Shown: positions 1-64,000 of the stretch, in pieces | How the letters are laid out: each line of letters begins with the position of its first letter | Numbering within the stretch: position 1 is the stretch's first letter | IMG/VR virus record: IMGVR_UViG_3300040801_004034 | Coordinates: 1 to 64,000 of that record | Reading direction: 5' to 3' (one strand) | Length of the DNA: 64,000 nt | Notes under the pieces: generated by a model | What the model was told of the DNA's origin: nothing | The model's database searches: none | What the model saw: only the letters and a program-made list of their open reading frames with translations | Program-made: the position numbers and the translations under genes

Positions 1-1
1 A

Positions 2-103
2 CTAAACGTCCCTATAGGAGACACAACTTGGGATGCTCTAATCGCAGCAAGTCCAACAACCTATCAAGGAAACGCCAACGTCACTGTTGTTGCAACACTA
101 TGA
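2..103 (+). CDS. 3' end of an upstream ORF (…LNVPIGDTTWDALIAASPTTYQGNANVTVVATL*), function unknown
   Basis: Open frame from the window start to TGA at 101-103; converges on the glycosyltransferase gene. Confidence 0.5.
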   Translation, partial: LNVPIGDTTWDALIAASPTTYQGNANVTVVATL

Positions 104-132
104 GTAAAGTAATACATAGGCATCCGCACTGG

Positions 133-1050
133 CTATACCAGGTTAGTCGCAGATGTAAGCTGATCGTATAGAGTCTGTAGATCAAATACATCCATACTTT
201 CATACGGAAATTCATGCTCTGGTCCAGTAAACTCATAGTCGAAAAATAAACTATCAATACCATGAGCTCCTTTACCTTTTGATCTCACCGGTAAGTTAGG
301 TAATACATTGTTATGCATTTCATATCCGAACACATCTGGACTAGTACCTATCCAGCAAACTGTACTTGGCAACTGTAATGCTGCTGCACCATGTTGTAAG
401 CAACTGTCTATTAATAGTCTCTTTGAGGATACAGTGAGTAACCCTAACAGCGTACGTTTGTTCGGAACGTCATTTACCCACTCAGCTCCTTGAAGCTTCT
501 GACAGTTAGGTCGTGATACTTGCATCACTGTAAAATGTTTTAAAAGTTCATTCGTTAAAATTTGAGCTTGTTCAAACGGAAAATCTCGTGTCCAGCAATA
601 ATCTTTTTCGTTCTCATATGAACCACCATTTGTCTGAAACAGCAAAATTGGTTTATCTTTATCATTAGCTACACGTTTGTATGCATGAAGCTCATTAGGT
701 GTAAAAAACAGTTCAGGTAACTGATTATTGTATTCTAGATCATGTATGTTGTACCATGACTTAATTACGTGCTGTTTACCATATAAATGGTCAGTGTGAT
801 AATATGGTTCACCTTTGAGAATAATTGTGTCTCTGTTTTCAATATAGTCTTTATAAAAATATGGTGTCAAGCCTGTCTTGTATGCTCTATCAACATGCGG
901 GTTATTTACAAATACTTCTACCCAAGTACACACCACAATAAGTTTTCTATCAGGATACTTAGCTTTAATACCAGGCAACAGAGCAGTCGATGCTATAATC
1001 TTACCTAGACCGCCTTCTGGATTGAAAATTACAAACTGCGTTTTAGCCAT
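133..1050 (-). CDS. GT-B glycosyltransferase, GT9 (heptosyltransferase)-like
   Basis: N-terminal GGLGKII and C-terminal LLIDSCLQHGAAALQLPSTVCW match the GT9 G-x-G-D and DSGxxHxAxA motifs. Confidence 0.7.
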   Translation of the reverse strand: MAKTQFVIFNPEGGLGKIIASTALLPGIKAKYPDRKLIVVCTWVEVFVNNPHVDRAYKTGLTPYFYKDYIENRDTIILKGEPYYHTDHLYGKQHVIKSWYNIHDLEYNNQLPELFFTPNELHAYKRVANDKDKPILLFQTNGGSYENEKDYCWTRDFPFEQAQILTNELLKHFTVMQVSRPNCQKLQGAEWVNDVPNKRTLLGLLTVSSKRLLIDSCLQHGAAALQLPSTVCWIGTSPDVFGYEMHNNVLPNLPVRSKGKGAHGIDSLFFDYEFTGPEHEFPYESMDVFDLQTLYDQLTSATNLV

Positions 1051-1054
1051 ATTT

Positions 1055-2041
1055 TTAATTATTCAGATGAACTGCAAACTCCATGAATGTAAGATCTCTC
1101 ATAGATGAGTAACCACTATAACTCACGCATGATTGAATAGCTTGTTCAATTTTATCATAGTATGCAGCATAGGTCAATTCGGACATACGAAGGTTAACCG
1201 ATTTACCTTCAACATAGCTACCATGCCCTTTATTCTTTTCAGATGCACTACCATAGAATTCTTTCCAGTGAGTATAAATACCTGCAGTAGGATCCTCAAG
1301 TTGTTTAAAACATCTTGCTGGACTGTCTTTCAGCTTTGCGAACTCACTGCCGATCATTACCATTGTTGCACCACCTACAAGAGCTTTACACACATCACCA
1401 GGTTCTCTAATTTGCCCATCAGCTATAATTGGTATATCAAGTTTTGGATCTTCAAAACAATCTCTAACAATCGAGAACATAGGTGATCCAACCCCTGTTG
1501 TATTATATGTTGTACAACTCTTTCCCATACTAAGCCCAACTTTAACAGCATCTACGCCCCATTCTTGTAATCGTAAGGCACCGTCTACCGTACCAACATT
1601 ACCAGCAATGATTTTCGTATTCGGTAAATGTTTCTTGATATGTATGATCATATTTTTGACCAATACATGATCACCATGTGCTACATCAATTGTAATGCAA
1701 TTGATCTTGTCTTTATCAAGCATGGTAACAATCTTGATGTCCTGATTGTTTACACCTAAGCTTATTGATTTATACATATCTGGATGTTCATCATTTACCC
1801 AATCAAGAATTTTTTTGTACGGGTAAAATCTATGTAGTATGTAAAAATAATTACTATATGCTAGTCTTTCAGCTGTTTGAAAATCAACACAGCACTTCAT
1901 GTTAGCTGGTATGATACAACTTTTGAATTTCTTATCTAGGAACTTAACACTTGTGTCAATTTTTGATCTACTTACACATGTACTATATGCGGGTTGTAAT
2001 ACAATGTCTTTGTATGAATATAATGTTTTAAGCGTTTTCAT
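1055..2041 (-). CDS. guaC: GMP reductase (IMPDH/GMPR family, no CBS domain)
   Basis: PANM, YFYILHRF, IDVAHG, IIAGNV, VKVGLSMGKSCTT, PIIADG, GATMVMIGS, FYGSAS and VEGK motifs; start placed at ATG 2041. Confidence 0.85.
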   Translation of the reverse strand: MKTLKTLYSYKDIVLQPAYSTCVSRSKIDTSVKFLDKKFKSCIIPANMKCCVDFQTAERLAYSNYFYILHRFYPYKKILDWVNDEHPDMYKSISLGVNNQDIKIVTMLDKDKINCITIDVAHGDHVLVKNMIIHIKKHLPNTKIIAGNVGTVDGALRLQEWGVDAVKVGLSMGKSCTTYNTTGVGSPMFSIVRDCFEDPKLDIPIIADGQIREPGDVCKALVGGATMVMIGSEFAKLKDSPARCFKQLEDPTAGIYTHWKEFYGSASEKNKGHGSYVEGKSVNLRMSELTYAAYYDKIEQAIQSCVSYSGYSSMRDLTFMEFAVHLNN

Positions 2042-2246
2042 TTTTAATCTTTTCGTATGCACTTAACATTGCTGCTCGTGGATTTTGTGTTTTAACAAAC
2101 TCATTATAATGAGTTACATATTCTTTACCAATACCAAGACCAGTAACTGTTTGCATTATCGTCTCAATTAGCTGCTTGTCTGTTTTTTTACATTGTACTC
2201 TCAAATAAGTGTACAGTTGATCACATGTTTTAAATTCTCGCATCAT
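2028..2246 (-). CDS. hypothetical protein, first gene of an early operon
   Basis: 72-aa ORF directly behind TGGACT-N16-TATAAT. Confidence 0.65.
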   Translation of the reverse strand: MMREFKTCDQLYTYLRVQCKKTDKQLIETIMQTVTGLGIGKEYVTHYNEFVKTQNPRAAMLSAYEKIKNENA

Positions 2247-2250
2247 TCAA

Positions 2251-2278
2251 ATTATAGCTGTTGTTTCCGAATAGTCCA
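2251..2278 (-). promoter_or_regulatory. sigma70-type early promoter TGGACT-N16-TATAAT
   Basis: Same architecture as five other promoters in the window; 7 nt to ATG 2243. Confidence 0.65.
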
Positions 2279-2296
2279 TCTTAAATATTATAAACA

Positions 2297-3028
2297 ATGG
2301 CGACAAACACAAAATTAAATGATACATTCTGTAATAGAATAATCTATAATACATCATTTTCCCCAAAAGATGATATGTATATTTCATTCAGACTTGCATT
2401 TGATTATAATGCACTGGTTGATGAACAGAACCAATTCCAAATTCTTTCTGAAGAAGGTCAGGTATTTTACTTAGAGAATTTCTTTGATGCACGAACAGGA
2501 TTCATGATCTTTCTAGTAGATGGTTCATACCCGATTGATGAAATCAATGGAGAACCTGGGATCGGTTATTGTCTAGCTGCTACATTATCCTCAGCATTCA
2601 CAGAAGTGTCGCGACATATTATGTCGCTTGCATTTGATATAAACGGATTGTATGGTCAAAACGATACTTTTAAAAATTCTAACTCGTCTGGTACTACAAC
2701 ACCTGTCCAAAAATCTGTGACGATACGTCAGAAGACATTACAATCAGATTATATGTTTGTAACAAGTAAATCAATTGATACATTTTTTGAAGATATTACA
2801 CAAACAGAAAGTACATATGTTGATGTCCGTATAAGATTTAAAGACTTTTTAAACACCATTTATGTTGATCTTAGGTTACCAGATGAACTGGATTACAAAA
2901 ATGTATTTAAAGAGCGTACAGGATTTAACATTAACATTCTACCTACGAGAGTTAAACCAGGTTTATCGTATTCAGGTAATCTACCATTGTTTATACGCGA
3001 CTTAACGTATAGCGGAACAACTATTTAA
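2297..3028 (+). CDS. putative virion protein, legume-lectin/ConA-like beta-sandwich
   Basis: GFMIFL…G.G…SLAFDING…VTIR…VRIRF…GLSYS pattern; TAAATA 9 nt upstream. Confidence 0.5.
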   Translation: MATNTKLNDTFCNRIIYNTSFSPKDDMYISFRLAFDYNALVDEQNQFQILSEEGQVFYLENFFDARTGFMIFLVDGSYPIDEINGEPGIGYCLAATLSSAFTEVSRHIMSLAFDINGLYGQNDTFKNSNSSGTTTPVQKSVTIRQKTLQSDYMFVTSKSIDTFFEDITQTESTYVDVRIRFKDFLNTIYVDLRLPDELDYKNVFKERTGFNINILPTRVKPGLSYSGNLPLFIRDLTYSGTTI

Positions 3029-3831
3029 CTTTCAAGCTGCTCGATTCTTTTTGTAAGAGCTTTTACCTGCTCGACAAGAATTGGTATAACTTGAATATAA
3101 TCAATACCAAGCATTCCGTTGCTGTTTGTACTAACTGCTTCAGGTAGTATTTTTTGGACTTCTTGTGCTATAAAACCATATGACTGTCCCCGTCTTACAG
3201 CTTTATCATTCCATTCAAATGAAACACCGCTCAAATTACTTATTATGCTATTTGGATCAGAGATTGTTTCGATATTATTTTTAAGTCTACTATCTGAGCT
3301 ATAAAAAGCAACAATATCATTACATGAAATTATTGTATCTTCAGCTAAGATCGTACCATCAACTGCAAAATTCGTTTTACCTGTTAATGATTGTATACTT
3401 ATTGTACTCGCAGTCGGTGCAGTAAATGTCAGAGTACCACTTGCAGGGGTAGTGGCAAAAGGATTCCATGCATTGGTCGATTTACTTACTGTATGCGACC
3501 CGATAGACAATCCAGTATTTTGAACTACTAATGAAGCTGATGTTACTGAACCTGCAACAGCTGCGTTTGACAACACATCAAGCGATAGCATTGTCGCTGT
3601 TTTTGAAAATGAAGCATTATCTGAAACGTTAAGTGTGCTACCAATACTTGTAGCACCGGTCGTATTAAATGTACCGCTTACTGTAGCAGAGTTCGTACTC
3701 AAACTAAGAGCTGACGGACACCCAAGACCACTTGTTATGGGTTTTAAACTACTATCAATACTTGCGTTATCATCTGTCTTAAGCAGACCGTCATATGTAT
3801 TGTTAATTTGTTTTCCTTCGAGTGTTGCCAT
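3025..3831 (-). CDS. tail fibre-like protein with C-terminal intramolecular chaperone (peptidase S74)
   Basis: SSDSRLKNNI…GVSFEW…GFIAQEVQKILPEAV…IDY…LVEQVKAL. Confidence 0.8.
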   Translation of the reverse strand: MATLEGKQINNTYDGLLKTDDNASIDSSLKPITSGLGCPSALSLSTNSATVSGTFNTTGATSIGSTLNVSDNASFSKTATMLSLDVLSNAAVAGSVTSASLVVQNTGLSIGSHTVSKSTNAWNPFATTPASGTLTFTAPTASTISIQSLTGKTNFAVDGTILAEDTIISCNDIVAFYSSDSRLKNNIETISDPNSIISNLSGVSFEWNDKAVRRGQSYGFIAQEVQKILPEAVSTNSNGMLGIDYIQVIPILVEQVKALTKRIEQLES

Positions 3832-4544
3832 TAGATTTGTTCTTTAAGTGTTATGATTTCATTGTTAAGACGTTTTACCTCTTCAATAAGAACTGGTATA
3901 ATTTTTATATAGTCAACAGCAAGATAGCCATTATCACGTTCATGTACAGCTTGCGGGAATACTTTCTGTAACTCCTGTGCCACTACACCAGCTCCTATTT
4001 GATCCACGTATTCTGATTTTTCATTCCATGTGTATATGTAACCGTTTATACCTTCGATAATTTTTTGACTCTCAATAGGTTGTATATTATTTTTAAGTCT
4101 ACCATCTGAAGTATAGAATGCAACAATATCATTACATGAACGTATAGGACCAGTAGCAGTAATACTACCTGATGTCACAATGTTACCAGTATTGGTTATA
4201 GATGAGTTTACTGTTAATGCATTCGCAATTGTTGTTGTTGTCCCAGCTAATGTCGTTGTACCACCTGTTATAGTAACATTAAGCCCGGTTGTAGTAAGAT
4301 TGCTAGAATTAACATTAAATCCGCTCCCTGTAGATAATGATGTACCGATAACAGCTCCATTTGTTGCATTAATATCACCTGTCACGCCTAGACCACCATT
4401 TGGTTGATATATTGTGACTGATGATGAATTACCAAAACCATCTGTCAATAAAATACCACCGCTTGGTATAACTGCGTTATCACAGGTTTTAATAAGCCCG
4501 TGATAACTTTCTTTAATTACTAAATCTGTTAATGCTGTTGCCAT
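3831..4544 (-). CDS. tail fibre-like protein with peptidase S74 chaperone (paralog of 3025..3831)
   Basis: TSDGRLKNNI…GVVAQELQKVFPQAV…VDY…LIEEVK; N-terminus similar to the neighbouring gene. Confidence 0.8.
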   Translation of the reverse strand: MATALTDLVIKESYHGLIKTCDNAVIPSGGILLTDGFGNSSSVTIYQPNGGLGVTGDINATNGAVIGTSLSTGSGFNVNSSNLTTTGLNVTITGGTTTLAGTTTTIANALTVNSSITNTGNIVTSGSITATGPIRSCNDIVAFYTSDGRLKNNIQPIESQKIIEGINGYIYTWNEKSEYVDQIGAGVVAQELQKVFPQAVHERDNGYLAVDYIKIIPVLIEEVKRLNNEIITLKEQI

Positions 4545-4563
4545 AATCTATATTTTTACTTAA

Positions 4564-6438
4564 TCAAAACGATATCTTTCGAGCCTTTGGTATGTTTTCA
4601 TTATTGTAACCTACATCAAGTAAAGCTATAACCTGTTTCTGGTAATTCAACATTGATTCAAACATTCTGTTAAACACTTTTGTTGATGTTGTTTCATTCA
4701 TACCAACGAATAAATTCTTCATAAAACTCTCTGTAACAATTTGTTTATCACCTGCTTTATCAATATATAACAAAGCAAAGAATTCAGGTATTACGTATCT
4801 TCCGTAACTCACATTTACCTTTTTGGATATATTTTGTGTTATCAAATTCATGTTATGTAACATTTTACCCATTGTTTTGTTCAACGTTATGTTATTGAAC
4901 ATATCATCTTGTATCAATACTTCATTTTTAGTGTAAAACGGTAGTGATTTTTCATTAAGAAGGGAGAACTGATCATCTGTTTCATGAAACTGGAGTATAC
5001 GGTTATTGAACATAAATGATATTCTATCGAAATCGTCACCAGTATTTAAAAGTGCCGATGCTTTAAATTGACCAGCTACAGCACTATCAGCTTCCCCCCA
5101 TGTCGGTAATGTATCTCGCCAATCTGTTTCAGTTGTACCCCATACTGTTTCAAGTGCAAAGTTACCACCAATTTTGAAACGAGCAATCAGAATGTTTTTT
5201 CGGTTGAGAAAAAATTTATATAACCCGCTATCTGTTTGAATATAATAAATGTTGCTGTTGTTTTCAGAAAATAGAATATCAACAATAGGTTCGCCTAGGA
5301 ATAAATTATTCTGGAATTTATATCTTTCAACTTCATCCATTGTATCGGTATCAAGCACAACAATAATATTCTGATCTGTTGCAACATATAAATAATTGTT
5401 ATTGATATTGTATGATATTGCTAATACTGTGTTAGTCGTAAAAAATGTCGTGTTTAAATACTTCGATCTATATAATAGTTCACTCGTGAATTTTTTAATC
5501 GATTTCTCACCGCTATCAAAAACAAACACACTACTGTTACCATACTCAATAAATGATATTTGTTCGAAATTCGTATCGTCAATTCCTGTATTACCAATTG
5601 TATCAATCAGTGAAACTGACCTGTCACCTGTTCGATCTTGCGATGTAATATTACCAATATAAATACTATAAAGTTGATTGTTTATTTCATCAGACACATA
5701 TAGTATATCTTTCCGATTTGTAGTAATGGATTTAATACTACTGAACTTGTTAGCATCAAAATTACCAACCCCTGATACAGGCGGGAATGCAGTAATGCTA
5801 TCAAAGTCAGAACCTGTTTCTGCTTGTAACGTTGCATATGATTTATCTGTAACAATAAAAAATATCGAACTTGATACAGACAATATAAATGTTAGAAAAT
5901 CATTATTTCTATTCTGTAATGTTTCAATTTTGATAGTATCTAATGCATCATCTGAAAAAGCTGGATCAAACGAACTTAATGCAAATTGACTACTTGATCC
6001 ATCAATTGCTGGCTCCAAATAGTTATTGTCTGTCCAAACAAGATCTCCATTTAACCCTGATACACCAAGTTGTGCTACAAAACCTACCGGTGCAAGAGGT
6101 GTTATAATCTGTGAATATCTGTATATGTCAATAAAGTTATCATAGAGATTTTCAAGTTTGGTGTTGATTGAGTTTTTATTTATAATTTCATTTGGTTGAA
6201 ATTTCACATCACCAATATCATATTTGAACGAAAACACATCTAACACAGAACGATCAAAGAAAGTTTCAGACAAATTTATCTCATTATCGATAACTTCCGT
6301 CGGTCTTAGAGATATTTCTTGATTGAATCTACCTTGATATGCATTATTATCAAGCACGTTGTAATATCCGACATAGTCACTGCCTGTAAGTACGAACTCA
6401 CCACCGGTTGTGTATTTGTATTTGTAAGGTAATGCCAT
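4564..6438 (-). CDS. virion structural protein with probable beta-propeller
   Basis: 624 aa; LYVSD/VFVFD/LYVAT strand repeats; lies in the baseplate cluster. Confidence 0.55.
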   Translation of the reverse strand: MALPYKYKYTTGGEFVLTGSDYVGYYNVLDNNAYQGRFNQEISLRPTEVIDNEINLSETFFDRSVLDVFSFKYDIGDVKFQPNEIINKNSINTKLENLYDNFIDIYRYSQIITPLAPVGFVAQLGVSGLNGDLVWTDNNYLEPAIDGSSSQFALSSFDPAFSDDALDTIKIETLQNRNNDFLTFILSVSSSIFFIVTDKSYATLQAETGSDFDSITAFPPVSGVGNFDANKFSSIKSITTNRKDILYVSDEINNQLYSIYIGNITSQDRTGDRSVSLIDTIGNTGIDDTNFEQISFIEYGNSSVFVFDSGEKSIKKFTSELLYRSKYLNTTFFTTNTVLAISYNINNNYLYVATDQNIIVVLDTDTMDEVERYKFQNNLFLGEPIVDILFSENNSNIYYIQTDSGLYKFFLNRKNILIARFKIGGNFALETVWGTTETDWRDTLPTWGEADSAVAGQFKASALLNTGDDFDRISFMFNNRILQFHETDDQFSLLNEKSLPFYTKNEVLIQDDMFNNITLNKTMGKMLHNMNLITQNISKKVNVSYGRYVIPEFFALLYIDKAGDKQIVTESFMKNLFVGMNETTSTKVFNRMFESMLNYQKQVIALLDVGYNNENIPKARKISF

Positions 6439-6457
6439 TTCTATATAGTTATTTAAA

Positions 6458-9400
6458 CTACGGGTTGTATGTTACAACATCACCATTGTGAATAACGATA
6501 CCGTCCTGATAGAAAACAACATTTGGATCATCAACAGGGTTAGCTGCAATAATATCAGATTCAATTGTTGATACACCATCAGTCTGAATAGTATCATCGA
6601 TGAACTCAAAAACAATATTACCGATCTGAATATTACTGTTAGCTCTAATTTGTTCGGTGAGGTACGCTTTTAACTGTTCTCTTGTTGCAGCATCAACATT
6701 TGAACGTTTGATATATATTTTAAGATCATTATTTTTAAATCCTGGTATATTATAATTGTAAAGATTACTGATTTGTTCAATATTATTACGTGTACCGGAT
6801 GGTATATCAAAGTTAATATCATCAATTCTTGTTTGTGCTAAATGTTTAAATAGAATCATATCATCTGATAATGTTCTATCATATAATGCGATATCGGATA
6901 TTGAACCATTATCACCGTAAAAGTGACTATTGTTAACAAATTTAGTAACAGGGTCATTTTTTATAGTTGGTACATTAAAGAATATATCCGGTGTGATTAT
7001 TCTATTCATTGAGAATAAATTAGGTGAGAATGATACTGTACCTAGTTTATATGTATCTTTATAAACATCTATTGTACCGTCGTTGATGTTAAAGTTAAAT
7101 GTAAACATCGAGCTTGTCTCTACTTCACCGAGCGGTAAAAGCAATTCGAGACCGTTTTGATCACCAGCACTCTCAACAGAGAACTGGGCATCCCAATAAC
7201 CGAACCCGTCTAGATCACCAGCTGTGAGTTCAGCCGGAGATGCTGAAAACTGAAACGTTGCTGTATTCCATAGAACGGTTATAAGTTCCGCCGATACAAA
7301 ATTATCAATATTCAATCTAAAATATAACTTATTCTGATAGTCTTTATATTTCTGTTCTATGTTATAAAAACCAACAGGGTTCTCAAAGAACTCTGGTAAA
7401 GCAGAATAACTTGTCTGTATTGTTGATAGCTGACCAGTTTCGAGATTAATTCTGTCAATGATTAGTTGATTCAAACTATTCGTTGAGAAGCTAAGAGCAT
7501 TGATACCTGTTTCATCTTTAATAAAATCGATATGCTTACCAGAAACAGCTGAAACAGATAAGTTGAATGATGATAAATAATCGCGTTCAGATGAGAATAC
7601 ATCTAGCTGCCCGGTACTTAATGATCCTGTTCGTGAATATGATTGTATAAACAGTTTATTATCATATGATCCAATACTGTAAATATCCTTTTCAGTAGCT
7701 GATAATGATTGCTGATAAAACCCACCATCTGTCTTACTAAAATAAATCAGCTTTGTATCGTGATATGCATATACATCATCTGTAATAAAATATGGTGTAC
7801 TTGCTGCATTAACACCAGTTAGCGATGTAATACTCACATCAGTCGATATAGGTATAAAACCACTTAACGATGAAAATAATATTTTGTCTGTATATGCTGC
7901 ACTAAGAGGATCTGGTGTGCTACTAAGAGAAAATGAATTCAAATTAAGTGTATAAAGAGCTGATTGTGGTGTTGCAAACGTCACGGCATTGTAACTATGT
8001 ATAACCCGTGACTTGTAACCACCTTGTATGAACGTGTTGTAAACTGAACTTGAATCACTTACCACATCGATAACTTCACCATTAAAGCCAAGCTTTATAA
8101 ATGTTTTAATACTACCTAATTCACCATAAACAACAAAGTCATTTCGCTGATCCAGAAATAGAACATCTATGATTGTATCAACTTGCGGTACTTGAATTGT
8201 TCTTATAAATTCCAATTTTGAATTATAAAAATGTAAATTGGTTGAGTCTGGGATAACAATAAATGGTGTAAAATAGAAGTCGTCCAATACTGCATACCCG
8301 TCGTTGTAATAGTTACCGAATATTTGATAACTTTGGAACGGTTTTGTATTATCGGAGTTTAGCTTAAATGATATGCTGTAATTTCTATTTGTGAGTGTAT
8401 CAAGATCGAATGAATCATAACCGCTTGATGCAAAAACAAGACTGTTTTGTTTTACAGATACCGCACCATCATCAATCGTCTTTACATCAAACGAATCTTT
8501 CAGAAGGAGAGATGATATCGAATCAATCATAGTGTTGATGTATTTATTACCTATACGTTCGTAGAAATATGTACCTTGTGGTTCAAATACCATATTACTC
8601 TTAACATCAAAGAATAATTCATCTTGTAAGCTATTCTGTATTAGATATTGTTCAGCTTGCGAGAGTGTCTCAAACTGTGGTATTTCATTCGATGAAATAG
8701 CATCAATAAAGGTAATTGATGTAGGGTTATAATATCTATCATACCACACACCTGGTTGTGTTTCATCTTCCGTATTTAACCATGAGCATAAAACAGTACC
8801 ATTATTTTCGACGATTGTATCAGGGATACCTTGCTCCTGTAATACAAACACATCATTATCTTGTGTTAGCATATAGGTATTATCTTGAAAGAGCAAATCG
8901 AAATCAATATTCGGATACGGTTCGTTTTTCGTTTTATTGTTATCTAAAAGTTTGAATACTTTATCACTGAAGTATGGACTCTGGCCCCCATATGCACCGC
9001 AATTGACAAGATTGGTGTCATTTATATTAACATGTGAAAAAGGATACAATGTATCTGGTAAAACAAATTTTGTTATTTTATCAGCTTTGAATATATACTC
9101 TTTTGTGTAGAAATTGTAACTGAATGCAAGTGGTTCATTTACAATTTCTCGCGCACCAGCATTTACAATCGATGAATACAATCTTTGATTTTGCGTATGA
9201 TCTGTTTGTAACAGTGGATTTACATAAGCATTGTTTGAAATATGATTACGAAGATTGAAAAACGTCATTTGTGTTTCAAAACCTGTTGTGGTCGGTGTAA
9301 GTGCTTCGTATGGGTAATACACTAGAAAGTTATATTCCTGTTCAATAAGAGTTTCATCTGAAACAGTATATACATTATTGGTTGTATCATAATATACGAA

Positions 9401-10120
9401 GTTATCAGTAAACTTGTTCTCGATTATGAAACCAGGTTGCGGTTCAATCTTTACAAATGCATTATTGATCGCTTGTATAGACGGTGATACACCATAAAGT
9501 CTTCCACTTAAAGGAGATACTATATTAAAGATGCTGCTTATTGTGTTTGTAAACGTTATAATATTACTATCTACATCATACACATAATTGAAAATGTTCT
9601 TACCATCTCTTTTATAAAGAGGATATTGTGATATCTGTACAAACTTAATTTCACCACCAGGTTCTGGTATTACCATTTCTTTTTCCACGAAGTCGAAGAT
9701 CTTAACCTTACATGTCAAATCATCTAAAAAGTCTATAACAACTGTCTCGTTTGCATTAATACTAGACGCAAGTATAACATCGACATCCGCATTCGTATTT
9801 TGCAAACTATAACGTAAAACATTTACTGCGGATGCAGGACTAAGACCAGCAAATGTTAGTGATGTAGATAAATCCTGATTGGCAATATTCTCATTTGTCT
9901 TTTCCTGATCGATAAAATCTTTCGGTTGTTGCTTACCAGTTAAATAGTTAACTGTATAATTTTTTGCAAGAACATCTTTAACATTACCGAGTATATTATA
10001 CACACTGATATTATTACCTTGAATAGTGCGCAACTGAATTTTCTTAAGGATCGAATCAGGATCACTTAATGTAAATTCAACAGGTAGAAGATCGGTATAA
10101 AGTTTCTTTAGTATTGCCAT
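6458..10120 (-). CDS. large virion structural protein (LamG-like/propeller, baseplate-associated)
   Basis: 1220 aa, beta-rich; C-terminal GSISDIALYDRTLS is LamG-like; TAAATA 7 nt upstream. Confidence 0.55.
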   Translation of the reverse strand: MAILKKLYTDLLPVEFTLSDPDSILKKIQLRTIQGNNISVYNILGNVKDVLAKNYTVNYLTGKQQPKDFIDQEKTNENIANQDLSTSLTFAGLSPASAVNVLRYSLQNTNADVDVILASSINANETVVIDFLDDLTCKVKIFDFVEKEMVIPEPGGEIKFVQISQYPLYKRDGKNIFNYVYDVDSNIITFTNTISSIFNIVSPLSGRLYGVSPSIQAINNAFVKIEPQPGFIIENKFTDNFVYYDTTNNVYTVSDETLIEQEYNFLVYYPYEALTPTTTGFETQMTFFNLRNHISNNAYVNPLLQTDHTQNQRLYSSIVNAGAREIVNEPLAFSYNFYTKEYIFKADKITKFVLPDTLYPFSHVNINDTNLVNCGAYGGQSPYFSDKVFKLLDNNKTKNEPYPNIDFDLLFQDNTYMLTQDNDVFVLQEQGIPDTIVENNGTVLCSWLNTEDETQPGVWYDRYYNPTSITFIDAISSNEIPQFETLSQAEQYLIQNSLQDELFFDVKSNMVFEPQGTYFYERIGNKYINTMIDSISSLLLKDSFDVKTIDDGAVSVKQNSLVFASSGYDSFDLDTLTNRNYSISFKLNSDNTKPFQSYQIFGNYYNDGYAVLDDFYFTPFIVIPDSTNLHFYNSKLEFIRTIQVPQVDTIIDVLFLDQRNDFVVYGELGSIKTFIKLGFNGEVIDVVSDSSSVYNTFIQGGYKSRVIHSYNAVTFATPQSALYTLNLNSFSLSSTPDPLSAAYTDKILFSSLSGFIPISTDVSITSLTGVNAASTPYFITDDVYAYHDTKLIYFSKTDGGFYQQSLSATEKDIYSIGSYDNKLFIQSYSRTGSLSTGQLDVFSSERDYLSSFNLSVSAVSGKHIDFIKDETGINALSFSTNSLNQLIIDRINLETGQLSTIQTSYSALPEFFENPVGFYNIEQKYKDYQNKLYFRLNIDNFVSAELITVLWNTATFQFSASPAELTAGDLDGFGYWDAQFSVESAGDQNGLELLLPLGEVETSSMFTFNFNINDGTIDVYKDTYKLGTVSFSPNLFSMNRIITPDIFFNVPTIKNDPVTKFVNNSHFYGDNGSISDIALYDRTLSDDMILFKHLAQTRIDDINFDIPSGTRNNIEQISNLYNYNIPGFKNNDLKIYIKRSNVDAATREQLKAYLTEQIRANSNIQIGNIVFEFIDDTIQTDGVSTIESDIIAANPVDDPNVVFYQDGIVIHNGDVVTYNP

Positions 10121-10130
10121 CTATTTTTAT

Positions 10131-10646
10131 TTAAGTGTTGGGTGAAATTGCTGTGATAAACATATTACTATTCGTGTCTGAGAAGTTAATTACAGGAGCA
10201 GGTTTGCCGTTTACATTTGTCACAGTTACATTATCGATAAAAACTGATCTGTCTATCTGATTGACATCTGCTGCAAAAACGGATAAAAACACAGTTGATG
10301 TAAACCCGTTAAGATACATAAAATCTATTCTCCCAATTGAAATCGTATCTGTATCGAACGGGTTGTATGTATGTTCAATAGTTTCGGGTATAGAATATTC
10401 GTATAAAAATTTTGAATTATTAAAACCTAAACTACTATTAAAATACTCTGTTTTTCCATCCCCATAATCGGCAAAAATTTTGTAAATAGTTGTGTTATTT
10501 GCGCCGCCATCATCGTTTGATACACCTGATAGCCCAAATATAAAGTTTGTAATACCTGAATATGAAATTGTTTTAACAGTTGACACACTACCACTTGAAG
10601 GGAAAGGAGCAGAAAGCTGCACAGTTTTTGTATCATCAAGTAACAT
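10131..10646 (-). CDS. PKD-like structural protein
   Basis: DYGDG…HTY motif; TAAATA 5 nt upstream. Confidence 0.55.
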   Translation of the reverse strand: MLLDDTKTVQLSAPFPSSGSVSTVKTISYSGITNFIFGLSGVSNDDGGANNTTIYKIFADYGDGKTEYFNSSLGFNNSKFLYEYSIPETIEHTYNPFDTDTISIGRIDFMYLNGFTSTVFLSVFAADVNQIDRSVFIDNVTVTNVNGKPAPVINFSDTNSNMFITAISPNT

Positions 10647-10660
10647 GACAATATTTAATC

Positions 10661-13042
10661 TTATAACCCGAAACTACCATTACCACTGAGATATACGACA
10701 TCACCGCTCAATGAAACAGTTGTGTAACTATCTGTAAATGCTGAAACGATGTATGTAGTTGTTGTATCGTAATAGTTTTCAGGTACAATTATGTCGTTTG
10801 ATTCAATTACAAACTCATTATTGACAATTTTAAATAACAAAGAATGAATATAAGAGTTGTCATTCAAGTCTACGAATTGCGTCACTATAGAAAATACATC
10901 AAATAATGAGTTATACGCAAATTTCGATGTCTTGATACGTTGTGGTCTTGCTTCAATATCAATATTAAAGTTATCTATAAAGTAATCAATAGGTTGCGTA
11001 TCTCTACTGATAACTGTTTTTGATCTTTTTGTAATAGTATCATACTGGTATACTTCAAAATAATATACTGTGTTAGTCGATGAAAATTGTGGGACAACTG
11101 TGATAGCACCGATATAAATTGAGTTATCGACGTGAATTGATTCAGTATAGCTTGTAAGAAGCGCATCACTCTCCTCATCGAATCGTTCGAAAAGAAGTTC
11201 TTGTGAAATTGATGGGTTAAACACACCATCATATACAAATGAGTCAATTAAAGTATAATTTGTTGTATTAATGATAAACGTTGTATCGATACATGTTATA
11301 TCCCTGATTTCATTGTTCAATTCATCGTACAACTGCGTATTGTTGTTATATTTCGAAAATACATCTATGAATGCACCGCTGAGTGGCTGAAGCTCGTTTG
11401 TTGATATGTTTACAACATACGACTGTTTTGGTATACCAGGTAAGTCTCTATATGATGTTTCATTAGGTTCAGATCCTGGACTTCGTTTGTTTTGCGTTGT
11501 TGTATTTGCTGATTGGAATATATCACGATCGGTAACAAAAGATGTTATATCGTCAAACTGCTTTATACCTGTTGTATCATTTACAAATAATAAAAACTGA
11601 TTACCGAAAATATCAGATGTTACTTTATTGATATACCCTTTATTAACAATTTCTTCATATTTATACTCAAACCCGCTTAATGTATTTGGTGTTAAACGCT
11701 TTTGCTCAATTGAATCATATGAATAAAAATTATGATCGTCTTTACTACTCTTAACAAGCGACTTACCATACCCAGATGATTTGTTTTTGTATACATCATT
11801 AGTTAGGTAAAATACATAAGGTGATTGCGGTACGTTTTTTGATAAATTTGCAATATTACCGAAACCGTTTGGATCAGGGTATGTATATGTTGTATTTGGC
11901 TGTAAATTTGTGTTGAGTTGCGCACCGAATGGACCTTTCATTTTAAGCAATGAAAAGTTTGTTGGTTTAAAATATAAACCTACTTCGCGCTCATATTTTC
12001 TTTTATCTGTTGGTATTACAAGAGACGATGCATTGTTAATATTCAGTATATTACTAACAGGGTTTTCCGCTTCGAACAACACACCTGATACGAATTGCAT
12101 CTCACTGTTAGTAGAAAGATAAAAATAATCAGTACCGAAGTAATTACGTAAAAGCTGCTTTTCGTATATTATTTTCAGTTCATCATCATTCGTCTGGTTA
12201 AAGTTGATATAATCGATATTCTGTAATTTATCAGTATCGAAATCTGCAGTAACTTCACTTACCGATAAAGGGCTACCATCATCAATTGTAATTACAACAT
12301 CACCATCTGTGAGTTGTATACCTCTCCCATTAATTAAATCTGTAAAATACTGTGCTTCGTTTATAAACATTTCAGCACTAAGCAGGTTTGTATTAGCTGA
12401 AAGTTTATTGTCACGCTTTACTAAACCAGAATAGAAATCTTCAAGTTTATTATATGGTATATCATAATAATCATTATATACGTCATAAGCTTCTTCAATA
12501 GCAACAGATGTATTTAACTGAACACCTGTTAAGACAGCTGTATCTGTATCACCTTTTTCAAGAAATGTTAAGATACGGTCTTTAACGAATTGTTCAGTGT
12601 TCTCGAAACTACCACGATTTTTTAAAATACGAACGTTTTTAATTGTTTCATCTCTATCTCGTTTAATCTCTCTACATATTGTTTTGAGACGTTTTACGAA
12701 AAATGGAATTGCAACACTGAGCGATTCCGGATCATCAAAATCAACAGTTCTAATGATACGAGCTTGTTCTGGAGATGTATATGTATACAACAGCTCTTTG
12801 AACATATCAATGTACTGCTCCCTCACTGAGACATTATATGACTCTCCTCTTTCTACAGTTATACTATTCCATTTAACAATATAGGATTCATAGAGCTTAA
12901 AATTCTGAACATCATCATCCAGCAATTGTGTGTAATTGAGAAATTCTAAAAATGAGAAAGGCTTTTGTAAGTCCTGCTTTTCATCAGTTAAATCGTTCGT
13001 TATACTATTATAAATTAGTGCTGTTATCTTTGTTGTTGACAT
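10661..13042 (-). CDS. virion structural protein (baseplate cluster)
   Basis: 793-aa ORF within the late baseplate operon. Confidence 0.55.
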   Translation of the reverse strand: MSTTKITALIYNSITNDLTDEKQDLQKPFSFLEFLNYTQLLDDDVQNFKLYESYIVKWNSITVERGESYNVSVREQYIDMFKELLYTYTSPEQARIIRTVDFDDPESLSVAIPFFVKRLKTICREIKRDRDETIKNVRILKNRGSFENTEQFVKDRILTFLEKGDTDTAVLTGVQLNTSVAIEEAYDVYNDYYDIPYNKLEDFYSGLVKRDNKLSANTNLLSAEMFINEAQYFTDLINGRGIQLTDGDVVITIDDGSPLSVSEVTADFDTDKLQNIDYINFNQTNDDELKIIYEKQLLRNYFGTDYFYLSTNSEMQFVSGVLFEAENPVSNILNINNASSLVIPTDKRKYEREVGLYFKPTNFSLLKMKGPFGAQLNTNLQPNTTYTYPDPNGFGNIANLSKNVPQSPYVFYLTNDVYKNKSSGYGKSLVKSSKDDHNFYSYDSIEQKRLTPNTLSGFEYKYEEIVNKGYINKVTSDIFGNQFLLFVNDTTGIKQFDDITSFVTDRDIFQSANTTTQNKRSPGSEPNETSYRDLPGIPKQSYVVNISTNELQPLSGAFIDVFSKYNNNTQLYDELNNEIRDITCIDTTFIINTTNYTLIDSFVYDGVFNPSISQELLFERFDEESDALLTSYTESIHVDNSIYIGAITVVPQFSSTNTVYYFEVYQYDTITKRSKTVISRDTQPIDYFIDNFNIDIEARPQRIKTSKFAYNSLFDVFSIVTQFVDLNDNSYIHSLLFKIVNNEFVIESNDIIVPENYYDTTTTYIVSAFTDSYTTVSLSGDVVYLSGNGSFGL

Positions 13043-13045
13043 TGA

Positions 13046-14545
13046 TTATGATGTTAAAAGTTGTGTTCGTGTTAGTATTATATTAAGCAGCAGCTCATCG
13101 ATGATACCACCATCATCAGCAAACTGAGATATTGATGAAAGATTACTTAATTGCGTACTCGGATTATTGAAATCTACAAATTCGTTTATAAATGTACCAT
13201 CTATAGTATCGTTAAACTCATAGAACTCATAAAAATCATCGATTCGCTCAGGTTGTTGAGCATCATCGTATGTCTGATGTACCAATCTACCACCATCTTC
13301 TAATGCAAGCACATCGATGTTGTCGTTCGTATATGATTGAAGCTGAAAATTATGCGTTGTGTTGAAAACATTTGGTAGAATAAGATTCCATCCCCAATAC
13401 TTTGAGTAAGCAGAAAGAGGAAATGCTCCTGTTCCTTCATCACTATAACGTAAGTCAAATGTCTGGGGATGAACAGGGTATATTACTTTGTATTTTTCAC
13501 TAAATTTTTCGTATGCAACAATAGGTTTACCTGACACACCTGTGTATAATGTTGTTGTTAGTATTGGAAGTTTATCTCCTAAATTTGTACCGAATGTACT
13601 GCTGTTCTCAAAACCTTTTGAGTCGAAATTATACTGATATGCATTTTCACTACTATGTATTTTGGAAAGATTTAGTGAACCTATATCACAAATACGTCTA
13701 ATTGATGGTGGTAGTGATGAATCGAGTTTGTTATATGTAACCCCGAGCATATCTAAGCTTGATTGAAACTGGTCAATGTTACTTGTTGATATATCAGTTT
13801 CATTCATTGAAAAGTTTGATATCTTTTCATATATTAATGTACCAAGATCCTCTGAACTCGTCTCACCGTCCCCTACAATTTGACCTAAAAATTTATCAAA
13901 GAAATTCGGTTTATCAATTAGTATATTTTGAAATATAAGATCTTTGTATGTCTGTTTCTGATCGTGATCTTCATTTATCTTACGAATGCTATACTTACCT
14001 TCAGCAGGGTAGATATTGAACACTGATGACTCACCTGAAACAGATGAGATAGGCGTTTGCATTGTTGCAATTAGTTTAACATTATCATAGACATTATCAA
14101 CAGTAAAATAACCTTTATACACACCTTGCTCGACGATGCCATCAAATTTATCTACAACATTAATCGGAATTTGATTGTTGTTTGCATCTACACATGAAAG
14201 TGATATACCGTATAAGTTTGTTGAGTCATCAGTTAAATAGAAATTAGGAGCAGTCTTTACAGGAAAATCATTTTCTGTTTTTCCTCGAATAACAAAATAT
14301 ATCTTCTGACCCTTGTAGTATATTTCATTAAGTTCGAATGATGTATCATTATAACCTATTCCATCCACACCGTTTGTTGAAAATACAAGCTTTTCAATCG
14401 GTAACTCATCATTAGTGATATCAAACGTTATCGTTTCAGAAATATTGTTTAATACACTTTTGGTAGACGGGTTAGTATAAAAGTTCGATTCAGTATCATC
14501 AAAACCCTTTAGATCAAAATTTCCATAGATGGTTCTTAAGCTCAT
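13046..14545 (-). CDS. virion structural protein (baseplate cluster)
   Basis: 499-aa ORF; TAAATA 7 nt upstream. Confidence 0.55.
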   Translation of the reverse strand: MSLRTIYGNFDLKGFDDTESNFYTNPSTKSVLNNISETITFDITNDELPIEKLVFSTNGVDGIGYNDTSFELNEIYYKGQKIYFVIRGKTENDFPVKTAPNFYLTDDSTNLYGISLSCVDANNNQIPINVVDKFDGIVEQGVYKGYFTVDNVYDNVKLIATMQTPISSVSGESSVFNIYPAEGKYSIRKINEDHDQKQTYKDLIFQNILIDKPNFFDKFLGQIVGDGETSSEDLGTLIYEKISNFSMNETDISTSNIDQFQSSLDMLGVTYNKLDSSLPPSIRRICDIGSLNLSKIHSSENAYQYNFDSKGFENSSTFGTNLGDKLPILTTTLYTGVSGKPIVAYEKFSEKYKVIYPVHPQTFDLRYSDEGTGAFPLSAYSKYWGWNLILPNVFNTTHNFQLQSYTNDNIDVLALEDGGRLVHQTYDDAQQPERIDDFYEFYEFNDTIDGTFINEFVDFNNPSTQLSNLSSISQFADDGGIIDELLLNIILTRTQLLTS

Positions 14546-14562
14546 TCACTATTATTTAAGGC

Positions 14563-15300
14563 TTAATCCTCGTAGTAATAGAACGAACCGTAACCAATTG
14601 TCCCAAGGAAGAAAGAATCGATCGTTTGAGTTGTTGAGTAGAAAATAAATCTCTCTTCAAGCTTACCGTATATATTAACAGACGTTGTTTGGACACTATC
14701 AATAATTTCAAAATCATCAGAAACATCATTCAGAAAGAAGCAGCTCTTTTTAAATTGAAAATCTGGCATATTTTGATATTTTTTTGCAGTAATAAGTTCA
14801 CGTTCATTTTTATCAACTGATAAATTAATTTTATAACCATTAGCTGATAGTGTTCTTGAAGCTGTATCGCTATTGATTCGATAAACATTAACCTTCACAC
14901 GAGATTCACTCTTTCGTTGTGTTGGTTCTCCATCTATTGTAAATGTTACACGGTCTGGAATAGATGCACGAACAGTAATTTCTACAACATTTTTTGATTT
15001 GTAAAATTTACCGTCTTTATCAACAACTATAGCTGTTATTGTATACTTACCGGGTGATGTATACACATGTGATGGTTTTGCATCATCTGATGTCGTACCA
15101 TCACCAAAGTCTACATAATAATTGTTATCACTAACAAACAACCCAGTGTTATCAAAATCTAGTTCAATACTTATCCTACCTATATTACCGGTAAAAGTTT
15201 CAGTAACATCATCACCATTTCTATCGAAAATCGTTATACCAACCGGTAACAATTCTAAATTATCATAATTATTCTGCTGTATGTTTTTAACTTTGCGCAT
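14563..15300 (-). CDS. PKD-domain structural protein
   Basis: YYVDFGDGTTS…PSHVYTSPGKYTITAIVVD is a canonical PKD motif. Confidence 0.75.
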   Translation of the reverse strand: MRKVKNIQQNNYDNLELLPVGITIFDRNGDDVTETFTGNIGRISIELDFDNTGLFVSDNNYYVDFGDGTTSDDAKPSHVYTSPGKYTITAIVVDKDGKFYKSKNVVEITVRASIPDRVTFTIDGEPTQRKSESRVKVNVYRINSDTASRTLSANGYKINLSVDKNERELITAKKYQNMPDFQFKKSCFFLNDVSDDFEIIDSVQTTSVNIYGKLEERFIFYSTTQTIDSFFLGTIGYGSFYYYED

Positions 15301-17101
15301 CTTCTACTATAATATTATCAAGGATTGTATCGTTATATAAATATGGAAATTTATAGAAAGGCATTTTGGTATCAGCAGTTATGATATCAATATCCTGTGT
15401 TGGGTATATTGAATTGAATATAACTAGACTGATATTAGGTGTTTCAAGTGTACCTTTTCGTATTAACACATCCTTAACACCTGGTATAGTAAATAGCTGG
15501 TTTTTGAGTTCGAGAATACCAATTGTGCTTCCTAAACCAATGCTCTTAAAATATGATTTGAAGATATTATTTGCTTGTTGTTTGATTCGCTCACTACCAA
15601 GTCTACTATTTTGATCCTTCTTAATTATAAGATATGTTTCATCTTTGACATCTACTGTTAGCTCTTCAGTTGGTAGTTTAATACCTAATGTGACACCGAT
15701 ATAAACAGGGTCTTGGGGTACAAGCTCTACGTTCAACATTCTACGTCGTGACATCTCATCAAGTATAAGGTTCTTTTGAGATGCAGTAAGATAGTTTAAA
15801 TCGTTATTTGAACTTACGTTTGATACTTTCGGTACTAAGAACATATACACGTTGTTAATATTAGCAGTGGAAGCAAATTTAACTTGGTTGAATAAAAATC
15901 TTGGATCGTCGTTTGGTTTATCGAGACCGAGTTGATAGAAATAGTTTAAATACCCATCGATAAACTCATTATTGTTTACCACGCTAAATGATTCAAGGAT
16001 ATTTGAAAACTCCTTATTAAGGAATACCTCATAATCAGATTGTGTAACAAGTCTATTTTGTCTTTGAAACGTTTTAGGTGCGTTGACTCTTATTTCATCA
16101 ACTGTTTCAATTTCTTTTGCAGGTGTTGATTTAACAGTGTTAGCAAAATCAAGATTTAATAATTGTGTCGGTGTAATAAGTGTCAGATTCTGGTCAGCAT
16201 AAACATCGTTTGTTATACGTTCAAACAACGGTGTGGAGAACAATGTTAATTGATTATCATCCAGATCACCAACATCAATTTCACCAGATGCACCATCACT
16301 TTTCACATAATAAATATAAACTTGGTCACCTGCTTTAAGTCTATTACCAAACACACTATTACCAAATTTAAATTCATATAAACCGTTTTCATTTATTCGT
16401 TTTTCATATACTTTTGCAGATGGGGTTTGTAGAAACATATTGTCCACTTCTGTATATTGAGTAAACTTACCGGTATCGGTATCTCTCACGTAAATATCTA
16501 CACTTTCTTCATCAATATTAAACGGTTGTTGTGTTACTGTATCTTTCGTTGCAAGCGTAATTACTTCGAAATCTTCTCCGAATGCACCTTGTGGAGGATG
16601 CTCTATAAAGCTACCTTGATATAAAAGATTTTCATCTGATACTGACTTAAGCACTTGTTCACCAGCTGTTGTCTTAGTAAATGTTACATCATCGATGAAG
16701 CTGTATTTATTACCATTTACATCAAAACTTGCATAACGTGGTATTGTGTATGTACCAGCTGGCAGGTCCTCTGTTGCTGTTACTTTAAACGAAAGTAAAG
16801 ATGTTTGGTAACCAGTAGGTTTGTAATCGATCATCTTAACAATACGATTCATATTTTCATATATGCTCGTGTCTGTAAACATAGACTCGCTTGAGGTCTG
16901 ATTCAAATAGAAAAGTAGTGTATGGTATGAATATGCAATTATATCGATAATTGCTGATATATTACTTCCTTCGTAATTTTGATCGGTAAACGCTCCACCT
17001 TCATTAAGTCTTTGTTTGATAAGTTGCTTTAGAGAAAGTGCATCAAAACATGCATAAGCATTTTTTGGTAGCGTAAAATCTGTATTGTTGTTATCGGCCA
17101 T
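15287..17101 (-). CDS. gp6: baseplate wedge subunit gp6
   Basis: FTDQNYEGSNISAIIDIIAY, FKFGNSVFG, ETVDEIRVNAPKTFQRQNRLVTQSDY. Confidence 0.9.
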   Translation of the reverse strand: MADNNNTDFTLPKNAYACFDALSLKQLIKQRLNEGGAFTDQNYEGSNISAIIDIIAYSYHTLLFYLNQTSSESMFTDTSIYENMNRIVKMIDYKPTGYQTSLLSFKVTATEDLPAGTYTIPRYASFDVNGNKYSFIDDVTFTKTTAGEQVLKSVSDENLLYQGSFIEHPPQGAFGEDFEVITLATKDTVTQQPFNIDEESVDIYVRDTDTGKFTQYTEVDNMFLQTPSAKVYEKRINENGLYEFKFGNSVFGNRLKAGDQVYIYYVKSDGASGEIDVGDLDDNQLTLFSTPLFERITNDVYADQNLTLITPTQLLNLDFANTVKSTPAKEIETVDEIRVNAPKTFQRQNRLVTQSDYEVFLNKEFSNILESFSVVNNNEFIDGYLNYFYQLGLDKPNDDPRFLFNQVKFASTANINNVYMFLVPKVSNVSSNNDLNYLTASQKNLILDEMSRRRMLNVELVPQDPVYIGVTLGIKLPTEELTVDVKDETYLIIKKDQNSRLGSERIKQQANNIFKSYFKSIGLGSTIGILELKNQLFTIPGVKDVLIRKGTLETPNISLVIFNSIYPTQDIDIITADTKMPFYKFPYLYNDTILDNIIVEDAQS

Positions 17102-17114
17102 ATATTTTATTTAA

Positions 17115-17588
17115 TTAAGTTGTATAGAAACCGGTTTGATCAAGCACACCTGATGTGATAAGAGGTTCGTTGTTAAAACGCGGTATAGTATATTTCACTG
17201 TTATTACATATTGCTGATCATCCTCATTAGCCACTACATTCACGTTTAAAATACGTACACGTGGTTCAAATTTTGCTACTGTTGATACGATTGTTTCACC
17301 TATTACACGAGCTCTTGGTTGTGTCACCGGTAAAAATAATAAATCACCAAAATTGATCCCGAAGGTTGGATTTAAAATTTTCTCACCCTGGGATGTTGTA
17401 AGTAAGCTAACAAATGCATTTCTAATTGCTCCAATATTATTATCTGTTTGAAAATCCTTATTCGGTCGTTTATGTAGTTCTGTTTTCTGTAAAACACCGA
17501 ATTTGAGATCCATATGCAAATCAGTATATATTGTAGAGTCTGGTCTACTTTCATTACGCTTCAATACATCTAATCTAATCTTTGCCAT
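17115..17588 (-). CDS. gp25: baseplate wedge subunit gp25
   Basis: AIRNAFVSLLTTSQGEKILNPTFG…FEPRVRILNVNV. Confidence 0.9.
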   Translation of the reverse strand: MAKIRLDVLKRNESRPDSTIYTDLHMDLKFGVLQKTELHKRPNKDFQTDNNIGAIRNAFVSLLTTSQGEKILNPTFGINFGDLLFLPVTQPRARVIGETIVSTVAKFEPRVRILNVNVVANEDDQQYVITVKYTIPRFNNEPLITSGVLDQTGFYTT

Positions 17589-17662
17589 TGTTAAATATTT
17601 ATGACAACAAACTATGTTAACTATTCGATTGTGTTTTTATACCGCTCTTTATAAATAATAGT

Positions 17663-18244
17663 ATGGAAAGCAAATTTCTCACTTTAGCAGAGCAAACAAT
17701 CAATCGTTACACTAATGGCGGGGTTCAAAAAAATGATGTCGTTAAATTAGTATCAAATTATAAAACGACCCCGGTATATAAAGATCTTTCACCTGAAGTT
17801 CAAAAGCATATTGAAGACTATTTTCAAGACGGTAAGCAATATAGAGCAATTGATGTTAAACCTCTTCTCCCATCTAACGACGTTGGTGTATCAGATAACC
17901 GCGGAACAACATTTAACGTTGAGGTAGCAGTAGAAATTGCACCTGGTAGATATGATGCACAAAACAAGGTAACAATTCCTGCTCAACTTCTTGAAGTTGA
18001 TGAAACATATCCTAATCTTCCAAATATTCCGGATGATGCAAAATATGATAATAAAGTTTCGATGACCCCGAAAGAACCTGAAGAAAATGAGGAAGAGCAA
18101 CAAACGATGACTCAGCAAGGTGATAAGCTCAAAAAGAGTGAAACGAAATTACCTATTAAAAACACTGATATTTCAAAGACATCAGCACCTGATAAAAATA
18201 TTGTCGGTGAAAGTTACGTTGCTGGCTTTATGAAAGGGTACTAA
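17663..18244 (+). CDS. hypothetical late protein (possible head/internal protein)
   Basis: 193 aa; TATAAATA 5 nt upstream; N-terminus MESKFLTLAE. Confidence 0.65.
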   Translation: MESKFLTLAEQTINRYTNGGVQKNDVVKLVSNYKTTPVYKDLSPEVQKHIEDYFQDGKQYRAIDVKPLLPSNDVGVSDNRGTTFNVEVAVEIAPGRYDAQNKVTIPAQLLEVDETYPNLPNIPDDAKYDNKVSMTPKEPEENEEEQQTMTQQGDKLKKSETKLPIKNTDISKTSAPDKNIVGESYVAGFMKGY

Positions 18245-18284
18245 TAATCGGTAAGTAGCATATGGGCTATGATTAAATAAAAAT

Positions 18285-19490
18285 ATGCCTTATGATTTAG
18301 AAAATTTAATCCGTGCCGGGATTCTCGATATCGAGCTTAGTGTACCTGACCCTACTGTTGGCGGGGTTAGCGCAGGTGACGGTGCAATCGGTTTTGGTAG
18401 CGACAAAACAAGATGGATAAAATTAGATATAGCTGATACTGCTTGGAAACGTATAGTGTTTAGTAACGAGCTTAACTGGGACCTATTTGAGTATAGTAGA
18501 ACATATAATGTTGGTGAAAAATTTAGAGATGATGTCGTGTTTAAAGTTTATGAAGTTACAACATTATTCACATCTACATCTGCACGATTAAGTGGCGACC
18601 CTACAGCTGAATATGTTGATGCAGCTGATACCAACCAATGTAAAGTCGTGTTTGATTTTTCTGCTGCTCCTGACGCATGTCGAGATGCACTCGCTCTCAC
18701 CGAAGCTGCTCGTGATACAACACTTCTGAGTATTTCAGCATTTGATGAGAGATATATTGGTGCTTTTGCAAATGATACACTTGCTAATGCTGTTACCGGT
18801 GTTTCGATTGATGTTGGTGATATATACTACAATACTTCAACACTTACTCTTAAATTCTGGGATGGTGTAAATTGGACAACACCTATTAGCGATATTGAAG
18901 CAGCTTTATCTGTTACTCAAACTGCATCGGCGAATGCCTTATTCTATGCTTTAAGTGCTGAAACATATGCTTTAAGTGCTGAAACATATGCTACATCAAT
19001 TGTTGATACTGATCGCATTGCTGATTTAGCAATTACAACACCAAAGATAGATAATCTTGCTGTTACAGAAGCTAAAATTAATACTGGTGCAGTAACAGAA
19101 GCTAAAATTAATACCGGTGCAGTAACAGCTGGTAAAATTGGATCAAATGCTGTTACAGAAGCTAAAATTAATACTGGCGCAGTTACTGTTAACAAAATTG
19201 GCTCAAATGCTGTTACAGAAGCTAAAATTAATACTGGTGCAGTTACTGTTAACAAAATCGGTTCAAATGCAGTTACTAATGTAAAAATTGCTAATGATGC
19301 TATCACAGCTAATAAGATTGATAGTACAATCACAATTGCTGTAGCAAGTCTTAGTTCTTATGATGTGGAGATAAACGATACATCAACAGTACCTACAACA
19401 CCTACAACAGGCGGGGTTATGTTTGTTTCAGCTGGTGATCTAAAATATATAGGTTCAGGTGGTACGATAACGACAATAGCTACAGCTTAA
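18285..19490 (+). CDS. fibre-like protein with 10-aa repeats
   Basis: GDIYYNT…WDG..W module and AVTxxKIxxx repeats; TAAATA 5 nt upstream. Confidence 0.7.
   Translation: MPYDLENLIRAGILDIELSVPDPTVGGVSAGDGAIGFGSDKTRWIKLDIADTAWKRIVFSNELNWDLFEYSRTYNVGEKFRDDVVFKVYEVTTLFTSTSARLSGDPTAEYVDAADTNQCKVVFDFSAAPDACRDALALTEAARDTTLLSISAFDERYIGAFANDTLANAVTGVSIDVGDIYYNTSTLTLKFWDGVNWTTPISDIEAALSVTQTASANALFYALSAETYALSAETYATSIVDTDRIADLAITTPKIDNLAVTEAKINTGAVTEAKINTGAVTAGKIGSNAVTEAKINTGAVTVNKIGSNAVTEAKINTGAVTVNKIGSNAVTNVKIANDAITANKIDSTITIAVASLSSYDVEINDTSTVPTTPTTGGVMFVSAGDLKYIGSGGTITTIATA
18945..18992 (+). repeat. 21-bp tandem repeat TATGCTTTAAGTGCTGAAACA x2.3 (YALSAET)
   Basis: Exact direct duplication in the sequence. 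Confidence 0.9.
19029..19328 (+). repeat. 30-bp coding tandem repeat, about 10 units (AVTEAKINTG/AVTVNKIGSN)
   Basis: Near-identical units such as GCTGTTACAGAAGCTAAAATTAATACTGG. Confidence 0.9.
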
Positions 19491-19538
19491 TCTGATACTG
19501 TTGTACAAACCAGTTTATAACCATAAATAAATGTAAGT

Positions 19539-20000
19539 ATGTCAGTACCAGGTATTAAAATCTCGCAGTTAACAAAAACATCATCACTATCTGGTGTTGC
19601 AGCGTTTGTTGTATCCCAAAACGGTTCAACGTTTCAGACATCAATTAGTGCAGGTTATGTAACAGGTTATAACACTCTACAAACGAAACAGAACAATGTT
19701 GTTACATTCCCTGAAAATTTTATAGGTGGTGGGGTGAACAATACTATTTCGAGTAATAATTCAGCAATACTTGGTGGTAGTAACAATACTATACAAACAA
19801 CTCATGATAATTCTTTTATAGTTGGTAATAATTTAACATCAACACAACCAAATACAATTTATACAAATAATATAATTTCTAGCGGTACGATATCTGGCAC
19901 AACAATATCTGGTACGTTGAATCTTACGAGCCCTGATAGCAGCGAATGGGCTCTTTCAATCGACAACAACGGTACATTAATAACAACAAAAATAATATAA
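19539..20000 (+). CDS. short fibre/spike-like protein
   Basis: N-terminal KISQL motif; IGGGVNN/ILGGSNN beta-roll-like repeats. Confidence 0.6.
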   Translation: MSVPGIKISQLTKTSSLSGVAAFVVSQNGSTFQTSISAGYVTGYNTLQTKQNNVVTFPENFIGGGVNNTISSNNSAILGGSNNTIQTTHDNSFIVGNNLTSTQPNTIYTNNIISSGTISGTTISGTLNLTSPDSSEWALSIDNNGTLITTKII

Positions 20001-20003
20001 TTT

Positions 20004-21314
20004 ATGCCAACACATACTACAACACAAGATTTAGACACAAACTCACCACAAATCGATGGTGCTACAGCTACAAAAGGTTCATTCGGGGTAGCACCGGATG
20101 GTACACGTTATGTTAAAAATGGGCCAGCTGATACTGATTGGGAGGTTGCTGGTACAGGAAGCGATGGAGATGCTACTAACCTTGATCCCTTATTGTTACG
20201 TCAAGCACAGTTAGCACAAGAATACATTGATGGTCAATATACAACAAGTGAAATTAAAACTATCCCGTTTACACCTTCTGTAGCAGGTGATCCGAATAAT
20301 CAGTTTCGTTGCGGTGTTTATGATATCATTAAAGAGCGTATTATATTTATACCAACAAACGGTGAAAAATTTAATATTATAGATCAAAATACTAACACAA
20401 CCACACAATCTACATTCGGTTTAGATCTTACTACACCTAATTGGATATCTGTTTGCTTAGGAAATGATGGTAAAGCATATGCTACACCTGACGCTGATAA
20501 CATTACCGGATTTCTCATTATTGATTTAGAAAACGATACAGCTACTGAATCAAGATTTGGTTTACCGCTTTCAGCTTTCGAAGAAAATGAATTTGGTAAA
20601 GTACAATGGCTTGGAATTTGCAACGGTGGTAATGGAAAGTTGTATGCAATGCCATTTAACAGTAATTTTGTATGCATTATTGATACAGAAACACAGACTG
20701 CTGAGCTTAAAGATTATGGTCTCGATTTTGTTGGAAATGGATCATATAGAGGTTGTATTACAGGTCTTGATGGTAGAATTTACGGCACACCGCTAAATTC
20801 TACTTCGGTCCTTATTATAGATCCGGTAACTGACACAGCTACGCAAACCGATTTCGGTATTGATATGAACGATCAACAATGGAATTATGCTGGTACTGGT
20901 CCTGATGGTAAAATTTACTGCTTACCATATAGAGCAGAAGGTGTATTAATAATTGATCCAGCTACTGATACAGCAATAGTAAAAGACTATGGTGCTGATT
21001 GGGCGGTAAGACGACCAGCATATAGAGGAGCTTCTACAGGTGTTGACGGTAGAATTTACGGTTTTCCATATAGAGGTATACGTGAAATTGCTATTCTTGA
21101 TCCTGTTGCAGACACACTCGAATTCACAACAGCTGGTATAGATTTTGATAACGGTGGTACTAATGGTAGCTCCCTTCGTTATGATGGTGGCGTTATTGCT
21201 TCAAACGGTAATTTATACCCTGTAATGGCAAAAGGTGAGGTACAACTTGTTATAGAAAATAACTTAATTAAAAGTTTCCCAAGAGCATGGACACCACCAT
21301 ATAATAACAATTAA
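20004..21314 (+). CDS. beta-propeller protein, putative receptor-binding or decoration protein
   Basis: Six to seven repeats of GxDG[KR]IYxxP…ILIIDPxTDTA. Confidence 0.65.
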   Translation: MPTHTTTQDLDTNSPQIDGATATKGSFGVAPDGTRYVKNGPADTDWEVAGTGSDGDATNLDPLLLRQAQLAQEYIDGQYTTSEIKTIPFTPSVAGDPNNQFRCGVYDIIKERIIFIPTNGEKFNIIDQNTNTTTQSTFGLDLTTPNWISVCLGNDGKAYATPDADNITGFLIIDLENDTATESRFGLPLSAFEENEFGKVQWLGICNGGNGKLYAMPFNSNFVCIIDTETQTAELKDYGLDFVGNGSYRGCITGLDGRIYGTPLNSTSVLIIDPVTDTATQTDFGIDMNDQQWNYAGTGPDGKIYCLPYRAEGVLIIDPATDTAIVKDYGADWAVRRPAYRGASTGVDGRIYGFPYRGIREIAILDPVADTLEFTTAGIDFDNGGTNGSSLRYDGGVIASNGNLYPVMAKGEVQLVIENNLIKSFPRAWTPPYNNN

Positions 21315-22045
21315 TATATTTCTTCTAGTTTTACAAAACAAGCAAACGCATTAATTTCTTTGTCCATAACAATTGCATCTTTGTATAAATGCTCACTTAT
21401 ACATAAGATATAACGTTTGCTCTGTTCATCGCTAAGATCTTCACACTTGTAAACATGTTCCAAGTAACCTCTCATCAAGGCATGATAATCACCTTGGAAC
21501 TCGCTGTCATTCTCAATCAAATACTTTCTAAGCTTAAGAGATTTCTTACCTGTAATACATTCATGCATGAATGAGTATATGTTATTGAGATTGGTCAACG
21601 TTTGAATATCTAACTTACCATCAACACAATTTTTCTGTACTTCGTTAATGATCTTACGTATATCTGGAAAGTTATTTTTGATAAGCTTACCAAGCTTTGA
21701 TTTCTGCTCACCACTAACGGTAATACCTTCAGCTGATAAGATATGAGCAACCCTCTTAAGAACATCACCAATATCAGCTGTAAAGTCGAATGACTGTGTT
21801 CTACTCTGAAGGGCTGGAATGATCTTGTGCTTGTAATTAGCTGTAAGTATAAACCTGGTTACCTCACTATACTCTTCAATTGTATTTCGTAGGGCTTTTT
21901 GGCCATCTTTTGAGAGCCCGTCACAATTACTCGTTAATACTTTTTTATTTCCAACAAAGAAATTATGTGTTTCATCAACTGAAAGGTCATAAACTTTCTT
22001 CTTTATACCAATTTTTGTTATTTTTTTAATCTTTAATTTTTGCAT
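21311..22045 (-). CDS. gp44: clamp loader large subunit gp44, C-terminal half preceded by a 40-aa split-intein C fragment
   Basis: VYDLSVDETHNFFVGNKKVLTSN|CDGLSKDGQKALRNTIEEY…FILTAN…ALQSR…FPDIRKIIN. Confidence 0.92.
   Translation of the reverse strand: MQKLKIKKITKIGIKKKVYDLSVDETHNFFVGNKKVLTSNCDGLSKDGQKALRNTIEEYSEVTRFILTANYKHKIIPALQSRTQSFDFTADIGDVLKRVAHILSAEGITVSGEQKSKLGKLIKNNFPDIRKIINEVQKNCVDGKLDIQTLTNLNNIYSFMHECITGKKSLKLRKYLIENDSEFQGDYHALMRGYLEHVYKCEDLSDEQSKRYILCISEHLYKDAIVMDKEINAFACFVKLEEIY
21926..22045 (-). mobile_element. split intein C fragment (40 aa, ends T-S-N; +1 Cys)
   Basis: Intein blocks F/G: VYDLSV…HNF…SN|C. Confidence 0.9.
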
Positions 22046-22970
22046 ATGCCTTTCTCATCATTTTAAGTTGTAATAAATTATCATCTTCAAATTTTGTTTC
22101 GTCAATATATTGTATAATATTTTCTTCATTAATCCATTTAAATGACATTTCATTCTGATCACAATATTCTTGCAATGCTGTCATTTTGTCTATTTCTATA
22201 TTATATCTATTTTTCGGTTTAATTTCATACATTGTACGGGTTTCCGGATCATAAAAATCTGAAATGTATGTTTTGACATCTGTTTTGACTCGTATCGTTT
22301 CATACTCACAATGTTGGTTACATAACCAAAAGCATGCTTCCCACGAACTTCTAAATTTTTTAGTTGTTTCCCCAATTACTATTTTTGCATCCCAGTGTGT
22401 CCATGTATTAGTAATGTTTGGTGTGTATTCACCTGATGCGATTTTCCGTTTCATGGTTCGTGACATTTTCTTTGAACACATCTTTTTATGTTGTTTACCT
22501 TCTTCAGTTTCGTAGAATTTTTTCATACGTTTTGATTTTTTATTCCGCTGAGCTATACCTGCATCTGTCTTATTATATTGTTTAAGTGTTTTACGTATTT
22601 TTTCTATTTCAGATTCAGTTTTTGTGTAATCTCTTAGTTTTGTCCACACACGTTGTTTAATTTCTGATGGCGTATATTTTTTCCAACCGGTCCAACCTTT
22701 AAATGTTCCTGAATAAGAAAAACTATCTTCTGTTAACAAAATTCCAGAATATAAGCTATAGTGCGGTTCTTCGAGTAAAAACAAAAAATGATTAACACTG
22801 GGTTTATCCATCCAGTATACCAAGTTAGTAAACCACAACTTATGTGTATCATATACCTTTTTTGTTACAGGATTATAATAACGTACCTGTTTTTGTTTAT
22901 AATCTTGTACCAAATGTTTTATTGACTCTTTTGAATATGATTTTCTATTCGTTCGATTGCCACCTCTCAT
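22026..22970 (-). mobile_element. free-standing homing endonuclease (NUMOD3-like repeats plus TnsA-like PD-(D/E)XK domain) between the gp44 halves
   Basis: FRSSWE…YE…YISDFY…YEIKP; start placed at ATG 22970, 5 nt after TAAATA. Confidence 0.8.
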
Positions 22971-22974
22971 ATAA

Positions 22975-23316
22975 TTATTTATGACATTCAACAGTAATAC
23001 TATCAACCTTTGTTAAAATTGTATCTATTCCTTTTGAGATCATATCATCTAATTTCATCCTTTCAATCTCACCGTCTTCATTTTCAACATACCATTTATG
23101 ACTACCAGTACATATTATTTTTTCATCATTTTCAAATTCAAGTTCGTAACAATCTTGTTCACCCATGTAAAAATGGCTAAATGGTCTATACTCTATTCTG
23201 TCTTTTATTTGATTATATGACATTACAAGATCATTATCATGATCAAGATCTTTAATAGGTTGAGTACATTTTTTACCATCTCTCAATACATGGACTGGTG
23301 TATTCTCATCAAGACA
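22975..23316 (-). mobile_element. split intein N fragment (113 aa)
   Basis: Block A CLDENT and block B CTGSHKW, followed by a stop codon. Confidence 0.9.
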
Positions 23317-23625
23317 TTCATCAAGCACAATGATCTTCAAATTTTTATCAAACGATTTCGTCTGTGCAAATCCTACAACTTTACTTCTGATAGTATCAAT
23401 ACCGTTTTCGTCAGATGCATTGATATACATATAATCACATTGCAACTTACTAATGATGATTTTCGCAAGCGTTGTTTTACCAATACCTGGTGTACCACAA
23501 AATAACATATGCGGTATTTCAGATGTTATATTTTCAAAATACTTACGATTTTGATTTGACAACACTAAGTCGTCTAATGTTTGAGGTCTGTAACGTTCTG
23601 TCCACAATTGATTAAATTTATCCAT
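22975..23625 (-). CDS. gp44: clamp loader large subunit gp44, N-terminal half followed by a 113-aa split-intein N fragment
   Basis: WTERYRP, GTPGIGKTT, INASDENGID, IIVLDE|CLDENT…IICTGSHKW. Confidence 0.92.
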   Translation of the reverse strand: MDKFNQLWTERYRPQTLDDLVLSNQNRKYFENITSEIPHMLFCGTPGIGKTTLAKIIISKLQCDYMYINASDENGIDTIRSKVVGFAQTKSFDKNLKIIVLDECLDENTPVHVLRDGKKCTQPIKDLDHDNDLVMSYNQIKDRIEYRPFSHFYMGEQDCYELEFENDEKIICTGSHKWYVENEDGEIERMKLDDMISKGIDTILTKVDSITVECHK

Positions 23626-23631
23626 ATTGAT

Positions 23632-23659
23632 ATTATAGTTTATGTTTATGGTTGTTCAA
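23632..23659 (-). promoter_or_regulatory. early promoter TTGAAC-N16-TATAAT, 6 nt before ATG
   Basis: Read directly from the sequence. Confidence 0.75.
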
Positions 23660-23675
23660 TAGATTAAATATTTTT

Positions 23676-23912
23676 ATGTACAAAACAGAACTCGAACTAA
23701 TCAACGAAGCTTACTATAATAGATCAGAGCAGGAATCTGATGAAGTATCAACTCAATATGATGAAATGGTGCCAGTTTCAATGGAAGAAGTGGTACATTA
23801 CTACATCGAAATGGTATCAGATGTTGCCGGAGACGGTCGTGAAGCGACCGAGCTTCGCAAGTTTGCCAATTTCGTTGATAACAATAGTTACGAAATCAGA
23901 GCAAGCGGTTAA
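23676..23912 (+). CDS. small acidic late protein (LINEAYY motif)
   Basis: Start placed at ATG 23676, 5 nt after TAAATA. Confidence 0.6.
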   Translation: MYKTELELINEAYYNRSEQESDEVSTQYDEMVPVSMEEVVHYYIEMVSDVAGDGREATELRKFANFVDNNSYEIRASG

Positions 23913-24154
23913 ATCTTTTTATCTTTGTTTACAGAGAGATTATATGTCCTCAAAACCCATCCAATGGTATAAGCAACGTGCACAGGTGTTGTATACCAAT
24001 ACTCTGTAAGAACAAGCATCATGTACCAAAATGGTTGACTAACCCAACCGAGCACAACACCTATAATCTTCCACTTACGTTGCTCGCTCATAGAGCAAAT
24101 AAATGCAGCAGGACCAAAGATGCCGATACCGAGTTGTGCAATTAAATCAAGCAT
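23909..24154 (-). CDS. small membrane protein
   Basis: 81 aa with two to three hydrophobic segments; coupled to dut by a TGATG overlap. Confidence 0.6.
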   Translation of the reverse strand: MLDLIAQLGIGIFGPAAFICSMSEQRKWKIIGVVLGWVSQPFWYMMLVLTEYWYTTPVHVAYTIGWVLRTYNLSVNKDKKI

Positions 24155-24642
24155 CAGCGACCGCTTGATCCGAAACCGTGTGCGCCTCGTTCTGCCGGGG
24201 TAATTTGATCAGCCCATTCAACTGTTGTTACATAGTTCTTTTCAATCTTAATTTGCGCAACTTTATCACCTTTCTTATAGTGATATGGTATACCTGTCAG
24301 ATTGTATATTTTTACACCAAGATCAGACCTGTAGCCGGTGTCGATTTCCCCGAAGTGTGGTTGAATACCATGTTTAAACCCTAAACCAGACTTTGGTTTA
24401 ATAACAAATCCAAACCCTGGTGTAATGTTACCGACTGTAATACCTGTAGGTACAACAGCGTGCCCGACATCTACACCACCGGTTGTATCAACTTTACTAC
24501 GTGGTATTGTAGTATCCTCTACAGCAAACAGATCGTAACAATTATCATCATGATGGGCCTTTTCAGGTAATTTAGCATCATCATGGGTTTTTACAAATTC
24601 GATTTTACAATCAATACGCTGGATGTTATTTTCTTCATTCAT
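24154..24642 (-). CDS. dut: trimeric dUTPase
   Basis: YDLFA, PKSGLG, GEIDTGYRS, GDKVAQ, RGAHGFGSSG. Confidence 0.95.
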   Translation of the reverse strand: MNEENNIQRIDCKIEFVKTHDDAKLPEKAHHDDNCYDLFAVEDTTIPRSKVDTTGGVDVGHAVVPTGITVGNITPGFGFVIKPKSGLGFKHGIQPHFGEIDTGYRSDLGVKIYNLTGIPYHYKKGDKVAQIKIEKNYVTTVEWADQITPAERGAHGFGSSGR

Positions 24643-24648
24643 ACACCT

Positions 24649-24676
24649 ATTATACAGTATGTGTTTGGTTTATCAA
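24649..24676 (-). promoter_or_regulatory. early promoter TTGATA-N16-TATAAT, 6 nt before ATG
   Basis: Read directly from the sequence. Confidence 0.75.
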
Positions 24677-24697
24677 GATATCGACTAAATATAATAA

Positions 24698-25183
24698 ATG
24701 GATAATGATGAATTAGATGATTCAGTGAATGACCTTATAAGTCAATTACAATCAATAGATAACAATACAGGCGTACAGAAAAGCCAAAAAGAATTGACAC
24801 CTGAAGATGTGGAAAAATTTCTTGTTATGAGTTCTGGTAAGCTTGTTACAGACTCGCTTGATGTTGTAAGTACATTAAAGGAATACGTAAGAAGCTCGCC
24901 AAACCCGGAAGATGTAGAGGCACTTGCAAGAATACTTTCATCAAGTGCAGCAGCTATTGAAACATTGAACAAGATTCATATTAACGAAAGAAAAATCACT
25001 GCTCAACGACAAATCAAAGAGATGGATATTGAGAGTAAAAAAGAAATTGAAGAACAAAGATCTAATGCTGGTGCTCTTACGATAAATCGTGATGAATTAC
25101 TCGATTATATGATCTCTAAAGCTAAAGTAATCGACGCAGATGCAACAGATGCTGAGGTAGCTGAAATTAAAGATGCTACCTAA
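24698..25183 (+). CDS. probable terminase small subunit (gp16-like)
   Basis: 161 aa, helical; SPNPEDVEALARILSS…IETLNKIH and RDELL resemble the gp16 core; late motif upstream. Confidence 0.55.
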   Translation: MDNDELDDSVNDLISQLQSIDNNTGVQKSQKELTPEDVEKFLVMSSGKLVTDSLDVVSTLKEYVRSSPNPEDVEALARILSSSAAAIETLNKIHINERKITAQRQIKEMDIESKKEIEEQRSNAGALTINRDELLDYMISKAKVIDADATDAEVAEIKDAT

Positions 25184-26024
25184 CTGCACTAAGTGAATCA
25201 TTCATTGTAGGCGCCCCCGATTCAATTTTATTCAAAAACATATCTACCTGTGTTGTAATGCCTTCAACATCTAACGTTACTGGGATTAACTTTGCAACGT
25301 TCTCGTTCTCACGAATATTAACATTTTTAATATAAAATATGAACTCACCCATTTCTTTAAGAGCTGAGATAAGACCTTTTTTCGTTTCGTCTTTAAAATC
25401 GAACAATCGCTCATAATACTGATAGTCCACAACATGATTTTTACCATGTGATGTTGTACTATCTGTTTTGGTAACAGACCCGTTTATTCCTTGCAAATTC
25501 TGCTTCATCAGCGCATCAAGATGAAGCGACATTTTAACTTGTAGTAGTTTGTTATGGTTTGTCGTTTTGTTGAATAATGTAACAGGTGTATTCATTACAA
25601 CAGGGGATTCTTCACTGAATATATCAAAGAATGGTGATAAACTGTTGTCAAAGACTGTCGTATGCTCTGTTAACAAACCAATATCATCAGAATACTCAGT
25701 GAAATACTGATTGCTCGAACCTATTATCGTTTGAATTGATTGTTGTAGTGCTGATGATAATGAATTGAATTTCTCAATAAAATGATTTTTAAAATTGTTA
25801 TCAAATAGCTCAAACCGTTCATCATTCAATTGTTTATAAAGTTCAGCTGTAGCTTGTATAGCTTTCGGATCACATTTTTTTGTTTCAAACGCAATGCTTG
25901 AGTCTAATGCATCGATGTATTTGCTGAAGATGTCTAACATGTTACTTGCTGATCTGTAGTATTCAGTTGTCGGTAATACAACAGTATCTACATAAGCTGG
26001 TAATAATGATGTCTGGTATGCCAT
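25176..26024 (-). CDS. hypothetical protein in the tail/baseplate operon
   Basis: 282-aa ORF coupled to the upstream gene by TAATG. Confidence 0.6.
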   Translation of the reverse strand: MAYQTSLLPAYVDTVVLPTTEYYRSASNMLDIFSKYIDALDSSIAFETKKCDPKAIQATAELYKQLNDERFELFDNNFKNHFIEKFNSLSSALQQSIQTIIGSSNQYFTEYSDDIGLLTEHTTVFDNSLSPFFDIFSEESPVVMNTPVTLFNKTTNHNKLLQVKMSLHLDALMKQNLQGINGSVTKTDSTTSHGKNHVVDYQYYERLFDFKDETKKGLISALKEMGEFIFYIKNVNIRENENVAKLIPVTLDVEGITTQVDMFLNKIESGAPTMNDSLSAVR

Positions 26025-27586
26025 TATATTGTATCCTCCTTAAATTGCGGATCAGTAAAGTGGTACGTCTTAACAGCAATCACTTTGTTATAGTATTCTG
26101 TTTCGTTAACAAACACATGTTCTACATTAATAATGAAATATGTACCTATAAACTTTCTATCGAACTTATTATCCACATACTGACCATCACGCTCGACGTT
26201 TATAAATTTACCAGAACGTCTAAAAACTTGACCGGGTAATGTTAATTCAACACCAATGTTGGTAAGAAGAGCATTACGTAGGAATTTGTTTACCCCAGCA
26301 TTACGCTTCAACGCTGGGTTATTTGCGTATTGCGAGAATGTGTTTTCGTGTGATAGGTTTCTGCGTTTAGTGTCGTTAACAATAAGATTAGGTGATGGCT
26401 CACCATTTTGTCCTTTCATACCATCAACATAATTTTGCGCAAATACACTCTTTCCGGTTTCAATATTACTTGATTTCTGTTCAGCATTAAACTGTTTTTT
26501 GTCATAATCGTATGAATGTACAATTTTTGTATTAACTTTGTTTGAAAGAAGAAGACTATCAGTATTAAAGAATTTGTAATCTCTTACTTGACTTTGTTCA
26601 CCGAATGACGGTGATATAAGTGGTGTTTTTCTTTCGTTTTCTGAAAGCGTACCACCTTCTTCTGGTAACCCGGATATGATTACTGTTTCGATTGCATCTT
26701 TACCTGCACTATCAGTATCTACACCTTTAACATACGCTCTTGAAAACTTTTTTGAAACACTTTCGAGAGAATAAAGACCTGTGTATTGATGTTTGCTCAA
26801 AATACTAAAATCGGAAACTGTATCATCACTAACATGTCTATCATAAATATACATCATATCATCATATGCAGAACTCTGTGATGGTGAACTATAAAATATT
26901 TTCGATGCACCGGGTTCAAAATTTTCACCAGCTGGATCGATAATAGCATTTATATCACCTACAAAGAGCGCATCTTTAAGTATGAGTTTAAGACAATTGC
27001 CTGTCGATACTTGTCTTTCTTCATTCGTAAGATTTTGAACCTCTAATGGGTTGTCAAGATTGAGTAACTTTGTTGTAGAGAAGAATATGTTCTTCTCTCT
27101 TAACAGCAACTCATCATAATCCATAAGTTTAAAACGTTTGTATGAACCTTCTTCTTCTGTTATTTCTTCATCATATTGACATACAAATGTATTTCTAAAT
27201 CCAAACACTCGTTTAAACTCTTCACCTAAATCACTATAAGCGTTCTTTTCAATAGGTATAATTTCAAGATACATTATATCTCTACCATCACCTCGAATAT
27301 TAAACCCTTGTACATCGTTTAATTCCGGATTTTGCTCGGTGTCCGAATTACTAAATTTTAATCTTTCAAACACATTATCATTATTCTTAATAACCATATC
27401 AGCTGATGTGAATGGTGAAAAAATATTATCGGTAATTGTCAATGTCTTAATACTAGACTTTGTAATTGGTAATACATTGTTATCCGGGTTTAAAAACACC
27501 GGTTTGAATATGTATTTCTGCTCATGTAAAATACACTCAAAATTTTGTGAATCTAGTTCATTCAGTAATGTGTTATTGATTGGCAT
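26024..27586 (-). CDS. baseplate hub protein (gp27-like)
   Basis: LTITDNIFSPFTSA…LPGQVFRRSGKFI…GTYFIINVEHVF; follows gp53. Confidence 0.6.
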   Translation of the reverse strand: MPINNTLLNELDSQNFECILHEQKYIFKPVFLNPDNNVLPITKSSIKTLTITDNIFSPFTSADMVIKNNDNVFERLKFSNSDTEQNPELNDVQGFNIRGDGRDIMYLEIIPIEKNAYSDLGEEFKRVFGFRNTFVCQYDEEITEEEGSYKRFKLMDYDELLLREKNIFFSTTKLLNLDNPLEVQNLTNEERQVSTGNCLKLILKDALFVGDINAIIDPAGENFEPGASKIFYSSPSQSSAYDDMMYIYDRHVSDDTVSDFSILSKHQYTGLYSLESVSKKFSRAYVKGVDTDSAGKDAIETVIISGLPEEGGTLSENERKTPLISPSFGEQSQVRDYKFFNTDSLLLSNKVNTKIVHSYDYDKKQFNAEQKSSNIETGKSVFAQNYVDGMKGQNGEPSPNLIVNDTKRRNLSHENTFSQYANNPALKRNAGVNKFLRNALLTNIGVELTLPGQVFRRSGKFINVERDGQYVDNKFDRKFIGTYFIINVEHVFVNETEYYNKVIAVKTYHFTDPQFKEDTI

Positions 27587-27588
27587 TG

Positions 27589-27951
27589 TTAAAGTTGTCT
27601 ACGTATCGCATCAACAACAAGTTTAATATACTTGGGTTTCACAATGCGTATATCTCTCCCTACAGGTAAGTTCTTAACAGGGTTAGATATATTATTTACA
27701 ATTAAAATCAGCCACCACAAGTGCATAGTACCATATGCATTATACGATATTGTTGTGAGGGGAGATTTTTTAACAAGTTTTATTGCATCAAAGTAATTAC
27801 TATTTAAATCATCCGGTAACTCTATTTTCTTGATTATATTGTAGAAGTAATAATCTCTTTCACCTGTTTCATACACACGGAAAATATTCTCGAATCTGTA
27901 TGATTCAAGTGTTGGTAAATCTGGTATATTATTTTGATATTTCCCGTTCAT
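27589..27951 (-). CDS. gp53: baseplate wedge gp53-like (LysM-like)
   Basis: ISYNAYGTMHLWWLILIVNNISNP. Confidence 0.8.
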   Translation of the reverse strand: MNGKYQNNIPDLPTLESYRFENIFRVYETGERDYYFYNIIKKIELPDDLNSNYFDAIKLVKKSPLTTISYNAYGTMHLWWLILIVNNISNPVKNLPVGRDIRIVKPKYIKLVVDAIRRQL

Positions 27952-27954
27952 ATG

Positions 27955-29259
27955 TTAGTTAGTTAAATTTCGAACAGCTGCTTTTGTTGTATTGCTATGT
28001 TCTAATGGAATTATATCTGGAGACGAAATACCACCAGCATTATACCCAGGTGTTGGTCCCCCAGCTACATTTGATGTACCTAGAACAGGTTCCGTTAACG
28101 TTTCACCACCTACAGAACTTGTTGTTACAAGACCTGGACTAATACTTTCATAAAGAAAGTTACGTGTTTCTTCGTTAAGTCCTGAAATTGTTATATTCAC
28201 TTGATATGCATCTGGTATAATAGCTTCTACTCTTTGAACACCTACATCAGCATCATCAGAAGATGTTGTAACCGGTAATGGTATTTTCATCTTACGTCTA
28301 CCACCAATAAAGTCGACTGACATGTTTGAAATGTAGCTATACGGCATAAACAACACCCCGTCTATAATAGTTTCATAAATAACAGGTAAATCAACAAGTG
28401 TTCTTGTTATTCGGCCCGGGCGATTTTGATATACTAACCCGAAAATAAGTTGCCAATTTTGTGCTACATCATCATATGTACCAGTATTTAGCAACGGAAA
28501 TGAAATATTAATATTTCGACCTTCTTGCTGCATTTGAAACTGTCTTGACTCTTCAATATACGTACCAGGTCGGAGGGCTTGAGCAACACTAGCTAGGTTT
28601 GCAGCAATATCTACCGCAGCACTTGCAAAACTACTTGCAATATTTTGCTGATTTTCTCCCATTTGAGTTCGTAATTCAGAATGTTTATTATCAAAGTATG
28701 GTAGGTTATATTCAAAACCTGTATCTTCTAATGCATAAAGACCATTATATGGTTTCAACACATTGCTTGTAAACTGCGCTCCACCGCCTAACTCTGTAAT
28801 AGCGTTTTGTGCAGCCGAAATTGTCTCTGAAATTTGCTCGCTTGATATCTGAGCAATACTACCCACATTTTGGCCGATTGATGTTTGACTCAATGCGTTA
28901 CCGCCTGGTATCAAATTCTGTACTGTAGCTGCTGAGTTTATTAAACTATCTACACCTGTACCACCCGCACCAAGAGCAGCATTTAAACTATATGCAAGAT
29001 TTGTGATAGTGCTATTCTTTGTTATACGTTTTTCTTTAATACGAACACTCGGTGTATCACGACGTGATGTTTGTGGAGACTTTGTCCATTGAAAATCGTT
29101 AACGACATCAATAGGGCTTGTAGGGTTTCCTACAATAAGCTTTTCATACACAGTATTCGCAGAAAAGTCTATATCATTACCTGTTATACTAGTAGATGAG
29201 CGTACTAGAGCAGGTATTGTACCGTCTTTACCGAATTTAAGTGACCATAAGTTTGACAT
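27955..29259 (-). CDS. baseplate tail-tube cap (gp48-like)
   Basis: Position between the tape-measure-like gene and gp53; YISNMSVDF…YQVNITI tube-fold strands. Confidence 0.45.
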   Translation of the reverse strand: MSNLWSLKFGKDGTIPALVRSSTSITGNDIDFSANTVYEKLIVGNPTSPIDVVNDFQWTKSPQTSRRDTPSVRIKEKRITKNSTITNLAYSLNAALGAGGTGVDSLINSAATVQNLIPGGNALSQTSIGQNVGSIAQISSEQISETISAAQNAITELGGGAQFTSNVLKPYNGLYALEDTGFEYNLPYFDNKHSELRTQMGENQQNIASSFASAAVDIAANLASVAQALRPGTYIEESRQFQMQQEGRNINISFPLLNTGTYDDVAQNWQLIFGLVYQNRPGRITRTLVDLPVIYETIIDGVLFMPYSYISNMSVDFIGGRRKMKIPLPVTTSSDDADVGVQRVEAIIPDAYQVNITISGLNEETRNFLYESISPGLVTTSSVGGETLTEPVLGTSNVAGGPTPGYNAGGISSPDIIPLEHSNTTKAAVRNLTN

Positions 29260-29269
29260 CTACTAATAT

Positions 29270-30970
29270 TTAATACGAGTGTCTGTATTGAAGATCACGC
29301 AGTCCATTACCATTGAAATTAATATGTGTAACTTTATTAGATGATGATATATTGTTTGTACTAGGGTTTTGGAGTCTTGCTTCAATATTTTTGAGAACCT
29401 CTGTATTCTCTTTTTGAATTGCTAACTGATCTTCTGCAATTTGTGTAAGTTCTTTTACACTTTCATCAGTTTTCTGTTCTTTTTTCTGCTGTTTGGTATT
29501 TGCATATGCAGCAACATCACTAACACTGTTACGTTTTCTGAGTTCATCTTTAATAAACTTCATGTCCTCATCACGCAAATCATTATCATCAATTATAGCT
29601 TGTAACTGCATGTCTGTTGCAGCAGTAACTTTGTTTTTATCAATTTCAGATGCACCAATTATATCTTTATTATAAAGGCCAGAAGTTTTCGCTGATTTAT
29701 ATGCATCAATTTCCGCATCACCGGCTCCGCCATCATCAAATCCAGGTATACCAAGAAGGCTTGCTACTTTTGATTGTATACCGAACATTTTCGGAAACGA
29801 GTTGATAATTCCAGTCATTGCTTTCTCTCGTATAGCTTTGAACAAGTCTTTAAATGAACCTTTTGGAGCACCTCTTTCACCTGTTTCTTCATCAACTTCA
29901 CCAAACAAGAAATCAGCTAATGGTTTAACAAATGGTATAGCATATGCCATTTCAGTAAAACCTTCTTTAAAATTACCAGTAAATACTTTACCAACACCAC
30001 CCCAGAATTGAAACAGGTTTTTGATCGGATAGCTATTCATCATTTTATCTTTGATTTTACCAAAAAATTCTTTGATTTTGAAACCTTTTCCTTCACCTGA
30101 CTTGCTTGTATCTTCTGATGGTGCGGTATTCATAAATGCATTTAGTATATCGATACCAATACCAACAGCTGTACCAATACCAGGGAAGAGATATGCAATA
30201 CCTGAAGCTACATTCATCATACCACTAATTAGATCACCGTTCTTGAAATCTTTAAATGCAAATGCCCATGATATCATTGACCCAATACCTGGTAGTCTAC
30301 CTAATACTGGTTTTAGCATTTTACCAGCTAAACTAACAATTTTAGAAAAAATACCTTTACCAGCACCTTGACCTAGTATTTTTGCAAACGGTTTCATAAT
30401 CATACTTGCTACTGATTTAAACACACCTTTGACTTTTGTTATAACAGTATCAAACACTTTAGTATTTTTTACAATACCAAGAGCTTTACTTATGATTTTT
30501 GATAAACCGCTAATAAACGTCTTGATAGGCTTCATAATAGTATTACTCAATACTTTAAGACCACCCATAATACCACCTTTTGCAAGCAAGCTCAGAAATT
30601 GTGAAAGTGGACCATCTGACATCAACCCTTTCACTAGAGCAGCTAGACCACCCAAAACAAGCATACCACCAAGCATTAGTTTTTTTATAAAGCCTGAATC
30701 ATCCTTACCTTGCTTACCATCCTGACCGTCTTGACCACCACCATATGCTGAACGTTTTAAATCATCTTCAGCTTTGCGTCCAAAATCAGTAACAATGACA
30801 GACTTAGGCTTTTCAATTACTCTATCAGCATCCTGTCCAGTAACTTTACTTTCACCAGACCCTGTAACCTTACCAGTAAGAGATTTTACATTCTGAGCTG
30901 TTTGTTCAGTAATTTTTGTTACCTTTGATACGAGTGATAAAACCTCTGCAATTTGTATAGCGTCTGCCAT
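29270..30970 (-). CDS. tape-measure / baseplate hub (gp29-like) protein
   Basis: G/A/K-rich amphipathic helices; LPGIG and FPGIGTAVGIG motifs. Confidence 0.6.
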   Translation of the reverse strand: MADAIQIAEVLSLVSKVTKITEQTAQNVKSLTGKVTGSGESKVTGQDADRVIEKPKSVIVTDFGRKAEDDLKRSAYGGGQDGQDGKQGKDDSGFIKKLMLGGMLVLGGLAALVKGLMSDGPLSQFLSLLAKGGIMGGLKVLSNTIMKPIKTFISGLSKIISKALGIVKNTKVFDTVITKVKGVFKSVASMIMKPFAKILGQGAGKGIFSKIVSLAGKMLKPVLGRLPGIGSMISWAFAFKDFKNGDLISGMMNVASGIAYLFPGIGTAVGIGIDILNAFMNTAPSEDTSKSGEGKGFKIKEFFGKIKDKMMNSYPIKNLFQFWGGVGKVFTGNFKEGFTEMAYAIPFVKPLADFLFGEVDEETGERGAPKGSFKDLFKAIREKAMTGIINSFPKMFGIQSKVASLLGIPGFDDGGAGDAEIDAYKSAKTSGLYNKDIIGASEIDKNKVTAATDMQLQAIIDDNDLRDEDMKFIKDELRKRNSVSDVAAYANTKQQKKEQKTDESVKELTQIAEDQLAIQKENTEVLKNIEARLQNPSTNNISSSNKVTHINFNGNGLRDLQYRHSY

Positions 30971-30990
30971 ACATATATTTATACGCTAAG

Positions 30991-31713
30991 TTATACTATG
31001 AAAAATTCAGGTGTAATTGAAATAGCATTCTTTTCATTACCTGTATGTGTTAATTGCGATTCTGCACCACGAACATCATTAATATAGTCTTTCACGTCTT
31101 TAAAATGTTTTGTATCTATTGCACCTAATAACTCTACTGTTGGTGCTACACTCGTACATTTAAACTGATTATCATTGATTGTAATACATGTAATAAACTT
31201 AGCAAGCTCATGTACATAGAGATCACCAATCAAATCATTATAATCATCTTTACCTGAATGTTTTTTCAACAAGAATGCATTAACTTTATTATCATGCTCT
31301 AAGTTCGGAGCAGTTACTTCAAATATATAATCACCGGATGTAACTGTTTTTGTTTCAAACAACAATTCCGTATCTTTGTTATGTTCAATGATATCTGAAA
31401 TTTTAACCGTTGTATCATCATCAATTTCAACTTCGTCTTGAATATATTTTCGTAAAGCTAGTGCAAGTTTTACACGATCAATAGTGTTAATACGATTTAC
31501 AACACCAATGTCTGTATTTTCTTTGATAATTTTATAGAATACAGTATTGAAGAAAACAGCTCCGAGTAATGGATCACTATTTGAATCAATAACCGTTTTT
31601 TGCTGTGATAATGTAAGTGGTTTTATAGTAACTACTTCATTTGTACAATCAACCGGGATACCACTGTTTGATTTTTTGATATCTGCAAGTATATTATTAA
31701 AGTTTTCTGACAT
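30991..31713 (-). CDS. baseplate hub assembly protein (gp26-like)
   Basis: IKPLTLSQQK…TIDRVKLALALR; located upstream of the tape measure. Confidence 0.5.
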   Translation of the reverse strand: MSENFNNILADIKKSNSGIPVDCTNEVVTIKPLTLSQQKTVIDSNSDPLLGAVFFNTVFYKIIKENTDIGVVNRINTIDRVKLALALRKYIQDEVEIDDDTTVKISDIIEHNKDTELLFETKTVTSGDYIFEVTAPNLEHDNKVNAFLLKKHSGKDDYNDLIGDLYVHELAKFITCITINDNQFKCTSVAPTVELLGAIDTKHFKDVKDYINDVRGAESQLTHTGNEKNAISITPEFFIV

Positions 31714-31746
31714 AAATGTATTTATTCGTACTTCAAGATATTACCA

Positions 31747-32490
31747 CTAGCTGTCATTTTCATCTTGCTCTTGTTTGTTAAGAACGTTGATGAAATATTT
31801 TAACTCAGGATATGTATACGTTTTAAGATCATCTGCTGTCATATTAAGACGTTGTTTGACTAGAAATTCAAACTTCAGCAATTGTTCAAGATCTTCATAT
31901 AGAATAGATGTTAAAAAATCTAGTGCTGAACTATCATATAAGCTGAATTCAATATTCTTCGAAACAACTATCTTTTGCTTTTCTGCTTCTTTGCTGAGAA
32001 ACGTATAAAGACTTTTCAAAGGTATAGGTAAATTATCAAGTAGCATACCTTTTTGTTTATCTGTGAAACATTGCACAACATCATCATTTATTTTATAAAG
32101 ACATGCAGTTAAAATATCATACTCATCTTTTGGTATCCGTGATGGCATTATAAAAGATATTTTATAATCACCGGATTTAAACACCGCTGGATTAAAACTG
32201 ATTTTGTTATTGAATATCTTAGTTAAATCATCGGTGTATTCTGTGCCGTTTTTCTTATACGATAAGTTATTACCAAATATTGTATTTCTCAGTGTAGTAA
32301 TTGTAAACACTATATCAAGCACATTTTTACAGTTACCTTTTATAACTACTTGTTTGCATATCTGATTAATTACATCAACACGATAATTATGTTCATCTGT
32401 AAGTAACATTTTTGTAATGTTCTTGAGTTCATGAAATGAAATTTCACGGATAGCTATATATTCATTGACCGGTATTGTATTTATTATCAT
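31747..32490 (-). CDS. baseplate hub assembly protein (gp26/gp51-like)
   Basis: Paralog-like; C-terminal TYPELKYFINVL resembles gp51. Confidence 0.4.
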   Translation of the reverse strand: MIINTIPVNEYIAIREISFHELKNITKMLLTDEHNYRVDVINQICKQVVIKGNCKNVLDIVFTITTLRNTIFGNNLSYKKNGTEYTDDLTKIFNNKISFNPAVFKSGDYKISFIMPSRIPKDEYDILTACLYKINDDVVQCFTDKQKGMLLDNLPIPLKSLYTFLSKEAEKQKIVVSKNIEFSLYDSSALDFLTSILYEDLEQLLKFEFLVKQRLNMTADDLKTYTYPELKYFINVLNKQEQDENDS

Positions 32491-33339
32491 TTAAAATCCT
32501 ATAGGATTAATTGTATCTAAAATACTCTTAGGATCCAGAAATATATTGCTACTAATTTCGTATTTATCATACGCCCAGTTAGTTACAAATTCTTCCCCAC
32601 CTTCTGTTGATGGATCGTATGAGTAATCACGGGATGATACATTGAGCGGTACACAGTTATAGAATCTCCATGTTTTACGCGGAATTTGTGACATACCCTT
32701 TTTTGTGGGTGCAAATTGAATAACAGTCATATTTGTTTTAACATCTTTTATTGCTTCTTCAGGATCATCTGGATTACGAGCTACATATCCAAAGTGAGAA
32801 CCTAGAATTACCCAAGGTCTTATAACAGAGTCTGTAAACGACGTGTTTGTTTCTCTCAGTCTTAATGAAAATTGCTGGTTTGTGAATGGTGCTCTGTCAC
32901 CTAACACAATACCAGGTATAAACCCACGATTATTCGGAATTGTTGCTGCTTCATGTCTAAGCTCTTCAGAACCTATATTGAACCCAGTTGAAAAAATACA
33001 TCCAATAATCAGTTGTGATTTTGCATTAGTGGTTACACCTTTTGATAAATTTATATTCCATGCTGATGAATTGACTGTTGGTTCAAAGCGTTGCATCATA
33101 TCAGCAGATATTGCAGACGGAAAATTATCAAAAAATACAAGCCATTGTGTTCTCTTTGGGATAGTATGTGTCCATTGCGACAAGCTATCAAGAAACGTAT
33201 CCCTCATACTTATTAACGGTGTACCTGGCAAGTTGGTACCAAACAGTTGCAAGCTTGGTTGTGCAATCGAACCACCAGCAATACCATTAACAGTATTGCC
33301 TATTCCTTGGATTACATCATTTATAGGGTTAAGAGCCAT
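32491..33339 (-). CDS. tail-tube initiator (gp54-like, tube fold)
   Basis: W.FYNCVPLNV…Y.YD…F.TNWAY; adjacent to gp19. Confidence 0.55.
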   Translation of the reverse strand: MALNPINDVIQGIGNTVNGIAGGSIAQPSLQLFGTNLPGTPLISMRDTFLDSLSQWTHTIPKRTQWLVFFDNFPSAISADMMQRFEPTVNSSAWNINLSKGVTTNAKSQLIIGCIFSTGFNIGSEELRHEAATIPNNRGFIPGIVLGDRAPFTNQQFSLRLRETNTSFTDSVIRPWVILGSHFGYVARNPDDPEEAIKDVKTNMTVIQFAPTKKGMSQIPRKTWRFYNCVPLNVSSRDYSYDPSTEGGEEFVTNWAYDKYEISSNIFLDPKSILDTINPIGF

Positions 33340-33362
33340 TTTTTATTATTTAATACAGGAAA

Positions 33363-33383
33363 GCCCTTATACAAAATAAGGGC
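33363..33383 (-). terminator. hairpin after the tail tube gene
   Basis: GCCCTTAT-ACAAA-ATAAGGGC; only a short U tract. Confidence 0.5.
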
Positions 33384-33414
33384 CTTCCGCATTACTCGTG
33401 TCGTGAGACTTAAA

Positions 33415-33969
33415 TTAATCTTGTGGTGATGTTTCTTTAAAGTAGTGATATGTCACTGTTACATCAAACTCAACGATTTCACCATCACCAGTTTGATCAT
33501 AATCAATTTCACCAACTGATTTAATAGCAACGCCAACAAGTTGGTATTGTTTTGCTCGGTCAAGTTGTTTATCTAACAGAACAAGATCGATTACACTATC
33601 TGGCTTTGGGGCAAAGTAAGCACCTGTTGATGTTTCATCATCAAATGTTGCTCTCGATGCTCGTAAAAAAGCTTCTCTTAAATTGTATTGTTCATCACAG
33701 CGAAATCTAATAACATATGCATCACTACCAGGGTATTTAGCTACACCAGGTACATTGAAAGCTAGCCCCATGAATGGTACTGCTTGAGATGCATTATCTC
33801 TTGCTGGTAATTTAGCTGTTGTTGCATATACTAGCTCATCTTCACCGAATTGAAGACCAATATCACCACCTAAGTCAATATTGAGCACTCTGAATAAATT
33901 CTTACGTGCAAAATCTTTATCTTGAAGTTGGGTATAGAAACCTTGTATATTTTGGGAAGTCTGTGCCAT
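33415..33969 (-). CDS. gp19: tail tube protein gp19
   Basis: ARKNLFRV, AKLPAR, VPFMG…PG, VGEIDY, EIVEFDVTVTYHY. Confidence 0.85.
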   Translation of the reverse strand: MAQTSQNIQGFYTQLQDKDFARKNLFRVLNIDLGGDIGLQFGEDELVYATTAKLPARDNASQAVPFMGLAFNVPGVAKYPGSDAYVIRFRCDEQYNLREAFLRASRATFDDETSTGAYFAPKPDSVIDLVLLDKQLDRAKQYQLVGVAIKSVGEIDYDQTGDGEIVEFDVTVTYHYFKETSPQD

Positions 33970-33983
33970 TTGTAATTATTTAA

Positions 33984-34178
33984 TCAACCAAGTATAAGAC
34001 CGCTGCTGTTTGTTTGTCTGCTATCCAATAAAATTTGTTTTATTGTTATATCAGTTTTATCATACCAAGTATTGTTTATTTTATACCCTAGTGAAGTTAC
34101 CTCATCAATAGTACCTTCTTGATCTATTGTGGAGAATTTACTTTTATACTTTACTGTTTGTCCTTTTTCTACTATCAT
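33984..34178 (-). CDS. small hypothetical protein
   Basis: ORF fills the gap; likely start MIVEKGQ overlapping the upstream stop. Confidence 0.5.
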   Translation of the reverse strand: MIVEKGQTVKYKSKFSTIDQEGTIDEVTSLGYKINNTWYDKTDITIKQILLDSRQTNSSGLILG

Positions 34179-34723
34179 AATGTTGGAATTGTTAGAACAG
34201 CTACCCACGATGTACTTGCTGGTATTGTAATACTACTTGCATTATTATTTCTAATGTACATCTCAAACGCTGATGGTGCTGTGACATATGCATTAATATC
34301 AAGCCCGCTCAAACCACCGGTTGCACTTAATGTTATAGCAACTGCAGCAGTTGTATCAAATTCTTTCAACTCTGTAAAAATAGCACTAACACTATCTAAT
34401 GTAAATGTTGTATTATATAAAGCTCCTGATGCAACTGTAATAGAACCAGGGTTAAAAATAAAATCAAAATATCTATCCTGAACTGTATTGAGTTCACTGA
34501 TTGCTGTCAATACTTGCTGAACTGTGAGTTTGTTTAATTCAAGATCAGCAGATATAGTATCTACAGTTGATGTTATCGTCTCTACGGCTTCCAGTCTTGT
34601 ATTTACAAATGTATCGTATGATATACTATGTGACGTATTTGTTGAAACATCAACAACGTAAATTAGATCACTTCCATCGATTGCGGTTCGTTGTGTTAAG
34701 TCTGTAAGTTTCTTGTCTGGCAT
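34175..34723 (-). CDS. short fibre/decoration-like protein
   Basis: N-terminal KKLTDL…DLIYVVD motif followed by a coiled coil; TAAATA 5 nt upstream. Confidence 0.55.
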   Translation of the reverse strand: MPDKKLTDLTQRTAIDGSDLIYVVDVSTNTSHSISYDTFVNTRLEAVETITSTVDTISADLELNKLTVQQVLTAISELNTVQDRYFDFIFNPGSITVASGALYNTTFTLDSVSAIFTELKEFDTTAAVAITLSATGGLSGLDINAYVTAPSAFEMYIRNNNASSITIPASTSWVAVLTIPTL

Positions 34724-34775
34724 AATATTATTTATTGTGTATCATGTTGTTTCATAGACTCTGATAATATTATAC

Positions 34776-34811
34776 AAAAAAAAACCGCTCCTATTTCTAA
34801 GAGCGGTTTTT
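34776..34811. terminator. intrinsic terminator after the tail sheath gene (potentially bidirectional)
   Basis: A9-CCGCTC-loop-GAGCGG-T5. Confidence 0.85.
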
Positions 34812-34825
34812 GTTTTAAGTGGGAA

Positions 34826-37219
34826 TTATGATGTACCGTTTATGATTTCATCAAAATTAGCACCTGTCTGGGTTGCCAAGAAGTTGACTAAGATAAATTC
34901 AGCTGCTCGAACTGGCTTGATATAAATATCAATCACTAGTTCATTCTGATCAATAACATCATTTGTGTTGTTACGTTCATCACAAATGATTCGGTAATCG
35001 TAAACACCTTCAGTATTCTTAGTAAGTTTGAAGATTGGATCAAGTACGTTGACAACTCGTGTTCGTGTAATCAATGTATTCGGTTCGAACACAAAGTACT
35101 TAGCTGTACGTCTTGTTGCCTTTTCTAACCATAAGAATAATCTACGAACATTAATTCTATCAAATGCACTTGGTTTTGCTTGCATTGTCTTCTGACCGAA
35201 TGTTACAAAACCTTCTCCTGGGAAGAATGCAACCGGGTTAACAGAAATTTTGTATAACTGATCACGTTGCTTCTGTTTAGGGTAGATTGCTAGATCATTA
35301 ACACCTGAAACTAGACCTCTTGTGAAACCTGCTGGTGCATACCAAGGCTGGAAGTTATCATCTGTGTTAGCCATCATAGCTGCCATTGTACCTGACATCG
35401 GTGCCCAGAACTGATCGTCTAGAACACTGTCATAAACCTTACCCCAGTTACCATATGTAGCTGCATAGCTTGTGTTAATTAAACTCATTACAGCTTGGAT
35501 TGGTTTAAGAACGTTTAATGAGAAGTTCTTTGATTTATCTTCAAGAGTCAAGAAATTGCTTCCTTGAACGAAGAACTGTCTTGGAAGATCACCAATGAAC
35601 ATATGATCTTTACGACGTTTTTCAGCAAAATCTGAGAAGCGTTGAAAGATCGTATTGTAATCTGCTCTGAAGGCTTTAGCTTCGTTTGAAATCTCAAGAA
35701 TATTAGATTTGTAGAACCCATCAATAGCACCAACTGCCATTGTATCGTCGAAATATTTCGTACCTGTTGTACGCTCTGTATATTCTGCTGTCGCGTTAAT
35801 AGTGGTAAGACCACCATCAACAGTGAGATCGATATCAAACATATCAATGTTTTCAACACTATCGAATAATCTATCAAGCTTGCGTGGAATAGAACCGAGT
35901 TTCTTTGTCTTAGGATTTGCTTCAGCATATGCACCGAGAGCATAGAGATTATCTGCTGCACCTAATGTTGCTGTTGCTTCAATATAAACATCCTTGATTG
36001 TCTCAGCTTGAGCTGATGTTGTTGCACCTAATGAACTGCTCAATGATACGATATTTGTATTAGCTGCAGATACATTAGCGAAACGAGATGATGTGAAACG
36101 CACCTTCTTCGTTGGCACTCCATTAATATCTAACCATGTGCTACCATTTTTGCTATTAACATATTCATTTGTCATCACAACAACATTCGGTGATGCATTT
36201 TCTCGTGTTTCAATTGAATAGCTGATTGCTGGACCACCATTTTGGTTGTTGATTTGTCTATGTGTATCAAATGAACCAACATATGTTTCTGAAATATTGT
36301 ATGCAAGCTTAATTGTATCAGAGGTGAATGGTGATTGGCTTAATTTAACAACACCGAGCGTTACTGTATCATCAAACTGATTCGATGAAATATCAAACAG
36401 GCTCACATTCTCCATAACTTCAGATATGCTATCATCACTTGAATCAAATGTATTAACTGTTGTTGCAGTATTATCAGAGATTGCTGATAGTGCGAAGTCA
36501 AGTCTTGAACTTGGAAGTGATGTGTATGCTGTTGTAAAGCCTGCTGATTGTGTAACAGTCTTAACACTGAGAATACCATCGAAATCTGTCGCAGGGTTTA
36601 GATTTGTGTTATCAATAGCACCAATATAAAAACCTTGAAACTTCTGATCAATTGTAGTCTGCCCTTTGTTAAGTACAATCATTGCTGCACCGCTTAAGTC
36701 TTGAACGCTATTGAATGATGTTTTCGGTGTATTTCCCCACTGGAAGTATTGAGGATTTTTACCAAGAATACCATAATATTCATCACGTGTAAGTTCAACG
36801 TGTGTTGGTTCACCAAGAATGTATGTCACATCTGTTGATTGTTCATCATACTCAGTAAGTGCTGTACCGAAGTTACTTGATAGTGTACTAACCGCACTAC
36901 ATGGATATGCAAGAGCACCATAATTGCTACCAAAACCAGCTCCTGTATCTTCACCGTATGGTAAGCGATATGTTAAAATATTTGCTGGTGAGTTGAAAAG
37001 TGGTCGAACTGAGTGATAAAAATATCTTTCAGCTGGTGTAGATGGTCTACCGTAAATTTGTTCAAATTCACTCTGGCTTGTAACTTGTATAACCTCATCA
37101 GTTGGCCCTTTAGATGCGAAACCTGGGATTAAAACGTTGGTGCCTGTTGGTAGATTTGCTCTAAGGGATAAATCAATCTCTCTCACCTCGACTCCGGGGC
37201 TCTGTATTTGTCTGCTCAT
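34826..37219 (-). CDS. gp18: tail sheath protein gp18
   Basis: SPGVEVREIDL, PWYAPAGFTRG, SAFDRINVRRLF, FEPN, CDERNN, IKPVRAAEFI. Confidence 0.97.
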   Translation of the reverse strand: MSRQIQSPGVEVREIDLSLRANLPTGTNVLIPGFASKGPTDEVIQVTSQSEFEQIYGRPSTPAERYFYHSVRPLFNSPANILTYRLPYGEDTGAGFGSNYGALAYPCSAVSTLSSNFGTALTEYDEQSTDVTYILGEPTHVELTRDEYYGILGKNPQYFQWGNTPKTSFNSVQDLSGAAMIVLNKGQTTIDQKFQGFYIGAIDNTNLNPATDFDGILSVKTVTQSAGFTTAYTSLPSSRLDFALSAISDNTATTVNTFDSSDDSISEVMENVSLFDISSNQFDDTVTLGVVKLSQSPFTSDTIKLAYNISETYVGSFDTHRQINNQNGGPAISYSIETRENASPNVVVMTNEYVNSKNGSTWLDINGVPTKKVRFTSSRFANVSAANTNIVSLSSSLGATTSAQAETIKDVYIEATATLGAADNLYALGAYAEANPKTKKLGSIPRKLDRLFDSVENIDMFDIDLTVDGGLTTINATAEYTERTTGTKYFDDTMAVGAIDGFYKSNILEISNEAKAFRADYNTIFQRFSDFAEKRRKDHMFIGDLPRQFFVQGSNFLTLEDKSKNFSLNVLKPIQAVMSLINTSYAATYGNWGKVYDSVLDDQFWAPMSGTMAAMMANTDDNFQPWYAPAGFTRGLVSGVNDLAIYPKQKQRDQLYKISVNPVAFFPGEGFVTFGQKTMQAKPSAFDRINVRRLFLWLEKATRRTAKYFVFEPNTLITRTRVVNVLDPIFKLTKNTEGVYDYRIICDERNNTNDVIDQNELVIDIYIKPVRAAEFILVNFLATQTGANFDEIINGTS

Positions 37220-37274
37220 ATACTATTATTTATATATTGCGGGATATTTTATTAGTACATGCTTAAATAATTTT

Positions 37275-38054
37275 ATGACACCAGGTAACGAAATTAACGA
37301 CATACCATATTATGGGTATATTTATATGTGGACGGATATTAAACGACAAATGTTCTATATAGGTTCTCATAAAGGCAGCTTTTATGATAGTTATAAAGCT
37401 AGCAATACAAGATTAAAACATGCTATTAGAAAGAGACCAGATACATTCACTGTAAGAGTTATAGAATATGTATGTTGTAATGACCGTCATGAGCTTCATA
37501 AGGTTGAAGAAAAATGGCTTAAATTTTATAATGTCGATGCAAATTATGCTTTCTATAATCATAAAAAAACAGCAAGTGGTGGATCAGGACCATCATCAAG
37601 AAAAGGTTTAACACATAAACAATTTTACGGTGATGATTACATCGATCCAAGAAAGGGTAAAACATTAGAACAAATTTATGGTGATGAAGCTACTGTTGTA
37701 AGGAACCGTTTATCTAAAACATTGCAAGATTATTATATCAAACATGGGCATGGTATCAAAAAAGGCATAACACATGACGGTGTTGATCCTCGTAAAGGTA
37801 AAACATTAGAAGAAATTTATGGTTACAAAAAATATGCAAATCCTCCTAAACCATTTAAGATCATGATATCAATACCTGGTCAGAATAGTGTATATGAAAC
37901 ATTCGAGTCCGAACGAGATTTTTTCAAACGTACATTGTTTGAAGCTACCACACTCGATAAAATTAAAAAAGATAAACGACATACTGTTAAGCGTAGATTA
38001 CCATCAACGAAACATAAATACCCTGTCGGTACTACGTTTTTGTTGTATCCTTAA
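37275..38054 (+). mobile_element. GIY-YIG (Seg-like) free-standing homing endonuclease
   Basis: GYIY…FYIGSH…R…E…FYN; two DPRKGKTLE[Q/E]IYG repeats; start 5 nt after TAAATA; antisense to its neighbours. Confidence 0.85.
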
Positions 38055-38674
38055 ATTAGTTCAATATATAGCTGCGAAAATGCAAACTCAAAAGATGAAT
38101 ACAATTCCGCAGAGTCGTCGTTATCATATGTGTATTCAATTGCACCAACAGATACAGGGAATGCATCTTTGTAAATAAATTTTACAACATTCTTATTATA
38201 TTCATCAATACCATAAACTGTAAATGTCGTCTGGTATTGTTGCGGTGGTGTTGCAGATCGTTTAATTTTACCAACCGTCGGTTTTTGTACGTTTGCAACA
38301 TTATCAGCATCATATACAGAATCTTTCATATCATTCAACAATGATAGCCATCTTTGTAACAACCAATAATTATAATATCTATTATCAACAGGAAATTGTA
38401 CAGTCACATTTTCGTACGGCTCTCTTGTATGTAATGATACCTTCATACTCTGACCAGCATATTTTAAAGTTTCAGAATTTACTTTTGTACTTGGCACTAT
38501 CGTACCCTTAATTGATAGCTGTAGCGAATCAGTTATAATTTCACCTTTATCACTCGTACCAAAATTTTTAGTATTGATATCTCTTAAAGCATCTGGTATA
38601 TCGATAACAAGTCTAAACTTGTCTGTACGTGCTTGGTTAAGCGTTGATTGAATTATCTCCCCCATTGTGTCCAC
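38051..38674 (-). CDS. tail tube terminator/completion protein (gp3-like, tube fold)
   Basis: VQFPVDNRYYNYWLLQRW…FIYKDAFPVSVGAIEY. Confidence 0.6.
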   Translation of the reverse strand: MDTMGEIIQSTLNQARTDKFRLVIDIPDALRDINTKNFGTSDKGEIITDSLQLSIKGTIVPSTKVNSETLKYAGQSMKVSLHTREPYENVTVQFPVDNRYYNYWLLQRWLSLLNDMKDSVYDADNVANVQKPTVGKIKRSATPPQQYQTTFTVYGIDEYNKNVVKFIYKDAFPVSVGAIEYTYDNDDSAELYSSFEFAFSQLYIELI

Positions 38675-39858
38675 CCTTGTTGTTCTAACATTGCCATATC
38701 ATCATCTTGCGACATACCATTATTTATAAGAGCTGGCATCACATCATAATGTTCTTCATTTTCATTACTCATATAACCACCTGGTCTCATAAACTCTTTG
38801 ATACCATAATCATGCTCTTCAAGTAGAAGTGGTTTGTTTGCCTCGTCTCTCTCAACCACTGTAAAATATTGTTCAATCACATCATCTATAAGAATGATTA
38901 AATTCCACATCAATCCAGCAACACGGTCATCGTAAAATCCTGATTTAGCTTGCCATTTCCCGTTCTTACCCTTTGTGAATGTTTTAAGTTCATTGATTAA
39001 ATGAATGTCACGGATACTTACAGCACGTACATTAGTGACCCAATGTCTCATGTTTGTTACACCAATATGTTTTGTGTTAGTATGACTAATTATACCATTT
39101 TGTATTGATTTACGTTTTGCTTTACTGGCGCCCCACGATACTATTTTTTCATAGTTGTGAACATTTTTAAGACCATCAACGACCTGTGCACCACTATTAT
39201 TACGTTCGACACAGACTAAAGGCATTCCCCAGTTTTGTAATATCTCATGTACTTTTTCAACAAAATTATACGGTGCTATTTCATTGTTATGATAACAAGC
39301 AACCTGTTTAATTTCTGTAAGATCTGTATAATCAAAAATTTGCACCACACTAGCATCACGCCCTATACCTTCACTTGTATCAACACTTGCAACATAGATT
39401 TTCTCATCACTTGGTTCTTCCCATATCTTATAATGGCCGTTATCATAAACATATTTTGGTTCATATGTGTTCGATTTCAAAAACTCGAACATTTCCTCAT
39501 TAATAGTCTGATCTGATGAATCAATCCACACACAATTATGGCTATACATATCATTTGTATAATATGCTTTAGTACCATCAACATTTACGATATCGTAAAC
39601 AACACGATCACCACATGGGTGTTTCGAAATAACTTTCTGTAAACCACTTAAGGTTTCCACACCTGTACCTAGTAGTATATCGTTAACTCGTTCAAAACCG
39701 TATTCCGTTTTCAACATATGGTCATACGATGCAGTTAGACTATATACACCACAGTTAATTGATATACATGGTTTTGTTTGCTTAGATATACCATAGAATG
39801 TTTTATATCCTTCTTCAGTCAATACTTTCGTATTGTTAATATTTTTAATGAATTCCAT
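38653..39858 (-). CDS. gp17: terminase large subunit gp17, C-terminal nuclease half preceded by a 108-aa split-intein C fragment
   Basis: VYDIVNV…YSHN|CVWIDSS…VDTSEGIGRD…CVERN…ELKTF…YDDRV. Confidence 0.92.
   Translation of the reverse strand: MEFIKNINNTKVLTEEGYKTFYGISKQTKPCISINCGVYSLTASYDHMLKTEYGFERVNDILLGTGVETLSGLQKVISKHPCGDRVVYDIVNVDGTKAYYTNDMYSHNCVWIDSSDQTINEEMFEFLKSNTYEPKYVYDNGHYKIWEEPSDEKIYVASVDTSEGIGRDASVVQIFDYTDLTEIKQVACYHNNEIAPYNFVEKVHEILQNWGMPLVCVERNNSGAQVVDGLKNVHNYEKIVSWGASKAKRKSIQNGIISHTNTKHIGVTNMRHWVTNVRAVSIRDIHLINELKTFTKGKNGKWQAKSGFYDDRVAGLMWNLIILIDDVIEQYFTVVERDEANKPLLLEEHDYGIKEFMRPGGYMSNENEEHYDVMPALINNGMSQDDDMAMLEQQGWTQWGR
39535..39858 (-). mobile_element. atypical split intein C fragment (108 aa, carries block B and blocks F/G)
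   Basis: KVLTEEG, TASYDH, VYD…SHN|C. Confidence 0.88.
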
Positions 39859-40721
39859 CTTTAGTAATATTTAGGTCGTTAATAGGAGTAATACGATCAT
39901 CATATATGATAACGAAATTACAGTTCAGTTCTTCCTGTATATCCTGTTGTCTCATATGGTCCTTTTTCATTTGACCTGGTGTAAGATGATATGGCTCATA
40001 CACCTCAAAAACAGTGTTCGTTTTATGACAATAACCGTCTGGAAAATAAGAGAGTACTCTAAAATTTCTATCTATTTTAATATTTTGATGTTGTTCATAA
40101 TAATCTAATATATCAGATTCTCTGTATCCTTTATTGATGAATGATGTTATACCTCTCTGTCGTTTTATATTTTGACATTTTTTACCATTTTGTTTATATT
40201 GTGAATTCCATGCGACGATGATATTCAAGATAATGTTTCCTCCAATCGTTCCCGTATGTATACATGAAATGTTCTCGTTTGTTTGGCATTATTCTGCACT
40301 TACCGCAGTATGCTTTTTCTTTAAATTGCTGTGTAGCAGCGTCCCATGTAATTTTCGAACCGCATTTACAATAGTATTTTCTCGGTATATCACCACCACA
40401 AAAACCTAATATAAACAAATGCGCAGAAAAACTCTTCGTTTTGAGTTTATCATGATATTCTATACCGTAATGTTGCACGCTTTTGAATAATGAAATATCA
40501 TCCTTTTGCATTTTTCTATTACCAGATTTACCGAGATATTTTTTCCAATTATCATCTTCTGATAGCATACTAATAGTTTTTTGCTTACTATATAATTGTG
40601 CTTGTTCTAATCGGTTTTTTTGTGTTGTATACCAATTTGTTGTTATTTCACTCTGGTTTTCATTTGCTTTCGCACTGTAGTCTTTCGTAAAGTTCTTCGA
40701 TTGTTTGGGTATATTGTTCAT
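39845..40721 (-). pseudogene. homing endonuclease between the terminase halves, broken into two overlapping frames (40194..40721 and 39845..40228)
   Basis: 5' ORF has CKCG…YCGKC zinc motifs; 3' ORF has a Vsr/PD-(D/E)XK-like YFPDGY…EVYEPYH…KD motif; 35-nt overlap. Confidence 0.65.
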
Positions 40722-40761
40722 TTTTATTACTTAATCGAACAAGAGTGTTTCCAGCGCAACA
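40660..40761 (-). mobile_element. atypically short split intein N fragment (33 aa)
   Basis: CCAGNTLVRL…TIEELYERL then stop; block A only. Confidence 0.88.
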
Positions 40762-41562
40762 ACCAAATTCTTGATCAAACGCTTCTTCACTATCCATACT
40801 AGCTTTTGTAAGCTTTACCCATGCATCATCTCTACCAGGTACTTCATTCCAAAGCACCTTATCACATGCCCAACCATTTGTGTTGTTTTCTGCACCAGTG
40901 AAAAGCTTGTAAAATAAGTTGTCAGTACCATTTGCAGTAGATGCTATAAAAATCTTAGATTTCTTAGAAGATGAAATAACAGGGTATACAGATGACCAGA
41001 ACGGCTTCATAATATGTGGTTCAACGAAAGCCATTTCGTCAATAATAAGAGTACCAACTGCTTGACCACGAGCTGCAGTACCTGTTGTTGTCGAAATATT
41101 AATCTGACTACCATTACTCAATTCAACTGATGTCTTACCATAAGCAACAACACCAGGCTTTAACCAGTTTGGCAATTCTTCGTATGCAAGTCTAACACGA
41201 CCGAGAATTTCAATAGCTGTATCCTCTTTATTTGCTACAATAAGAATACGTTGGTCTTTTTGAAAGCAAGCCACCCATAAAGCGTATATTGTAAAGAGTG
41301 TTGTTTTACCAATCTGTCTAGATGCTAATAATATAAAGAAACGATTTTTGACCATCTTCCTAAGAACCCGGTCCTGAAATTTATGAAGCGTGATAGGTTT
41401 TCTACCTTCGTCAACATTAATAATAGTAAAAAACTTTGAGAAAAAATGAATATCATTTTTTGCTTTAATCAGATCACGCATCATCTCTGGTGTATAATCG
41501 TGTTCAGCTCTCGCGGTAGGCAAATTAGGATTATTTTTGTATGACTGTGTATTTTGCGACAT
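40660..41562 (-). CDS. gp17: terminase large subunit gp17, N-terminal ATPase half followed by a 33-aa split-intein N fragment
   Basis: SRQIGKTT, ARG, IIDEMAF, ASTANG, WNEVPGRD, QEFG|CCAGNTLV…. Confidence 0.93.
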   Translation of the reverse strand: MSQNTQSYKNNPNLPTARAEHDYTPEMMRDLIKAKNDIHFFSKFFTIINVDEGRKPITLHKFQDRVLRKMVKNRFFILLASRQIGKTTLFTIYALWVACFQKDQRILIVANKEDTAIEILGRVRLAYEELPNWLKPGVVAYGKTSVELSNGSQINISTTTGTAARGQAVGTLIIDEMAFVEPHIMKPFWSSVYPVISSSKKSKIFIASTANGTDNLFYKLFTGAENNTNGWACDKVLWNEVPGRDDAWVKLTKASMDSEEAFDQEFGCCAGNTLVRLSNKNEQYTQTIEELYERLQCESK

Positions 41563-41569
41563 AGGCGTA

Positions 41570-41579
41570 TAAATATTTA
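41570..41579. promoter_or_regulatory. palindromic TAAATATTTA, a likely bidirectional late promoter
   Basis: Sits in the 18-nt gap between divergent ATGs at 41562 (-) and 41581 (+). Confidence 0.6.
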
Positions 41580-41580
41580 C

Positions 41581-42438
41581 ATGAGCAATACAAATTCACT
41601 AGTTGATATATGGGACAGATACCAAAATGGTGTTATTTCAGAAAAGTTTGTACCACAAAAGGAAACAAAACATGGTACAAAACCTGGTAAGGGACCAAAT
41701 AATCTAAACAGCGATAAAAACAAAGGTATATATAAGCAAGATACAACTGGACCTAATGCACAGGAGGATAGTCTTAAGAAGCCTATTGACCCTAAAAACG
41801 CTAAGGAAGAAGACGAACTTTATGACTCTGATAAGTTTTCTTCAGAAAAATATGACGAAAGTGTTGAAAAAGTAGATAGTGATATGATAAATAATTGTAT
41901 GGCAAAGAAAACACAATTTGATAAACTCTTCGAAATGGTTACTGGCGACGGTGATGATTTTTCAATCGGTAATGAACCAGAAGTTGATATGGAGCTCGAT
42001 GCTCTTGGTATTGACGATGAAGGTGGCGATGGTGATGGTGAAGATGTAACAATCACTATTTCAAGTCAAGCTGTTGAATGCTTACGAGAAATCTTAGCAC
42101 AGATCGACGGTGACGAAGAAGGTGATGATGAATTCGGAGACGAAGATGGTGGTGATGATGAATTCGGTGATGATGAAGATGATAATGAAGATCCATTTGG
42201 TGAAGCTGTTGAATCACAAGATGTACCAGACTCAGCAGGTATGAAACTTCAAGACAAGAACAACAAGGTTAATGCACCGGGTTACAAACAAAGCGGTGGA
42301 AAAGCATCTGGTAAGATCAAGAAATCAGACGATGAAGGTTCTGATGTAAGTGATTCAGATGGTAAGAAAATGCAAGACAAAAACAACAAGGTGAAGTCAA
42401 ATAAGACATCAACAGTTGGTAAGTCACTTTTTGATTAA
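41581..42438 (+). CDS. highly charged late protein (possible prohead core/scaffold)
   Basis: D/E/G-rich tracts; duplicated G[MK]K[LM]QDKNNKV; start 5 nt after TATAAATA. Confidence 0.65.
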   Translation: MSNTNSLVDIWDRYQNGVISEKFVPQKETKHGTKPGKGPNNLNSDKNKGIYKQDTTGPNAQEDSLKKPIDPKNAKEEDELYDSDKFSSEKYDESVEKVDSDMINNCMAKKTQFDKLFEMVTGDGDDFSIGNEPEVDMELDALGIDDEGGDGDGEDVTITISSQAVECLREILAQIDGDEEGDDEFGDEDGGDDEFGDDEDDNEDPFGEAVESQDVPDSAGMKLQDKNNKVNAPGYKQSGGKASGKIKKSDDEGSDVSDSDGKKMQDKNNKVKSNKTSTVGKSLFD

Positions 42439-42460
42439 TCTTTAAGCCATAAACAATTTA

Positions 42461-42494
42461 ATACTCTACATTTCACGATGTAGAGTATTTTTTT
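42461..42494 (+). terminator. intrinsic terminator
   Basis: ATACTCTACAT-TTCACG-ATGTAGAGTAT followed by a T run. Confidence 0.8.
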
Positions 42495-42508
42495 GTATAA
42501 ATATAGTT

Positions 42509-42853
42509 GTGGATAAGTTTGATAAATTTTTCAATGATAGACAATCATCGACATCACTCGGTAATATAAAGCAACCGAACTCACCTGACTACTATAAACG
42601 TCATGAAAACAAACACATGAAAGGTATCGGTAAGGATGTAGCTGATTATGCTAAGAAGAGTGGAAACACATCAGAACGAAAAATAGACAATATTAAAAAA
42701 CGTGGTGGTCAAACTGCATTAGCTCCACAAGATGTACAATATGTTCAAAAGACATATGTCTTGGATCTCCCTCAACTAGGTCAGTCTAAGCAGCTTGGTA
42801 ACACAGGTGTAACTATCACAAACAACAATAACACATATTTCATATCTAAATGA
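42509..42853 (+). CDS. hypothetical late protein
   Basis: GTG start 5 nt after TATAAATA. Confidence 0.65.
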   Translation: MDKFDKFFNDRQSSTSLGNIKQPNSPDYYKRHENKHMKGIGKDVADYAKKSGNTSERKIDNIKKRGGQTALAPQDVQYVQKTYVLDLPQLGQSKQLGNTGVTITNNNNTYFISK

Positions 42854-43635
42854 GTTCAATAGATTTCAACAACTGCTATCCTGGTATGGTTCAAGATGAT
42901 GAGACATGCTTCAGATTTACTGACAAATCGGTACAAGAGAATGAACGTACTATTTATGATAATGCTTGGAGAGAAGAGATAAACAAGTACGGCATTCAAG
43001 TAAACTACTATGTAAATACATTCACTACACTTTCAGCAGATAATATCTATGGTGAACAAACAACACAAGTATTTTCTGAACCGCGTACGATTAAGATCGG
43101 TGCTGAACTTAATGATGATGCTGTGACATTGTCGAGATTTGGATATGAAAGTGATGATCTTATATCTGCTATGATACATATCAAAACGTTCGAAACAGTA
43201 TTCGGATCATTAAGATCTGTCTACAACAAACAGAATAGTTTGATAGAACCTAAAGCAGGTGATGTATTTCAACTCACGGAATATGGAGATGATAGACCGG
43301 GAGGACGTCAAGCAAAATATTTTGAAATTACAGAACGTCTTGATCAGGCAATAGCTGAAATTAACCAGCTTCAAGGACATTTCGTGTTTAGAATCAAAGC
43401 TAAACGTCTTGATTATTCATATGAACCTGGCATTCCATTCAACAGTGTTGTTGATGGTGTTTCTGGTAACCAACAAATTTACGAAGATACATTTACTGGT
43501 AGATTATCTGGTGGTACACATCCAGAAACAGAAGGTAAGAAAGAGAACTACGGTCAATATGACGCTGACAAAAACAGCTTCAATATATTTGATATGGATT
43601 CAGAAGATCGTGGAGACCAATACGGTAGATATTAA
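42850..43635 (+). CDS. gp14: neck protein gp14-like
   Basis: E.I.KYG..V.Y…IYGE…LSRFG…PKAGD…FEIT…YSYE. Confidence 0.75.
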   Translation: MSSIDFNNCYPGMVQDDETCFRFTDKSVQENERTIYDNAWREEINKYGIQVNYYVNTFTTLSADNIYGEQTTQVFSEPRTIKIGAELNDDAVTLSRFGYESDDLISAMIHIKTFETVFGSLRSVYNKQNSLIEPKAGDVFQLTEYGDDRPGGRQAKYFEITERLDQAIAEINQLQGHFVFRIKAKRLDYSYEPGIPFNSVVDGVSGNQQIYEDTFTGRLSGGTHPETEGKKENYGQYDADKNSFNIFDMDSEDRGDQYGRY

Positions 43636-43769
43636 TCTAGTTCGTTTTCAGCTAACCAGTATTCAAAAGCGCATTCATCGCAATAGCACTGACCTTCTGG
43701 TAACCAGTTTGGATTGAAATCCTCATCACCGCATGATTCACATGCATCTGGTTCTTCTAGATCAATCAT
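43632..43769 (-). CDS. 45-aa zinc-finger miniprotein (below the ORF-track cutoff)
   Basis: MIDLEEPDACESCG…CYCDECAFEYWLAENELD*; coupled to the upstream ORF by TAATG. Confidence 0.65.
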   Translation of the reverse strand: MIDLEEPDACESCGDEDFNPNWLPEGQCYCDECAFEYWLAENELD

Positions 43770-43990
43770 TACACACCTTTGAATTTATCAATTATTTCAT
43801 CAGCAATAATTGTGTTATCGAACGTTACTTCCGAAACGAGCTTACCATTGCTATAAAAGACATAGATAAACTTACCATCTTGTCTTCTTATATTACGAAG
43901 CACCATGTCGACTCCTTTTGGAAAGTCTTTATGGTGCTTTATATCATTTTTAAATTTTGCTCCAGGGATATATTTCATCGTCATCAACAC
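43769..43990 (-). CDS. hypothetical protein
   Basis: Part of an overlapping minus-strand gene train. Confidence 0.55.
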   Translation of the reverse strand: MLMTMKYIPGAKFKNDIKHHKDFPKGVDMVLRNIRRQDGKFIYVFYSNGKLVSEVTFDNTIIADEIIDKFKGV

Positions 43991-44249
43991 CGCTTCGATA
44001 TCGGTTTATATTATATTTCATATCACCGAAACGCTCTTCAACGTATTTTTGTAAGGCTCCCGGTTTAATCCATGATGTGCTTTTATCTGTATTTACACCA
44101 ACTCTTTCAGCATGAGCGGCAGCTAGATTTACACCCTCGTATAAGCATGCAAATCTAGCAATAAAACCATCACCATATGATTCTTCAGCATCGTTTTTTA
44201 GTCCTTGTTGTTTAGCTAGTTCGATACTATTGTTCATCTGTTTTTTCAT
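43950..44249 (-). CDS. hypothetical protein
   Basis: Part of an overlapping minus-strand gene train. Confidence 0.6.
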   Translation of the reverse strand: MKKQMNNSIELAKQQGLKNDAEESYGDGFIARFACLYEGVNLAAAHAERVGVNTDKSTSWIKPGALQKYVEERFGDMKYNINRYRSGVDDDEIYPWSKI

Positions 44250-44649
44250 GTAATGATTGTAACAGAGTTCCTAATATCTTATAATCAAGTGTATTATCAT
44301 CATTGATTTTAAGAGCTATCAATTGTTCACGAACACTACGTAAATTATTCAATAGCATCTTTTTACATGAATTATTGAATGTAGCTGTTTTATCATCTGT
44401 GTTATTTGTTTGAAATGTATTATAAATCTGTTCCTCAATTAAATTGAAAATTATCTTGATCGTAGCTGTCTGCACTTTTTGGTTTTTAGAAAGAACCTTC
44501 CCAGCTAAAATATTATCATACTGTTCCATCGGTACAAATTTCTTCAGCAACTTAATAATATCGTCGATACTAGGTGTTTCTGGTTCTTCAACCGGTCGAT
44601 CTAATATTGTTGTCGGTACCTCTCTAGTAATCTTATCTAATTCGCTCAT
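44227..44649 (-). CDS. hypothetical protein
   Basis: ATGA overlap with the upstream gene. Confidence 0.6.
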   Translation of the reverse strand: MSELDKITREVPTTILDRPVEEPETPSIDDIIKLLKKFVPMEQYDNILAGKVLSKNQKVQTATIKIIFNLIEEQIYNTFQTNNTDDKTATFNNSCKKMLLNNLRSVREQLIALKINDDNTLDYKILGTLLQSLHEKTDEQ

Positions 44650-45011
44650 TTCTTTGTATAAATCGGAGTAGTCTTAAGCGCTGTATTAATCGATAACATT
44701 GATTGAACTTTACGCTCACATCGTTCACATTCATATTCAACATCTTCATTGAGTGATACTTCAACGTTCTGTACATGATTTTGACCACATGGGCATGATA
44801 GTGGCTTAAGAGATTTGATTTTTGATGATTCAATATCAGCTTGAATTTCAGCTGCTTGCTTTTTGAGCCGGTTTATGTAAAGTGTTCTAATACCTGACCA
44901 GATCAAAAACTGTAAAATCGTTGCAACTATGAACACGGGTATAAATTGTTCTTGGAAAAGGAATGCAAAGCATGTACTAATACCAAGCGTTATTAAAATG
45001 GATTGTATCAT
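44646..45011 (-). CDS. membrane protein with two TM segments and a C-terminal zinc ribbon
   Basis: Two hydrophobic segments; CPCG…CERC. Confidence 0.65.
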   Translation of the reverse strand: MIQSILITLGISTCFAFLFQEQFIPVFIVATILQFLIWSGIRTLYINRLKKQAAEIQADIESSKIKSLKPLSCPCGQNHVQNVEVSLNEDVEYECERCERKVQSMLSINTALKTTPIYTKK

Positions 45012-45364
45012 TATTTTATTTTAGCTACATACCCACCAATTTTCCACAACTTTCTCTTCATCTCTTCTAATGCTTTGAGCGGTGCATCAATCTTGTCCGT
45101 ATCCTTTATAGAAGGGTTAACCTTTGCAATTTTAAGAGAAAATATCAAATTATCAATATTGATCACAGCATCTGTTGTAGTATTTGAAAAATTATTGAGC
45201 GGGTAACCTGGTTGTCTTTGCGCAGTTGTAATTTCTTTGTTTTGTTGCTGTCTCAACATATCGTTGATATTCTGCGTACCAGGCATTTGTTCTGACCCGA
45301 TGCCTCCCATTGAGTGTGTTTGGCTGTCGCCAGCATCTTCATTAACTGGTTTGTTAGATTTCAT
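45011..45364 (-). CDS. hypothetical late protein
   Basis: TAAATA 5 nt upstream. Confidence 0.65.
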   Translation of the reverse strand: MKSNKPVNEDAGDSQTHSMGGIGSEQMPGTQNINDMLRQQQNKEITTAQRQPGYPLNNFSNTTTDAVINIDNLIFSLKIAKVNPSIKDTDKIDAPLKALEEMKRKLWKIGGYVAKIK

Positions 45365-45439
45365 ACTATTATTTAATTGAATATATCAGTAATTGTGATA
45401 CTATATAGGTTTTAACGCACTGATATAATAAATAATTGT

Positions 45440-45856
45440 ATGGAGATGTATAGTAAGAAATTTCAAAATGTACTCAATGAACAAGATCTATCAGAACTTG
45501 ATACAGATAAAGAGGCATTTGCAGCACAGTTAGACCCAGGTACAGCACCTGAAGATTATGATACCGAGCCTGCACCTCAAGGTGCAACTGGCGCAATTAC
45601 ACAACAGCAACAACAAATGTTTAGCGAGCTTTCAAGCTGGATCACTAGAATGGATGATTTTGCTGATTTCATGAATGGTGTTGAAGGTAGTATGCAATCA
45701 TCTCTTAATAGTGCAGAACCAGATACATTATTCGATGTTATCGGAAGTAGTGAAACAAAGAAAATTGCACGTGTTGCAATGGAAATTTCATCTCTTAGCG
45801 AAATCCTTAAAGGTTATCTTGCAAGTTCCAATAACCCAAGATATAAGGGCGTGTAG
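45440..45856 (+). CDS. hypothetical late protein (possible head protein)
   Basis: TAAATA 5 nt upstream; N-terminus …FQNVLNE. Confidence 0.65.
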   Translation: MEMYSKKFQNVLNEQDLSELDTDKEAFAAQLDPGTAPEDYDTEPAPQGATGAITQQQQQMFSELSSWITRMDDFADFMNGVEGSMQSSLNSAEPDTLFDVIGSSETKKIARVAMEISSLSEILKGYLASSNNPRYKGV

Positions 45857-45940
45857 CCCCTTTTGTAACTCGTTATATATCAACGAGATTCAAACCTGTT
45901 AATCAGTTGTAATTCACCTGGTTCGATCATAAGTATTATT

Positions 45941-47065
45941 ATGGTCGATGTAATTGAAAAATACAAACAAGGTTCTTCAATGAGAGAGCTTGCTATAGAG
46001 TACAAATGTTCACAGAACAAAATTAAAAAATATCTTGTTGATAACAATATTACATTACGAACACGATCCCAAGCACTATCAAAGAATACATGCGAACAAT
46101 ATAGAGATGAGATACTTCAAAAGTACGCAGATTCTATAACAATTGGTCGGTTAACAAAAGAGTATAACATACCTAGTCATAAAATACGCGAATTCCTCAA
46201 ATCGAACGATGTTCATGTCCGTACTAAAGAAGAAGAATATATAACCGAATGCGAACAACAAAACATCAATATACAGGACATAGTTCGCAGGTATAATGAA
46301 GATGGTGTACCTGCAAAGGAACTTTCCAGGATTTACAACACATCCCATACACGTATAAAGACAATTTTCAACAAATTCGGTAACGGGTTAAAAACAACGA
46401 AAGAAATTCGTAACAGTAAATGGTATAATGATAAATTATCGAAAACAACAACTAAAATACAAGACCAAACACAGATAGATGATATTCTAGAAATGTACAG
46501 TAATGATGTTAGATGCGAGGATATAGCTGAAAAATATAACATATCTATTGGATCTATTATGAATCTTCTAAACCGTGTTGGTGTTGAGAAACGCTGTAGA
46601 AAACAAGTTGATAAGAATGCAGTAGCTCAACGAGAAGCTACAATGAATGAAAAATACGGTGTATCATATTTTATGCAGGATCCTAAAAACATATACAAAC
46701 CGTATTGTATGTATAGTGTCGAAATTGAGGGTATCGAATATACGAATTTACAAGGTTTTGAAAAACAAGGTATTATATATTTGAATGAATGTTACAACAT
46801 AAACTATAGCGAGATTTTAGCAGGTCGAAACGAACATATACCGACGATAAAATATGTTTCAACAGATAAAAAACAACACTACTATTTTCCTGATATCTAC
46901 ATACCGTCTCAAAATATGTTAATCGAAATCAAATGTGAGTATACATTTTCAACTTCGAAACATATTACAATGCTTAAACACAAAGCATGTAAAGAGCAGG
47001 GGTATAAACACAAAATTATTATATTCAACAACACCGGAACAGAAATAATTGAAACTATAGCTTAA
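45941..47065 (+). mobile_element. putative free-standing homing endonuclease (four HTH repeats plus TnsA-like PD-(D/E)XK domain)
   Basis: Repeated Y..G.s…l…YN HTH units; YYFPDIYIP…LIEIKCEYT; TAAGTA 5 nt upstream. Confidence 0.75.
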
Positions 47066-47074
47066 ATAATAATA

Positions 47075-47539
47075 ATGAATACTAATGACACAGACTTAAT
47101 TTTTGAAGCATACTCAAATTCTCGACAACCAAGAGATTATCAACTAAACGGTATTGTTACTGTTCAGGGTAAAACGTTCATGCTTGATGAACAAACCGGT
47201 GATGAGGATAATAGCTGGGTTGTAACGGACGACAGCGGTGAAGAATATCTATTCGTCCCTGGTACAGAAGATAGTTATGAAGCTCCACAAGCTGTTCATC
47301 AGGTAACGCCTGAAGAAGCTGAAGAAGATGAAGACGATGAAGACGATGATTCAGAAGCTGAAGAAGATGAAAATGAAGAAGCTGAAGAAGATGATGATTC
47401 AGATGCTGAAGAATACGAAAATGAAGAAGCTGAAGAAGATGACGAAGACGAAGAAGATGTAAGTCATAATGAAAGCCGCTTCGTATCAGAAGACGATTTG
47501 ATCAACGAAGCATACTATGCATCAAAACACAAACGATAG
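47075..47539 (+). CDS. acidic late protein with EAEEDE repeats
   Basis: LIFEAY and LINEAYY motifs; TAAATA 6 nt upstream. Confidence 0.65.
   Translation: MNTNDTDLIFEAYSNSRQPRDYQLNGIVTVQGKTFMLDEQTGDEDNSWVVTDDSGEEYLFVPGTEDSYEAPQAVHQVTPEEAEEDEDDEDDDSEAEEDENEEAEEDDDSDAEEYENEEAEEDDEDEEDVSHNESRFVSEDDLINEAYYASKHKR
47311..47460 (+). repeat. acidic low-complexity repeat (GAAGCTGAAGAAGAT units)
   Basis: Seen directly in the sequence. Confidence 0.8.
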
Positions 47540-47786
47540 TAAGTTAATTTTTGAAGCATATCAATCGTCATCATCAGTAAAAGATGATCATACTGTTGTT
47601 GTTCATATAAACGAAAAAGATTATTTCGAGTCATTCTGTAAGTTTATGGATGAACTATCAAATTTAGCTGCAGCAGGTGCATCGAGAGAGATCGGGATCT
47701 TAGATCCATCTGATGATGAGGAAAGATCGATCACATGGAGTTTTGATGGCGATGGTTCAACTAGATTTGAAATAGAAAAAAGCTAA
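47517..47786 (+). CDS. small protein with an N-terminal LIFEAY motif
   Basis: Overlaps the previous ORF by 23 nt. Confidence 0.6.
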   Translation: MHQNTNDSKLIFEAYQSSSSVKDDHTVVVHINEKDYFESFCKFMDELSNLAAAGASREIGILDPSDDEERSITWSFDGDGSTRFEIEKS

Positions 47787-48820
47787 ACTTGTTTAAGTAA
47801 TATTTCCCCCTTGAGCCCTGAGTGAGTATTTTTTAATATGAACTCAGGGTCCACTTTGTCTATATTCCCGTATACGCACATTTCATTCATATCCTTAAAT
47901 CGCTTACCGAATAATTCAGGCCAAATAAAGACTTTATACCCTTCATCAATTGCGATTTTACTTTTCTTTAAAGCAGCACTATCCTGCCATTGAGAATCGA
48001 ATACGAATATTTTTTCGTGTAATCTAAATCTATCAATTTGCTCTTGTTGCTTCTGTGTGAAGAAAATTTTCGATTTATCTGTTATTCCGCAAGTAGCTAA
48101 CCCGTTTTGTACAAAATAACTATCAATCGGTCCTTCAAATATAAACAAGTAATCTAGATCAACTGACACATTGTGTATACCATAGAGAGATTTTTCAGCA
48201 CCGATCTTGCTAATATACTTTGATTTCGTATCATTCGGTAGCATTGACCTCGTTTGATAAAATACAATCTTACCTGATTCATCATAAAATGGTAGTACTA
48301 ATCTGTTTTTATGTGTAAAGTCTTTAAGAGAAACGTATAGTGCTTTCGGACTATTGACTCCCCTTAGTAGATGCCTGCTCTCAATGAGTTCCAAGCATTT
48401 CTTTACAACCGGTTCATTTTTGTAGTACTCAACTTGATTACGATCTGTCAGATTGATACAATCATCAGGTAAACTCGGTAATTCCTGTTTTGTCTCATTT
48501 TGACCAAACGATGATATATCCGTCTGTTCAGTAATATCAATTGTTGAATCAAACCCTTTAACATGTTCAATGAGCTGTGAAACGCTCCAATGGTTTAGAT
48601 CCATCAAAAACTGAAACGGCTTTTTACTGTAACCGCAGTTATGACAAAAAGCTACTTCTTTCTCAGGTATATAAAAGAAACGTTTCTTTATCCCCCAACT
48701 CTTGCCCTCTCGACAAAAAGGACAACAACCATTGTATGTGTTGTTGAACTTTTGAAATTTTAGCTTATGTACATTCTCGTAAAGTTTTTGTACAACAAAT
48801 TGCTCGGGTATCTGAATCAC
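47783..48820 (-). CDS. gp61: DNA primase gp61
   Basis: CPFC…CHNC zinc finger, RLVLPF, FYQTR, TOPRIM FEGPIDS, KDMNEM. Confidence 0.92.
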   Translation of the reverse strand: MIQIPEQFVVQKLYENVHKLKFQKFNNTYNGCCPFCREGKSWGIKKRFFYIPEKEVAFCHNCGYSKKPFQFLMDLNHWSVSQLIEHVKGFDSTIDITEQTDISSFGQNETKQELPSLPDDCINLTDRNQVEYYKNEPVVKKCLELIESRHLLRGVNSPKALYVSLKDFTHKNRLVLPFYDESGKIVFYQTRSMLPNDTKSKYISKIGAEKSLYGIHNVSVDLDYLFIFEGPIDSYFVQNGLATCGITDKSKIFFTQKQQEQIDRFRLHEKIFVFDSQWQDSAALKKSKIAIDEGYKVFIWPELFGKRFKDMNEMCVYGNIDKVDPEFILKNTHSGLKGEILLKQV

Positions 48821-48826
48821 CCGTTA

Positions 48827-48854
48827 ATTATATACTAGAAAATGCTTTAATCTA
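48827..48854 (-). promoter_or_regulatory. early promoter TAGATT-N16-TATAAT, 6 nt before GTG
   Basis: Read directly from the sequence. Confidence 0.7.
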
Positions 48855-49061
48855 GTCTTGTTTCTTATGAACACCAGAAACATCTTCATATGTACCATCT
48901 GCACGCTCGATCTTTACAATACCTTTATGGAAGAAGATACCAGATGATGGGCAGTAGTATTGAGCTTCTGTATAAACGTCTTGACCAACAGTCTTTGTAA
49001 CAATTTTTGGAGATGTAATTACACCTGATGGAGAGCTGATTCTTTTTGGAGTGATAAACAT
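48852..49061 (-). CDS. small hypothetical late protein
   Basis: TAAATA 8 nt upstream. Confidence 0.6.
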   Translation of the reverse strand: MFITPKRISSPSGVITSPKIVTKTVGQDVYTEAQYYCPSSGIFFHKGIVKIERADGTYEDVSGVHKKQD

Positions 49062-49080
49062 TATACAATTATTTATGCAT

Positions 49081-49932
49081 CTATGATAGCAGATCTAGTA
49101 ATCTTTTACTCTGAAACAGAGTACTATACCATATTTCGCGTTTATTAAGGATTTGTTGAAAACCATTTGCTTCAACAAGCTGTAAAAACTCTTTCCAATT
49201 TTGATCAAAACTTATCGTTTCAAGCTGCTGTTTGACGTACTCTGCATCTTCACCGTCTGCCTTAAGTGTCATAAGTTTTAAATTATGTTCCAACACTTCT
49301 TGCTGTTCTGGTGTAAGCTCGACCTCACCTGCAAGATACCTAGCAATCGTTTTAGGTCCAAACCCTTTAATACCTGCTATGTTATCTGACTTGTCACCAT
49401 TAATAGCTTTATACGTTAAAAATTCATCTGGTTTACATTTTAGTAGTTCTTCAAAATTATGAAGTGCAAAGGTACGTTTTCTTACAGGATCAACAACTTC
49501 AGTTGTTTCATTAATAAGTTGGCACATATCTAAATCAGCTGACATAATTTGTATGTAACTGTCTTTATATTCATTACATAAAATGCATATTACATCATCA
49601 GCTTCATAGTGTTGCGGAAAGACGCTAGGAATACCTAATGTCTGGAGTAGTTCTTTTATTAAATCGTTTTGAGCATGGACACGTAAACTATACTCTTTGT
49701 CACGGTTCTGTTTATAATTCTCATCTTCTGATTTCCGTTTATTCGGAGTATTGCCCAATTTCTCATCCCATACGCAAATAGTTTTTGTCGGGTTGAAATC
49801 ACTAACATATTTTTTAATACATATCAGTAATAAATACACATGAAAAAATTCATCATCTGCATTTGATTGTTGACCTCTATAGAACACTCTATGTACAAGG
49901 TTATTACCATCGATTATTAATAATCTATCCAT
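49081..49932 (-). CDS. rnh: 5'-3' exonuclease / RNase H (FEN-like)
   Basis: IDGNNL, YKQNR, YEADDVI, SADLD, GDKSDNIAGIKGFGPKT. Confidence 0.92.
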   Translation of the reverse strand: MDRLLIIDGNNLVHRVFYRGQQSNADDEFFHVYLLLICIKKYVSDFNPTKTICVWDEKLGNTPNKRKSEDENYKQNRDKEYSLRVHAQNDLIKELLQTLGIPSVFPQHYEADDVICILCNEYKDSYIQIMSADLDMCQLINETTEVVDPVRKRTFALHNFEELLKCKPDEFLTYKAINGDKSDNIAGIKGFGPKTIARYLAGEVELTPEQQEVLEHNLKLMTLKADGEDAEYVKQQLETISFDQNWKEFLQLVEANGFQQILNKREIWYSTLFQSKRLLDLLS

Positions 49933-49933
49933 T

Positions 49934-50137
49934 TTATTCCTCTTCTTTTATATAAACAGGTCTAGCTTTACCATAACGATTAGCAATACCTTCAGTTAAG
50001 TAAATTTTCGGCGGAACTCGAACTTCTCCGGTCCCGTTTCTACCGCGTTTGAACATGGCTTTATAAGCATCATGGCGTGTCTCATTCATTCCATGAGCAA
50101 TCCATCCGATTTGTGTAAATTTTTCTGGTTCATTCAT
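49934..50137 (-). CDS. hypothetical protein
   Basis: 67 aa; ATGA overlap with the upstream gene. Confidence 0.55.
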   Translation of the reverse strand: MNEPEKFTQIGWIAHGMNETRHDAYKAMFKRGRNGTGEVRVPPKIYLTEGIANRYGKARPVYIKEEE

Positions 50138-50694
50138 AATACTGTTTCAATGCTCTTCCAAACCATATCGAACGTCAAATTCTGGGTATTCCAATCCGAC
50201 GGCACACATACCGCTTGACCACCATTTGCTCTAAATGCGTTACAGAATTTACTATTGTCGTCGATTAACAATGTATGCGGTTTTGCTAAAAGCTCTTTAT
50301 GATGAGTTAGTATAATGTTTTCTTCCGGTGCATTTAAATTCTTAACACACCATGCAATTTTTTGTGACGGACAATTCTTATCATTAGCTAGTGGTTTAGT
50401 ACAAATATACATTTCATCACAATATTGATGCAAATATTTGTATAGTTGGTTAGCCCAAGGCATTGGTCTCAATGATGACCAAAAATTGAGCTCATTTTTA
50501 ATTAACAATGCCCATTCATCATGTGTTAAATTCCAATGTTGGTGTAAATTCCATGAATTTGAATGTATTATATCATCAATCGTTTTATGCAAATTCGTAT
50601 CTGTACACGCGTCGTTACAAACTTCAACACACCGTTCGGTAAAATGAGCTAGAACACCATCCATATCTAGAAAAATTGTTTTATACCTCTTCAT
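50134..50694 (-). CDS. HAD-family 5'(3')-deoxyribonucleotidase
   Basis: FLDMDGVLAHF, K..W, LLIDD; start placed at MKRYK. Confidence 0.85.
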   Translation of the reverse strand: MKRYKTIFLDMDGVLAHFTERCVEVCNDACTDTNLHKTIDDIIHSNSWNLHQHWNLTHDEWALLIKNELNFWSSLRPMPWANQLYKYLHQYCDEMYICTKPLANDKNCPSQKIAWCVKNLNAPEENIILTHHKELLAKPHTLLIDDNSKFCNAFRANGGQAVCVPSDWNTQNLTFDMVWKSIETVL

Positions 50695-50956
50695 TCTTTT
50701 TATTCTTTTTGTATTGCTTTTTAACAGTTGAAAACATATGTATCGGCATTTGCTCAACGAACTCCAGTATACCGTTGTCCATACCAAAATCAAATTTTTC
50801 TTTTGGTACTGTTACATTTTCCATATCAGGAATTGCTAAAAAACCATATTCACTCTTTGTTATATGACATGCAATAAACATCTGACCAGCATAATCACCA
50901 TGATGAGTTGCATATATATCTCTCTTCTTCGGTTTAATATGATTTGATTGTTTCAT
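50681..50956 (-). CDS. hypothetical protein
   Basis: Fills the gap in the operon; start placed at MKQSN. Confidence 0.55.
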   Translation of the reverse strand: MKQSNHIKPKKRDIYATHHGDYAGQMFIACHITKSEYGFLAIPDMENVTVPKEKFDFGMDNGILEFVEQMPIHMFSTVKKQYKKNKKNEEV

Positions 50957-51896
50957 TAAGTTTATCTTCAAAAATTTCATCATAAAGTGGATACCATAAT
51001 AATTCATCCCGTATTTTAGACGAATCAATTGCATATTTAAAATCATGGCCTTTACGATCTTCTACAAATCTAACACACTGATCCATATCCATATCAAAAG
51101 CTTGACATATGAGATCTACTAGTTCAATATTTGACAGCTCTCGACCAGTCCCTATATTATAAATTTCTCCCCTTCTACCTTTAGTTGCAACCATCCATAA
51201 TGCACTAATATGATCATAAACATGAATCCACTCACGTACGTTCATACCAGTACCATACACAGGTATTTTTCTACCATTCTTGAGGTTTTGGATAATCGTT
51301 GGAATGAACTTTTCTTCGTATTGATTAGGACCGAAATTATTACAACATCTAGTTATACAAACATTAGTACCATACGTCTCAAAAAAGCTTTTTACGATTA
51401 AATCACTTGCAGCTTTTGTTGATGAGTATGGTGATCTTGGTGCGAGCGGATCTGTTTCAGTAAATGCTTTATCGGTAATGCTTTCTTTCTCAGTTATATG
51501 ACCGTAAACTTCGTCAGTACTTACATGAACAAACCTACCATGATTTTGTTGTCTAAATGCTTGTAATACATTAGCTGTCCCAACTACATTACTTTGAACG
51601 AAAATATCAGGTGCATCAATACTATTATCAACATGAGATTCAGCAGCTAAATGAAACACGTAATCAAACGGGCCGCATTCATCAAAAACACATTCAACAT
51701 CCTTTTTATTACAAATATCAAATTCATATGATTTAACAGCATATTTTTTGTATGTATCATCTGATGCATATCCGTTTTTATCTAAGATGTAAATTTCATG
51801 ATCGAAATTTGCATGTAAATATTGTGCAAGGTGGCCACCTATAAAACCGTACCCACCTGTTATTAAAATTTTCTTATTTGTTTGCGTCATACCCAA
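50934..51896 (-). CDS. rfbB: dTDP-glucose 4,6-dehydratase
   Basis: TGGYGFIG, HLAAESHVD, STDEVYG, YSSTK, REWIHV.DH, DRKGHD. Confidence 0.95.
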   Translation of the reverse strand: MGMTQTNKKILITGGYGFIGGHLAQYLHANFDHEIYILDKNGYASDDTYKKYAVKSYEFDICNKKDVECVFDECGPFDYVFHLAAESHVDNSIDAPDIFVQSNVVGTANVLQAFRQQNHGRFVHVSTDEVYGHITEKESITDKAFTETDPLAPRSPYSSTKAASDLIVKSFFETYGTNVCITRCCNNFGPNQYEEKFIPTIIQNLKNGRKIPVYGTGMNVREWIHVYDHISALWMVATKGRRGEIYNIGTGRELSNIELVDLICQAFDMDMDQCVRFVEDRKGHDFKYAIDSSKIRDELLWYPLYDEIFEDKLNETIKSY

Positions 51897-52641
51897 CTAT
51901 TAAATTTGTTCTTGTTTGTACTGATCTTACAAAGTTACCAGCATCAAGTAGATCATCGATATTACCACAATCGAACCATGCAGCTTCATCAGGTAGTTTG
52001 TACAGAAAGATATTACCTTCATCAATATATTGTTTGATCACATCCACGATTTCATATTCGCCTCTGTCGCTTTTCTTACAGTTTTTTGCTTTTTCCACAA
52101 CTGTTTCATCGAAAATATACAGTCCTGGGATTGCATACTGACTCGGCGGTGATATAGGTTTTTCAACAACATCAATTAATTCATCCCTTTCATCAAATTT
52201 TGCGACACCATATGCTGAAGGGTTTTTTACTCTATACCCTAATATGATGTTGTTTCTTTGAAATTTCTGCATATTTCGTAGATATTGTCTAAGTCCTTCA
52301 CTTTGAAATATGTTATCACCAAGAGCTAGAATAACAGAGTGACCTTTAATGTATTCTTCAGCTAGTATAAATGCTTGTGCTAAACCGTCCGGCTCATCCT
52401 GTAATACAATTTTATAACCAACAGGTAAATGCAACTTAGAAATCAAATTATAAAAATTATTTGATTGATCAGGTTTAACAATAAATATGATTTCATCAAC
52501 ACCAGCGTCAAGCACTGTCTGAATAGGGTATAACAACATAGGCTTATCATAAACAGGTAAAAGCTGTTTTGAAATGCTATATGTTAACGGAAACAACCTA
52601 GTACCATTTCCACCTGCTAGTATGATTCCTTTACGCGCCAT
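51874..52641 (-). CDS. rfbA: glucose-1-phosphate thymidylyltransferase
   Basis: GIILAGGNGTRLFP, SKQLLPVYDKPM, GLAQAF, LGDN, EKP, RGEYEI. Confidence 0.95.
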   Translation of the reverse strand: MARKGIILAGGNGTRLFPLTYSISKQLLPVYDKPMLLYPIQTVLDAGVDEIIFIVKPDQSNNFYNLISKLHLPVGYKIVLQDEPDGLAQAFILAEEYIKGHSVILALGDNIFQSEGLRQYLRNMQKFQRNNIILGYRVKNPSAYGVAKFDERDELIDVVEKPISPPSQYAIPGLYIFDETVVEKAKNCKKSDRGEYEIVDVIKQYIDEGNIFLYKLPDEAAWFDCGNIDDLLDAGNFVRSVQTRTNLIVGYDANK

Positions 52642-53482
52642 TTCTTTGTAAAACTGAACAATTTAACCTAATGTAATACTCTTCATCGCCGAAGTCAAAA
52701 TTGAAATCTTGTGTTGCTTTTGTATTACTCAATACACAATTACTACGATTCGCTTTAATTGGTAGATCATCATAATCAATAAACTCCCAGTTCGGATTTT
52801 CAAGATCATATTCCTTCATGATTTCTATCACTCGTTTTGTTGATAATGCATTGCTATGTACAGCATTATAAATACCTGGTTTAAAATTATGTGCTACTGC
52901 GAAAACAAATTCACCAAGTCTTAATACATCCGTTTTACTATTTACAAAATCAATAAGTTTATGATATTTCAACAATTTTGAAATCAGATTTTTATGATCC
53001 ATACTAGACGATATCGGCATCCTAATTCTAATTGTATTTGTAAATTCAGAATCAAGAAACATTTCGCAAAGATGTTTCGTCTTGCTATAAAAGCTTGATT
53101 CTTCATTTGTTATACCGAAGTTTGGATAATCATCTTCAGTATATGCTTGTGGTTCATATCCAGTGTATATACAACCTGAGCTTATGTTAATAAACTTCGT
53201 ACCAGTTGCTTTACACTCTGCTTCTATTTGAAGCGGAATCGTTATATTATAAAGTGTCGCTTTAGCTTTATTATCTTCACATGCATCTACATTTGGAAAC
53301 CCTGTATATCCACAAGTATTGATTACAACTTCAACACTATGCTGTTTAATAAATTCCGAAAGTTTACCTGGAACGTGGTATTGATCATCTGTTTGATTCA
53401 ATACCCATACTCCATCACCGTCATGTCCTCTGTATCGTAGGTATTTCGAAATAAAACCGTTACCTAATATAGCTATATTCAT
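52631..53482 (-). CDS. rfbD: NDP-4-keto-6-deoxyglucose 3,5-epimerase/4-reductase (RmlD / NRS-ER-like)
   Basis: LGNGFI, GYTGFPNVDACE, SSGCIY, SFYSKTK, RIRMP. Confidence 0.8.
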   Translation of the reverse strand: MNIAILGNGFISKYLRYRGHDGDGVWVLNQTDDQYHVPGKLSEFIKQHSVEVVINTCGYTGFPNVDACEDNKAKATLYNITIPLQIEAECKATGTKFINISSGCIYTGYEPQAYTEDDYPNFGITNEESSFYSKTKHLCEMFLDSEFTNTIRIRMPISSSMDHKNLISKLLKYHKLIDFVNSKTDVLRLGEFVFAVAHNFKPGIYNAVHSNALSTKRVIEIMKEYDLENPNWEFIDYDDLPIKANRSNCVLSNTKATQDFNFDFGDEEYYIRLNCSVLQRNGA

Positions 53483-53490
53483 ATAACACA

Positions 53491-53518
53491 ATTATAGTGT
53501 ATAAAATTTACATATCCA
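53491..53518 (-). promoter_or_regulatory. early promoter TGGATA-N16-TATAAT, 8 nt before ATG
   Basis: Read directly from the sequence. Confidence 0.65.
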
Positions 53519-53813
53519 TATCATGCATCATAAAAAACCTATTAATATACGTGTTAAGTGCATCTGCATCACTTGTATTCTTAGCATACATTACTGGAGG
53601 AATTGGTTCACCATCAAACCCATATCCGATGATTATGAAACTCTTCATAAACTCACTACAAGTAGAAACCATTGCTTCTATTTCATCTTGAGATTGTGTA
53701 CGCTCACGTTTTGCATCTTGCATCATGAGAACAACATCCTTTAAAATATTTTTAAGCTCTTGTTCGTCTATCTTTGGCTTATTTTCATTATTTGGTTGTT
53801 TTTGTTCATCCAT
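53508..53813 (-). CDS. hypothetical protein
   Basis: Start placed at MDEQ, 10 nt after TATAAATA. Confidence 0.6.
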   Translation of the reverse strand: MDEQKQPNNENKPKIDEQELKNILKDVVLMMQDAKRERTQSQDEIEAMVSTCSEFMKSFIIIGYGFDGEPIPPVMYAKNTSDADALNTYINRFFMMHDMDM

Positions 53814-53853
53814 CGTATAATAGTATTTATACAATACTAAAAATTATTTGACT

Positions 53854-54210
53854 TTATTTTGAAAACGGGTTTTGACTTGGATCATTGTTAATGTTATGCT
53901 CAAGTAGTTTATTTATGATAACTTCTATGCTATCAGTTTTCATAAAAAATCCTTTTGAAAAACTATGACCACCATCATCAATTTCAAACAGGATTTCACC
54001 TGCTTCTGTTTTATTCGAATAACATGTTATAAACACAGATGAAAATCCAGGATCTACTAACACCGTCCAACGACGTGGATCAGTTGTAGCATATGCATTA
54101 AAAATCTTCCAAACAACGAACCCATTATCTTTCAATCTCTTGATAAAATATCCAGGTGTGCGTATCTTATTAGATACCTTTTTTTCGGACCAAAACGGTT
54201 TCTCACTCAT
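53854..54210 (-). CDS. hypothetical protein
   Basis: 118-aa ORF following the clamp gene. Confidence 0.65.
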   Translation of the reverse strand: MSEKPFWSEKKVSNKIRTPGYFIKRLKDNGFVVWKIFNAYATTDPRRWTVLVDPGFSSVFITCYSNKTEAGEILFEIDDGGHSFSKGFFMKTDSIEVIINKLLEHNINNDPSQNPFSK

Positions 54211-54211
54211 A

Positions 54212-54943
54212 CTATTTAATTAGGGTCGTTACGATGTAAGTCAACACTGTTTCACCTTTTGTAAGTGTACAGATCAATATACCTGTGTCACTATTCACAT
54301 CGATTTTAACATGTTTTGTATTCTGATAGCTTAACAATCTGAATACCTCAAAATCAACAACGATCGGCTCGATCGGGGATCCTGTAAATGATTCAGCAAG
54401 TTTGCAAGTAAAATTATCACTATTATGTTTTGTTTTATCACCTAACTCACCACAAACATGATCATCTTCAGTATAGAAGTAGAGTTTATTAGTGTTTGTC
54501 GTAAATGAGCTTGCTTTAAACAATAGAGCAATATCTTTTTCAATACATGTAAATGTACTTGGGAAGTCAAGCTGCTTTGCTTTCTCTGGGTTCAGATTTG
54601 GTTGTTTGATGATACCGTCTTCAAGTAAATGATATTTGAATTTAAATTCCCCTTTCTTGTACGAAATATTATTACTACCTATTGTAAGTTCAATTTCATT
54701 CTCAGGTATAATATCAAGCACCCTAATAAGCTTTTTGATATCAGGTACGTTTAGTTTAGATGGTACAAAATCAACAACAGTTACAGGGTATACACCGTTA
54801 CATACAAGCGTTACATTATTTGTTGCAATGATACAACTTATCAGGTCTTCTTTAACTTCGAAAATACCCAGTTCATTAATATTCGAAACAGGTTCGAGGA
54901 AGTTTTTGATGAAATCGTTTTTGTTTTTGATTTGCAGTTTCAT
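54212..54943 (-). CDS. gp45: sliding clamp gp45 (PCNA-like)
   Basis: 243 aa two-domain alpha/beta pattern; near gp32. Confidence 0.7.
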   Translation of the reverse strand: MKLQIKNKNDFIKNFLEPVSNINELGIFEVKEDLISCIIATNNVTLVCNGVYPVTVVDFVPSKLNVPDIKKLIRVLDIIPENEIELTIGSNNISYKKGEFKFKYHLLEDGIIKQPNLNPEKAKQLDFPSTFTCIEKDIALLFKASSFTTNTNKLYFYTEDDHVCGELGDKTKHNSDNFTCKLAESFTGSPIEPIVVDFEVFRLLSYQNTKHVKIDVNSDTGILICTLTKGETVLTYIVTTLIK

Positions 54944-55386
54944 ATCTTTTCTTGTTCTTTTAGCTCCGCAACTGTTTTGCTCAATTTGTTAACCCTTGAA
55001 AGAAGCTGTTGTAATGATGATTGTATATCATCAAGTGTACTAAACAACTGACCTTTTTCAGATTCATCAAAATGAAACTCAATTTGATTATCATTGACTG
55101 GTATATTTACACTTTCGGTTTGTTCAACAACTTGAGAAACAGGTTCAGCAATAGTAACAGTTTGTTCAGCTGGCTTTACAGCCGGTACCGGATCATTTAC
55201 CGGTACCGCTGTAGATGTTACAAACTTTTCAAATGCTTGTTTTGCTTTACCAGCACTAGGTTTCAATGTTGTACTCGGGGACGCAAGTAGTGAATCAGCT
55301 TCACGCGCATCCTTGTACATATTACCAAGAAACCCTGTAAGAGCAGCTTTAGCTTCTTCTTGACGTTTCTGTTCGTTGGGATCCAT
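54940..55386 (-). CDS. hypothetical coiled-coil protein
   Basis: Translationally coupled between gp32 and gp45. Confidence 0.65.
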   Translation of the reverse strand: MDPNEQKRQEEAKAALTGFLGNMYKDAREADSLLASPSTTLKPSAGKAKQAFEKFVTSTAVPVNDPVPAVKPAEQTVTIAEPVSQVVEQTESVNIPVNDNQIEFHFDESEKGQLFSTLDDIQSSLQQLLSRVNKLSKTVAELKEQEKI

Positions 55387-56255
55387 TATGAAAGATCAAT
55401 ACCATCAAGAAGCTCTTTCATCTTTGCGTCTTCTTCTTCATTAGAAGCTGCACTTGATTCATCAGGAGCTTTTTCTGATCGTGTGTTTGTTTCAGCATGC
55501 TCAGAAGGCTTGGTTGATTGATTCACTTCACTTGTATCAACCTGTGCCGGTGCACCTTCACAAATGATGTGTTCACGAACCATGTTTTGCAACTCTTCAG
55601 TTGTTTTAACCGGTTGTACACTTGTGAGATCAAATACACTACCAAGAATTTCTTTTTGTTTATCTTTTGTCATACCATCAATTTCTGATGGTAATGTAAA
55701 CTTCGATGAAACATATGTTGGGTAATCACCTTGTTGTTCAACTTTGATACGAAGATTAACACCTTCAGGTCCTAGATCAAATACACGACGACCGAGATCT
55801 TCTGCATCTTCACCACTAATAGCATCAACAACAATCTTATGAATTTGCTTACCATATCGAAGAATTTTTACCTTTCCGTTATTATCAGGATTTTTAGGAT
55901 CATCAATAACATAAACGTTCACAAGCCATTTTTCAGACCAACGAAGCTTTTCAGCTTTATTACGTTGTTCAGGTGTACCTGCTTTATATTTAAATTTGAT
56001 TTCACTAATTGGATCACGTTCACCGAATGTAACCGGGCTTAAAGCTGAAACATATTGTCCAGTTGCAAGACTATTCCATCCATTCATGTAATAATGGAAG
56101 AATGTCTTTTTTGGTTCTTTTGAGAATGGTAAAAGACGTACTAGGTATGTATTACCTGGTTCTGTCTTCAGAAAATCACCATAAGATGATGCTTTGTTAT
56201 CGTCTGCAAGAGCTGATTGAATGCTCTGGAATATATCGTTTGTTACGTTGCTCAT
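55386..56255 (-). CDS. gp32: single-stranded DNA-binding protein gp32
   Basis: VRLLP, NVYVIDDPKNPDNNGKVKILRYGKQI, YVSSKF, acidic tail. Confidence 0.9.
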   Translation of the reverse strand: MSNVTNDIFQSIQSALADDNKASSYGDFLKTEPGNTYLVRLLPFSKEPKKTFFHYYMNGWNSLATGQYVSALSPVTFGERDPISEIKFKYKAGTPEQRNKAEKLRWSEKWLVNVYVIDDPKNPDNNGKVKILRYGKQIHKIVVDAISGEDAEDLGRRVFDLGPEGVNLRIKVEQQGDYPTYVSSKFTLPSEIDGMTKDKQKEILGSVFDLTSVQPVKTTEELQNMVREHIICEGAPAQVDTSEVNQSTKPSEHAETNTRSEKAPDESSAASNEEEDAKMKELLDGIDLS

Positions 56256-56261
56256 AAATCT

Positions 56262-56289
56262 ATTATAAATACTAGGTCGCTGAAATCAA
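56262..56289 (-). promoter_or_regulatory. early promoter TTGATT-N16-TATAAT, 6 nt before ATG
   Basis: Read directly from the sequence. Confidence 0.75.
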
Positions 56290-56904
56290 TACAGCCTTGA
56301 CCTTTTCTACTATTTGTTTTGTTTTTCTACTTGAATAATATTTTGCTCGTATGTAGTTAATACGTGTAAAACATTCACTAAATTCTTGAAGTTCATTGTA
56401 CGAAAATTTTGATAAAACCTTCTCAACCGGAAATGCGAATAATGAGAAGAAATTTATTTTTCGTTGTTTTATATGTTTGAAAAATGCAGGGTATATTGCT
56501 TGTGGTTCAACGTGTGTTATATAATGTTTAATCGATATACCTTGCTCTTTACAATAATTACTGATAAACATAAAACTGTCTCTTACCTTTTCTGTTGTCA
56601 TATCACTATCAGGTTCGTTTAAAAGATATCGATCGTTGTATAATGTATATGTTCGAATTGCTCGTTGAGTCGTATAGAAATCCAACTCAACATATTTTTT
56701 TGTTTGAACAAAAAACGGAGCTTCAAAAAAAGACGTCATATCAACATCAGGGAATTTGAAAAACAGGTCATCAAGCCTTTTGAGTGCTAATTTAACAGTA
56801 TCATCAAGTTTAGTGAAATCTTTACGAGCTTTAAACGGTTTATCGTTTACTCTTTGAAGAACATAAAGGTATGTGTTATATATCTGTTGTTGTTTTAAGT
56901 CCAT
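56272..56904 (-). CDS. possible helicase loader (gp59-like)
   Basis: 210 aa, helical, immediately upstream of gp32 as in T4; assignment rests mainly on synteny. Confidence 0.4.
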   Translation of the reverse strand: MDLKQQQIYNTYLYVLQRVNDKPFKARKDFTKLDDTVKLALKRLDDLFFKFPDVDMTSFFEAPFFVQTKKYVELDFYTTQRAIRTYTLYNDRYLLNEPDSDMTTEKVRDSFMFISNYCKEQGISIKHYITHVEPQAIYPAFFKHIKQRKINFFSLFAFPVEKVLSKFSYNELQEFSECFTRINYIRAKYYSSRKTKQIVEKVKAVLISAT

Positions 56905-57178
56905 CTAACCCGCTAAATTTATTGAGATATTTTGTTACGTATTTACTCTTTGATACTGATGGTTCTGTGTGTATGAATTTTCTGATTGCTTCAAAATCGT
57001 TAGGTTCATCTATTTGCTGTTTATAAATGTCTCTAATCGTTTTATTTTCAAGTATCTTTAGAAACACCGTAGCAAAATTCATCTTTTTATCATATGTTAA
57101 AGATACGAATGAACAAAATGAGTAAAATGAATGATGAAACTCGTCTGTTTCAATATTGGTATATGGAATATATGACAT
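56876..57178 (-). CDS. hypothetical protein
   Basis: Coupled ORF in the replication operon. Confidence 0.6.
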   Translation of the reverse strand: MSYIPYTNIETDEFHHSFYSFCSFVSLTYDKKMNFATVFLKILENKTIRDIYKQQIDEPNDFEAIRKFIHTEPSVSKSKYVTKYLNKFSGLDGLKTTTDI

Positions 57179-58056
57179 TATAAAAGTTTGAGTGTTTTTG
57201 TTAGGTTCATCACGTTTTCATTTAATGCTACACCGGCAGCACATTCGTGACCACCACCTTGTCCTAATTTTTCCGCAAGCTCTCCCATATGTAATTTACA
57301 TTCGTTTGTGCTTCTTAGATATGCTTTCTTCATTTTAGGATTGATTATAAGTATAAAGTCGTATCCGTATTTTTCAAGCATTCTACCTGCTATTTCATTA
57401 GGCCATTTTTCTGCACAGCAGCTTAACATCTTAAACTGTTTATCACCAATAGGTATTTGTGTACCATACATTTTTGTCTGTACTATTATCTGATTGATTT
57501 CATTATGAATAATATGAAGCGCATTTTTATGAAATTTATTAAAGCCGACAAAACCTGTACCGAAATCATCAATAAATTTACCAAGTTTATCACCAGTATA
57601 CCCCCAGTAAATAAAATCTAAATCTTTACTAAACGGAAACTTAAGTGTGTAACTATCGTAATCATCGATTAGTGCAAATAGTGTTACCATTGGTTTTGAA
57701 AGCTTATCTTTAATTTTAAAAACATCACAAATTAGCTTTGTACAAGACGTTTCCATCTTCACAACTTGTTTAGCTATTTTCCAAACATGACTATTCTCAA
57801 CATGTTGTTCATGATGATCAATAACTACCACGTTTGGGTAGTCGCAAATATATGCATAATCATAAATCGGTAAATCACAAATAAACACTTTTGAATATTG
57901 TGAAAAATCAAATTGATCAAAATCCTTCTTGAAACTTTTAACAGTGGTAACCTTATAAACAACTTTATATGTATCTGCTGGCATAGCTTCACGGATTGCA
58001 AGGAATGACCCAGCTCCATCTAAATCTGCATCGACTATGACTAAAATCTTTTTCAT
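57178..58056 (-). CDS. DHH/DHHA1 phosphoesterase
   Basis: DADLDG, ICD, IDHH, DDYD, GGGHECAAG. Confidence 0.9.
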   Translation of the reverse strand: MKKILVIVDADLDGAGSFLAIREAMPADTYKVVYKVTTVKSFKKDFDQFDFSQYSKVFICDLPIYDYAYICDYPNVVVIDHHEQHVENSHVWKIAKQVVKMETSCTKLICDVFKIKDKLSKPMVTLFALIDDYDSYTLKFPFSKDLDFIYWGYTGDKLGKFIDDFGTGFVGFNKFHKNALHIIHNEINQIIVQTKMYGTQIPIGDKQFKMLSCCAEKWPNEIAGRMLEKYGYDFILIINPKMKKAYLRSTNECKLHMGELAEKLGQGGGHECAAGVALNENVMNLTKTLKLL

Positions 58057-58090
58057 TGTAAATAGTTATTTAATAATAGGTTCCTTCAGT

Positions 58091-58477
58091 TCAACTCATT
58101 CTACCTAGTTCATCCGAAACGTCATCAATATCGTTTCTTCTTGCAGCAAGATTATCATCCTCTTCAATCCAAAGCGTGTCATAATTGATTCTCATTGCAT
58201 TACTACCGAAATTCGGTCCGAATCTATTTTTAACTGAACCTATGTTGATAATACCTAGTTCTTTATCTTCAGGAGATTGAAAAATATTGTAAATAGCATC
58301 ACAAGTAGCAGCAAGACCGTATGATTCACTGATTGTATCAAGCCCTGGTGAATTTTGACCATATCCACTATTATGTGTTAGAATTCCATTTGCAAAAAAT
58401 AAATTATCATCCGATACAGATATATCTACTGTTTCAATTTCACCTATTTCTTGTATTTCTACTATTTCATCAACCAT
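58091..58477 (-). CDS. gp41: replicative helicase gp41, C-terminal part preceded by a 36-aa split-intein C fragment
   Basis: TVDISVSDDNLFFANGILTHN|SGYG…SESYGLAATCD…KNRFG; start placed at ATG 58477. Confidence 0.9.
   Translation of the reverse strand: MVDEIVEIQEIGEIETVDISVSDDNLFFANGILTHNSGYGQNSPGLDTISESYGLAATCDAIYNIFQSPEDKELGIINIGSVKNRFGPNFGSNAMRINYDTLWIEEDDNLAARRNDIDDVSDELGRMS
58370..58477 (-). mobile_element. split intein C fragment (gp41-1-like, 36 aa; +1 Ser)
   Basis: Blocks F/G ending THN|S. Confidence 0.9.
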
Positions 58478-59660
58478 AAAGGTGTTGTTTACATTTTTCA
58501 ATTGTTTCATCAGGTTTTTCATTATAATCTTTCTCCCATATTACCAGAACATCAAATCCTAGATTTTTTATTATAGCTTGTTTTTCTGCATCTTCAATCC
58601 AAATTTGCTCACATGTAAGATCATTATAAGGATTAGGTTTATCAGTGTTACGGTAAATATCAGGGTTACCATGGAATACATCACCATTAAATTCAATAAC
58701 TTTTTTTCTATCAACATTTACATAATCATAAAAGAAGCTTCGTTTTTTATGTTGTTTATGAAATTCTTTGTTTTTGATCGCATAATATGTATTTTCAGTG
58801 TTACTATCAATCAACTCAAATAGTTGTTGTGATATTTTTGAGAAACCAGAGACCCCTATAGCGCTGTGTGTACACCAGTGTAAATATTTTCTTTCACCGA
58901 GTTCAATACCGTATTTACTAATATAAAAATCTTTTGTATTCCTAAATCTGCATAGTTCTATATGTTTTTCATATTTTTCAGCGCCTTCTTTTTCACCATA
59001 CTTCCTTTTAAAAGACTGCAGCGATTTATGATCTTTAGCTTGTTTCATTTTTTTCGGACCATCTATAACACCATATTTTTTAATAAACCCTTCTTTTGAA
59101 CTACCGAAATGTAGTTTCATTATTTTTTCGTTGTATAATATTACACCTTCATCTTCTCCGTATTTTTGTATATAACTCTCTAACGTATGTTTTTTCTTTT
59201 CCTTTTCTCTCATCAATCTGAATCTTTTACGACCATCAGCATCACCGTATTTTTTTACAAATCGTTCAATCGTTTTATTACCTTTATTATTTTCACACTT
59301 TTCAGCAAATTTCTCACGTCCTTTTATTTCCCCATATAATTTAACATAATTATCAATAGTATGTGCTTTTTTATTACACGCTTGTTCATACCGTTTTTTA
59401 CCTTCCTTTTCTCCAAACTTTAATATACAACCTTCTAGTGTTGATGCAGATTTATACATTTTATTATATTTTTCTATCTTTTTAAGACGATCTAGCCACG
59501 GAAACGGTATATCATACTCGCAAAATCTTGCTAACTGAACCATTTGCATGATAGATAGTTTTTCATAAACATCTTCAATAATTTGTATTTGTTTCTGCTG
59601 TTGCAGGTCAGGGGTTTTATTACAATGTTTTTTCCAGTTTTTTGACTTGTAGTATACCAT
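58470..59660 (-). mobile_element. free-standing Vsr/DUF559-like homing endonuclease between the gp41 halves
   Basis: About seven KYGExEG repeats; FYD…VIEFNGDVFHGNP…VLVIWEKDY; ATG 59660 lies 6 nt after TAAATA. Confidence 0.85.
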
Positions 59661-59695
59661 AAACATTATTTATGACTGCTACACAGATTAACATG

Positions 59696-59965
59696 CTATT
59701 TCTCAGTAAAAAGTTTATCACCTACCTCTAAACCAGTATTGATTGATTTTACAAGCTGATTGGATACTGGAAACATATGTTTACCGCTACAAATAATTTC
59801 TTTACCAGACTTTAACTTTATTTTATAACATTTTTGCGTTTCTACAGGATAAACATATCTCACATCAACATATTTTTTTGACCCTAATATTTTATCTCCT
59901 ATTTTTAAATCAACAATGCGTTTATTACCATTTGGTGTTTTCACCACAGTATTGATATCCAAGCA
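59696..59965 (-). mobile_element. split intein N fragment (gp41-1-like, 89 aa)
   Basis: Block A CLDINT.V.TP.G and block B IICSGKHMFP, followed by a stop codon. Confidence 0.9.
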
Positions 59966-61030
59966 TCTGTTAATCTGAGATGCTGTGATTATAGGGCAAC
60001 TAAAAATGTATGACAAGGCTCGAACCTTTTCAGACACACCTTTAATACGTTCATAAAGCTGACTATTTTCATTACCTTTAATCAAATTCAAATAGTCAAG
60101 AACGATTGCATCAAATTTAAACCCTGAACTTTGTACTGATTTTAAATAACCCTGCAATCCTTCTACAGTAACAGTGTTAGGTGGAAATTCTTTTACAACA
60201 ATTGACCCTTGTTTTGGTTGACCTTCTTGCTCATTCATCATGTGCTTGAGTGTTACTGTTTGAGACTTAAGTTCTCGTACAGGTATTTTCGTTAATCCTG
60301 ATACGAGTCGTCTACCATACATCATTTCAGCCATTTCAAATGATATCAGTAGTACGTTTTTACCGGATGCTGCTATATTACATGCAACATTACCAAGAAC
60401 AATACTCTTACCAATATTAGTCTCACCGACGAACATGTATAATGAACGACCATTTTGTAAAAAGCCGCCATCTAAACTATTATTCAACCAATCCCACCCA
60501 GTAGTAATTGTCGGTTCATCGACATTCAAATCATCGATTAAACGATCAATATCTTTAAAGAGATCAAGACCAATATCAGTAGTAAGGTCAACATTACAAC
60601 TCCTCTCGAAACTATCTAAAATATAAGCTGTATCAATATTACCTTGTGAAAAATCCTCTGCAACACTCAACATTGTATTGTAAATTGCACGTTCTTTAAT
60701 AAAACGCTCAGTATTACTTACCAATTCATCTTTATCAAGAACACGATCAAAGTCTTTTACTTCCTTGATTATGTTTTTGAAGTTTTCTTTGAGAGTATCG
60801 TTAACCAAGAACGATTTAATCTCTGTTATGGTCGGTATTTTCTGTCGACGTTCATAGAACGTTTTAATAACAGTAAAAACATTTTTGATATCTTTGTTCT
60901 TAAAATGACTTGGGTCTACAAAAGGTATTACTTGTGTTAAGTATTGCTCATCGAACAGGCATTGATGTATTAAAATCTTCTCAAAAAAATCTGTATCTAG
61001 TCTTTGTTTTTCCATTTGTTTAGAAACCAT
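59696..61030 (-). CDS. gp41: replicative helicase gp41 (DnaB-like), N-terminal part followed by an 89-aa split-intein N fragment
   Basis: TTGW, GETNIGKS, SFEMAE, KEFPP, LDYLNLI, TASQINR|CLDINT…ICSGKHMF. Confidence 0.93.
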   Translation of the reverse strand: MVSKQMEKQRLDTDFFEKILIHQCLFDEQYLTQVIPFVDPSHFKNKDIKNVFTVIKTFYERRQKIPTITEIKSFLVNDTLKENFKNIIKEVKDFDRVLDKDELVSNTERFIKERAIYNTMLSVAEDFSQGNIDTAYILDSFERSCNVDLTTDIGLDLFKDIDRLIDDLNVDEPTITTGWDWLNNSLDGGFLQNGRSLYMFVGETNIGKSIVLGNVACNIAASGKNVLLISFEMAEMMYGRRLVSGLTKIPVRELKSQTVTLKHMMNEQEGQPKQGSIVVKEFPPNTVTVEGLQGYLKSVQSSGFKFDAIVLDYLNLIKGNENSQLYERIKGVSEKVRALSYIFSCPIITASQINRCLDINTVVKTPNGNKRIVDLKIGDKILGSKKYVDVRYVYPVETQKCYKIKLKSGKEIICSGKHMFPVSNQLVKSINTGLEVGDKLFTEK

Positions 61031-61665
61031 CTCTGTCCATTATAGAATGTTTCATCTGGTTTATCAAGGCCTGGTGATTGATGAATGACTGGTATGTCAA
61101 CAACCCCAACAGATACTTTGTGTTCGTTACATGTCAGACATATGTCAAGGTCATAAAAATGAAACTTACTCGGGCAGGTTTCATCAAATCGAACTTCATC
61201 CGGTAACTGTTTAATATTGATACATATGAATAGACCATCTATCAATAGCGCTCTTGATGGTAACGGGCCAAATGAAGTATACATGTATTGATCTTCAGAA
61301 CCATGAGCAACACAACCTCTATGATCTTTACGATCCGACATTAAATGCCATAGTGCTGGTTCTTTCAAATTACAACCTCTTGAACCAGCTAAACCGTTGA
61401 CTGTATAAACGCAGTTGTTTTGGATACGATCCCATAAATCGGAGCAGTTAATATACACATCATCGTGTATCAAAACTAAGAAATCGTATTTGTAATTTTT
61501 TGCTTCTTGAATACACTTGTTATAGTATGATTGTAAAGGTTCTGAATTATTTTCTTTGAACTTAAAATGTAAAAAATATTGATCTAATAGTTTTTTGCTG
61601 CTTTTAAACAGAGCTGTATCTTCTTTTTTACCTTTTGTAGCGCTACATACTAAAATATTACTCAT
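60997..61665 (-). CDS. GT-A fold glycosyltransferase-like protein
   Basis: YN…LVLIHDDV, GLAG, IDGLF, FDE…FHFYDLD.C, H.S.G; start placed at MSNILV. Confidence 0.75.
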   Translation of the reverse strand: MSNILVCSATKGKKEDTALFKSSKKLLDQYFLHFKFKENNSEPLQSYYNKCIQEAKNYKYDFLVLIHDDVYINCSDLWDRIQNNCVYTVNGLAGSRGCNLKEPALWHLMSDRKDHRGCVAHGSEDQYMYTSFGPLPSRALLIDGLFICINIKQLPDEVRFDETCPSKFHFYDLDICLTCNEHKVSVGVVDIPVIHQSPGLDKPDETFYNGQRWFLNKWKNKD

Positions 61666-61990
61666 ATTCTTTCCTATCGTCCAGTTCTGGTTTATTTTTT
61701 TCGGTATACATTGCAGCCATGATATTCCAAATAGCTGCTGCAGCATGGTCTTCATCAGTATGGTTCTGAAACCACTTTCTCAAATGTCTATCAGCACTAT
61801 CATAGTAAACACTCAATGGCATACCGAGTTTCCAGTTGTTTGGTGAATAACGCTCTGCACCTTTTGTAAAATGTAATGCTACTCTTTCTAACTCTTCTTG
61901 CGGTACTAATGACATCCGCGGCTTACCAACCCCTGTATCACGGTGAGCTCCAGTGTCGAATTTTCGGTTATTTTCATTCCTATCTTCCAT
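61658..61990 (-). CDS. dATP/dGTP diphosphohydrolase-like protein (DUF5664)
   Basis: GAHRD…GKPRMSLVP…GAERY…NW.LG…SADRHL…EDHAAA..WN. Confidence 0.8.
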   Translation of the reverse strand: MEDRNENNRKFDTGAHRDTGVGKPRMSLVPQEELERVALHFTKGAERYSPNNWKLGMPLSVYYDSADRHLRKWFQNHTDEDHAAAAIWNIMAAMYTEKNKPELDDRKEYE

Positions 61991-62007
61991 TATGATTAAG
62001 TATTGTT

Positions 62008-62823
62008 ATGTTTATCGGATTCATTTATATAGTATATTATATAGGTAATAATAGTATAATCAAGGACCACAGTTATATAGGTTCAAGATTATACAACAAA
62101 GGTTGGGAGACGTACATGGGATCATCTGTATCAAATAACGAGAAGTGTGTTATTTGGCGAAATGAACTTAAAACCAATCCAGAGAATTTTAAACGTGTGA
62201 TTTTAAAAAATGTGACTGATAGTGAGAACATTTACACCGAAGAACATTTAATGATGGAAAAATTTGGTGTTGATTTAAAATCCAATAGTAAGTGGATTAA
62301 TAGATCTTTCCCGATATTAAATGGATTATCCGACAATTTCTTAGATGATGATCAGTTACAAGCTATAAAAGAAAAACGTAAACAAACATGCATACAAAAA
62401 TATGGTGTTGATCACCCTTCTAAAACAATCATAAATAGAAAAAAATGTAAAGCGCGTTTCAACACTGATGATGTCCGTAAAAGACGAGGTAAAAGTATTT
62501 CGAAAGCGTGGAAAAACAAAACAAAAATTGAACTAGAACAAATTACACAAAAACGTACAAAAAAATTACAGAAATATCTCAGTAACCAAAAAAATTATTC
62601 AAAACACTGTGAAATGAGAAAACGTACAGCATTAAAATGGTGGGTCACAGTTGAATGTATTGAAACTAATAAAACATTTTCATTTTTTAAAAACGATAGT
62701 TTATATCATATACAAGTAGGTCCTGGACAAATAATGAAACGTATAAGGAAAGTCACAATGTCACCTTTTAAAAGTAAAGATGGTATGACATACAGGTTGA
62801 TATCATGTATTAAAAAACACTAA
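62008..62823 (+). mobile_element. GIY-YIG (Seg-like) free-standing homing endonuclease
   Basis: GFIY…YIGSR…YMGSS…FKRVIL…E…WIN; KYGVDHP; TAAGTA 5 nt upstream; antisense to its neighbours. Confidence 0.8.
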
Positions 62824-62836
62824 ACCAAATCCCATT

Positions 62837-63322
62837 TTACCAATTATTGATTCTACGTTCTATTTCATATTTCCATGTTTCTTTATCTGTAAAAACAGGA
62901 ATATTATATCGTTGACATACGATATCTACGTTGCCTTTACGATAGAAATCATCACAATAAACAACTACCTTATCGTCTTTTGCATGGAGACCAAGCTCTA
63001 ACAAAGATATAGGTGATTGACTTCCGTTTGCAAAATACAGTGCAATAATATCACACTGTTCTAAATGATCTAGCTCCCACTGAACTTGTTCATAAAATTG
63101 TTTTTCGTTCAGACCTTGTTTCCACGATGAATCCCAATCGGATCGACGAGGGTTAAACCACACGCATTTTTTCGATTTAAATTCGTTTGCAAGTTCATCC
63201 TGCCAATCTTCAGCTGCGCCCATATCAATCGACCCTGCTAAAAAAATCCAAGGTCGACTTCGATCATAATGTTTACCCGGGTATATCTCAGGTGGTTTTA
63301 CTATTGTATGCTCTTCACCCAT
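62837..63322 (-). CDS. nucleoside 2-deoxyribosyltransferase-like protein
   Basis: IFLAGSID…WQ…NPRR…QVQWELDHL…SPISLLELG…RKGNVDIVC. Confidence 0.85.
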   Translation of the reverse strand: MGEEHTIVKPPEIYPGKHYDRSRPWIFLAGSIDMGAAEDWQDELANEFKSKKCVWFNPRRSDWDSSWKQGLNEKQFYEQVQWELDHLEQCDIIALYFANGSQSPISLLELGLHAKDDKVVVYCDDFYRKGNVDIVCQRYNIPVFTDKETWKYEIERRINNW

Positions 63323-63323
63323 A

Positions 63324-63845
63324 TTATTTTAATAGTTTGACCGAATCTACTCGGAATTCGATATCTGTCGAACCAAATTCGTTATCTACTTTTGTGCTAT
63401 TAATTTGACCTAACCAGTTAGCAAAAAACGCACAACCATCGCTATTGATATCACTGTTTACAAAGTATGTATTACAATGTTTTTCATGATTATGATCAAA
63501 GTACATATTAAGTAGTACTGCTTGTTTGATGAGTTTTTTAGCATATCCGAACCCTCTGTGGTTCTTACTTGTAGCAATATAATATGTTTTCAATACACCT
63601 AATCCTTTTGTATGTGTTGTAAATGCATGTACTGCTACAATATCTCGTTTTGCTCCTGTCACAGGATTAGGTGTATCATATTCATCATACATAATATGAA
63701 TAGGAAATTCTTCCCACCAGTTACGTGATTCCCATAACCACATGAATGTGTTCATAATGAACCCATCTGTATTATTATACAACCACTCACCTATTTGCAG
63801 TTTTTCTTCATTTGTCGGGCTTAATAGTGCATTTGTTTTTATCAT
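63324..63845 (-). CDS. GNAT-family acetyltransferase-like protein
   Basis: YIATSKNHRGFGYAKKLI acetyl-CoA-binding motif. Confidence 0.7.
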   Translation of the reverse strand: MIKTNALLSPTNEEKLQIGEWLYNNTDGFIMNTFMWLWESRNWWEEFPIHIMYDEYDTPNPVTGAKRDIVAVHAFTTHTKGLGVLKTYYIATSKNHRGFGYAKKLIKQAVLLNMYFDHNHEKHCNTYFVNSDINSDGCAFFANWLGQINSTKVDNEFGSTDIEFRVDSVKLLK

Positions 63846-63863
63846 AAAAATTTGTTATTGTGT

Positions 63864-64000
63864 TTATTTTTTGTCTGCCCAACGAAAAAACGCTGGTTCC
63901 TGTTCGAGTTCTGATCTCAATTTCTGTTCTTCGTCGCCTTCCAAAGTAGCCCATTTTTCTACTTGAAGTTCTAGTTGACCATCTCTCAACTTATTACGTT
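63864..64000 (-). CDS. 3' end of an ORF running off the window (…PAFFRWADKK*)
   Basis: Open minus-strand frame ending at TAA 63864. Confidence 0.5.
   Translation of the reverse strand, partial: RNKLRDGQLELQVEKWATLEGDEEQKLRSELEQEPAFFRWADKK

Follow-up and report, generated by a model that had tools for sequence, protein, structure and literature searches.

Bacteriophage T4 transcribes its late genes from promoters that consist of a lone A/T-rich -10-type box, TATAAATA, with no -35 element and with an A/T-rich segment downstream (PMC2988020, PMC7892883), which are served by the gp55 sigma factor, the gp33 co-activator and the gp45 sliding clamp. In T4 this box lies 21-29 nt or more before the ATG, and the mRNAs carry Shine-Dalgarno (SD) leaders. 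A different arrangement has been described for the large virulent Thermus thermophilus phage phiYS40, which makes most of its middle and late transcripts without a leader (PMC3594737, a secondary source for Sevostyanova et al. 2007), although this phage is not T4-like, appears to lack a gp55-type late sigma factor and infects a host phylum in which leaderless genes are themselves common. In cellular genomes (Deinococcus-Thermus, Actinobacteria), a TA-rich -10 signal about 10 bp upstream of the start codon is the accepted sequence signature of leaderless genes (PMC3160421, PMC12340547). Here we describe a 221-kb, 35% G+C metagenome-assembled jumbo phage of the T4 superfamily in which the leaderless design appears to be combined with a T4-type late system. 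Its putative late-promoter box, TAAATA (and, elsewhere in the genome, two TATAAT-type promoter classes), sits at the distance that would put the transcription start on the A of the ATG, suggesting that most of its transcription units probably give messages with no leader or one of only a few bases, something T4 itself does not do.

We focused on a 64,000-nt stretch (the window; positions 1 to 64,000 of IMG/VR record IMGVR_UViG_3300040801_004034), which represents the virion-gene end of this genome. An initial annotation of the window had listed 27 start codons preceded at 5-7 nt by TAA(A/G)TA. We were able to confirm every one of these: each is the first base of an ATG (or, in one case, a GTG) that opens a long ORF, and each has [A/T]TAA[A/G]TA ending exactly 5, 6 or 7 nt upstream on the expected strand. 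Nine further genes in the window were found to carry the motif at 8-12 nt (Table 1).

Table 1. Promoter-like boxes, terminator-like hairpins and a candidate clamp gene in the 64,000-nt window.
Position	Strand	Feature	Spacer (nt)	Start codon	Downstream ORF or gene	Remarks
2282..2299	+	TAAATA	9	ATG 2297	243-aa ORF	
4542..4562	-	TAAGTA	12	ATG 4544	237-aa ORF	
6436..6455	-	TAAATA	11	ATG 6438	624-aa ORF	
10118..10133	-	TAAATA	7	ATG 10120	1220-aa ORF	the TAA is also the stop of the upstream gene
10644..10657	-	TAAATA	5	ATG 10646	171-aa ORF	
14543..14558	-	TAAATA	7	ATG 14545	499-aa ORF	
17099..17113	-	TAAATA	6	ATG 17101	gp6-like baseplate wedge, 604 aa	
17586..17601	-	TAAATA	7	ATG 17588	baseplate wedge subunit, 157 aa	divergent from 17663
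17652..17665	+	TATAAATA	5	ATG 17663	193-aa ORF	divergent 74-nt region
18274..18287	+	TAAATA	5	ATG 18285	tail-fibre-like, 401 aa	
19524..19541	+	TAAATA	9	ATG 19539	153-aa ORF	
22968..22981	-	TAAATA	5	ATG 22970	endonuclease ORF	splits the gp44 clamp-loader gene
23623..23637	-	TATAAT	6	ATG 23625	N-terminal piece of gp44 clamp loader	second promoter class; TTGAAC upstream
23665..23678	+	TAAATA	5	ATG 23676	78-aa ORF	ORF ends at 23912
24640..24654	-	TATAAT	6	ATG 24642	dUTPase	second promoter class; TTGATA upstream
24686..24700	+	TAAATA	6	ATG 24698	161-aa ORF	
29257..29272	-	TAAATA	7	ATG 29259	434-aa ORF	
30968..30981	-	TATAAATA	5	ATG 30970	566-aa ORF	
31711..31724	-	TAAATA	5	ATG 31713	240-aa ORF	
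33337..33352	-	TAAATA	7	ATG 33339	tail-tube-like, 282 aa	
33363..33383	-	terminator-like hairpin plus T-run				stem ends 23 nt before ATG 33339; coordinates derived from this distance
33967..33982	-	TAAATA	7	ATG 33969	tail tube, 184 aa	
34721..34734	-	TAAATA	5	ATG 34723	182-aa ORF	
34780..34811	-	strong intrinsic-terminator-like hairpin (14 pairs plus T-run)				just after the sheath gene; stem ends 56 nt before ATG 34723
37217..37232	-	TATAAATA	7	ATG 37219	tail sheath, 797 aa	motif and spacing kept in 21 relatives
37264..37277	+	TAAATA	5	ATG 37275	homing endonuclease, 259 aa	divergent 55-nt region
39856..39873	-	TAAATA	9	ATG 39858	401-aa ORF	
40719..40733	-	TAAGTA	6	ATG 40721	175-aa ORF	
41560..41583	.	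overlapping palindromic boxes: TATAAATA (+) and TAAATA (-)	5 (+); 11 (-)	ATG 41581 (+); ATG 41562 (-)		18-nt divergent intergenic region
42460..42511	+	terminator-like hairpin (42460-42489), its T-run running into TATAAATA (42496-42503)	5	GTG 42509		only 19 nt between stem and start codon
45362..45375	-	TAAATA	5	ATG 45364	117-aa ORF	divergent from 45440
45429..45442	+	TAAATA	5	ATG 45440	138-aa ORF	
45930..45943	+	TAAGTA	5	ATG 45941	endonuclease / DNA-binding protein, 374 aa	
47063..47077	+	TAAATA	6	ATG 47075	154-aa ORF	
49059..49075	-	TAAATA	8	ATG 49061	69-aa ORF	
53811..53829	-	TATAAATA	10	ATG 53813	101-aa ORF	
54212..54943	-	gp45-like sliding clamp candidate (243 aa)				phrog_223, E=5.5e-8; in T4 the clamp activates late promoters
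56253..56267	-	TATAAT	6	ATG 56255	gp32-like ssDNA-binding protein	second promoter class; TTGATT upstream
58054..58072	-	TAAATA	10	ATG 58056	DHH phosphoesterase-like, 292 aa	
59658..59672	-	TAAATA	6	ATG 59660	396-aa ORF	next to the intein-bearing DnaB gene
61028..61044	-	TATAAT	8	ATG 61030	DnaB-like helicase	
61997..62010	+	TAAGTA	5	ATG 62008	271-aa ORF	

Since the genome is 65% A+T, and since the hexamer occurs 303 times on both strands, mostly away from gene starts, we first asked whether the pattern could be an artefact of composition or of gene junctions. TAAATA-N5-ATG was found 14 times in the window, against 3.37±1.76 in 100 dinucleotide-preserving shuffles, none of which reached 14. Genome-wide, there were 47 occurrences at N5 against 3-16 (about 8) at every other spacing from 0 to 29, and 45 occurrences of WTAAATA-N5-ATG against 4 for the reversed control. 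In only 8 of 87 cases was the TAA of the motif the stop codon of the upstream gene, and 31 of the 87 sites lie in divergent regions with no upstream stop codon. Furthermore, T4 has the same G+C content and shows no such peak; its TATAAATA-to-ATG distances cluster at 21-29 nt, and its upstream pentamers are SD sequences. An artefactual origin is therefore refuted by these statistics.

The genome also codes for parts of the machinery expected of a T4-type late system. We identified a gp55 homologue at 77787-78275(-) of G000 (the phage genome), with E=2.6e-9 against T4 gp55 and E=1.2e-22 for phrog_234, located next to homologues of gp46/gp47, which in T4 lie upstream of gene 55 on the same strand. 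A gp45-like clamp and a gp44 clamp loader are likewise encoded, while no other sigma factor and no phage RNA polymerase were found. It is noticeable, however, that gp33 was not detected and that the gp55 homologue lacks an obvious T4-like C-terminal clamp-binding motif, so that clamp-coupled activation is unproven. The aligned sites give the logo gAW-TAAATA-WTwnT|ATG, without a -35 element; relative to the T4 box, the first two positions are relaxed (WTAAATA) and TAAGTA is tolerated.

We next sought to determine which genes carry the box. TAAATA precedes genes for baseplate wedge, tail fibre, tail tube, sheath, portal, a gp15-like protein, the head-tail adaptor and homing endonucleases, whereas TATAAT precedes those for DNA polymerase, UvsX, gp32, DnaB, helicase, clamp loader, dUTPase and gp55 itself. 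This partition is not perfect, as the ribonucleotide reductase gene carries the late-type box, and late timing is inferred from gene functions only. Genes without a box mostly overlap the gene before them or lie within 5 nt of it (108 of 170 motif-less genes with a same-strand neighbour), and would be translated by coupling.

Several features suggest that initiation takes place at or next to the start codon, as the initial annotation had inferred. The modal spacer of 5 nt matches the placement of the T4 late box, if this is taken to be -13..-6. In addition, a T|A dinucleotide resembling an initiation site is conserved at motif+5/+6 whatever the distance to the ATG: at 39 sites with a spacer of 6 or more, motif+6 is A in 30 (p=1.3e-8) and motif+5 is a pyrimidine in 27, a pattern replicated in the relative G001 (p=0.004). 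T4's own TATAAATA sites show a similar bias, with a pyrimidine at +5 in 21 of 32 and a purine at +6 in 26 of 32. Terminator hairpins end 19-56 nt before motif-bearing starts (three in one tally, eight in another, with only the promoter motif in between), and divergent starts lie only 18 nt apart.

Taken together, we read [A/T]TAAATA as a late promoter used by host RNA polymerase carrying the gp55-like sigma factor, a reading to which we assign a probability of roughly 0.75, with the position of +1 and leaderless translation inferred from sequence rather than from mapped 5' ends. Initiation would fall on an A six bases after the box, preceded by a T. At the commonest sites (spacer 5) this is the A of the ATG, so that the message would have no leader and would have to be translated by ribosomes recognising a 5'-terminal AUG, while spacers of 6-12 more likely give leaders of 1-7 nt than strictly leaderless RNAs. 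One N5 site in the window starts with GTG, which is probably used poorly by leaderless translation in E. coli. The only RNA data, Logan contigs of three small metatranscriptomes from the source sample, cover just the major capsid gene, which lacks the motif and has a leader of at least 15-74 nt.

The initial annotation had also raised the possibility that the motif is a non-SD translation-initiation signal. It could be, for example, an A/U-rich enhancer in the style of ribosomal protein S1 binding or of the Bacteroidetes 'Kozak-like' signals, lying inside longer 5' UTRs or polycistronic RNAs that start at promoters further upstream. In line with this, no SD is used anywhere in the genome, the upstream regions and spacers are A/T-rich, and the capsid gene is clearly translated from an A-rich leader. 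Many boxes follow a same-strand gene by only 6-40 nt, so read-through RNAs carrying the box internally probably exist as well. The host is unknown, but a relative's sheath contig sits in a Flavobacteriaceae genome bin, a weak hint of a host family in which A-rich non-SD translation signals are normal and most mRNAs have leaders; in F. johnsoniae SD is absent and A-rich positions tune initiation (PMC6847099). This alternative is not excluded, but we consider it unlikely: a general translation signal should not partition by gene function, the TAAATA and TATAAT boxes peak at different spacers (5 and 6) that match promoter geometry, the conserved T|A is anchored to the box and not to the ATG, the adjacent terminators and 18-nt divergent regions leave no room for another promoter, and a gp55 homologue is present.

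It also remains conceivable, though more doubtful still, that the box is a genuine gp55-type promoter from which initiation is not at the ATG, for instance because this polymerase and sigma start 8-10 nt after the box, inside the ORF, so that the conserved ATG is not the real start codon, or because most protein comes from read-through transcripts. The distance from box to +1 rests on T4 and on the T|A signature, and intrinsic terminators are few (13 against 7.4 expected in 19 kb), so nested read-through transcripts are likely. However, the ATG at fixed distance is the first ATG of the ORF at 39 of 45 N5 sites, nothing but selection on that ATG explains a peak at a single spacer, and A at motif+6 is conserved when the ATG is further away.

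The ATG is also conserved in relatives: those with 60-66% sheath identity keep TAAATA at N5 or N7 while the sequence further upstream diverges. Across five related contigs we found 54, 24, 17, 16 and 9 matches to TAAATA-N5-ATG, against 4, 2, 2, 1 and 3 for the reversed control. In relatives, back-to-back TAAATA-N5-ATG matches on opposite strands are directly adjacent or 1 nt apart.

The arrangement is not restricted to late genes. TATAAT-N6-ATG occurs 59 times in the genome against about 10, and a spacer of 6 is the canonical distance from a sigma-70 -10 hexamer to +1, the geometry seen in cellular leaderless genes. These sites fall into two further classes: TTGAnn-N16/17-TATAAT-N6-ATG, which precedes replication genes, and GGAAC-N5-TATAAT-N6-ATG, which precedes small early-looking ORFs. 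The leaderless design therefore looks genome-wide in this phage lineage, with three promoter classes, one of them putatively read by a phage sigma factor and another with an unusual GGAAC element at -22..-18 in place of a -35, for which GGAAC-N17-ATG was found 49 times against about 4.

The 221,292-bp IMG/VR virus record of which the window forms the first part (G000) was assembled from a microbial-mat metagenome, is rated 100% complete by CheckV and has a G+C content of 35.5%. Within the window, we identified genes for a T4-type contractile tail, including the sheath, tube proteins, gp6-like and other baseplate wedge subunits and a tail-fibre-like protein, together with replication genes coding for a DnaB-like helicase, a gp32-like ssDNA-binding protein, a gp44 clamp loader, a gp45-like clamp and a dUTPase. 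The rest of the genome holds a T4-type DNA polymerase, UvsX, gp46/gp47 homologues, the major capsid protein, the portal and 39 tRNA genes. No close cultured relative was found; the closest cultured phages are T4-like coliphage relatives and cyanomyoviruses, with sheath and capsid proteins only 32-35% identical, and this phage is therefore a deep, uncultured branch of the T4 superfamily.

To test the initial annotation, which had noted a T4-like late box a few nucleotides before many start codons, we read the 30 nt preceding each of its 27 listed starts. In every case [A/T]TAA[A/G]TA ends exactly 5, 6 or 7 nt before an ATG (in one case a GTG) that opens a long ORF on the stated strand. TAAATA-N5-ATG occurs 14 times in the window, as compared with 3.37±1.76 in dinucleotide-preserving shuffles, none of 100 of which reaches 14. 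Genome-wide, there are 47 matches at spacer 5, then 15 and 16 at spacers 6 and 7, against about 8 elsewhere, while a reversed-pattern control gives 4 against 45. At 39 of 45 N5 sites the ATG is the first ATG of its ORF, and 43 of 45 N5 sites start with ATG. Since only 8 of 87 boxes reuse the stop codon of the upstream gene, and 31 lie in divergent intergenic regions, the pattern is not a junction artefact. In addition, no Shine-Dalgarno signal exists upstream of the roughly 360 ORFs, where there is no G enrichment from -15 to -5, and an unbiased pentamer scan that recovers GAGGA and AGGAG in T4 recovers only TAAAT, AAATA, TATAA and ATAAT here.

Several independent lines of evidence indicate that the box is a promoter. 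First, the genome encodes a homologue of the gp55 late sigma factor, which shares 38% identity with T4 gp55 over residues 44-130 (E=2.6e-9), matches phrog_234 (E=1.2e-22), is conserved at 67% in the 185-kb relative G001, and lies next to gp46/gp47 homologues, which in T4 lie upstream of gene 55 on the same strand. A gp45-family clamp candidate was missed by a direct protein search and by a six-frame profile search, but was found by scanning the ORF itself (phrog_223, E=5.5e-8), and a gp44 homologue is present, although split in two pieces. No phmmer hit to gp62 was found among the predicted proteins, in the absence of a search with its profile, phrog_225. Nor did we find gp33, a small and fast-evolving protein, using phmmer with the T4 protein, a six-frame search with phrog_254, or a candidate chosen by its position upstream of the gp32 gene, which shows no similarity. 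The gp55 homologue also has no obvious T4-like clamp-binding tail. Searches for extra sigma factors, ribosomal protein S21, WhiB, and T7-type and multisubunit RNA polymerases found none, although the T7-type search had no positive control.

Second, the aligned N5 sites read g-A-W-TAAATA-W-T-w-n-T|ATG, with nothing conserved from -45 to -15. This is the anatomy of a T4 late promoter, in which a lone TATAAATA-like box at the -10 position is followed by an A/T-rich segment, without a -35 element (PMC2988020, PMC7892883). Third, the box partitions by function. Every annotated virion gene examined except the capsid gene carries it, including sheath, tube, wedge, fibre, portal, adaptor and gp15-like genes, as do four homing-endonuclease genes, whereas those for DNA polymerase, UvsX, gp32, DnaB, a second helicase, the clamp loader, dUTPase and gp55 itself do not. 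The ribonucleotide reductase gene, which carries a late-type box, is a further exception, and late timing is inferred from gene functions only. The box is dense at 2-66, 79-135 and 152-166 kb and nearly absent from the block of small minus-strand ORFs at 166-220 kb.

Analysis of the replication genes also revealed a pattern that the initial annotation had not reported. TATAAT-N6-ATG occurs 59 times genome-wide, against about 10 at any other spacing, and 45 of 49 TATAAT-N6 sites start with ATG. These sites split into two groups. Replication and nucleotide-metabolism genes are preceded by a complete sigma-70-type promoter, TTGAnn-N16/17-TATAAT-N6-ATG, whereas about 50 small ORFs at 133-215 kb are preceded by GGAAC[C/A]-N5-TATAAT-N6-ATG, with GGAAC-N17-ATG occurring 49 times against about 4. 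The GGAAC element at -22..-18 matches no promoter element known to us. Six nucleotides is the canonical distance from a sigma-70 -10 hexamer to +1, and five is the distance for the T4 late octamer if this lies, as appears to be the case, at -13..-6, in agreement with the "about one helical turn" of PMC2988020. Thus, two different boxes each peak at a single spacer, differing by one nucleotide as promoter geometry predicts. This is hard to reconcile with the alternative raised in the initial annotation, that of a non-SD translation-initiation signal, and a full -35/-10 promoter is not a translation element. Such a signal would also be expected to serve genes of all temporal and functional classes, but the three mutually exclusive motif classes partition by gene function and genome region, with only 3 ORFs carrying both a TAA[AG]TA and a TATAAT box before candidate starts.

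We then asked where transcription might begin. At the 39 late-type sites with a spacer of 6-12 nt, the base six positions after the box is A in 30 cases (p=1.3e-8) and the base before it is a pyrimidine in 27, so that the conserved T|A is anchored to the box and not to the ATG. G001 shows the A preference more weakly (20 of 34 at motif+6, p=0.004), and T4's own 32 TATAAATA sites have a pyrimidine at +5 in 21 and a purine at +6 in 26. We therefore place +1 at motif+6, an inference drawn from sequence. At spacer 5 this is the A of the ATG, which would give a strictly leaderless message, while at spacers 6-12 the leader would be 1-7 nt. Taken with the evidence that follows, we put the probability of this mechanism at about 0.75. 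One N5 site in the window starts with GTG, which fits it less well.

The genomic context supports this placement. A strong terminator hairpin after the sheath gene ends 56 nt before the next start codon, with nothing promoter-like in between except the box; a second runs straight into TATAAATA-N5-GTG, leaving 19 nt from stem to start codon; and a third ends 23 nt before a tube-gene start. Elsewhere, five GGAAC-class starts have a hairpin ending 32-34 nt upstream. In the absence of mapped transcription starts, these contexts argue against the box lying within a transcribed leader at the eight sites. Two divergent gene pairs are only 18 nt apart, with the boxes inside that space. In relatives, TAAATA-N5-ATG matches on opposite strands lie directly adjacent or 1 nt apart at homologous sites in four related contigs (G001, G002, G004 and G005), plus a second site in G001, so that the intergenic region holds only the two boxes and their spacers. 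Furthermore, genes without any box mostly overlap the preceding gene or lie within 5 nt of it (108 of 170), as expected for translational coupling within units headed by a leaderless cistron. An in-frame internal TAAATA-N5-ATG was also noted inside a 285-aa ORF, which may be an internal promoter giving a shorter protein, or chance.

Positions of features in the window, in the complete record (G000) and in related contigs
Feature	Sequence	Position	Strand
Tail sheath gene	window	34826-37219	-
Terminator hairpin after the sheath gene	window	34780-34811	
Hairpin running into TATAAATA-N5-GTG	window	42460-42489	
GTG start of that N5 site	window	42509	
Tube-gene start with hairpin 23 nt upstream	window	33339	
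18-nt divergent intergenic region	window	41563-41580	
Internal TAAATA-N5-ATG	window	41888-41901	+
285-aa ORF containing it	window	41581-42438	
Starts with TTGAnn-N16/17-TATAAT-N6-ATG	window	23625, 24642 and 56255	
Both TATAAT classes, outside the window	G000	60-215 kb	
gp45-like clamp candidate	window	54212-54943	-
gp33 candidate chosen by position	window	56876-57178	-
gp55 homologue	G000	77787-78275	-
gp44 clamp-loader gene, interrupted	window	21311-23625	-
gp44 pieces	window	22975-23625 and 21311-22045	
Endonuclease ORF between the gp44 pieces	window	22026-22970	
DnaB-like helicase region	window	58470-61030	-
DnaB-like helicase ORF	window	59696-61030	
ORF following the helicase	window	58470-59660	
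Homing-endonuclease-like ORF	window	37275-38054	+
Homing-endonuclease-like ORF	window	45941-47065	+
Homing-endonuclease-like ORF	G000	66436-67107	-
tRNA array and tmRNA	G000	125,549-143,167	
tmRNA	G000	140670-141018	
tRNA with anticodon CTA	G000	138150-138226	
Region of metatranscriptome contigs on the major capsid gene	G000	149,810-151,416 (also numbered L015:15810-17416)	
QueC-like and glutamine-amidotransferase-like genes; sugar-nucleotide cluster	G000	64156-67932 and 84170-95972	
Back-to-back TAAATA-N5-ATG units	G001	84600-84628 and 119369-119396	
Back-to-back TAAATA-N5-ATG units	G002	49823-49850	
Back-to-back TAAATA-N5-ATG units	G004	32270-32297	
Back-to-back TAAATA-N5-ATG units	G005	12500-12527	

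To determine the extent to which this arrangement is conserved, we examined relatives. Twenty-one IMG/VR contigs with 59-66% sheath identity keep TAAATA at spacer 5 or 7 before the sheath gene, although the sequence further upstream has diverged, and five larger related contigs show 54, 24, 17, 16 and 9 TAAATA-N5-ATG matches against 4, 2, 2, 1 and 3 for the control. G001 also encodes the gp55, clamp and gp32 homologues. There, the TATAAT-N6 class is not clearly enriched (21 against about 12), while GGAAC-N17-ATG is modestly enriched (10 against about 2). By contrast, T4, which has the same G+C content, shows no peak at spacer 5 (10 against 5), and its TATAAATA-to-ATG distances cluster at 21-29 nt.

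Searches for sequencing runs of the source mat found only DNA runs and three small metatranscriptomes, the latter as assembled contigs. When compared with 5.5 kb around the capsid gene (G000 148,500-154,000), these RNA contigs cover only the major capsid gene, and its motif-bearing neighbours have zero depth. The phage therefore appears to be transcribed in the sample, although DNA carried into the RNA libraries is not formally excluded. The capsid gene, which lacks the box, has a leader: two runs end at the same base, 15 nt upstream of its ATG, between GG and an A-run, which could be a processing site or an assembly break, and one reaches 74 nt upstream.

The single hint as to the host, which is unknown, is a 2637-bp contig from a relative (DLPY01000007.1), which carries a sheath gene 63% identical to that of the window and is binned into Flavobacteriaceae bacterium UBA7446. 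We treat this as weak, because TTGAnn/TATAAT promoters do not appear to be what Bacteroidota sigma-A reads. F. johnsoniae lacks SD but has mostly leadered mRNAs (PMC6847099), and if that were the host phylum, the translation-signal alternative would gain some weight.

By box, sigma factor and gene class the promoter belongs with T4 late promoters, from which it differs in being fused to the start codon; T4 late messages carry ordinary Shine-Dalgarno leaders. Phage-wide leaderless middle and late mRNAs are described for Thermus phage phiYS40 (PMC3594737), and a -10 box adjacent to the ORF is the recognised signature of leaderless genes in Deinococcus-Thermus and Actinobacteria (PMC12340547, PMC3160421), whereas phiKZ and AR9, the jumbo phages with mapped transcription starts, have no leaderless transcripts (PMC8244752, PMC5312081). 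In the literature searched we found no paper linking leaderless messages to T4-like phages, the co-occurrences examined all being reference-list citations. If the inferred +1 is correct, the arrangement would show that the gp55 system can be coupled to leaderless translation, and would extend phage-wide leaderless expression beyond the Thermus phages. It also gives a simple sequence rule (box plus 5 or 6 nt plus ATG) for calling gene starts and transcription units in this uncultured lineage, where standard gene finders that expect a ribosome-binding site may misplace starts.

More speculatively, and in our view improbably, a widespread aquatic lineage of T4-superfamily jumbo phages (relatives with 30-35% G+C occur in many metagenomes) might have rebuilt its whole expression programme around leaderless messages, with three promoter classes, including the gp55-dependent late class, fused to start codons. 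This would let the phage separate its own translation from that of an SD-less, normally leadered host (possibly Flavobacteriaceae), for instance by shifting initiation towards 70S ribosomes and 5'-AUG recognition, helped by its 39 tRNAs and its tmRNA. The tRNA genes form an array together with the tmRNA, which is of the one-piece type (Rfam RF00023 at 85 bits, tag GENQLMAA). One tRNA has anticodon CTA, which reads UAG, but we found no sign of stop-codon recoding, since TAG ends 65 predicted genes and the long ORFs do not grow when TAG is read as sense.

Several homing-endonuclease-like ORFs each carry a late-type box at spacer 5. The two pieces of the gp44 clamp-loader gene, which is uninterrupted in G001, are separated by an endonuclease ORF with its own TAAATA-N5-ATG, which could be an intron, an intein or a free-standing homing-endonuclease insertion. 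The DnaB-like helicase ORF ends in an intein-splicing-like segment (Pfam Intein_splicing, residues 386-439) and the next ORF starts with a late-type box; the helicase gene is probably interrupted by an intein or homing element. Finally, outside the window, a QueC-like gene and a glutamine-amidotransferase-like gene suggest possible 7-deazaguanine DNA modification, and a separate cluster holds sugar-nucleotide genes (epimerases, cytidylyltransferase, a family-8 glycosyltransferase) and a radical-SAM/SPASM gene.

Follow-up and report, generated by a model that had tools for sequence, protein, structure and literature searches.

Several systems are known or have been proposed in which short serine-containing motifs or phage-encoded sugar enzymes bring glycans to proteins, cell envelopes or DNA. 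The bacterial autotransporter heptosyltransferases TibC and AAH, which are related to GT9 enzymes, are cytoplasmic and O-glycosylate many serines, not threonines, on beta-rich surface proteins. They possess an iron-binding cysteine cluster, form a dodecameric ring and have genes paired with their autotransporter substrate, and the sites mapped in TibA are serines followed by glycine or alanine, QNS-GG and NTS-AA (PMC4358343). In mycobacteriophages of the Che8 type, phage-encoded glycosyltransferases reportedly decorate the phage's own virion proteins inside the host cell, with glycans on the major capsid proteins (Freeman et al. 2023, as cited in PMC11256854); a three-residue sequon is not known for that system. 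The general O-glycosylation system of the Bacteroidota acts in the periplasm on exported proteins and uses the sequon D-(S/T)-(A/I/L/V/M/T), in which a hydroxyl residue is followed by a small or aliphatic one. In large aquatic T4-like phages, the pelagimyophages, glycosyltransferase genes are interleaved with tail fibre genes in host-recognition clusters and have been interpreted as modifiers of the host O-chain (PMC7029224), while T4 itself encodes alpha- and beta-glucosyltransferases that act on hydroxymethylcytosine in DNA and are located among early and replication genes.

Here we describe a short motif in an uncultured T4-like phage that is known only from a microbial-mat metagenome. The stretch of DNA that was analysed (the window) comprises positions 1 to 64,000 of the IMG/VR record IMGVR_UViG_3300040801_004034; coordinates beyond it refer to the whole genome. 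A first-pass annotation, made by eye, had noticed that a hydrophobic residue followed by Ser and Ala, Gly or Ser recurs in the baseplate, fibre, sheath and neck proteins, and had proposed a phage O-glycosylation system that coats the virion at this sequon and draws on the phage's Rml-type sugar genes and two glycosyltransferases. The observation is confirmed: every instance listed is present where it was placed, and the enrichment, whose quantification had been proposed as a test, is strong. The interpretation is only partly supported, and there is no direct evidence that any serine is modified. Tail and neck proteins that carry the motif, together with some that lack it, are as follows.

3025..4544, minus strand: two paralogous fibre-tip proteins with a C-terminal fibre/chaperone-type domain; one L-S-G site.
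6458..10120, minus strand: 1220-aa outer baseplate/fibre protein with four L-S-[A/G] sites (205, 740, 753, 807) plus VSAVSG and FVSA; its homologs lie in the baseplate operons of relatives.
10131..10646, minus strand: 171-aa tail-module protein with two L-S-[A/G] sites.
10661..13042, minus strand: 793-aa baseplate-module protein, the most enriched one, with six L-S-[A/G] sites against 0.31 expected.
13046..15300, minus strand: two baseplate-module proteins (499 aa and 245 aa), each with one L-S-A site at a position shared with relatives.
15287..17101, minus strand: gp6-like inner baseplate wedge without an L-S-[A/G] site.
18285..21314, plus strand: variable fibre cassette (a 401-aa fibre with YALSAET twice, then 153-aa and 436-aa proteins) with five L-S-[A/G] sites; absent from the closest relative, L015.
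33415..33969, minus strand: tail tube protein without a site, as are the tube-family paralogs 32491-33339 and 38051-38674.
34175..34723, minus strand: 182-aa protein next to the sheath gene, with TLSATGGLSG.
34826..37219, minus strand: tail sheath; its L-S-[A/G] sites (176, 245) lie in the variable N-terminal part and none in the conserved C-terminal domain.
42850..43635, plus strand: gp14-like neck protein with two L-S-[A/G] sites plus ISA and VSG (four against 0.35 expected); two positions are shared with relatives.

In the 30 proteins of the tail block, per-protein shuffles gave 65 occurrences of h-S-[AG] (h, a hydrophobic residue) against 31.5 expected (z 6.0) and 27 of L-S-[AG] against 7.5 (z 7.1), whereas the controls h-T-[AG] (1.17), the mirrored [AG]-S-h (1.02) and h-N-[AGS] (1.06) were flat. 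An unbiased scan of all 8000 tripeptides ranked LSA first, LSG third and SLS fourth. In the full set of tail and neck proteins (34 proteins, 12,837 aa), L-S-[A/G] occurs 38 times against 9.4-9.8 under 15-, 30- and 60-aa window shuffles (z 9.2-9.6), and the highest of 500 shuffles reached 21. After collapsing neighbours within 10 aa, 34 sites remain, and without the repeat protein 220182-221120 the count is 31 against 8.5; a first-order Markov expectation is 21. The codons at the sites are mixed, with TCN and AGY for Ser and five Leu codons, so the signal resides in the protein and not in a DNA motif.

The unit first proposed needs to be narrowed, since Phe and Tyr at -1 are not enriched and Ile and Val only weakly, and the signal is a property of the tail and neck rather than of the whole virion. 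Split by class, the counts are 29 against 6.6 in fibre and baseplate proteins, 4 against 1.3 in the sheath/tube block, 5 against 0.9 in the neck, 1 against 0.9 in the head and 25 against 21.1 in all other ORFs. Neither the major capsid protein, which is also exposed, nor the portal is enriched, and hence the notion of a coated virion is not supported. All 38 sites lie in outer or distal proteins, at a modest density of about one per 230 aa of outer protein, and none were found in gp6, the gp25/53-like proteins, the tube-family proteins or the 26024-33339 block. That the serines themselves are surface exposed is inferred from this distribution alone, since the AF2 model of 10661-13042 reached a pLDDT of only 55.8, too poor to map the sites.

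The enrichment extends to the whole clade, which is deeply diverged. All 57 related metagenomic loci show it (789 against 205), as do two complete relatives, G001 and G006, in which the head proteins again carry no excess (1 against 1.0 and 2 against 1.1, respectively). In 294,693 aa of clade proteins Leu at -1 is enriched 3.8-fold (L-S-[AG] 3.79x) and Ile and Val 1.5-fold; at the centre Ser is enriched 3.8-fold and Thr, which is flat in this genome, 1.8-fold, but Asp (1.11x) and Asn (1.08x) are not; at +1 the values are 5.0-fold for Ala, 2.9-fold for Gly and 1.9-fold for Ser, and the mirrored motif is at 0.94x. This specificity argues against helix capping, generic turns and compositional patchiness. 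At a helix N-cap or hydrophobic staple Asp and Asn are about as favoured as Ser and Thr and the motif is present in all protein classes, but L-[DN]-[AG] occurs 9 times against 16 expected in the tail set and non-structural proteins are not enriched. The sites are concentrated in fast-evolving fibre proteins that have no orthologs between relatives; where orthologs exist, sites are partly conserved and partly gained at new positions in each lineage. Outside the clade the signal is lacking: T4, the cyanophage S-WAM2, phiM7, CP21, HTVC008M (11 against 10.7) and other distant loci have observed-to-expected ratios of 0-1.6 despite homologous folds, which calls for a clade-specific cause.

The sugar-related enzymes named by the first-pass annotation are present. 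Together with an associated acetyltransferase, they are encoded in the window as follows.

133..1050, minus strand: predicted GT9-fold (GT-B) glycosyltransferase flanking the fibre/baseplate module; an accessory gene within the clade.
50934..53491, minus strand: RmlB-like, RmlA-like and RmlD-like genes (6-deoxyhexose nucleotide-sugar synthesis, no RmlC) inside the replication module; not conserved in the clade.
60997..61665, minus strand: small GT-A glycosyltransferase (PF13712, HDD motif), whose true start is probably Met31 of ORF 60997-61755; conserved across the clade and co-oriented with the helicase gene.
63324..63845, minus strand: GNAT acetyltransferase; in relatives it sits directly beside the GT-A, with a glutamine amidotransferase-domain gene (genome 64156-64824) on its other side.

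The link to the Rml genes is not supported. RmlB (50934-51896) matches PF16363 at 3e-66 and PF01370, RmlA (51874-52641) matches PF00483 at 3.7e-60 and the RmlD-like 4-reductase (52631-53491) matches PF04321 at 2.9e-19, but there was no match to the RmlC 3,5-epimerase family PF00908 in the whole genome at E <= 0.1, while control genomes matched. The product may be another 6-deoxyhexose, or the reductase may be bifunctional. The RmlA family is absent from G006, which has the same enrichment, and from the 88%-complete relative G002; the Rml genes are therefore dispensable and would at most supply one optional sugar.

The glycosyltransferases are the candidate enzymes, although none has been tied to the motif. 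The GT-A is present in 5 of 5 relatives tested and absent from 5 of 5 non-enriched T4-like genomes, a co-occurrence that is confounded by phylogeny. A GT2 at genome 106109-106948 is conserved in both complete relatives and heads a glycan-enzyme island that differs between them, being followed by different extra glycosyltransferases, a methyltransferase or a pyruvyltransferase; here there is a GT2+GT10 fusion (106945-108537), which is not conserved in the clade. A further GT2 lies inside the baseplate operon of G001. The AF2 model of 133-1050 (pLDDT 94.6) matches only GT9 enzymes among its top 30 PDB hits, namely WaaF (1.6e-10), 3tov, TibC (about 1e-6) and WaaC among them; a profile search hits WaaF weakly, and 5 of 62 homologs match PF01075. 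The gene flanks the fibre/baseplate module in this genome and in L018 and L077 but is absent from G001 and G006. A prediction of its complex with the adjacent fibre protein gave no answer.

The most likely reading, to which we assign a probability of roughly 0.4, is that L-S-[A/G] is a short linear motif kept under selection on the exposed parts of the tail, i.e. the outer baseplate, the fibres, the outer sheath domains and the neck proteins gp14 and gp15, and that it is the acceptor site for an O-linked modification of the serine, most plausibly a sugar. The modification would be added in the host cytoplasm, before or during tail assembly, by a phage-encoded glycosyltransferase: either one of the two conserved in the clade, the GT-A or the GT2 at 106109-106948, or a lineage-specific enzyme placed at or inside the tail module, such as the GT9-fold enzyme here or the GT2 in the baseplate operon of G001. 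The analysis itself establishes the enrichment, its specificity, its distribution among proteins and lineages, and the presence, fold and conservation of the enzymes, whereas it is by inference that the serine is modified at all, by which enzyme and with what. An extended version is unlikely on present evidence, namely that the whole clade uses L-S-[A/G] as a conserved sequon at which a conserved priming glycosyltransferase O-glycosylates the exposed surfaces of tail, baseplate, fibres and neck in the cytoplasm, and that a hypervariable island of further glycosyltransferases, methyl- and pyruvyl-transferases then diversifies the glycan between lineages. This would amount to a tail-specific glycan coat with a fixed address and a variable cargo.

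The alternative that survives best, only a little short of even, is that the sugar genes serve other ends and merely happen to occur with the motif. The Rml genes, the variable GT2/GT10/pyruvyltransferase island and the GT9-fold enzyme would in this view remodel the host LPS or capsule to block superinfection, as proposed for marine T4-like phages, and the GT-A would act on DNA or nucleotides. The Rml genes and the GT-A indeed lie among replication and nucleotide genes (gp32, clamp, primase, helicase, NT5C, a dGTP diphosphohydrolase-like gene and a deoxyribosyltransferase-like gene), and the position of the GT-A next to the replicative helicase suits an early function such as DNA or nucleotide modification; the Rml genes and the GT2+GT10 fusion are not conserved, and the best PDB fold match of 133-1050 is the LPS heptosyltransferase WaaF. 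No route to a hydroxymethyl-pyrimidine acceptor was found: the only ThyA-family gene best matches true thymidylate synthases (1.4e-56), a score by which a dUMP hydroxymethylase cannot be told from a thymidylate synthase, and no TET/JBP and no C5-methyltransferase were detected. A GT2 inside a late baseplate operon is hard to reconcile with a purely host-directed early function, and this alternative does not explain the motif itself.

A structural cause is a serious rival, though somewhat doubtful. L-S-[A/G] could be a favoured building block of the folds used for fibres and outer decoration domains in this clade, for example a small-residue packing position in trimeric coiled-coil or beta-helical shafts and at strand-to-turn junctions, inherited and spread by duplication and module exchange among tail proteins without any modification. 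The serine is flanked by Leu and a small residue, and some sites sit in heptad-like, 7-residue runs (LSANTNLLSAEMF, LSGDVVYLSG and LSAETYALSAETY here, LSGQFAQLSAFAQSLSS in a relative) or in P-x-L-S-G contexts that resemble common fibre motifs, both typical of structural repeats. The repeat protein 220182-221120 carries NYLSGAID repeats, several sites are positionally conserved h-x-G columns, the Markov model already explains about half of the excess, and the head and inner parts, which lack fibrous domains, are not enriched. However, homologous and analogous tail and fibre proteins of T4, the cyanophage, phiM7, CP21 and HTVC008M show no enrichment, there is no extended sequence context and no overall periodic spacing, and non-fibrous proteins (the sheath outer domains, gp14 and the gp15 extension) are enriched too. 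The centre accepts Ser and weakly Thr but not Asp, Asn, Gly or Ala, and only 7 of 38 sites have a partner at +/-7 and only 7 a nearby Pro.

It is unlikely, albeit possible, that the motif is recognised by a clade-specific factor other than a glycosyltransferase, such as a tail or fibre assembly chaperone, an enzyme for another serine modification (phosphorylation, acylation, phospho-sugar or phospho-alcohol addition) or a host factor, with the phage sugar genes being unrelated to it. The specificity, distribution and clade restriction fit equally well, and the GNAT and glutamine amidotransferase-domain genes are conserved next to the GT-A, but no kinase and no chaperone specific to these proteins was identified, and glycosyltransferases are the only recurring enzyme class found at or inside tail modules in this clade. 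Chance or composition can be rejected, for although the motif was picked after seeing the sequence and structural proteins are rich in Ser, Gly and Ala, the excess persists under composition-preserving and local shuffles, tops the unbiased scan and is replicated in two divergent complete genomes and 57 loci, while mirrored and neighbouring motifs are flat.

How, then, does this phage compare with the described systems? As in T4, glycosyltransferase genes sit among early and replication genes, but the enzymes are GT-A and GT9-fold, not the T4 families, and no hydroxymethylase was detected by scores that cannot tell one from a thymidylate synthase. As in pelagimyophages, glycosyltransferases accompany the tail fibre genes, yet the pelagimyophage HTVC008M lacks the enrichment, and the present clade is distinct, giving no VrlC match and including many structural proteins without a PHROG family. 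The Bacteroidota sequon differs in its Asp at -1, which is not enriched here (D-S-[AG] 0.88x), and in its periplasmic setting, whereas phage tails assemble in the cytoplasm. Phage-encoded virion glycosylation has its precedent in the mycobacteriophages, an unrelated lineage with a different host, and the present phage likewise encodes several glycosyltransferases; there, however, the glycans are reported on the major capsid proteins, while the putative acceptor motif described here is in excess on tail and neck proteins and not on the head. The resemblance to TibC rests on the predicted GT9 fold of 133-1050, the preference for Ser and the Ala or Gly at +1. Leu rather than Asn or Thr precedes the serine, the phage enzyme is about 90 residues shorter (305 against about 400 aa) and the proposed substrates are phage tail proteins, there being no autotransporter; moreover, the gene is accessory in the clade whereas the motif is universal.

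The record to which these 64 kb belong is 221,292 bp long, is rated 100% complete by CheckV and comes from a microbial-mat metagenome; with about 34% GC it is a distant member of the T4 superfamily. Within the window we recognised gp6-like and gp25/53-like baseplate proteins, fibres, three tube-family proteins, the sheath, a gp14-like neck protein and the large terminase, and a replication block with gp32, clamp, clamp loader, primase, helicase, an RNase H-like exonuclease, NT5C and dUTPase. The open reading frame at 54212-54943 was considered as a possible glycosyltransferase, but it is the sliding clamp. The major capsid protein, portal, protease, gp13, gp15 and a gp5-like hub protein are encoded outside the window. 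GenBank phages hold no close relative, the best matches being 35% identity over the C-terminal sheath domain and 25% over gp6.

Several core genes are interrupted by mobile-element ORFs: the clamp loader gp44 is in two pieces around an endonuclease ORF at 22026-23006 (21311-23625), the large terminase is in pieces with small ORFs between them (38653-41562), the helicase is followed by intein- or endonuclease-like ORFs (58091-61030), and a homing endonuclease on the opposite strand lies between the sheath and a tube-family gene (37137-38054). Elsewhere in the genome, at 125.5-143.2 kb, lies an array of 39 tRNA genes that includes an amber-suppressor-type tRNA (anticodon CTA) and a tmRNA-like gene with the tag GENQLMAA; ARAGORN listed no tRNA-Ser. 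In the window, upstream of most start codons (e.g. those of 6458-10120, 15287-17101, 34826-37219 and 57178-58056) an A/T-rich box like TTAAATAA or TATAAATA lies 6-10 nt before the ATG, and there is no Shine-Dalgarno sequence. This box may be a translation-initiation context, or a very short leader after a T4-like late promoter. Since a TTAAATAA-like box precedes most genes of all classes, structural and non-structural alike, T4-type late promoters could not be used to time the expression of the sugar genes.

The first-pass annotation had reported a dense recurrence of hydrophobic-Ser-small tripeptides in the outer virion proteins; all of its examples are present, and the observation holds. When each protein was shuffled on its own, the 30 proteins of the tail block held 65 h-S-[AG] tripeptides (h, hydrophobic) against 31.5 expected (z 6.0) and 27 L-S-[AG] against 7.5 expected (z 7.1), whereas the neighbouring motif classes were flat (h-T-[AG] 1.17, mirrored 1.02, h-N-[AGS] 1.06, h-A-[AGS] 0.92). 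A blind scan of all 8000 tripeptides put LSA first, LSG third and SLS fourth. Phe and Tyr at position -1 are not enriched, so the real unit is L-S-[A/G], with weaker Val and Ile. The codons at the sites are mixed, with both Ser codon families and five Leu codons in use, which rules out a DNA-level motif and places the signal in the protein. On the complete tail and neck set (34 proteins, 12,837 aa) 38 sites were observed against 9.4-9.8 expected under 15-, 30- and 60-residue window shuffles (z 9.2-9.6), while a first-order Markov expectation is 21. Local compositional patchiness is rejected by these window shuffles and by the flat mirrored motif. Internal repeats are likewise rejected as the sole cause, because 34 of the 38 sites remain after merging neighbours and the count is 31 vs 8.5 without the repeat protein at genome 220182-221120. 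The latter is a 312-aa fibre-like protein with 18-residue repeats (NFNLQTATDNYLS[AG]xID) that sits at the far end of the record and would be adjacent to the window start if the genome is circularly permuted.

The distribution of the motif among protein classes is uneven.

L-S-[A/G] tripeptides observed and expected, by protein class
Fibre/baseplate: 29 vs 6.6
Sheath/tube block: 4 vs 1.3
Neck: 5 vs 0.9
Head (capsid, portal, protease, scaffold): 1 vs 0.9
All other ORFs of 100 aa or more: 25 vs 21.1

Within the tail, all 38 sites lie in outer or distal proteins, and there are none in gp6, the gp25/53-like proteins, the three paralogous tube-family proteins (32491-33339, 33415-33969 and 38051-38674) or the 26024-33339 block that sits where T4 keeps its hub genes. 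In the sheath the sites lie in the variable N-terminal part, and in gp15 they lie in a C-terminal extension beyond the Pfam domain. This is a property of the outer tail and neck and not of the whole virion. An AF2 model of the 793-aa protein 10661-13042, on which the sites were to be mapped, reached a pLDDT of only 55.8, and the exposure of the serines themselves is inferred. A 123-aa protein at genome 101463-101834, preceded by TATAAATA, carries four [LV]-S-A sites and has no family match; it may be a small virion decoration or fibre protein.

The same signal is found in relatives. The protein 10661-13042 has metagenomic homologues at 29-40% identity, encoded by 68 IMG/VR loci. In the ORFs of 150 aa or more of 57 such loci L-S-[AG] occurs 789 times against 204.9 expected (3.85x, with every locus between 1.8x and 6.6x), compared with 1.5x for [LVI]-T-[AG] and 0.94x for the mirrored motif. 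A second sub-clade, with 41% identity in gp6, gives 3.9-5.1x. Two complete relatives, here called G001 and G006, were analysed whole. In G001 the tail/neck homologues hold 21 vs 7.2, the head 1 vs 1.0 and other homologues 11 vs 8.3; in G006 the corresponding figures are 14 vs 5.8, 2 vs 1.1 and 10 vs 7.8. In both, the strongest excess is in large tail-module ORFs that have no orthologue in the query, and blind tripeptide scans of their tail sets again put LSA, LSG and LSS in the top six. Orthologues share some sites (gp14, sheath column 251) and gain others at new positions in each lineage, and shared ancestry alone therefore does not explain the excess. Other T4-like lineages lack it, so that it cannot be a generic property of T4-like tails.

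L-S-[A/G] observed/expected in other T4-like lineages
T4 (two regions): 1.15 and 1.63
T4 annotated tail and fibre proteins: 10 vs 7.9 (1.26)
Cyanophage S-WAM2: 1.38
phiM7: 1.43
Campylobacter phage CP21: 0.58
Distant IMG/VR loci: 0-1.2
Pelagiphage HTVC008M: 11 vs 10.7

The specificity of the motif was examined in 294,693 aa of clade proteins. At position -1 Leu is enriched 3.8x and Ile/Val 1.5x, with the others at about 1; at the centre Ser is 3.8x, Thr 1.8x, Asp 1.1x, Asn 1.1x, Gly 0.9x and Ala 0.9x; at position +1 Ala is 5.0x, Gly 2.9x, Ser 1.9x and Val 1.8x. No further context stands out apart from a weak Pro/Gly/Ser/Thr preference two residues before the serine, and neither an extended motif nor a global periodic spacing was found. 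Some sites do sit in 7-residue runs or in P-x-L-S-G contexts in fibres, but these account for only 7 and 7 of the 38 sites. The preference for a hydroxyl side chain, without Asp or Asn, argues against helix capping and generic turns, and the Asp/Asn results also reject the Bacteroidota sequon. The restriction to one clade argues against a universal structural cause.

The genome encodes the following sugar genes, the functions of which are inferred from sequence or predicted fold.

50934-53491: RmlB-like, RmlA-like and RmlD-like genes inside the replication block
60997-61665: GT-A glycosyltransferase (PF13712) with an HDD motif and a probable start at Met31
133-1050: glycosyltransferase of predicted GT9 fold, flanking the fibre genes
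genome 106109-106948: GT2 glycosyltransferase, the first gene of a glycan-enzyme island (genome 106109-109291) with a GT2+GT10 (fucosyltransferase-like) fusion of 530 aa at genome 106945-108537 and a polysaccharide pyruvyltransferase

There is no RmlC in the genome, and the RmlA family is present in G001 but absent from the complete G006 and from G002, an 88%-complete relative. Both lack it yet show the enrichment, so the Rml set is not tied to the motif. The GT-A is present in 5 of 5 relatives at 40-56% identity, and in three of them it sits in the fixed block glutamine-amidotransferase domain, GNAT, GT, helicase. It is absent from five non-enriched T4-like genomes and has 424 relatives in IMG/VR. 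A search for phages outside the clade that carry the GT-A, which would have allowed an independent test, found none among 50,697 GenBank phages, and the 80 best IMG/VR hits were all at 44% identity or more and were taken to be clade members. The GT2 is conserved in G001 and G006, but relatives keep this first gene and swap the rest: it is followed by the fusion and the pyruvyltransferase here, and by other GT2s and an FkbM methyltransferase in the relatives. G001 in addition carries a GT2 inside its baseplate operon, between the homologue of 6458-10120 and a 1039-aa protein with six sites. The gene at 133-1050 flanks the fibre genes here and in two relatives but is missing from G001 and G006. 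Its product is confidently predicted (pLDDT 94.6) to fold as a GT9 enzyme, with WaaF, a Veillonella GT9, TibC and WaaC making up the top 30 PDB matches. A prediction of its complex with the fibre-like repeat protein 220182-221120 gave no answer.

Overall, the enrichment is real, strong, specific and clade-wide, and it calls for a clade-specific cause acting on exposed tail parts. The interpretation of the first-pass annotation, that a phage O-glycosylation system coats the virion at this sequon, is only partly supported: neither the link to the Rml pathway nor the idea of coating the whole virion finds support. An O-linked modification of the serine by phage glycosyltransferases is the best single explanation, to which we give a probability of roughly 0.4, and it is unproven. 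What the analysis establishes is the excess of the tripeptide, its residue preferences and its confinement to certain proteins and to one clade, together with the presence and conservation of the enzyme genes; that any serine is modified, and that these glycosyltransferases act on it, is inferred. The main rival, a clade-specific structural habit of outer tail domains, is somewhat less likely but far from dismissed. The GT-A does keep company with purine-nucleotide enzymes, and an early, DNA-related role cannot be excluded either. A dATP/dGTP diphosphohydrolase N-domain (PF18909; 61658-61990), a nucleoside 2-deoxyribosyltransferase-like gene (PF15891; 62837-63322) and an IMPDH/GMP-reductase family gene (1055-2062) together hint at replacement or modification of a purine in the phage DNA. 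The only ThyA-family gene best matches true thymidylate synthases, although these scores do not tell a dUMP hydroxymethylase from a thymidylate synthase, and no TET/JBP and no C5-methyltransferase was found; no acceptor for DNA glycosylation is therefore evident.

If L-S-[A/G] is an acceptor motif, modified sites could be predicted from sequence alone in hundreds of environmental phage genomes, judging from the relatives of the conserved GT-A alone. It would also point to a tail-specific glycan layer that could affect adsorption, stickiness, resistance to proteases or recognition by hosts, and it would give a new reading of the many glycosyltransferases found among the fibre genes of aquatic T4-like phages. 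Even if the cause is structural, a tripeptide enriched four-fold, specific to one clade and confined to outer tail proteins, is an unusual signature that could serve as a marker of exposed tail parts.

Among described phages, the moraphage paper (PMC12619734) was judged not to concern this lineage, and the pelagimyophages (PMC7029224) are also a different one. Glycosylation of a phage's own virion has so far been shown in very few phages, and we know of no short sequon for it. Among the PDB matches of the predicted GT9 enzyme at 133-1050, TibC is a cytoplasmic protein heptosyltransferase that modifies Ser, not Thr, in QNS-GG and NTS-AA (PMC4358343).

Follow-up and report, generated by a model that had tools for sequence, protein, structure and literature searches.

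Three core genes of an uncultured T4-like myovirus, encoding the clamp loader (gp44), the large terminase (gp17, TerL) and the helicase (gp41), are fractured, and their products are probably rebuilt by protein trans-splicing. The window analyzed here, a stretch of 64,000 nucleotides, is the first 64 kb of the 221-kb genome. Read as ORFs, all three genes lie on the minus strand with the same layout, where the original prediction had placed them: an N-extein followed by the N half of an intein (IntN) and a stop, the intervening nuclease ORF or ORFs, and the C half of the intein (IntC) followed by the C-extein. On both sides of each break, the extein parts match a clamp loader, a T4-type terminase or a DnaB-like helicase in Pfam, PHROGs and the PDB. 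All three junctions carry intein blocks, namely Cys1, (T/S)xxH, a terminal Asn and Cys or Ser at +1. These blocks, the similarity to solved inteins and a HINT-fold model support the reading that these are fractured genes, with a split intein and a free-standing endonuclease gene at each locus. Each locus is of a known kind, the “fractured gene”. The anatomy is reproducible, catalytic residues and intein halves are conserved, and contiguous, fractured and nuclease-free alleles are found among relatives. The three split-intein families are each common in metagenomes. Fractured gp41 and TerL genes are already published kinds; the new points are the clamp-loader family, as the searched literature yielded no gp44 split intein, and the presence of three fractured loci in one genome.

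The gp44 Clamp-Loader Locus

The gp44 N piece (22975..23625, 216 residues) reads IIVLDE|CLDENT at the start of the intein. Its N-extein (23317..23625, 103 residues), from the clamp loader large subunit, ends at the Walker B motif IIVLDE. It matches Pfam AAA and, over residues 5–104, PHROG 168 (clamp loader), and a gp44-family profile matches T4 gp44 and RFC small subunits up to position 107–108. The IntN (22975..23316, 113 residues) reads CLDENT...CTGSHKWYV...VECHK and ends at a TAA stop. Cys1 and the CTxxH block do not vary among 36 homologues, and more than 120 homologous N pieces, 203–230 residues long, share the same end point. The match to Pfam Intein_splicing (E 2e-4) is below cutoff; profile–profile alignment with gp41 IntNs (hhalign) gives E 3.3e-5, and Cys1 and the xxH block line up.

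The middle ORF is a nuclease gene (22026..22970/23006, 314 residues from the ATG at 22970). Read in another frame, it begins 4 nt past the N-piece stop, and its end runs 20 nt into the C piece. A 65% identical homologue occupies the same position in locus L007, and PHROG 15427, annotated “endonuclease”, matches with E 1e-12. The E..D..ExK residues are invariant in the family, 7 of whose 14 members match Pfam Tn7_TnsA-like_N (best E 5e-8). The protein is a member of a TnsA-like PD-(D/E)xK family.

The C piece (21311..22045, 244 residues) reads VLTSN|CDGL. Its IntC (21926..22045, 40 residues; MQKLKIKK...VYDLSVDETHNFFVGNKKVLTSN) matches positions 122–150 of the 155 in Pfam Intein_splicing (E 8e-5) and aligns with the C-terminal part of contiguous mini-intein alleles. 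Ser, not His, precedes the terminal Asn (LTSN|C). The C-extein (21311..21925, 204 residues) begins CDGLSK, with Cys at +1, and matches Pfam Gp44_lid and DNA_pol3_delta2, and PHROG 168 at positions 99–307. Removal of the intein restores IIVLDE|CDGL and a protein of 307 residues.

The gp44 family is abundant, with 92 IMG/VR loci. A search for unfractured alleles in relatives, which the original prediction had called for, found nine loci with contiguous gp44 inteins; about 60 are fractured with the same nuclease family, and five are split without a nuclease. One contiguous allele, sharing 45% identity with the window's IntN and 73% with its IntC, is modelled as a HINT fold (pLDDT 94.8). The top 50 PDB structures for this model comprise 43 inteins, six bacterial intein-like domains and a hedgehog Hint domain, with TM scores of 0.54–0.80.

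The gp41 Helicase Locus

The gp41 N piece (59696..61030, 444 residues) reads SQINR|CLDINT. Its N-extein (59966..61030, 355 residues), ending ITASQINR, matches Pfam DnaB_C and DnaB, and aligns to residue 355 with the T4 gp41 structures 8DUE and 8DTP (E 3e-23). The IntN (59696..59965, 89 residues; CLDINTVV...ICSGKHMF...LFTEK, then a TAG stop) matches the gp41-1 intein structure 6QAZ over residues 356–441 (E 6.5e-15). C356 and H418 do not vary across 27 homologues, and block B has Ser instead of Thr.

The free-standing nuclease gene (58470..59666, 398 residues) lies 29 nt past the N-piece stop and overlaps the start of the C piece by 53 nt. It matches PHROG 22677 (E 2e-39), its C-terminal 40 residues give weak DUF559 and REase_MTES_1575 (Vsr-like) matches, and a 42% identical homologue is found at the same position in L175 and L176.

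The C piece (58091..58522, 143 residues) reads ILTHN|SGYG. The IntC (58370..58522, 51 residues), ending LFFANGILTHN, matches Pfam Intein_splicing positions 106–155 (E 3e-3). The C-extein (58091..58369, 92 residues) begins SGYGQN, with Ser at +1, and matches PHROG 19 (DnaB-like helicase) at positions 508–586. The rejoined motif is SQINR|SGYG, in a protein of 447 residues. Relatives include fractured alleles and alleles split without a nuclease (L012, L190, L195). An intein HMM search had been proposed as a check on all the half-genes; Pfam Intein_splicing does match the gp44 IntN, gp44 IntC and gp41 IntC, all under the gathering score.

The gp17 Terminase Locus

The TerL N piece (40660..41562, 300 residues) reads DQEFG|CCAGNT. 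The N-extein (40762..41562, 267 residues), which is the ATPase domain, ends AFDQEFG and matches Pfam Terminase_6N (E 2e-14) and the terminase large subunit families PHROG 5989 and PHROG 2. The IntN, read from the sequence, has only 33 residues (40660..40761; CCAGNTLVRL...LYERLQCESK, then a stop). A homologous tail, CVTGNTLVRI...LYEELSEESQ, is present in the relative L009.

The prediction of one out-of-frame endonuclease gene per locus holds for gp44 and gp41 but not for TerL, where two overlapping ORFs intervene. The 5′ part (40194..40721, 175 residues) overlaps the end of the IntN coding sequence by 62 nt; the 3′ part (39845..40228, 127 residues), in another frame, overlaps the start of the C piece by 14 nt and gives a weak match to Pfam DUF7487 (E 2e-4). 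In relatives, both parts share one frame. They are 48% and 62% identical to residues 1–165 and 173–283, respectively, of a single 289-residue ORF in L009. The element is a frameshifted copy of the single 289-residue gene of relatives, with the shift near 40205–40220. No homopolymer was found at the frameshift. Two other assemblies, L096 and L095, cover the site, and the sequence of L096 is identical across it.

The C piece (38653..39858, 401 residues) reads MYSHN|CVWIDS. Its IntC (39535..39858, 108 residues) contains blocks B (SYDH, with Ser instead of Thr), F (VYDIVNV) and G (SHN), and matches CatC, the C half of an engineered consensus atypical intein, over residues 3–109 (6DSL_B, E 3.9e-5). 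H47, H107, N108 and C109 are invariant in eight fractured homologues. The C-extein (38653..39534, 293 residues), the nuclease domain, begins CVWIDS, with Cys at +1. It matches the RB49 and T4 gp17 nuclease-domain structures 3C6A and 3CPE and is 55–60% identical to the C-terminal part of intact TerL proteins of 561–564 residues. The rejoined protein, with QEFG|CVWIDS, has 560 residues; for all three genes, the lengths computed from the sequence equal those originally given. The allele series comprises contiguous (L101, L103–105), fractured, and nuclease-free split forms (L152). Variants such as the Ser before the terminal Asn in gp44 and the block-B Ser in TerL and gp41 are also seen in relatives.

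Conservation, Copy Number and Reproducibility

The intein halves are conserved at levels equal to or above those of most extein segments. In gp44, IntN (77%) and IntC (70%) compare with 71% and 57% for the N- and C-exteins; in gp41, the figures are 57% and 66%, versus 47% and 46%. The TerL IntC, at 39% to L009, is below its extein (55%).

Might the halves function as unjoined fragments, with the intein halves, or any other added tail, acting only as docking domains? In phage Aeh1, the NrdA gene is split by an inserted endonuclease gene, and the fragments work without being joined. Non-covalent assembly is on record for intein-free fragmented phage genes (PMC3045599; the SbcD-like locus of Dassa et al. 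2009, PMC2677866). The lack of a penultimate His in the gp44 intein and the block-B Ser in two inteins (TerL, gp41) also lean this way. However, Cys1, the block-B His, the terminal Asn and the +1 Cys or Ser are invariant over dozens of homologues at 45–75% identity, which is not expected of a role in binding only. Moreover, an appendage of about 150 residues inside the Walker B or SQxNR motif would probably disturb catalysis, and the close published relatives gp41-8 and AceL/GOS-TerL do splice. Docking without splicing is therefore quite improbable.

It is also very unlikely that the three genes are dead, in a decaying or defective phage, or that their functions are supplied by intact copies in another part of the 221-kb genome. 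The TerL nuclease gene, one of the three intervening genes, is indeed frameshifted, and an intact copy could lie in the roughly 128 kb of the contig beyond the sequence examined. Against this, no extein motif or intein catalytic residue has been lost, purifying selection acts on the intein halves, and each of the neighboring replication genes gp43, UvsX, gp46, gp47 and gp32 is present as one intact copy. No second copy of any gp44, TerL or gp41 extein part was found within the 73.8 kb searched (window positions 1–64,000 and 9.9 kb beyond), in line with the original expectation. The same genome is recovered from several samples at about 100% identity, an indication of a replicating population.

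IMG/VR records 3300040780_000016 and 3300040769_000035, together with a JGI contig of sample 3300040769, carry the loci at 100% identity, and the Logan assembly of SRR7428126 carries them at 99.99%. The stops, as the original prediction required, are therefore not assembly errors: at least three other assemblies agree, and the architecture is repeated in divergent relatives, which also argues against chance. Although the window is a metagenome assembly, and bifunctional inteins with nested endonuclease domains are generally commoner, the view that sequencing or assembly errors have disguised such contiguous inteins is essentially refuted by the agreement of separate assemblies (the independent Logan assembly differs by one base in 10.7 kb), by nuclease ORFs that use other frames and separate start codons and run into the downstream pieces, and by stop positions and frames that recur in relatives at 45–75% identity, including the more than 120 gp44 N pieces.

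Relation to Known Systems

The layout at all three loci, including nuclease ORFs overlapping the downstream half, is identical to that of the fractured genes of Dassa et al. 2009 (PMC2677866), and the relatives lacking the nuclease resemble their gp41-7. Their host list (gp41, IMPDH, DnaE, NrdA, NrdJ, ligase, terminase and an unknown protein) includes no clamp loader, and several loci in one genome were beyond the reach of their short contigs. At the window loci, RNA hairpins of the upstream kind that they described were not significant. The gp44 nuclease also differs in being TnsA-like, not Vsr-like or GIY-YIG.

The closest counterpart of the gp41 locus is gp41-8, a fractured phage helicase gene from GOS Lake Gatun (Dassa et al. 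2009) used by Pinto et al. 2020 (PMC7090010). Host protein and insertion point are the same (published LNR|SAY, here INR|SGY), as are the canonical split (~88 + 45–51 residues) with Cys1 and Ser+1, and the free-standing nuclease gene between the halves. The last 11 IntC residues, LFFANGILTHN, are identical (Pinto 2020 supplement, PMC7090010). The window's gp41 is a different allele, with an IntC of 51 residues, and the comparison covers the junction and the IntC end only. The intein gp41-1 (cyanophage-like gp41; 6QAZ/6RIZ), originally cited as a known example, is homologous over the whole IntN and has the same host protein. However, it is inserted three residues downstream (SGY|SSS versus NR|SGY), so the window's intein does not belong to the gp41-1 allele family by site.

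The TerL intein is an atypical split, 33 + 108 residues, like those of AceL-TerL and GOS-TerL, which share the large terminase host. IntN lengths are 25, 37 and 30 residues for AceL-TerL, GOS-TerL and Cat (6DSL; PMC11766414), and their IntCs have 104–115 residues. Cys1 and Cys+1 are as in AceL-TerL, and block B lies in the C half as in the Cat-type split. Unlike in AceL/GOS-TerL, the intervening nuclease gene is frameshifted.

Inteins of cyanobacterial DnaX (PolIII gamma/tau) and archaeal RFC small subunits (Novikova et al. 2016, PMC4760082) also lie in a clamp-loader AAA+ ATPase domain. The DnaX intein sits directly after Walker B, a likeness of position to the gp44 intein, and the DnaX mini-intein structure 7CFV is among those resembling the modelled gp44-family intein. 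Those inteins are contiguous and in cellular genes, whereas the one described here is naturally split in a phage gp44. Large-phage replication genes broken by split inteins are known in PolB of Pseudomonas phage MIJ3, with an HNH endonuclease gene between the halves (PMC6892783), and PolB1 of Aes123 (PDB 9HTH). The host protein there is another, and gp43 of the window phage is a single intact ORF of 864 residues.

Proposed History and Mechanism

The account that we consider likely follows the gene-breaking route of Dassa et al. 2009. A mini-intein would have invaded each of the three genes at a conserved catalytic motif: after Walker B in gp44, between the ATPase and nuclease halves in gp17, and at the SQxNR motif in gp41. 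Later, a free-standing homing-endonuclease gene would have inserted into the intein loop, breaking each intein, so that each gene is translated as two polypeptides. The intein halves would then meet, fold into a HINT domain, excise themselves and join the exteins by a peptide bond, giving proteins of normal length (307, 560 and 447 residues).

Sequence features give good support to the inference that trans-splicing takes place and that halves from different loci do not cross-react; the phage presumably also requires the splicing. The inteins of the three loci are 22–35% identical pairwise. Net charges of IntN and IntC are −12 and +7 for gp44, +8 and −6 for gp41, and −1 and −1 for TerL; the gp44 and gp41 pairs thus have opposite polarity, and the 33/108 split of TerL is unlike the other two. 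The inteins being unrelated to one another in sequence, charge pattern and split topology, an N half is expected to pair with no C half but its own. No cross-reaction is seen among the published family members gp41-1, gp41-8, NrdJ-1 and IMPDH-1 (PMC7090010, PMC11168065). Residual cross-reaction in Pinto et al. came mostly from atypically split inteins with one short-peptide half (PMC7090010), which by analogy could apply to the 33-residue TerL IntN. With N halves pairing only with their own C halves, the three splicing reactions could coexist and would run side by side in one infected cell.

Layout of the three fractured genes

The source contig, IMGVR_UViG_3300040801_004034, is 221,292 bp long; the window is its positions 1–64,000 and has a G+C content of ~34%. 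T4-type genes in the window encode the clamp loader (large subunit, gp44), the large terminase (TerL, gp17), tail sheath, tail tube, the DnaB-like helicase (gp41), gp32 and dUTPase, and just past it lie the genes for the B-family DNA polymerase (gp43), UvsX, gp46 and gp47. Against 50,697 phage records, the best tblastn identities, those to the nearest isolates, are <60%, and the gp44 locus has no megablast match.

Each of the gp44, TerL and gp41 genes consists of two adjacent ORFs on the same strand, with one split-intein half apiece. The fractured layout, as originally described, is seen at all three loci, on the minus strand, and is reproduced in other assemblies. In what follows, a slash marks an extein–intein junction. 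The gp44 N piece (N-extein plus IntN, 216 aa) ends IIVLDE/CLDENT…VECHK-stop and is followed by a nuclease ORF; the C piece (IntC plus C-extein, 244 aa) reads MQKL…VLTSN/CDGL. The TerL N piece, of 300 aa, ends DQEFG/CCAGNT…QCESK-stop and is followed by ORFs of 175 and 127 aa, and its C piece of 401 aa reads MEFI…MYSHN/CVWIDS. For gp41, the N piece (444 aa) ends SQINR/CLDINT…LFTEK-stop, a 398-aa ORF follows, and the C piece (143 aa) reads MKNL…ILTHN/SGYG.

The expected host family is matched on both sides of every break. Removal of the inteins rejoins conserved host motifs at all three loci, and the computed lengths of the restored proteins are the normal ones that had been claimed: 307 aa for gp44, 560 aa for TerL and 447 aa for gp41, next to 315–320, 561–564 and 445–446 aa, respectively, in intein-less relatives. 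A six-frame search of the window and 9.9 kb beyond it found no second copy of any gp44, TerL or gp41 extein part. The observation is real and had been correctly interpreted in outline.

The stop codons

The alternative reading, that the stops are assembly errors in contiguous genes, is opposed by the same sequence in other assemblies and the same arrangement in divergent relatives. A second IMG/VR assembly agrees with the gp44 locus at 100% identity over 8.6 kb. At TerL, the broken nuclease gene included, one further assembly shows 100% identity across the entire locus and another does so as far as window position 40668. For gp41, a JGI contig is likewise 100% identical, and in an independent Logan assembly of SRR7428126, one base differs in 10.7 kb. 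As for relatives, more than 120 clustered proteins of 203–230 aa align with the gp44 N piece over its full length (47–74% identity) and have their stop in the same place. In one relative, 74% identical, the pieces measure 215, 315 and 242 aa, and both their order and the synteny are unchanged. Fractured homologues of TerL and gp41 are found at 40–53% identity. On these comparisons of sequences, the stops in all three genes are real.

The inteins

The first intein residue is Cys at all three loci (CLDENT in gp44, CCAGNT in TerL and CLDINT in gp41), and this Cys1 is invariant in 36 gp44 homologues and 27 gp41 homologues. The block B motif, (T/S)xxH, is CTGSH in gp44, with T173 and H176 invariant in homologues; CSGKH in gp41, with H418 invariant; and SYDH in TerL, where it lies in the C half and H47 is invariant. 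Ser thus stands in place of the block B Thr in two of the three inteins, TerL and gp41. Block G is canonical in TerL (SHN/C) and gp41 (THN/S). In gp44 (21926–21931) it is TSN/C, with Ser and not the penultimate His, and the relatives have TSN or THN.

Similarity to known inteins differs among the three. For the gp41 IntN, the PDB search found the solved gp41-1 intein 6QAZ (E 6.5e-15), and for the TerL IntC it found CatC, from the engineered consensus atypical intein (6DSL_B, E 3.9e-5). A 40-aa TerL IntN query against the PDB returned only WD40-repeat matches, which are spurious. The gp44 intein is less similar in sequence to known inteins than those of TerL and gp41: its IntN alone found no significant match in the PDB, both non-significant matches being inteins. 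The gp44 and gp41 N-piece profiles do align (hhalign, E 3.3e-5), Cys1 and the xxH block falling at matching positions. An intein profile search had been suggested as a check; its matches to Pfam Intein_splicing all score under the gathering cutoff.

Structural modeling bears on gp44 in particular. For a gp44-family relative, the model of the whole contiguous protein shows a clamp loader that contains an all-beta insert. A Foldseek search with this whole allele returned clamp loaders only and no inteins, and the intein was therefore modeled separately. The contiguous allele of the gp44 intein models as a HINT fold (pLDDT 94.8), and the top 50 PDB matches of the modeled mini-intein are 43 inteins, 6 bacterial intein-like domains and the hedgehog Hint domain, with TM scores of 0.54–0.80. 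By their residues, their similarities and the restoration of their hosts, all three elements are class 1 inteins (HINT) that are predicted to splice. Tblastn also seemed to place inteins in the clamp loaders of Pseudomonas phage pf16 and Synechococcus phage S-CAM3; this coverage is alignment drift, since the annotated genes are ordinary, at 316 and 315 aa.

The 33-aa IntN and 108-aa IntC of TerL make its split atypical, block B falling in the C half. By this split it belongs with AceL-TerL, GOS-TerL and Cat, which are likewise split after block A and have a short IntN and an IntC containing block B; the published IntN/IntC lengths are 25/104, 37/115 and 30/104 aa, respectively (PMC11766414). 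For the gp41 intein, gp41-1 had been named as a known counterpart, which does not hold for the insertion site. The junction here is INR/SGY, whereas the published gp41-1 junction is SGY/SSS and that of gp41-8 is LNR/SAY (PMC7090010). The element is therefore inserted at a different site from gp41-1 and resembles gp41-8 in its insertion point, NR/S, and in the last 11 IntC residues, which are identical, the junction and the IntC end being the parts compared.

The genes between the halves

A free-standing endonuclease gene in its own frame between the halves, another element of the original observation, is found at gp44 and gp41, the endonuclease role being predicted. The nuclease ORFs overlap the downstream half by 20 nt at gp44, 14 nt at TerL and 53 nt at gp41. 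For the gp44 nuclease, the most likely start codon is the ATG at 22970, 4 nt past the N-piece stop, as in a 65%-identical homologue. Its family has invariant E…D…ExK residues, and half of the members (7 of 14) match Pfam Tn7_TnsA-like_N, with a best E of 5e-8; it is, as read from these motifs, a TnsA-like member of the PD-(D/E)xK family. The 398-aa gp41 nuclease matches DUF559 (E 2e-3) and REase_MTES_1575 (E 5e-4), both under the cutoff and over the last 40 residues only. These weak matches suggest a Vsr-like C-terminus (EDxHD). Sequence searches of the PDB with the gp41 and gp44 nucleases found no match, and BLASTP among the gp44, TerL and gp41 nucleases found no relation to each other.

At TerL, the single intervening endonuclease that had been supposed is actually a frameshifted copy of one. 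The gene is shifted at catcgtcgcatgg (40194–40228, minus strand) into two overlapping ORFs, now of 175 and 127 aa, where relatives such as the fractured TerL locus L009 have one ORF of 289 aa. It is probably a decayed homing-endonuclease gene, because the shift is not at a homopolymer and both of the other assemblies covering this point have it in identical form. The 3′ part of the TerL nuclease is also a weak match to DUF7487, and a DUF7487 ORF (279 aa, E 7e-35) adjoins gp46 and gp47 on the same contig.

In the fractured genes described by Dassa et al. (2009), the endonuclease start is closely preceded by an RNA hairpin carrying a late-promoter-like TATAAATA element. Here, a CATAAATA box lies directly before the ATGs of the gp44 and gp41 nuclease genes, the TerL nuclease being without one. 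The box, which is T4 late-promoter-like, is contained in a 12-mer, GTCATAAATAAT, with two exact copies in the window against 0.06 expected; none of 100 shuffles reaches two. The copies, at 22974–22985 and 59665–59676 on the minus strand, directly precede the starts of two nuclease genes that are themselves unrelated. Among relatives, the enrichment of ATAAATA close to the N-piece stop is only mild (5 of 50 loci vs. 2% background). The RNA hairpins predicted ahead of the nuclease genes are no better than those of shuffled sequence (z −0.06 to 0.83).

Elsewhere in the window, TATAAATA boxes at 30976–30983 (minus), 37227–37234 (minus) and 42496–42503 (plus) precede the ATGs of structural genes by only 5–8 nt, and most of the starts inspected are preceded by A/T-rich sequence, not by a Shine–Dalgarno motif. 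These features may mean that late mRNAs have very short leaders or none, or that the host uses Shine–Dalgarno-independent initiation.

Other nuclease-like genes and repeats were seen on the contig. The segment at ~64–93.6 kb (L255, L257 and L258, retrieved beyond the window) is rich in free-standing nuclease genes, among them two SegE-type GIY-YIG ORFs of 223 and 134 aa and an I-HmuI/NUMOD-like ORF of 277 aa. A 305-aa ORF at 37137–38054 (plus), which separates the tail sheath and tail tube genes and runs opposite to them, resembles a free-standing GIY-YIG nuclease (YGYIYMW…FYIGS) and repeats the motif PRKGKTLE(E/Q)IYG, as judged from the translation alone. At ~19088–19276, a self-match of 88% identity at an offset of 60 bp marks a short tandem repeat with a 60-bp period. 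It lies upstream of a 436-aa plus-strand ORF (20004–21314), which itself has repeated …DG.IY..P…L/VIID… units.

Relatives and the proposed origin of the split genes

The gp44 family comprises 92 IMG/VR loci. Nine are contiguous, with mini-inteins of 144–166 aa inside clamp loaders of 451–479 aa; about 60 are fractured with a homologous nuclease, and in 5 the split halves have little or no sequence between them. The window's gp44 halves align to one contiguous mini-intein, where they flank a loop. TerL relatives include contiguous genes (L101, L103–105), fractured ones and a gene split without a nuclease (L152). For gp41, fractured genes and genes split without a nuclease (L012, L190, L195/197) are found. 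The series proposed by Dassa et al., from contiguous to nuclease-fractured to nuclease lost, thus appears to be present among the relatives, with gp41 represented by the fractured and nuclease-free states only.

A search for intact alleles, which had been proposed as a check, shows that the nearest relatives of the TerL and gp41 exteins (55–60% identity) are intein-less, and several contigs carry an intact TerL plus an intact gp41. The FANGILTHN DNA pattern found at least 120 loci and is not specific, the TerL scan covered the best 80 of 175 loci, and the gp41 profile scan was built on extein motifs. Among the matches listed, the source contig alone is in two fractured lists, which says little, the source itself being absent from the gp41 scan list. 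From the end of the window to ~93.6 kb of the contig, no further fractured gene is evident; the neighboring core genes gp43, UvsX, gp46 and gp47 are single and whole, and the gene of a UvsW-like helicase is whole.

TerL is an intein hotspot in relatives. Two more interruptions of the N-extein, after residues ~86 and ~172 in the numbering of the window's protein, occur among the retrieved loci L009–L011, L103–L105, L153, L154 and L167, and one insertion has a LAGLIDADG domain. As read from these sequences, there are up to three insertions in the TerL genes of some relatives. In the cultured Krischvirus coliphages kaaroe (an Escherichia phage, MN850574, 16573–22751, L005), JK32, TB34, SAP, phiS and GoldenSnicker, TerL is annotated as two CDSs (583 and 459 aa). 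The 583-aa product carries a TnsA-like or endonuclease I-like domain at its C-terminal end, the 459-aa product starts with ~108 aa resembling the window's IntC, and the break is elsewhere in the ATPase domain, at Terminase_6N profile position 106/107. Shigella phage ESh36 gp41 matches through the intein region.

Probable use of the halves and predicted orthogonality

Conservation suggests that the halves are used. Relative to the nearest fractured relatives, identities for gp44 are 71% in the N-extein, 77% in IntN, 70% in IntC and 57% in the C-extein; for gp41, they are 47%, 57%, 66% and 46% in the same order. TerL is the exception, with 39% in IntC vs. 55% in the C-extein. Overall, the intein halves match or surpass most of the extein segments in conservation.

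The three inteins share 22–35% mutual identity. The net charges of IntN/IntC are −12/+7 in gp44 and +8/−6 in gp41, and therefore non-cognate N/C combinations of these two bring like charges together. The TerL intein is near neutral and split elsewhere, so that the triple is made up of a charge-reversed pair and one atypically split member. We infer that the three pairs would be mutually orthogonal. For comparison, gp41-1, gp41-8, NrdJ-1 and IMPDH-1 do not cross-react (PMC7090010, PMC11168065), and the residual cross-talk reported comes mostly from atypically split inteins (PMC7090010).

Significance

Fractured gp41 and terminase genes were already published in 2009 (Dassa et al., PMC2677866), and both intein classes, gp41-8 and AceL-TerL, are in use as tools (PMC7090010, PMC11766414). 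The host list of Dassa et al. has no clamp loader (PMC2677866), and a survey of clamp-loader inteins lists cyanobacterial DnaX and archaeal RFC only (PMC4760082). A full-text literature search, with most subscription papers outside its scope, found no phage clamp-loader split intein. On balance we lean, by a modest margin, toward the proposal that gp44 represents a large undescribed family of split clamp-loader inteins with a TnsA-like nuclease and relatives at every gene-breaking stage, and that the gp44 intein and the inteins resembling gp41-8 and AceL-TerL make up a natural triple that evolved to work side by side in one cell.

Split inteins are tools for protein ligation, labeling and logic circuits, and orthogonal sets are wanted. 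The three predicted pairs meet in one infected cell, where they would need to coexist without cross-reaction; if all three are active and orthogonal, they would be a ready-made, co-evolved orthogonal set. Since related phages have contiguous, fractured and nuclease-free alleles at one and the same gp44 site, the proposed path from intein to split intein is open to comparative and experimental tests, and the family, if the proposal is true, would offer a direct test, by comparison, of the origin of split inteins. For phage biology, it would mean that a T4-like phage tolerates the dependence of its replication and packaging on three predicted post-translational ligations.

Follow-up and report, generated by a model that had tools for sequence, protein, structure and literature searches.

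A probable fractured clamp-loader gene in a large phage: a split intein in Walker B with an endonuclease gene between its halves

On the minus strand of positions 21311-23625 of the window, the whole 64,000-nucleotide stretch of phage DNA analysed here, lie three genes in the order N-half, endonuclease, C-half. We propose that they very probably form a fractured clamp-loader gene, in which a split mini-intein interrupts the Walker B motif, a free-standing homing-endonuclease gene sits in the central loop of that intein, and the clamp loader is restored by protein trans-splicing. The initial annotation of this DNA had reported a split intein in the clamp-loader Walker B motif and gave its coordinates exactly, although its description left out the 314-amino acid gene that fills the gap between the halves.

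Architecture of the locus and its clamp-loader host

All of the coordinates that follow are on the minus strand. The N-half ORF (22975-23625) encodes 216 amino acids. Its N-extein (23317..23625) is equivalent to clamp-loader residues 1-103 and contains Walker A (GTPGIGKT) and Walker B as far as Asp-Glu, ending in ...IIVLDE directly before Cys1 of the 113-residue N-intein, which, with its stop codon, occupies 22975..23316. The ATG of the endonuclease gene (22026..22970) lies 4 nt past this stop codon, and the 3′ end of the gene overlaps the start of the C-half by 20 nt. The C-half ORF (21311-22045), of 244 amino acids, opens with a C-intein of 40 residues (21926..22045) and continues into the C-extein (21311..21925, stop codon included), whose 204 amino acids begin with the +1 Cys and supply clamp-loader residues 104-307. 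The clamp loader is therefore broken just after the Asp-Glu of Walker B, the next residue being the +1 Cys. Since the endonuclease gene has its own start and stop codons, the clamp loader would be made as two polypeptides. Two host ORFs on one strand are broken within an intein and an endonuclease gene stands between them, which makes this locus a fractured gene of the type described by Dassa et al. in 2009 (PMC2677866).

The host has all the features of a gp44/RFC-type AAA+ protein: Walker A, Walker B, an SRT motif, a Gp44 lid and colinearity with intact homologues. PHROG 168 (clamp loader) is colinear with the two halves, its positions 8-109 matching the N-half and 99-307 the C-half (E 6.5e-36 and 1.9e-36, respectively). 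An intein-free relative of 304 amino acids, P0123, aligns without gaps across the junction, the N-half corresponding to residues 2-103 and the C-half reaching residue 304. The Gp44_lid domain is found in the C-extein (37.5 bits against a Pfam cut-off of 27), as is the SRT arginine-finger region (Ser-Arg-x), assigned by eye from comparison with the SRC motif of RFC, and the halves also match NCBIfam models of RFC small subunits. They are the sole clamp-loader match in the 221-kb genome, which CheckV rates as 100% complete.

The Walker B motif of 101 intein-free relatives reads DEAD in 91, DESD in nine and DECD in just one. Because these relatives read DEAD, the +1 Cys is an intein-associated residue and not a native one of Walker B. 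The insertion point DE|CD given in the initial annotation stands, while its assignment of the Cys to the motif itself does not. Some tblastn matches appeared to cover 80-99% of the N-half, in Pseudomonas phage pf16, Halovirus HCTV-5 and Synechococcus phage S-CAM3; these are intein-free clamp loaders of 315-327 amino acids, and the apparent coverage arose because the alignments ran on. With just the N-intein as query, tblastn gave no match.

A sigma-70-like promoter candidate (TTGAAC, 16 nt, TATAAT; 23632..23659) lies upstream of the N-half, with 6 nt between the end of the -10 hexamer and the ATG. We regard it as a candidate only, since such sites are no commoner in the region than expected by chance (19, against 16.6 ± 3.6 in shuffled sequences), so that the early promoter previously claimed for the N-half is not demonstrated. 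Nor is the late motif claimed for the C-half demonstrated: from 20351 to 30976 the minus strand has no exact T4-type late promoter TATAAATA, and there is only a 7/8 match, CATAAATA, which overlaps the stop codon of the N-half. In relatives, an exact late promoter precedes the endonuclease gene in only four of 37 loci. The sequencing runs that contain the locus are DNA runs throughout. The three genes would presumably be co-transcribed.

The intein halves and the gene between them

The match of both halves to inteins is, at the level of sequence profiles, far above chance. The NCBIfam model of the intein N-terminal region, TIGR01445, matches residues 104-179 of the N-half (25.3, cut-off 24.5), and that of the C-terminal region, TIGR01443, matches residues 17-41 of the C-half (30.3, cut-off 15.6). 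Taken singly, each half falls under the cut-off of Pfam Intein_splicing (35.8 bits), which contiguous relatives pass with 50.9 and 37.1 bits. Block A of the N-intein (CLDENTPV) opens with Cys1, and block B (TGSH) provides Thr70-x-x-His73. In the C-intein, block F, which reads ...VYDLSVDETHNFF, contains Asp20 and His27 (VYD...THNFF), and block G ends Thr38-Ser39-Asn40, after which the C-extein opens with Cys-Asp-Gly. The initial annotation had recorded the block B TGSH, the block F His and the Thr-Ser-Asn end, and all can be read in the translations. Cys1, Thr70 and His73 are invariant among 41 relatives, as are Asn40, Cys41 and Asp42 in the C-intein alignment.

Structure comparisons point the same way. 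Compared with the PDB as a single sequence, the N-intein returned non-significant matches only, and a family profile was needed; this matched the NrdJ-1 intein, the best sequence match among solved structures (E 7e-5), and the Npu DnaE intein, which is also the best PDB match of the C-intein. The model of a contiguous relative, L048 (pLDDT 86), has the Npu DnaE intein as its top Foldseek match (E 8e-9, TM 0.72/0.80), and inteins lead its 65 matches in the PDB at E <= 0.001. The ipSAE is 0.04 in the best of three controls and 0.76 in the predicted complex of N-intein and C-intein; the latter value is attained in 51 of the 78 solved complexes and in two of 108 mismatched pairs, and since the predictor may recall solved split-intein complexes, it expresses likeness to them rather than activity. 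The net charges are complementary, -12 for the N-intein and +7 for the C-intein, the N-terminal part of which is rich in Lys. Together, this evidence supports a naturally split, class-1-type intein at Walker B of a gp44/RFC-type clamp loader.

A penultimate His is the usual helper of Asn cyclisation, being common and not obligatory, and the cyanobacterial DnaE split intein has the C-terminus Ala-Ser-Asn. Here, the penultimate residue (G:6) is Ser39, and the family is mixed at this position, 31 of its 48 unique inteins having His, 15 having Ser and two having Gly. The absence of the His, to which the initial annotation drew attention, is no distinguishing oddity, given the DnaE case and the variation within the family. 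Splicing without this His is documented for other inteins, the textbook case being that of Ssp DnaE, a split intein which likewise lacks it (Sun et al., 2005).

We propose, from motifs and models, that the acidic N-intein and the basic C-intein would pair into one HINT fold and that the clamp-loader halves would then be spliced in trans by the class-1 pathway: an acyl shift at Cys1, aided by the Thr and His of block B, would lead to attack by the +1 Cys, followed by cyclisation of the terminal Asn and an S-to-N shift. The product would be a clamp loader of 307 amino acids with a Walker B reading DECD.

The protein encoded between the halves has a C-terminal domain in which FRSSWE, D-F-x-D and Y-E-x-K-P are invariant; E211, D238/D241, E249 and K251 are invariant in the alignment. 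In Pfam it matches PF08722, the TnsA-like N-terminal domain, weakly (E 0.027, under the cut-off), as it does Tox-REase-9, and it has no GIY-YIG or Vsr-like (EDxHD) match. The top Foldseek match of its model is TnsA 1t0f, also weak (probability 0.84, E 0.32), and the nearest Atlas clusters carry PF08722, with weak structural TM-scores of 0.53-0.66. A profile search of the PDB with the endonuclease alignment found nothing. These lines agree, though each is weak individually, and they hint at a TnsA-like PD-(D/E)xK fold. The gene is present in a single copy in the phage genome, and the same family is found in all 37 unique split loci with a long gap. It may be the engine of mobility: the endonuclease would probably cut alleles that lack the endonuclease gene in co-infecting phages, and repair would copy the cassette into the recipient allele.

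Distribution, mobility and rival explanations

A search of metagenomes at the clamp-loader site, which had been recommended along with the initial annotation, revealed over 120 protein clusters that carry the intein, together with some 70 phage loci from metagenomes. The idea that the allele is new or little studied is borne out insofar as we found no description of a clamp-loader split-intein allele in the open literature searched; in metagenomes, the allele is common and not rare. Three forms are known: a contiguous mini-intein (seven of the 48 unique inteins), a split intein with the endonuclease family (37) and a split intein without it (four). The three-gene layout is shared by L003-L010, L097 and some 60 IMG/VR loci. 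Genomic neighbourhoods in which it occurs, on contigs of 100-313 kb, are unrelated to one another, and GenBank LR756500.1 has it as well. The DNA of the present locus had no match in 50,697 GenBank phage records. For remoter relatives of the N-intein, which lie in other proteins, a Pfam scan did not identify the host families.

In four pairs of loci, the inteins are 90-97% identical in amino acid sequence and the exteins 59-78%; for two of these pairs, the DNA identities are 97-99% and 73-84%. Since the inteins are so much closer than their host genes, these sequences suggest recent horizontal transfer of the intein between phages. A bolder reading, which we put forward tentatively as somewhat less probable than its negation, is that this lineage is now moving among diverged phages and switches repeatedly between cis and trans as a co-diverging TnsA-like gene enters and leaves the loop. 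If so, the endonuclease would home into the intein and not into the host gene, and nature would offer near-isogenic cis/trans pairs along with His, Ser and Gly variants at the penultimate position.

Could the intein halves be mere docking domains that let the clamp-loader pieces assemble non-covalently? Assembly of this kind via remnants of mobile elements is documented in phage Aeh1, whose NrdA is fragmented (PMC3045599), and the penultimate His is missing here; a TGN sub-clade has lost the block F His as well, reading TNNF. However, no nucleophile varies over more than 100 protein clusters, nor does the Thr-x-x-His of block B, which would be unexpected if docking alone mattered. Moreover, a break within Walker B would leave about 150 extra residues of unligated chain in the ATP site, and near-identical contiguous alleles must splice in cis to yield any clamp loader. 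We therefore consider docking without splicing unlikely. We give still less credence, and very little, to the notion that the 0.93 kb between the halves represents a self-splicing intron with an endonuclease ORF, the mRNA then encoding a contiguous, cis-splicing mini-intein. Group I introns with endonuclease ORFs are frequent in T4-like phages, and contiguous mini-intein alleles are known in this very family, but no intron or other Rfam family was detected at E <= 1, and the ORF occupies the entire gap, leaving no room for an intron core. The N-intein stop codon and the C-intein start codon are conserved, and the four loci without the endonuclease remain split although their gaps measure just -29 to 116 nt.

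It is equally hard to credit that the locus is a decaying, non-functional gene or an artefact of assembly. While the contig does come from a metagenomic assembly, contigs from four runs, which contain most of the sequence and derive from one microbial-mat sample, are concordant within that sample, with neither variants nor joints. The three frames are intact and have been kept in dozens of independent samples, and this is the only clamp loader of a complete genome. A fractured gene whose halves splice in trans thus remains, by a wide measure, the explanation that we favour.

Significance and comparison with known systems

With this locus, the clamp loader joins the replication proteins broken by a split intein and an endonuclease gene. 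As the break falls in the ATP-hydrolysis motif, no active clamp loader would be expected before splicing. All steps of the route proposed to lead from mini-intein to split intein are represented within the family, in some cases by near-identical pairs, so that the changes made on going from cis to trans become directly testable. The family might also furnish protein engineering with new orthogonal split inteins that have a C-half of 40 amino acids and a Cys at +1, and it suggests that TnsA-like nucleases may serve large phages as homing endonucleases.

The cyanobacterial DnaE split inteins (Ssp, Npu) provide the closest solved fold and the closest C-intein sequence, although Npu DnaE and the contiguous relative L048 are only about 25% identical. 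Like the present intein, they have a Cys at +1, and their N-half is acidic and their C-half basic. Their host, however, is the polymerase alpha subunit, and the two halves are widely separated in a cellular genome, where no endonuclease stands between them.

Two groups of contiguous inteins are related by their hosts. Archaeal RFC small-subunit inteins also interrupt conserved ATPase motifs of a clamp-loader AAA+ ATPase, but they are contiguous and occupy four other sites, the P-loop being the commonest, and none is at the Walker B site (PMC4760082). NCBIfam models of intein-bearing RFC proteins align with our N-half only to about position 59, at the P-loop. The cyanobacterial DnaX (Pol III gamma/tau) intein has as its host a cellular protein homologous to the clamp-loader ATPase and is reported to lie immediately after Walker B (PMC4760082), which, as worded there, may be the same insertion point. 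In DnaX, mini and endonuclease-bearing forms with near-identical splicing domains are interspersed, and the endonuclease, whose coding sequence is out of frame, has been interpreted as a secondary invader (bioRxiv 10.64898/2026.09.14.751524). The Spl DnaX mini-intein has weak profile similarity to the clamp-loader intein (E 0.008 and 0.004). Unlike the present intein, that of DnaX is contiguous, has a LAGLIDADG endonuclease in an overlapping frame and is found in a bacterial host.

The nearest parallel in architecture is with the fractured genes of Dassa et al. (2009; PMC2677866), that founding paper having placed split phage inteins in gp41, IMPDH, DnaE, NrdA, NrdJ, ligase and terminase, with the clamp loader absent. 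(A second split intein, of gp41 type, is present in the same 64-kb window.) The arrangement is identical, on one strand and with the 3′ end of the endonuclease gene overlapping the start of the C-half; the N-inteins of about 100 amino acids and C-inteins of about 40 are alike, and both sets include split loci that lack an endonuclease. The differences lie in the host, in the endonuclease, which appears TnsA-like PD-(D/E)xK here and is GIY-YIG or Vsr-like there, in the +1 residue, Cys rather than Ser, in the penultimate Ser, and in the occurrence of contiguous mini-intein alleles within the clamp-loader family. The clamp loader is thus apparently a new host for a known kind of selfish element, the fractured gene.

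Organization of the clamp-loader locus

The window belongs to a single phage contig of 221,292 bp (35.5% G+C), assembled from a microbial-mat metagenome and rated 100% complete by CheckV. Three tightly spaced genes lie on the minus strand at 21311-23625. The first, the N-half (22975-23625, minus strand, 216 aa), specifies residues 1-103 of the clamp loader, which include a GTPGIGKT Walker A motif and end ...IIVLDE, and then a 113-aa N-intein that starts CLDENTPV. The second (minus strand, ATG at 22970, stop at 22026) encodes a 314-aa protein and starts 4 nt past the N-half stop codon. The third, the C-half (21311-22045, minus strand, 244 aa), whose start overlaps the end of the second gene by 20 nt, opens with a 40-aa C-intein that is Lys-rich at its start, carries the block F sequence VYD...THNFF and has Thr-Ser-Asn as its last residues. 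After it come the +1 Cys and another 203 residues of the clamp loader, which contain the Gp44 lid domain. The initial annotation had placed a split intein here, and its coordinates and both halves hold, but it lacked the 314-aa gene between them. The histidine motifs that it listed, TGSH in block B of the N-intein and THNF(F) in block F of the C-intein, are both present.

The N-half matches positions 8-109 of PHROG 168 (clamp loader of DNA polymerase) and the C-half positions 99-307; they are the sole clamp-loader matches in the whole 221-kb genome. Aligned with an intein-free relative, P0123 (304 aa), the N-half extends to residue 103 and the C-half to the end, and the junction falls at the DEAD motif of P0123.

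Because the genes are spaced by 4 nt at one junction and overlap by 20 nt at the other, we infer that the three would be co-transcribed and translationally coupled. A sigma-70-like site (TTGAAC-16 nt-TATAAT) ends 6 nt upstream of the N-half ATG, where an early promoter had been proposed, but such sites are not enriched in the clamp-loader region. Immediately upstream of the C-half ATG there is a purine-rich stretch. A late motif had been proposed upstream of the C-half, but no exact TATAAATA, the T4-type late promoter motif, occurs near the clamp-loader locus.

The window has a second fractured gene, for a gp41/DnaB-like helicase (58091-61030, minus strand). Its N-half with N-intein (59696-61030, minus strand) is separated from its C-half (58091-58522, minus strand; C-intein ending Thr-His-Asn, then +1 Ser) by a free-standing ORF (58470-59666, minus strand) whose 398-aa product has the Vsr-like motif 'EFNGDVFHGNP'. 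This is the classic gp41-type layout of Dassa 2009.

Evidence for a split intein

The NCBI curated models for intein N-terminal and C-terminal regions recognize the N-half (25.3 bits, cut-off 24.5) and the C-half (30.3 bits, cut-off 15.6), respectively. Either half alone stays under the cut-off of Pfam Intein_splicing, and contiguous relatives score above it (50.9 and 37.1 bits, cut-off 35.8). Compared with solved inteins, an N-intein profile of 41 sequences matches NrdJ-1 (E 7e-5), Npu DnaE (2e-4), gp41-1 (2e-3) and Spl DnaX (8e-3), while the best match of the C-intein profile is the Npu DnaE C-fragment (E 1.7e-4). When the AlphaFold model of L048, a contiguous relative (pLDDT 86), is compared with solved structures, the Npu DnaE intein ranks first (E 8e-9, TM 0.72/0.80), ahead of many other inteins and intein-like domains. 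Predicted pairing of the window's N-intein and C-intein gives an ipSAE of 0.76, whereas the highest of three controls scores 0.04. Solved complexes reach the 0.76 mark in 51 of 78 cases and mismatched pairs in 2 of 108. Being a prediction, the score shows likeness to known split inteins as distinct from activity. The two parts have net charges of -12 and +7, and the halves of the DnaE split intein are likewise opposite in charge. Curated models, profiles, the L048 fold and predicted pairing concur on the split intein that the initial annotation saw in the clamp loader, and it is highly probable that the two halves would be joined by trans-splicing.

Were the endonuclease instead borne on an intron, the interruption would be removed from RNA; this is unlikely, given that Rfam returns no match, that the endonuclease ORF occupies the entire gap and that split loci with short gaps exist. 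Non-covalent assembly of the clamp-loader halves without splicing is a less likely alternative, hard to reconcile with the invariant nucleophiles or the contiguous sister alleles, which have to splice. An assembly artefact is ruled out, since the locus recurs on numerous independent contigs and four runs of the source sample agree.

With trans-splicing as the preferred reading, two residues at the junction deserve comment. Walker B reads DEAD in 91 of 101 intein-free relatives, DESD in nine and DECD in one. Since these relatives mostly carry DEAD, the Cys, which does stand at +1, replaces an Ala and travels with the intein, and is not the motif's own residue as had been supposed. The single DECD allele, P0188 (304 aa), shows that Cys is tolerated there. 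Its DECD may be a footprint of intein loss, and together with the nine DESD alleles it could represent either footprints of precise loss or sites ready for an intein. The penultimate His is indeed absent, but this is not unusual: among 48 unique inteins, 31 have His at this position, 15 have Ser and two have Gly, and the window's intein falls in a Ser clade of the intein tree. Other inteins, the Ssp DnaE split intein among them, are reported to splice without this His (Chen et al. 2000; Sun et al. 2005).

Distribution, endonuclease and mobility

Clamp-loader inteins at the same site are common in metagenomes. A 90%-clustered protein collection holds more than 120 N-half relatives (47-74% identity), all of 190-232 aa with the Asp-Glu/Cys junction and a block B T-x-x-H-K motif; the three-gene layout recurs at eight loci, on contigs of up to 313 kb and in several different neighbourhoods, and an IMG/VR scan added 80 loci. 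The 48 unique inteins comprise 37 split with a long gap, seven contiguous mini-inteins (142-149 aa) and four split with gaps of -29 to 116 nt. Every one of the 37 long gaps holds the same endonuclease family (hmmsearch E 1e-33 to 1e-161). In a 50%-clustered library the N-intein profile gives 919 protein matches at E <= 0.001, of which 92 reach E <= 1e-10. The layout also occurs in the unannotated GenBank record LR756500.1 (L097), a 462-kb uncultured phage, at 2483-5228, with a bigger endonuclease (443 aa, Cys-rich N-terminal extension) and a C-intein ending Thr-His-Asn; that record apart, the N-intein has no match in 50,697 GenBank phage records, a collection that may omit the window's own or near-identical genomes.

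Among the relatives, the clamp loader of L012 (1672-4553) is split into three parts. Its first piece, of 88 aa, ends at the P-loop (GTGK) and is followed by a very short N-intein of ~33 aa. Next to it is a gene for a Vsr-like endonuclease (1943-2968), after which the final piece opens with a long C-intein of ~130 aa (His-His-Asn end, +1 Thr) and also contains a contiguous Walker B intein. The P-loop intein looks like an atypically split one, with a short N-part and a long C-part. Two N-half representatives with two intein stretches, P0241 and P0243 (284-290 aa), may have the same arrangement. In L085, the short spacer that separates the endonuclease gene from the N-intein stop codon contains five tandem copies of the 12-nt unit TTGTGTGAGTAA.

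Pfam, NCBIfam and PDB give no significant sequence match to the 314-aa protein. Among PHROG families, PHROG 22417 and PHROG 15427 match it, the second being annotated as an endonuclease. Its C-terminal domain has an invariant Glu...Asp...Glu-x-Lys pattern. A TnsA-like PD-(D/E)xK nuclease is suggested by four weak lines: Pfam PF08722 (E 0.027), the first Foldseek match, TnsA 1t0f (probability 0.84, E 0.32), Atlas feature neighbours carrying PF08722 and NUMOD3, and structural TM-scores of 0.53-0.66 in Atlas. In cultured T4-like phages, related nuclease domains adjoin or sit inside genes for terminase and helicase, which fits a homing lifestyle. The terminase-linked relatives occur next to the large terminase gene, or within it, in T4-like coliphages such as Shigella phage JK32 and Escherichia phage HY03; some of these records annotate terminase twice, and this nuclease family may interrupt the gene there.

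Several separate clades of the intein tree unite a contiguous form with a split sister (L026-L023, L053-L054, L012-L013, L048/L050-L038). L051, split without endonuclease, is sister to L072, split with it, and the tree requires at least three changes per state. At the protein level the cassette sits precisely between the N-intein end and the C-intein start Met, which already exists in the contiguous form. Since the endonuclease tree recovers most intein clades, the two have largely co-diverged. In the 313-kb contig L007 the endonuclease gene (4634-5602) is degraded into ORFs of 149 and 41 aa and the intein is still split, apparently a step in the decay of the cassette.

Inteins are generally more alike than exteins across all pairs (median difference 10 points). 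Four pairs have inteins 90-97% identical and flanking exteins 59-78% identical; for two of them, L026/L023 and L051/L072, DNA identity is 97-99% in the intein against 73-84% in the flanks. A milder form of this pattern, 75% in the intein against 65% in the extein, is seen between the window's intein and its nearest relative, L003. Such a pattern would be expected from recent horizontal transfer by homing.

Relation to known systems

The locus has the same arrangement as the 'fractured genes' of Dassa et al. 2009 (PMC2677866), whose hosts are given as gp41, IMPDH, DnaE, NrdA, NrdJ, ligase and terminase. Described fractured genes carry GIY-YIG or Vsr-like enzymes, and the endonuclease family at this locus is a different one. 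A search of open-access papers and bioRxiv turned up no account of a phage clamp loader with a split intein, in keeping with the initial view of a new or little-studied allele. Clamp-loader inteins of archaeal RFC small subunits are contiguous and occupy four other sites, and that of cyanobacterial DnaX, also contiguous, lies immediately after Walker B (PMC4760082). A September 2026 preprint (bioRxiv 10.64898/2026.09.14.751524) reports that a LAGLIDADG endonuclease is encoded out of frame within the DnaX intein, whose mini and full forms are interspersed; this is a close cellular parallel to the phage clamp-loader pattern.
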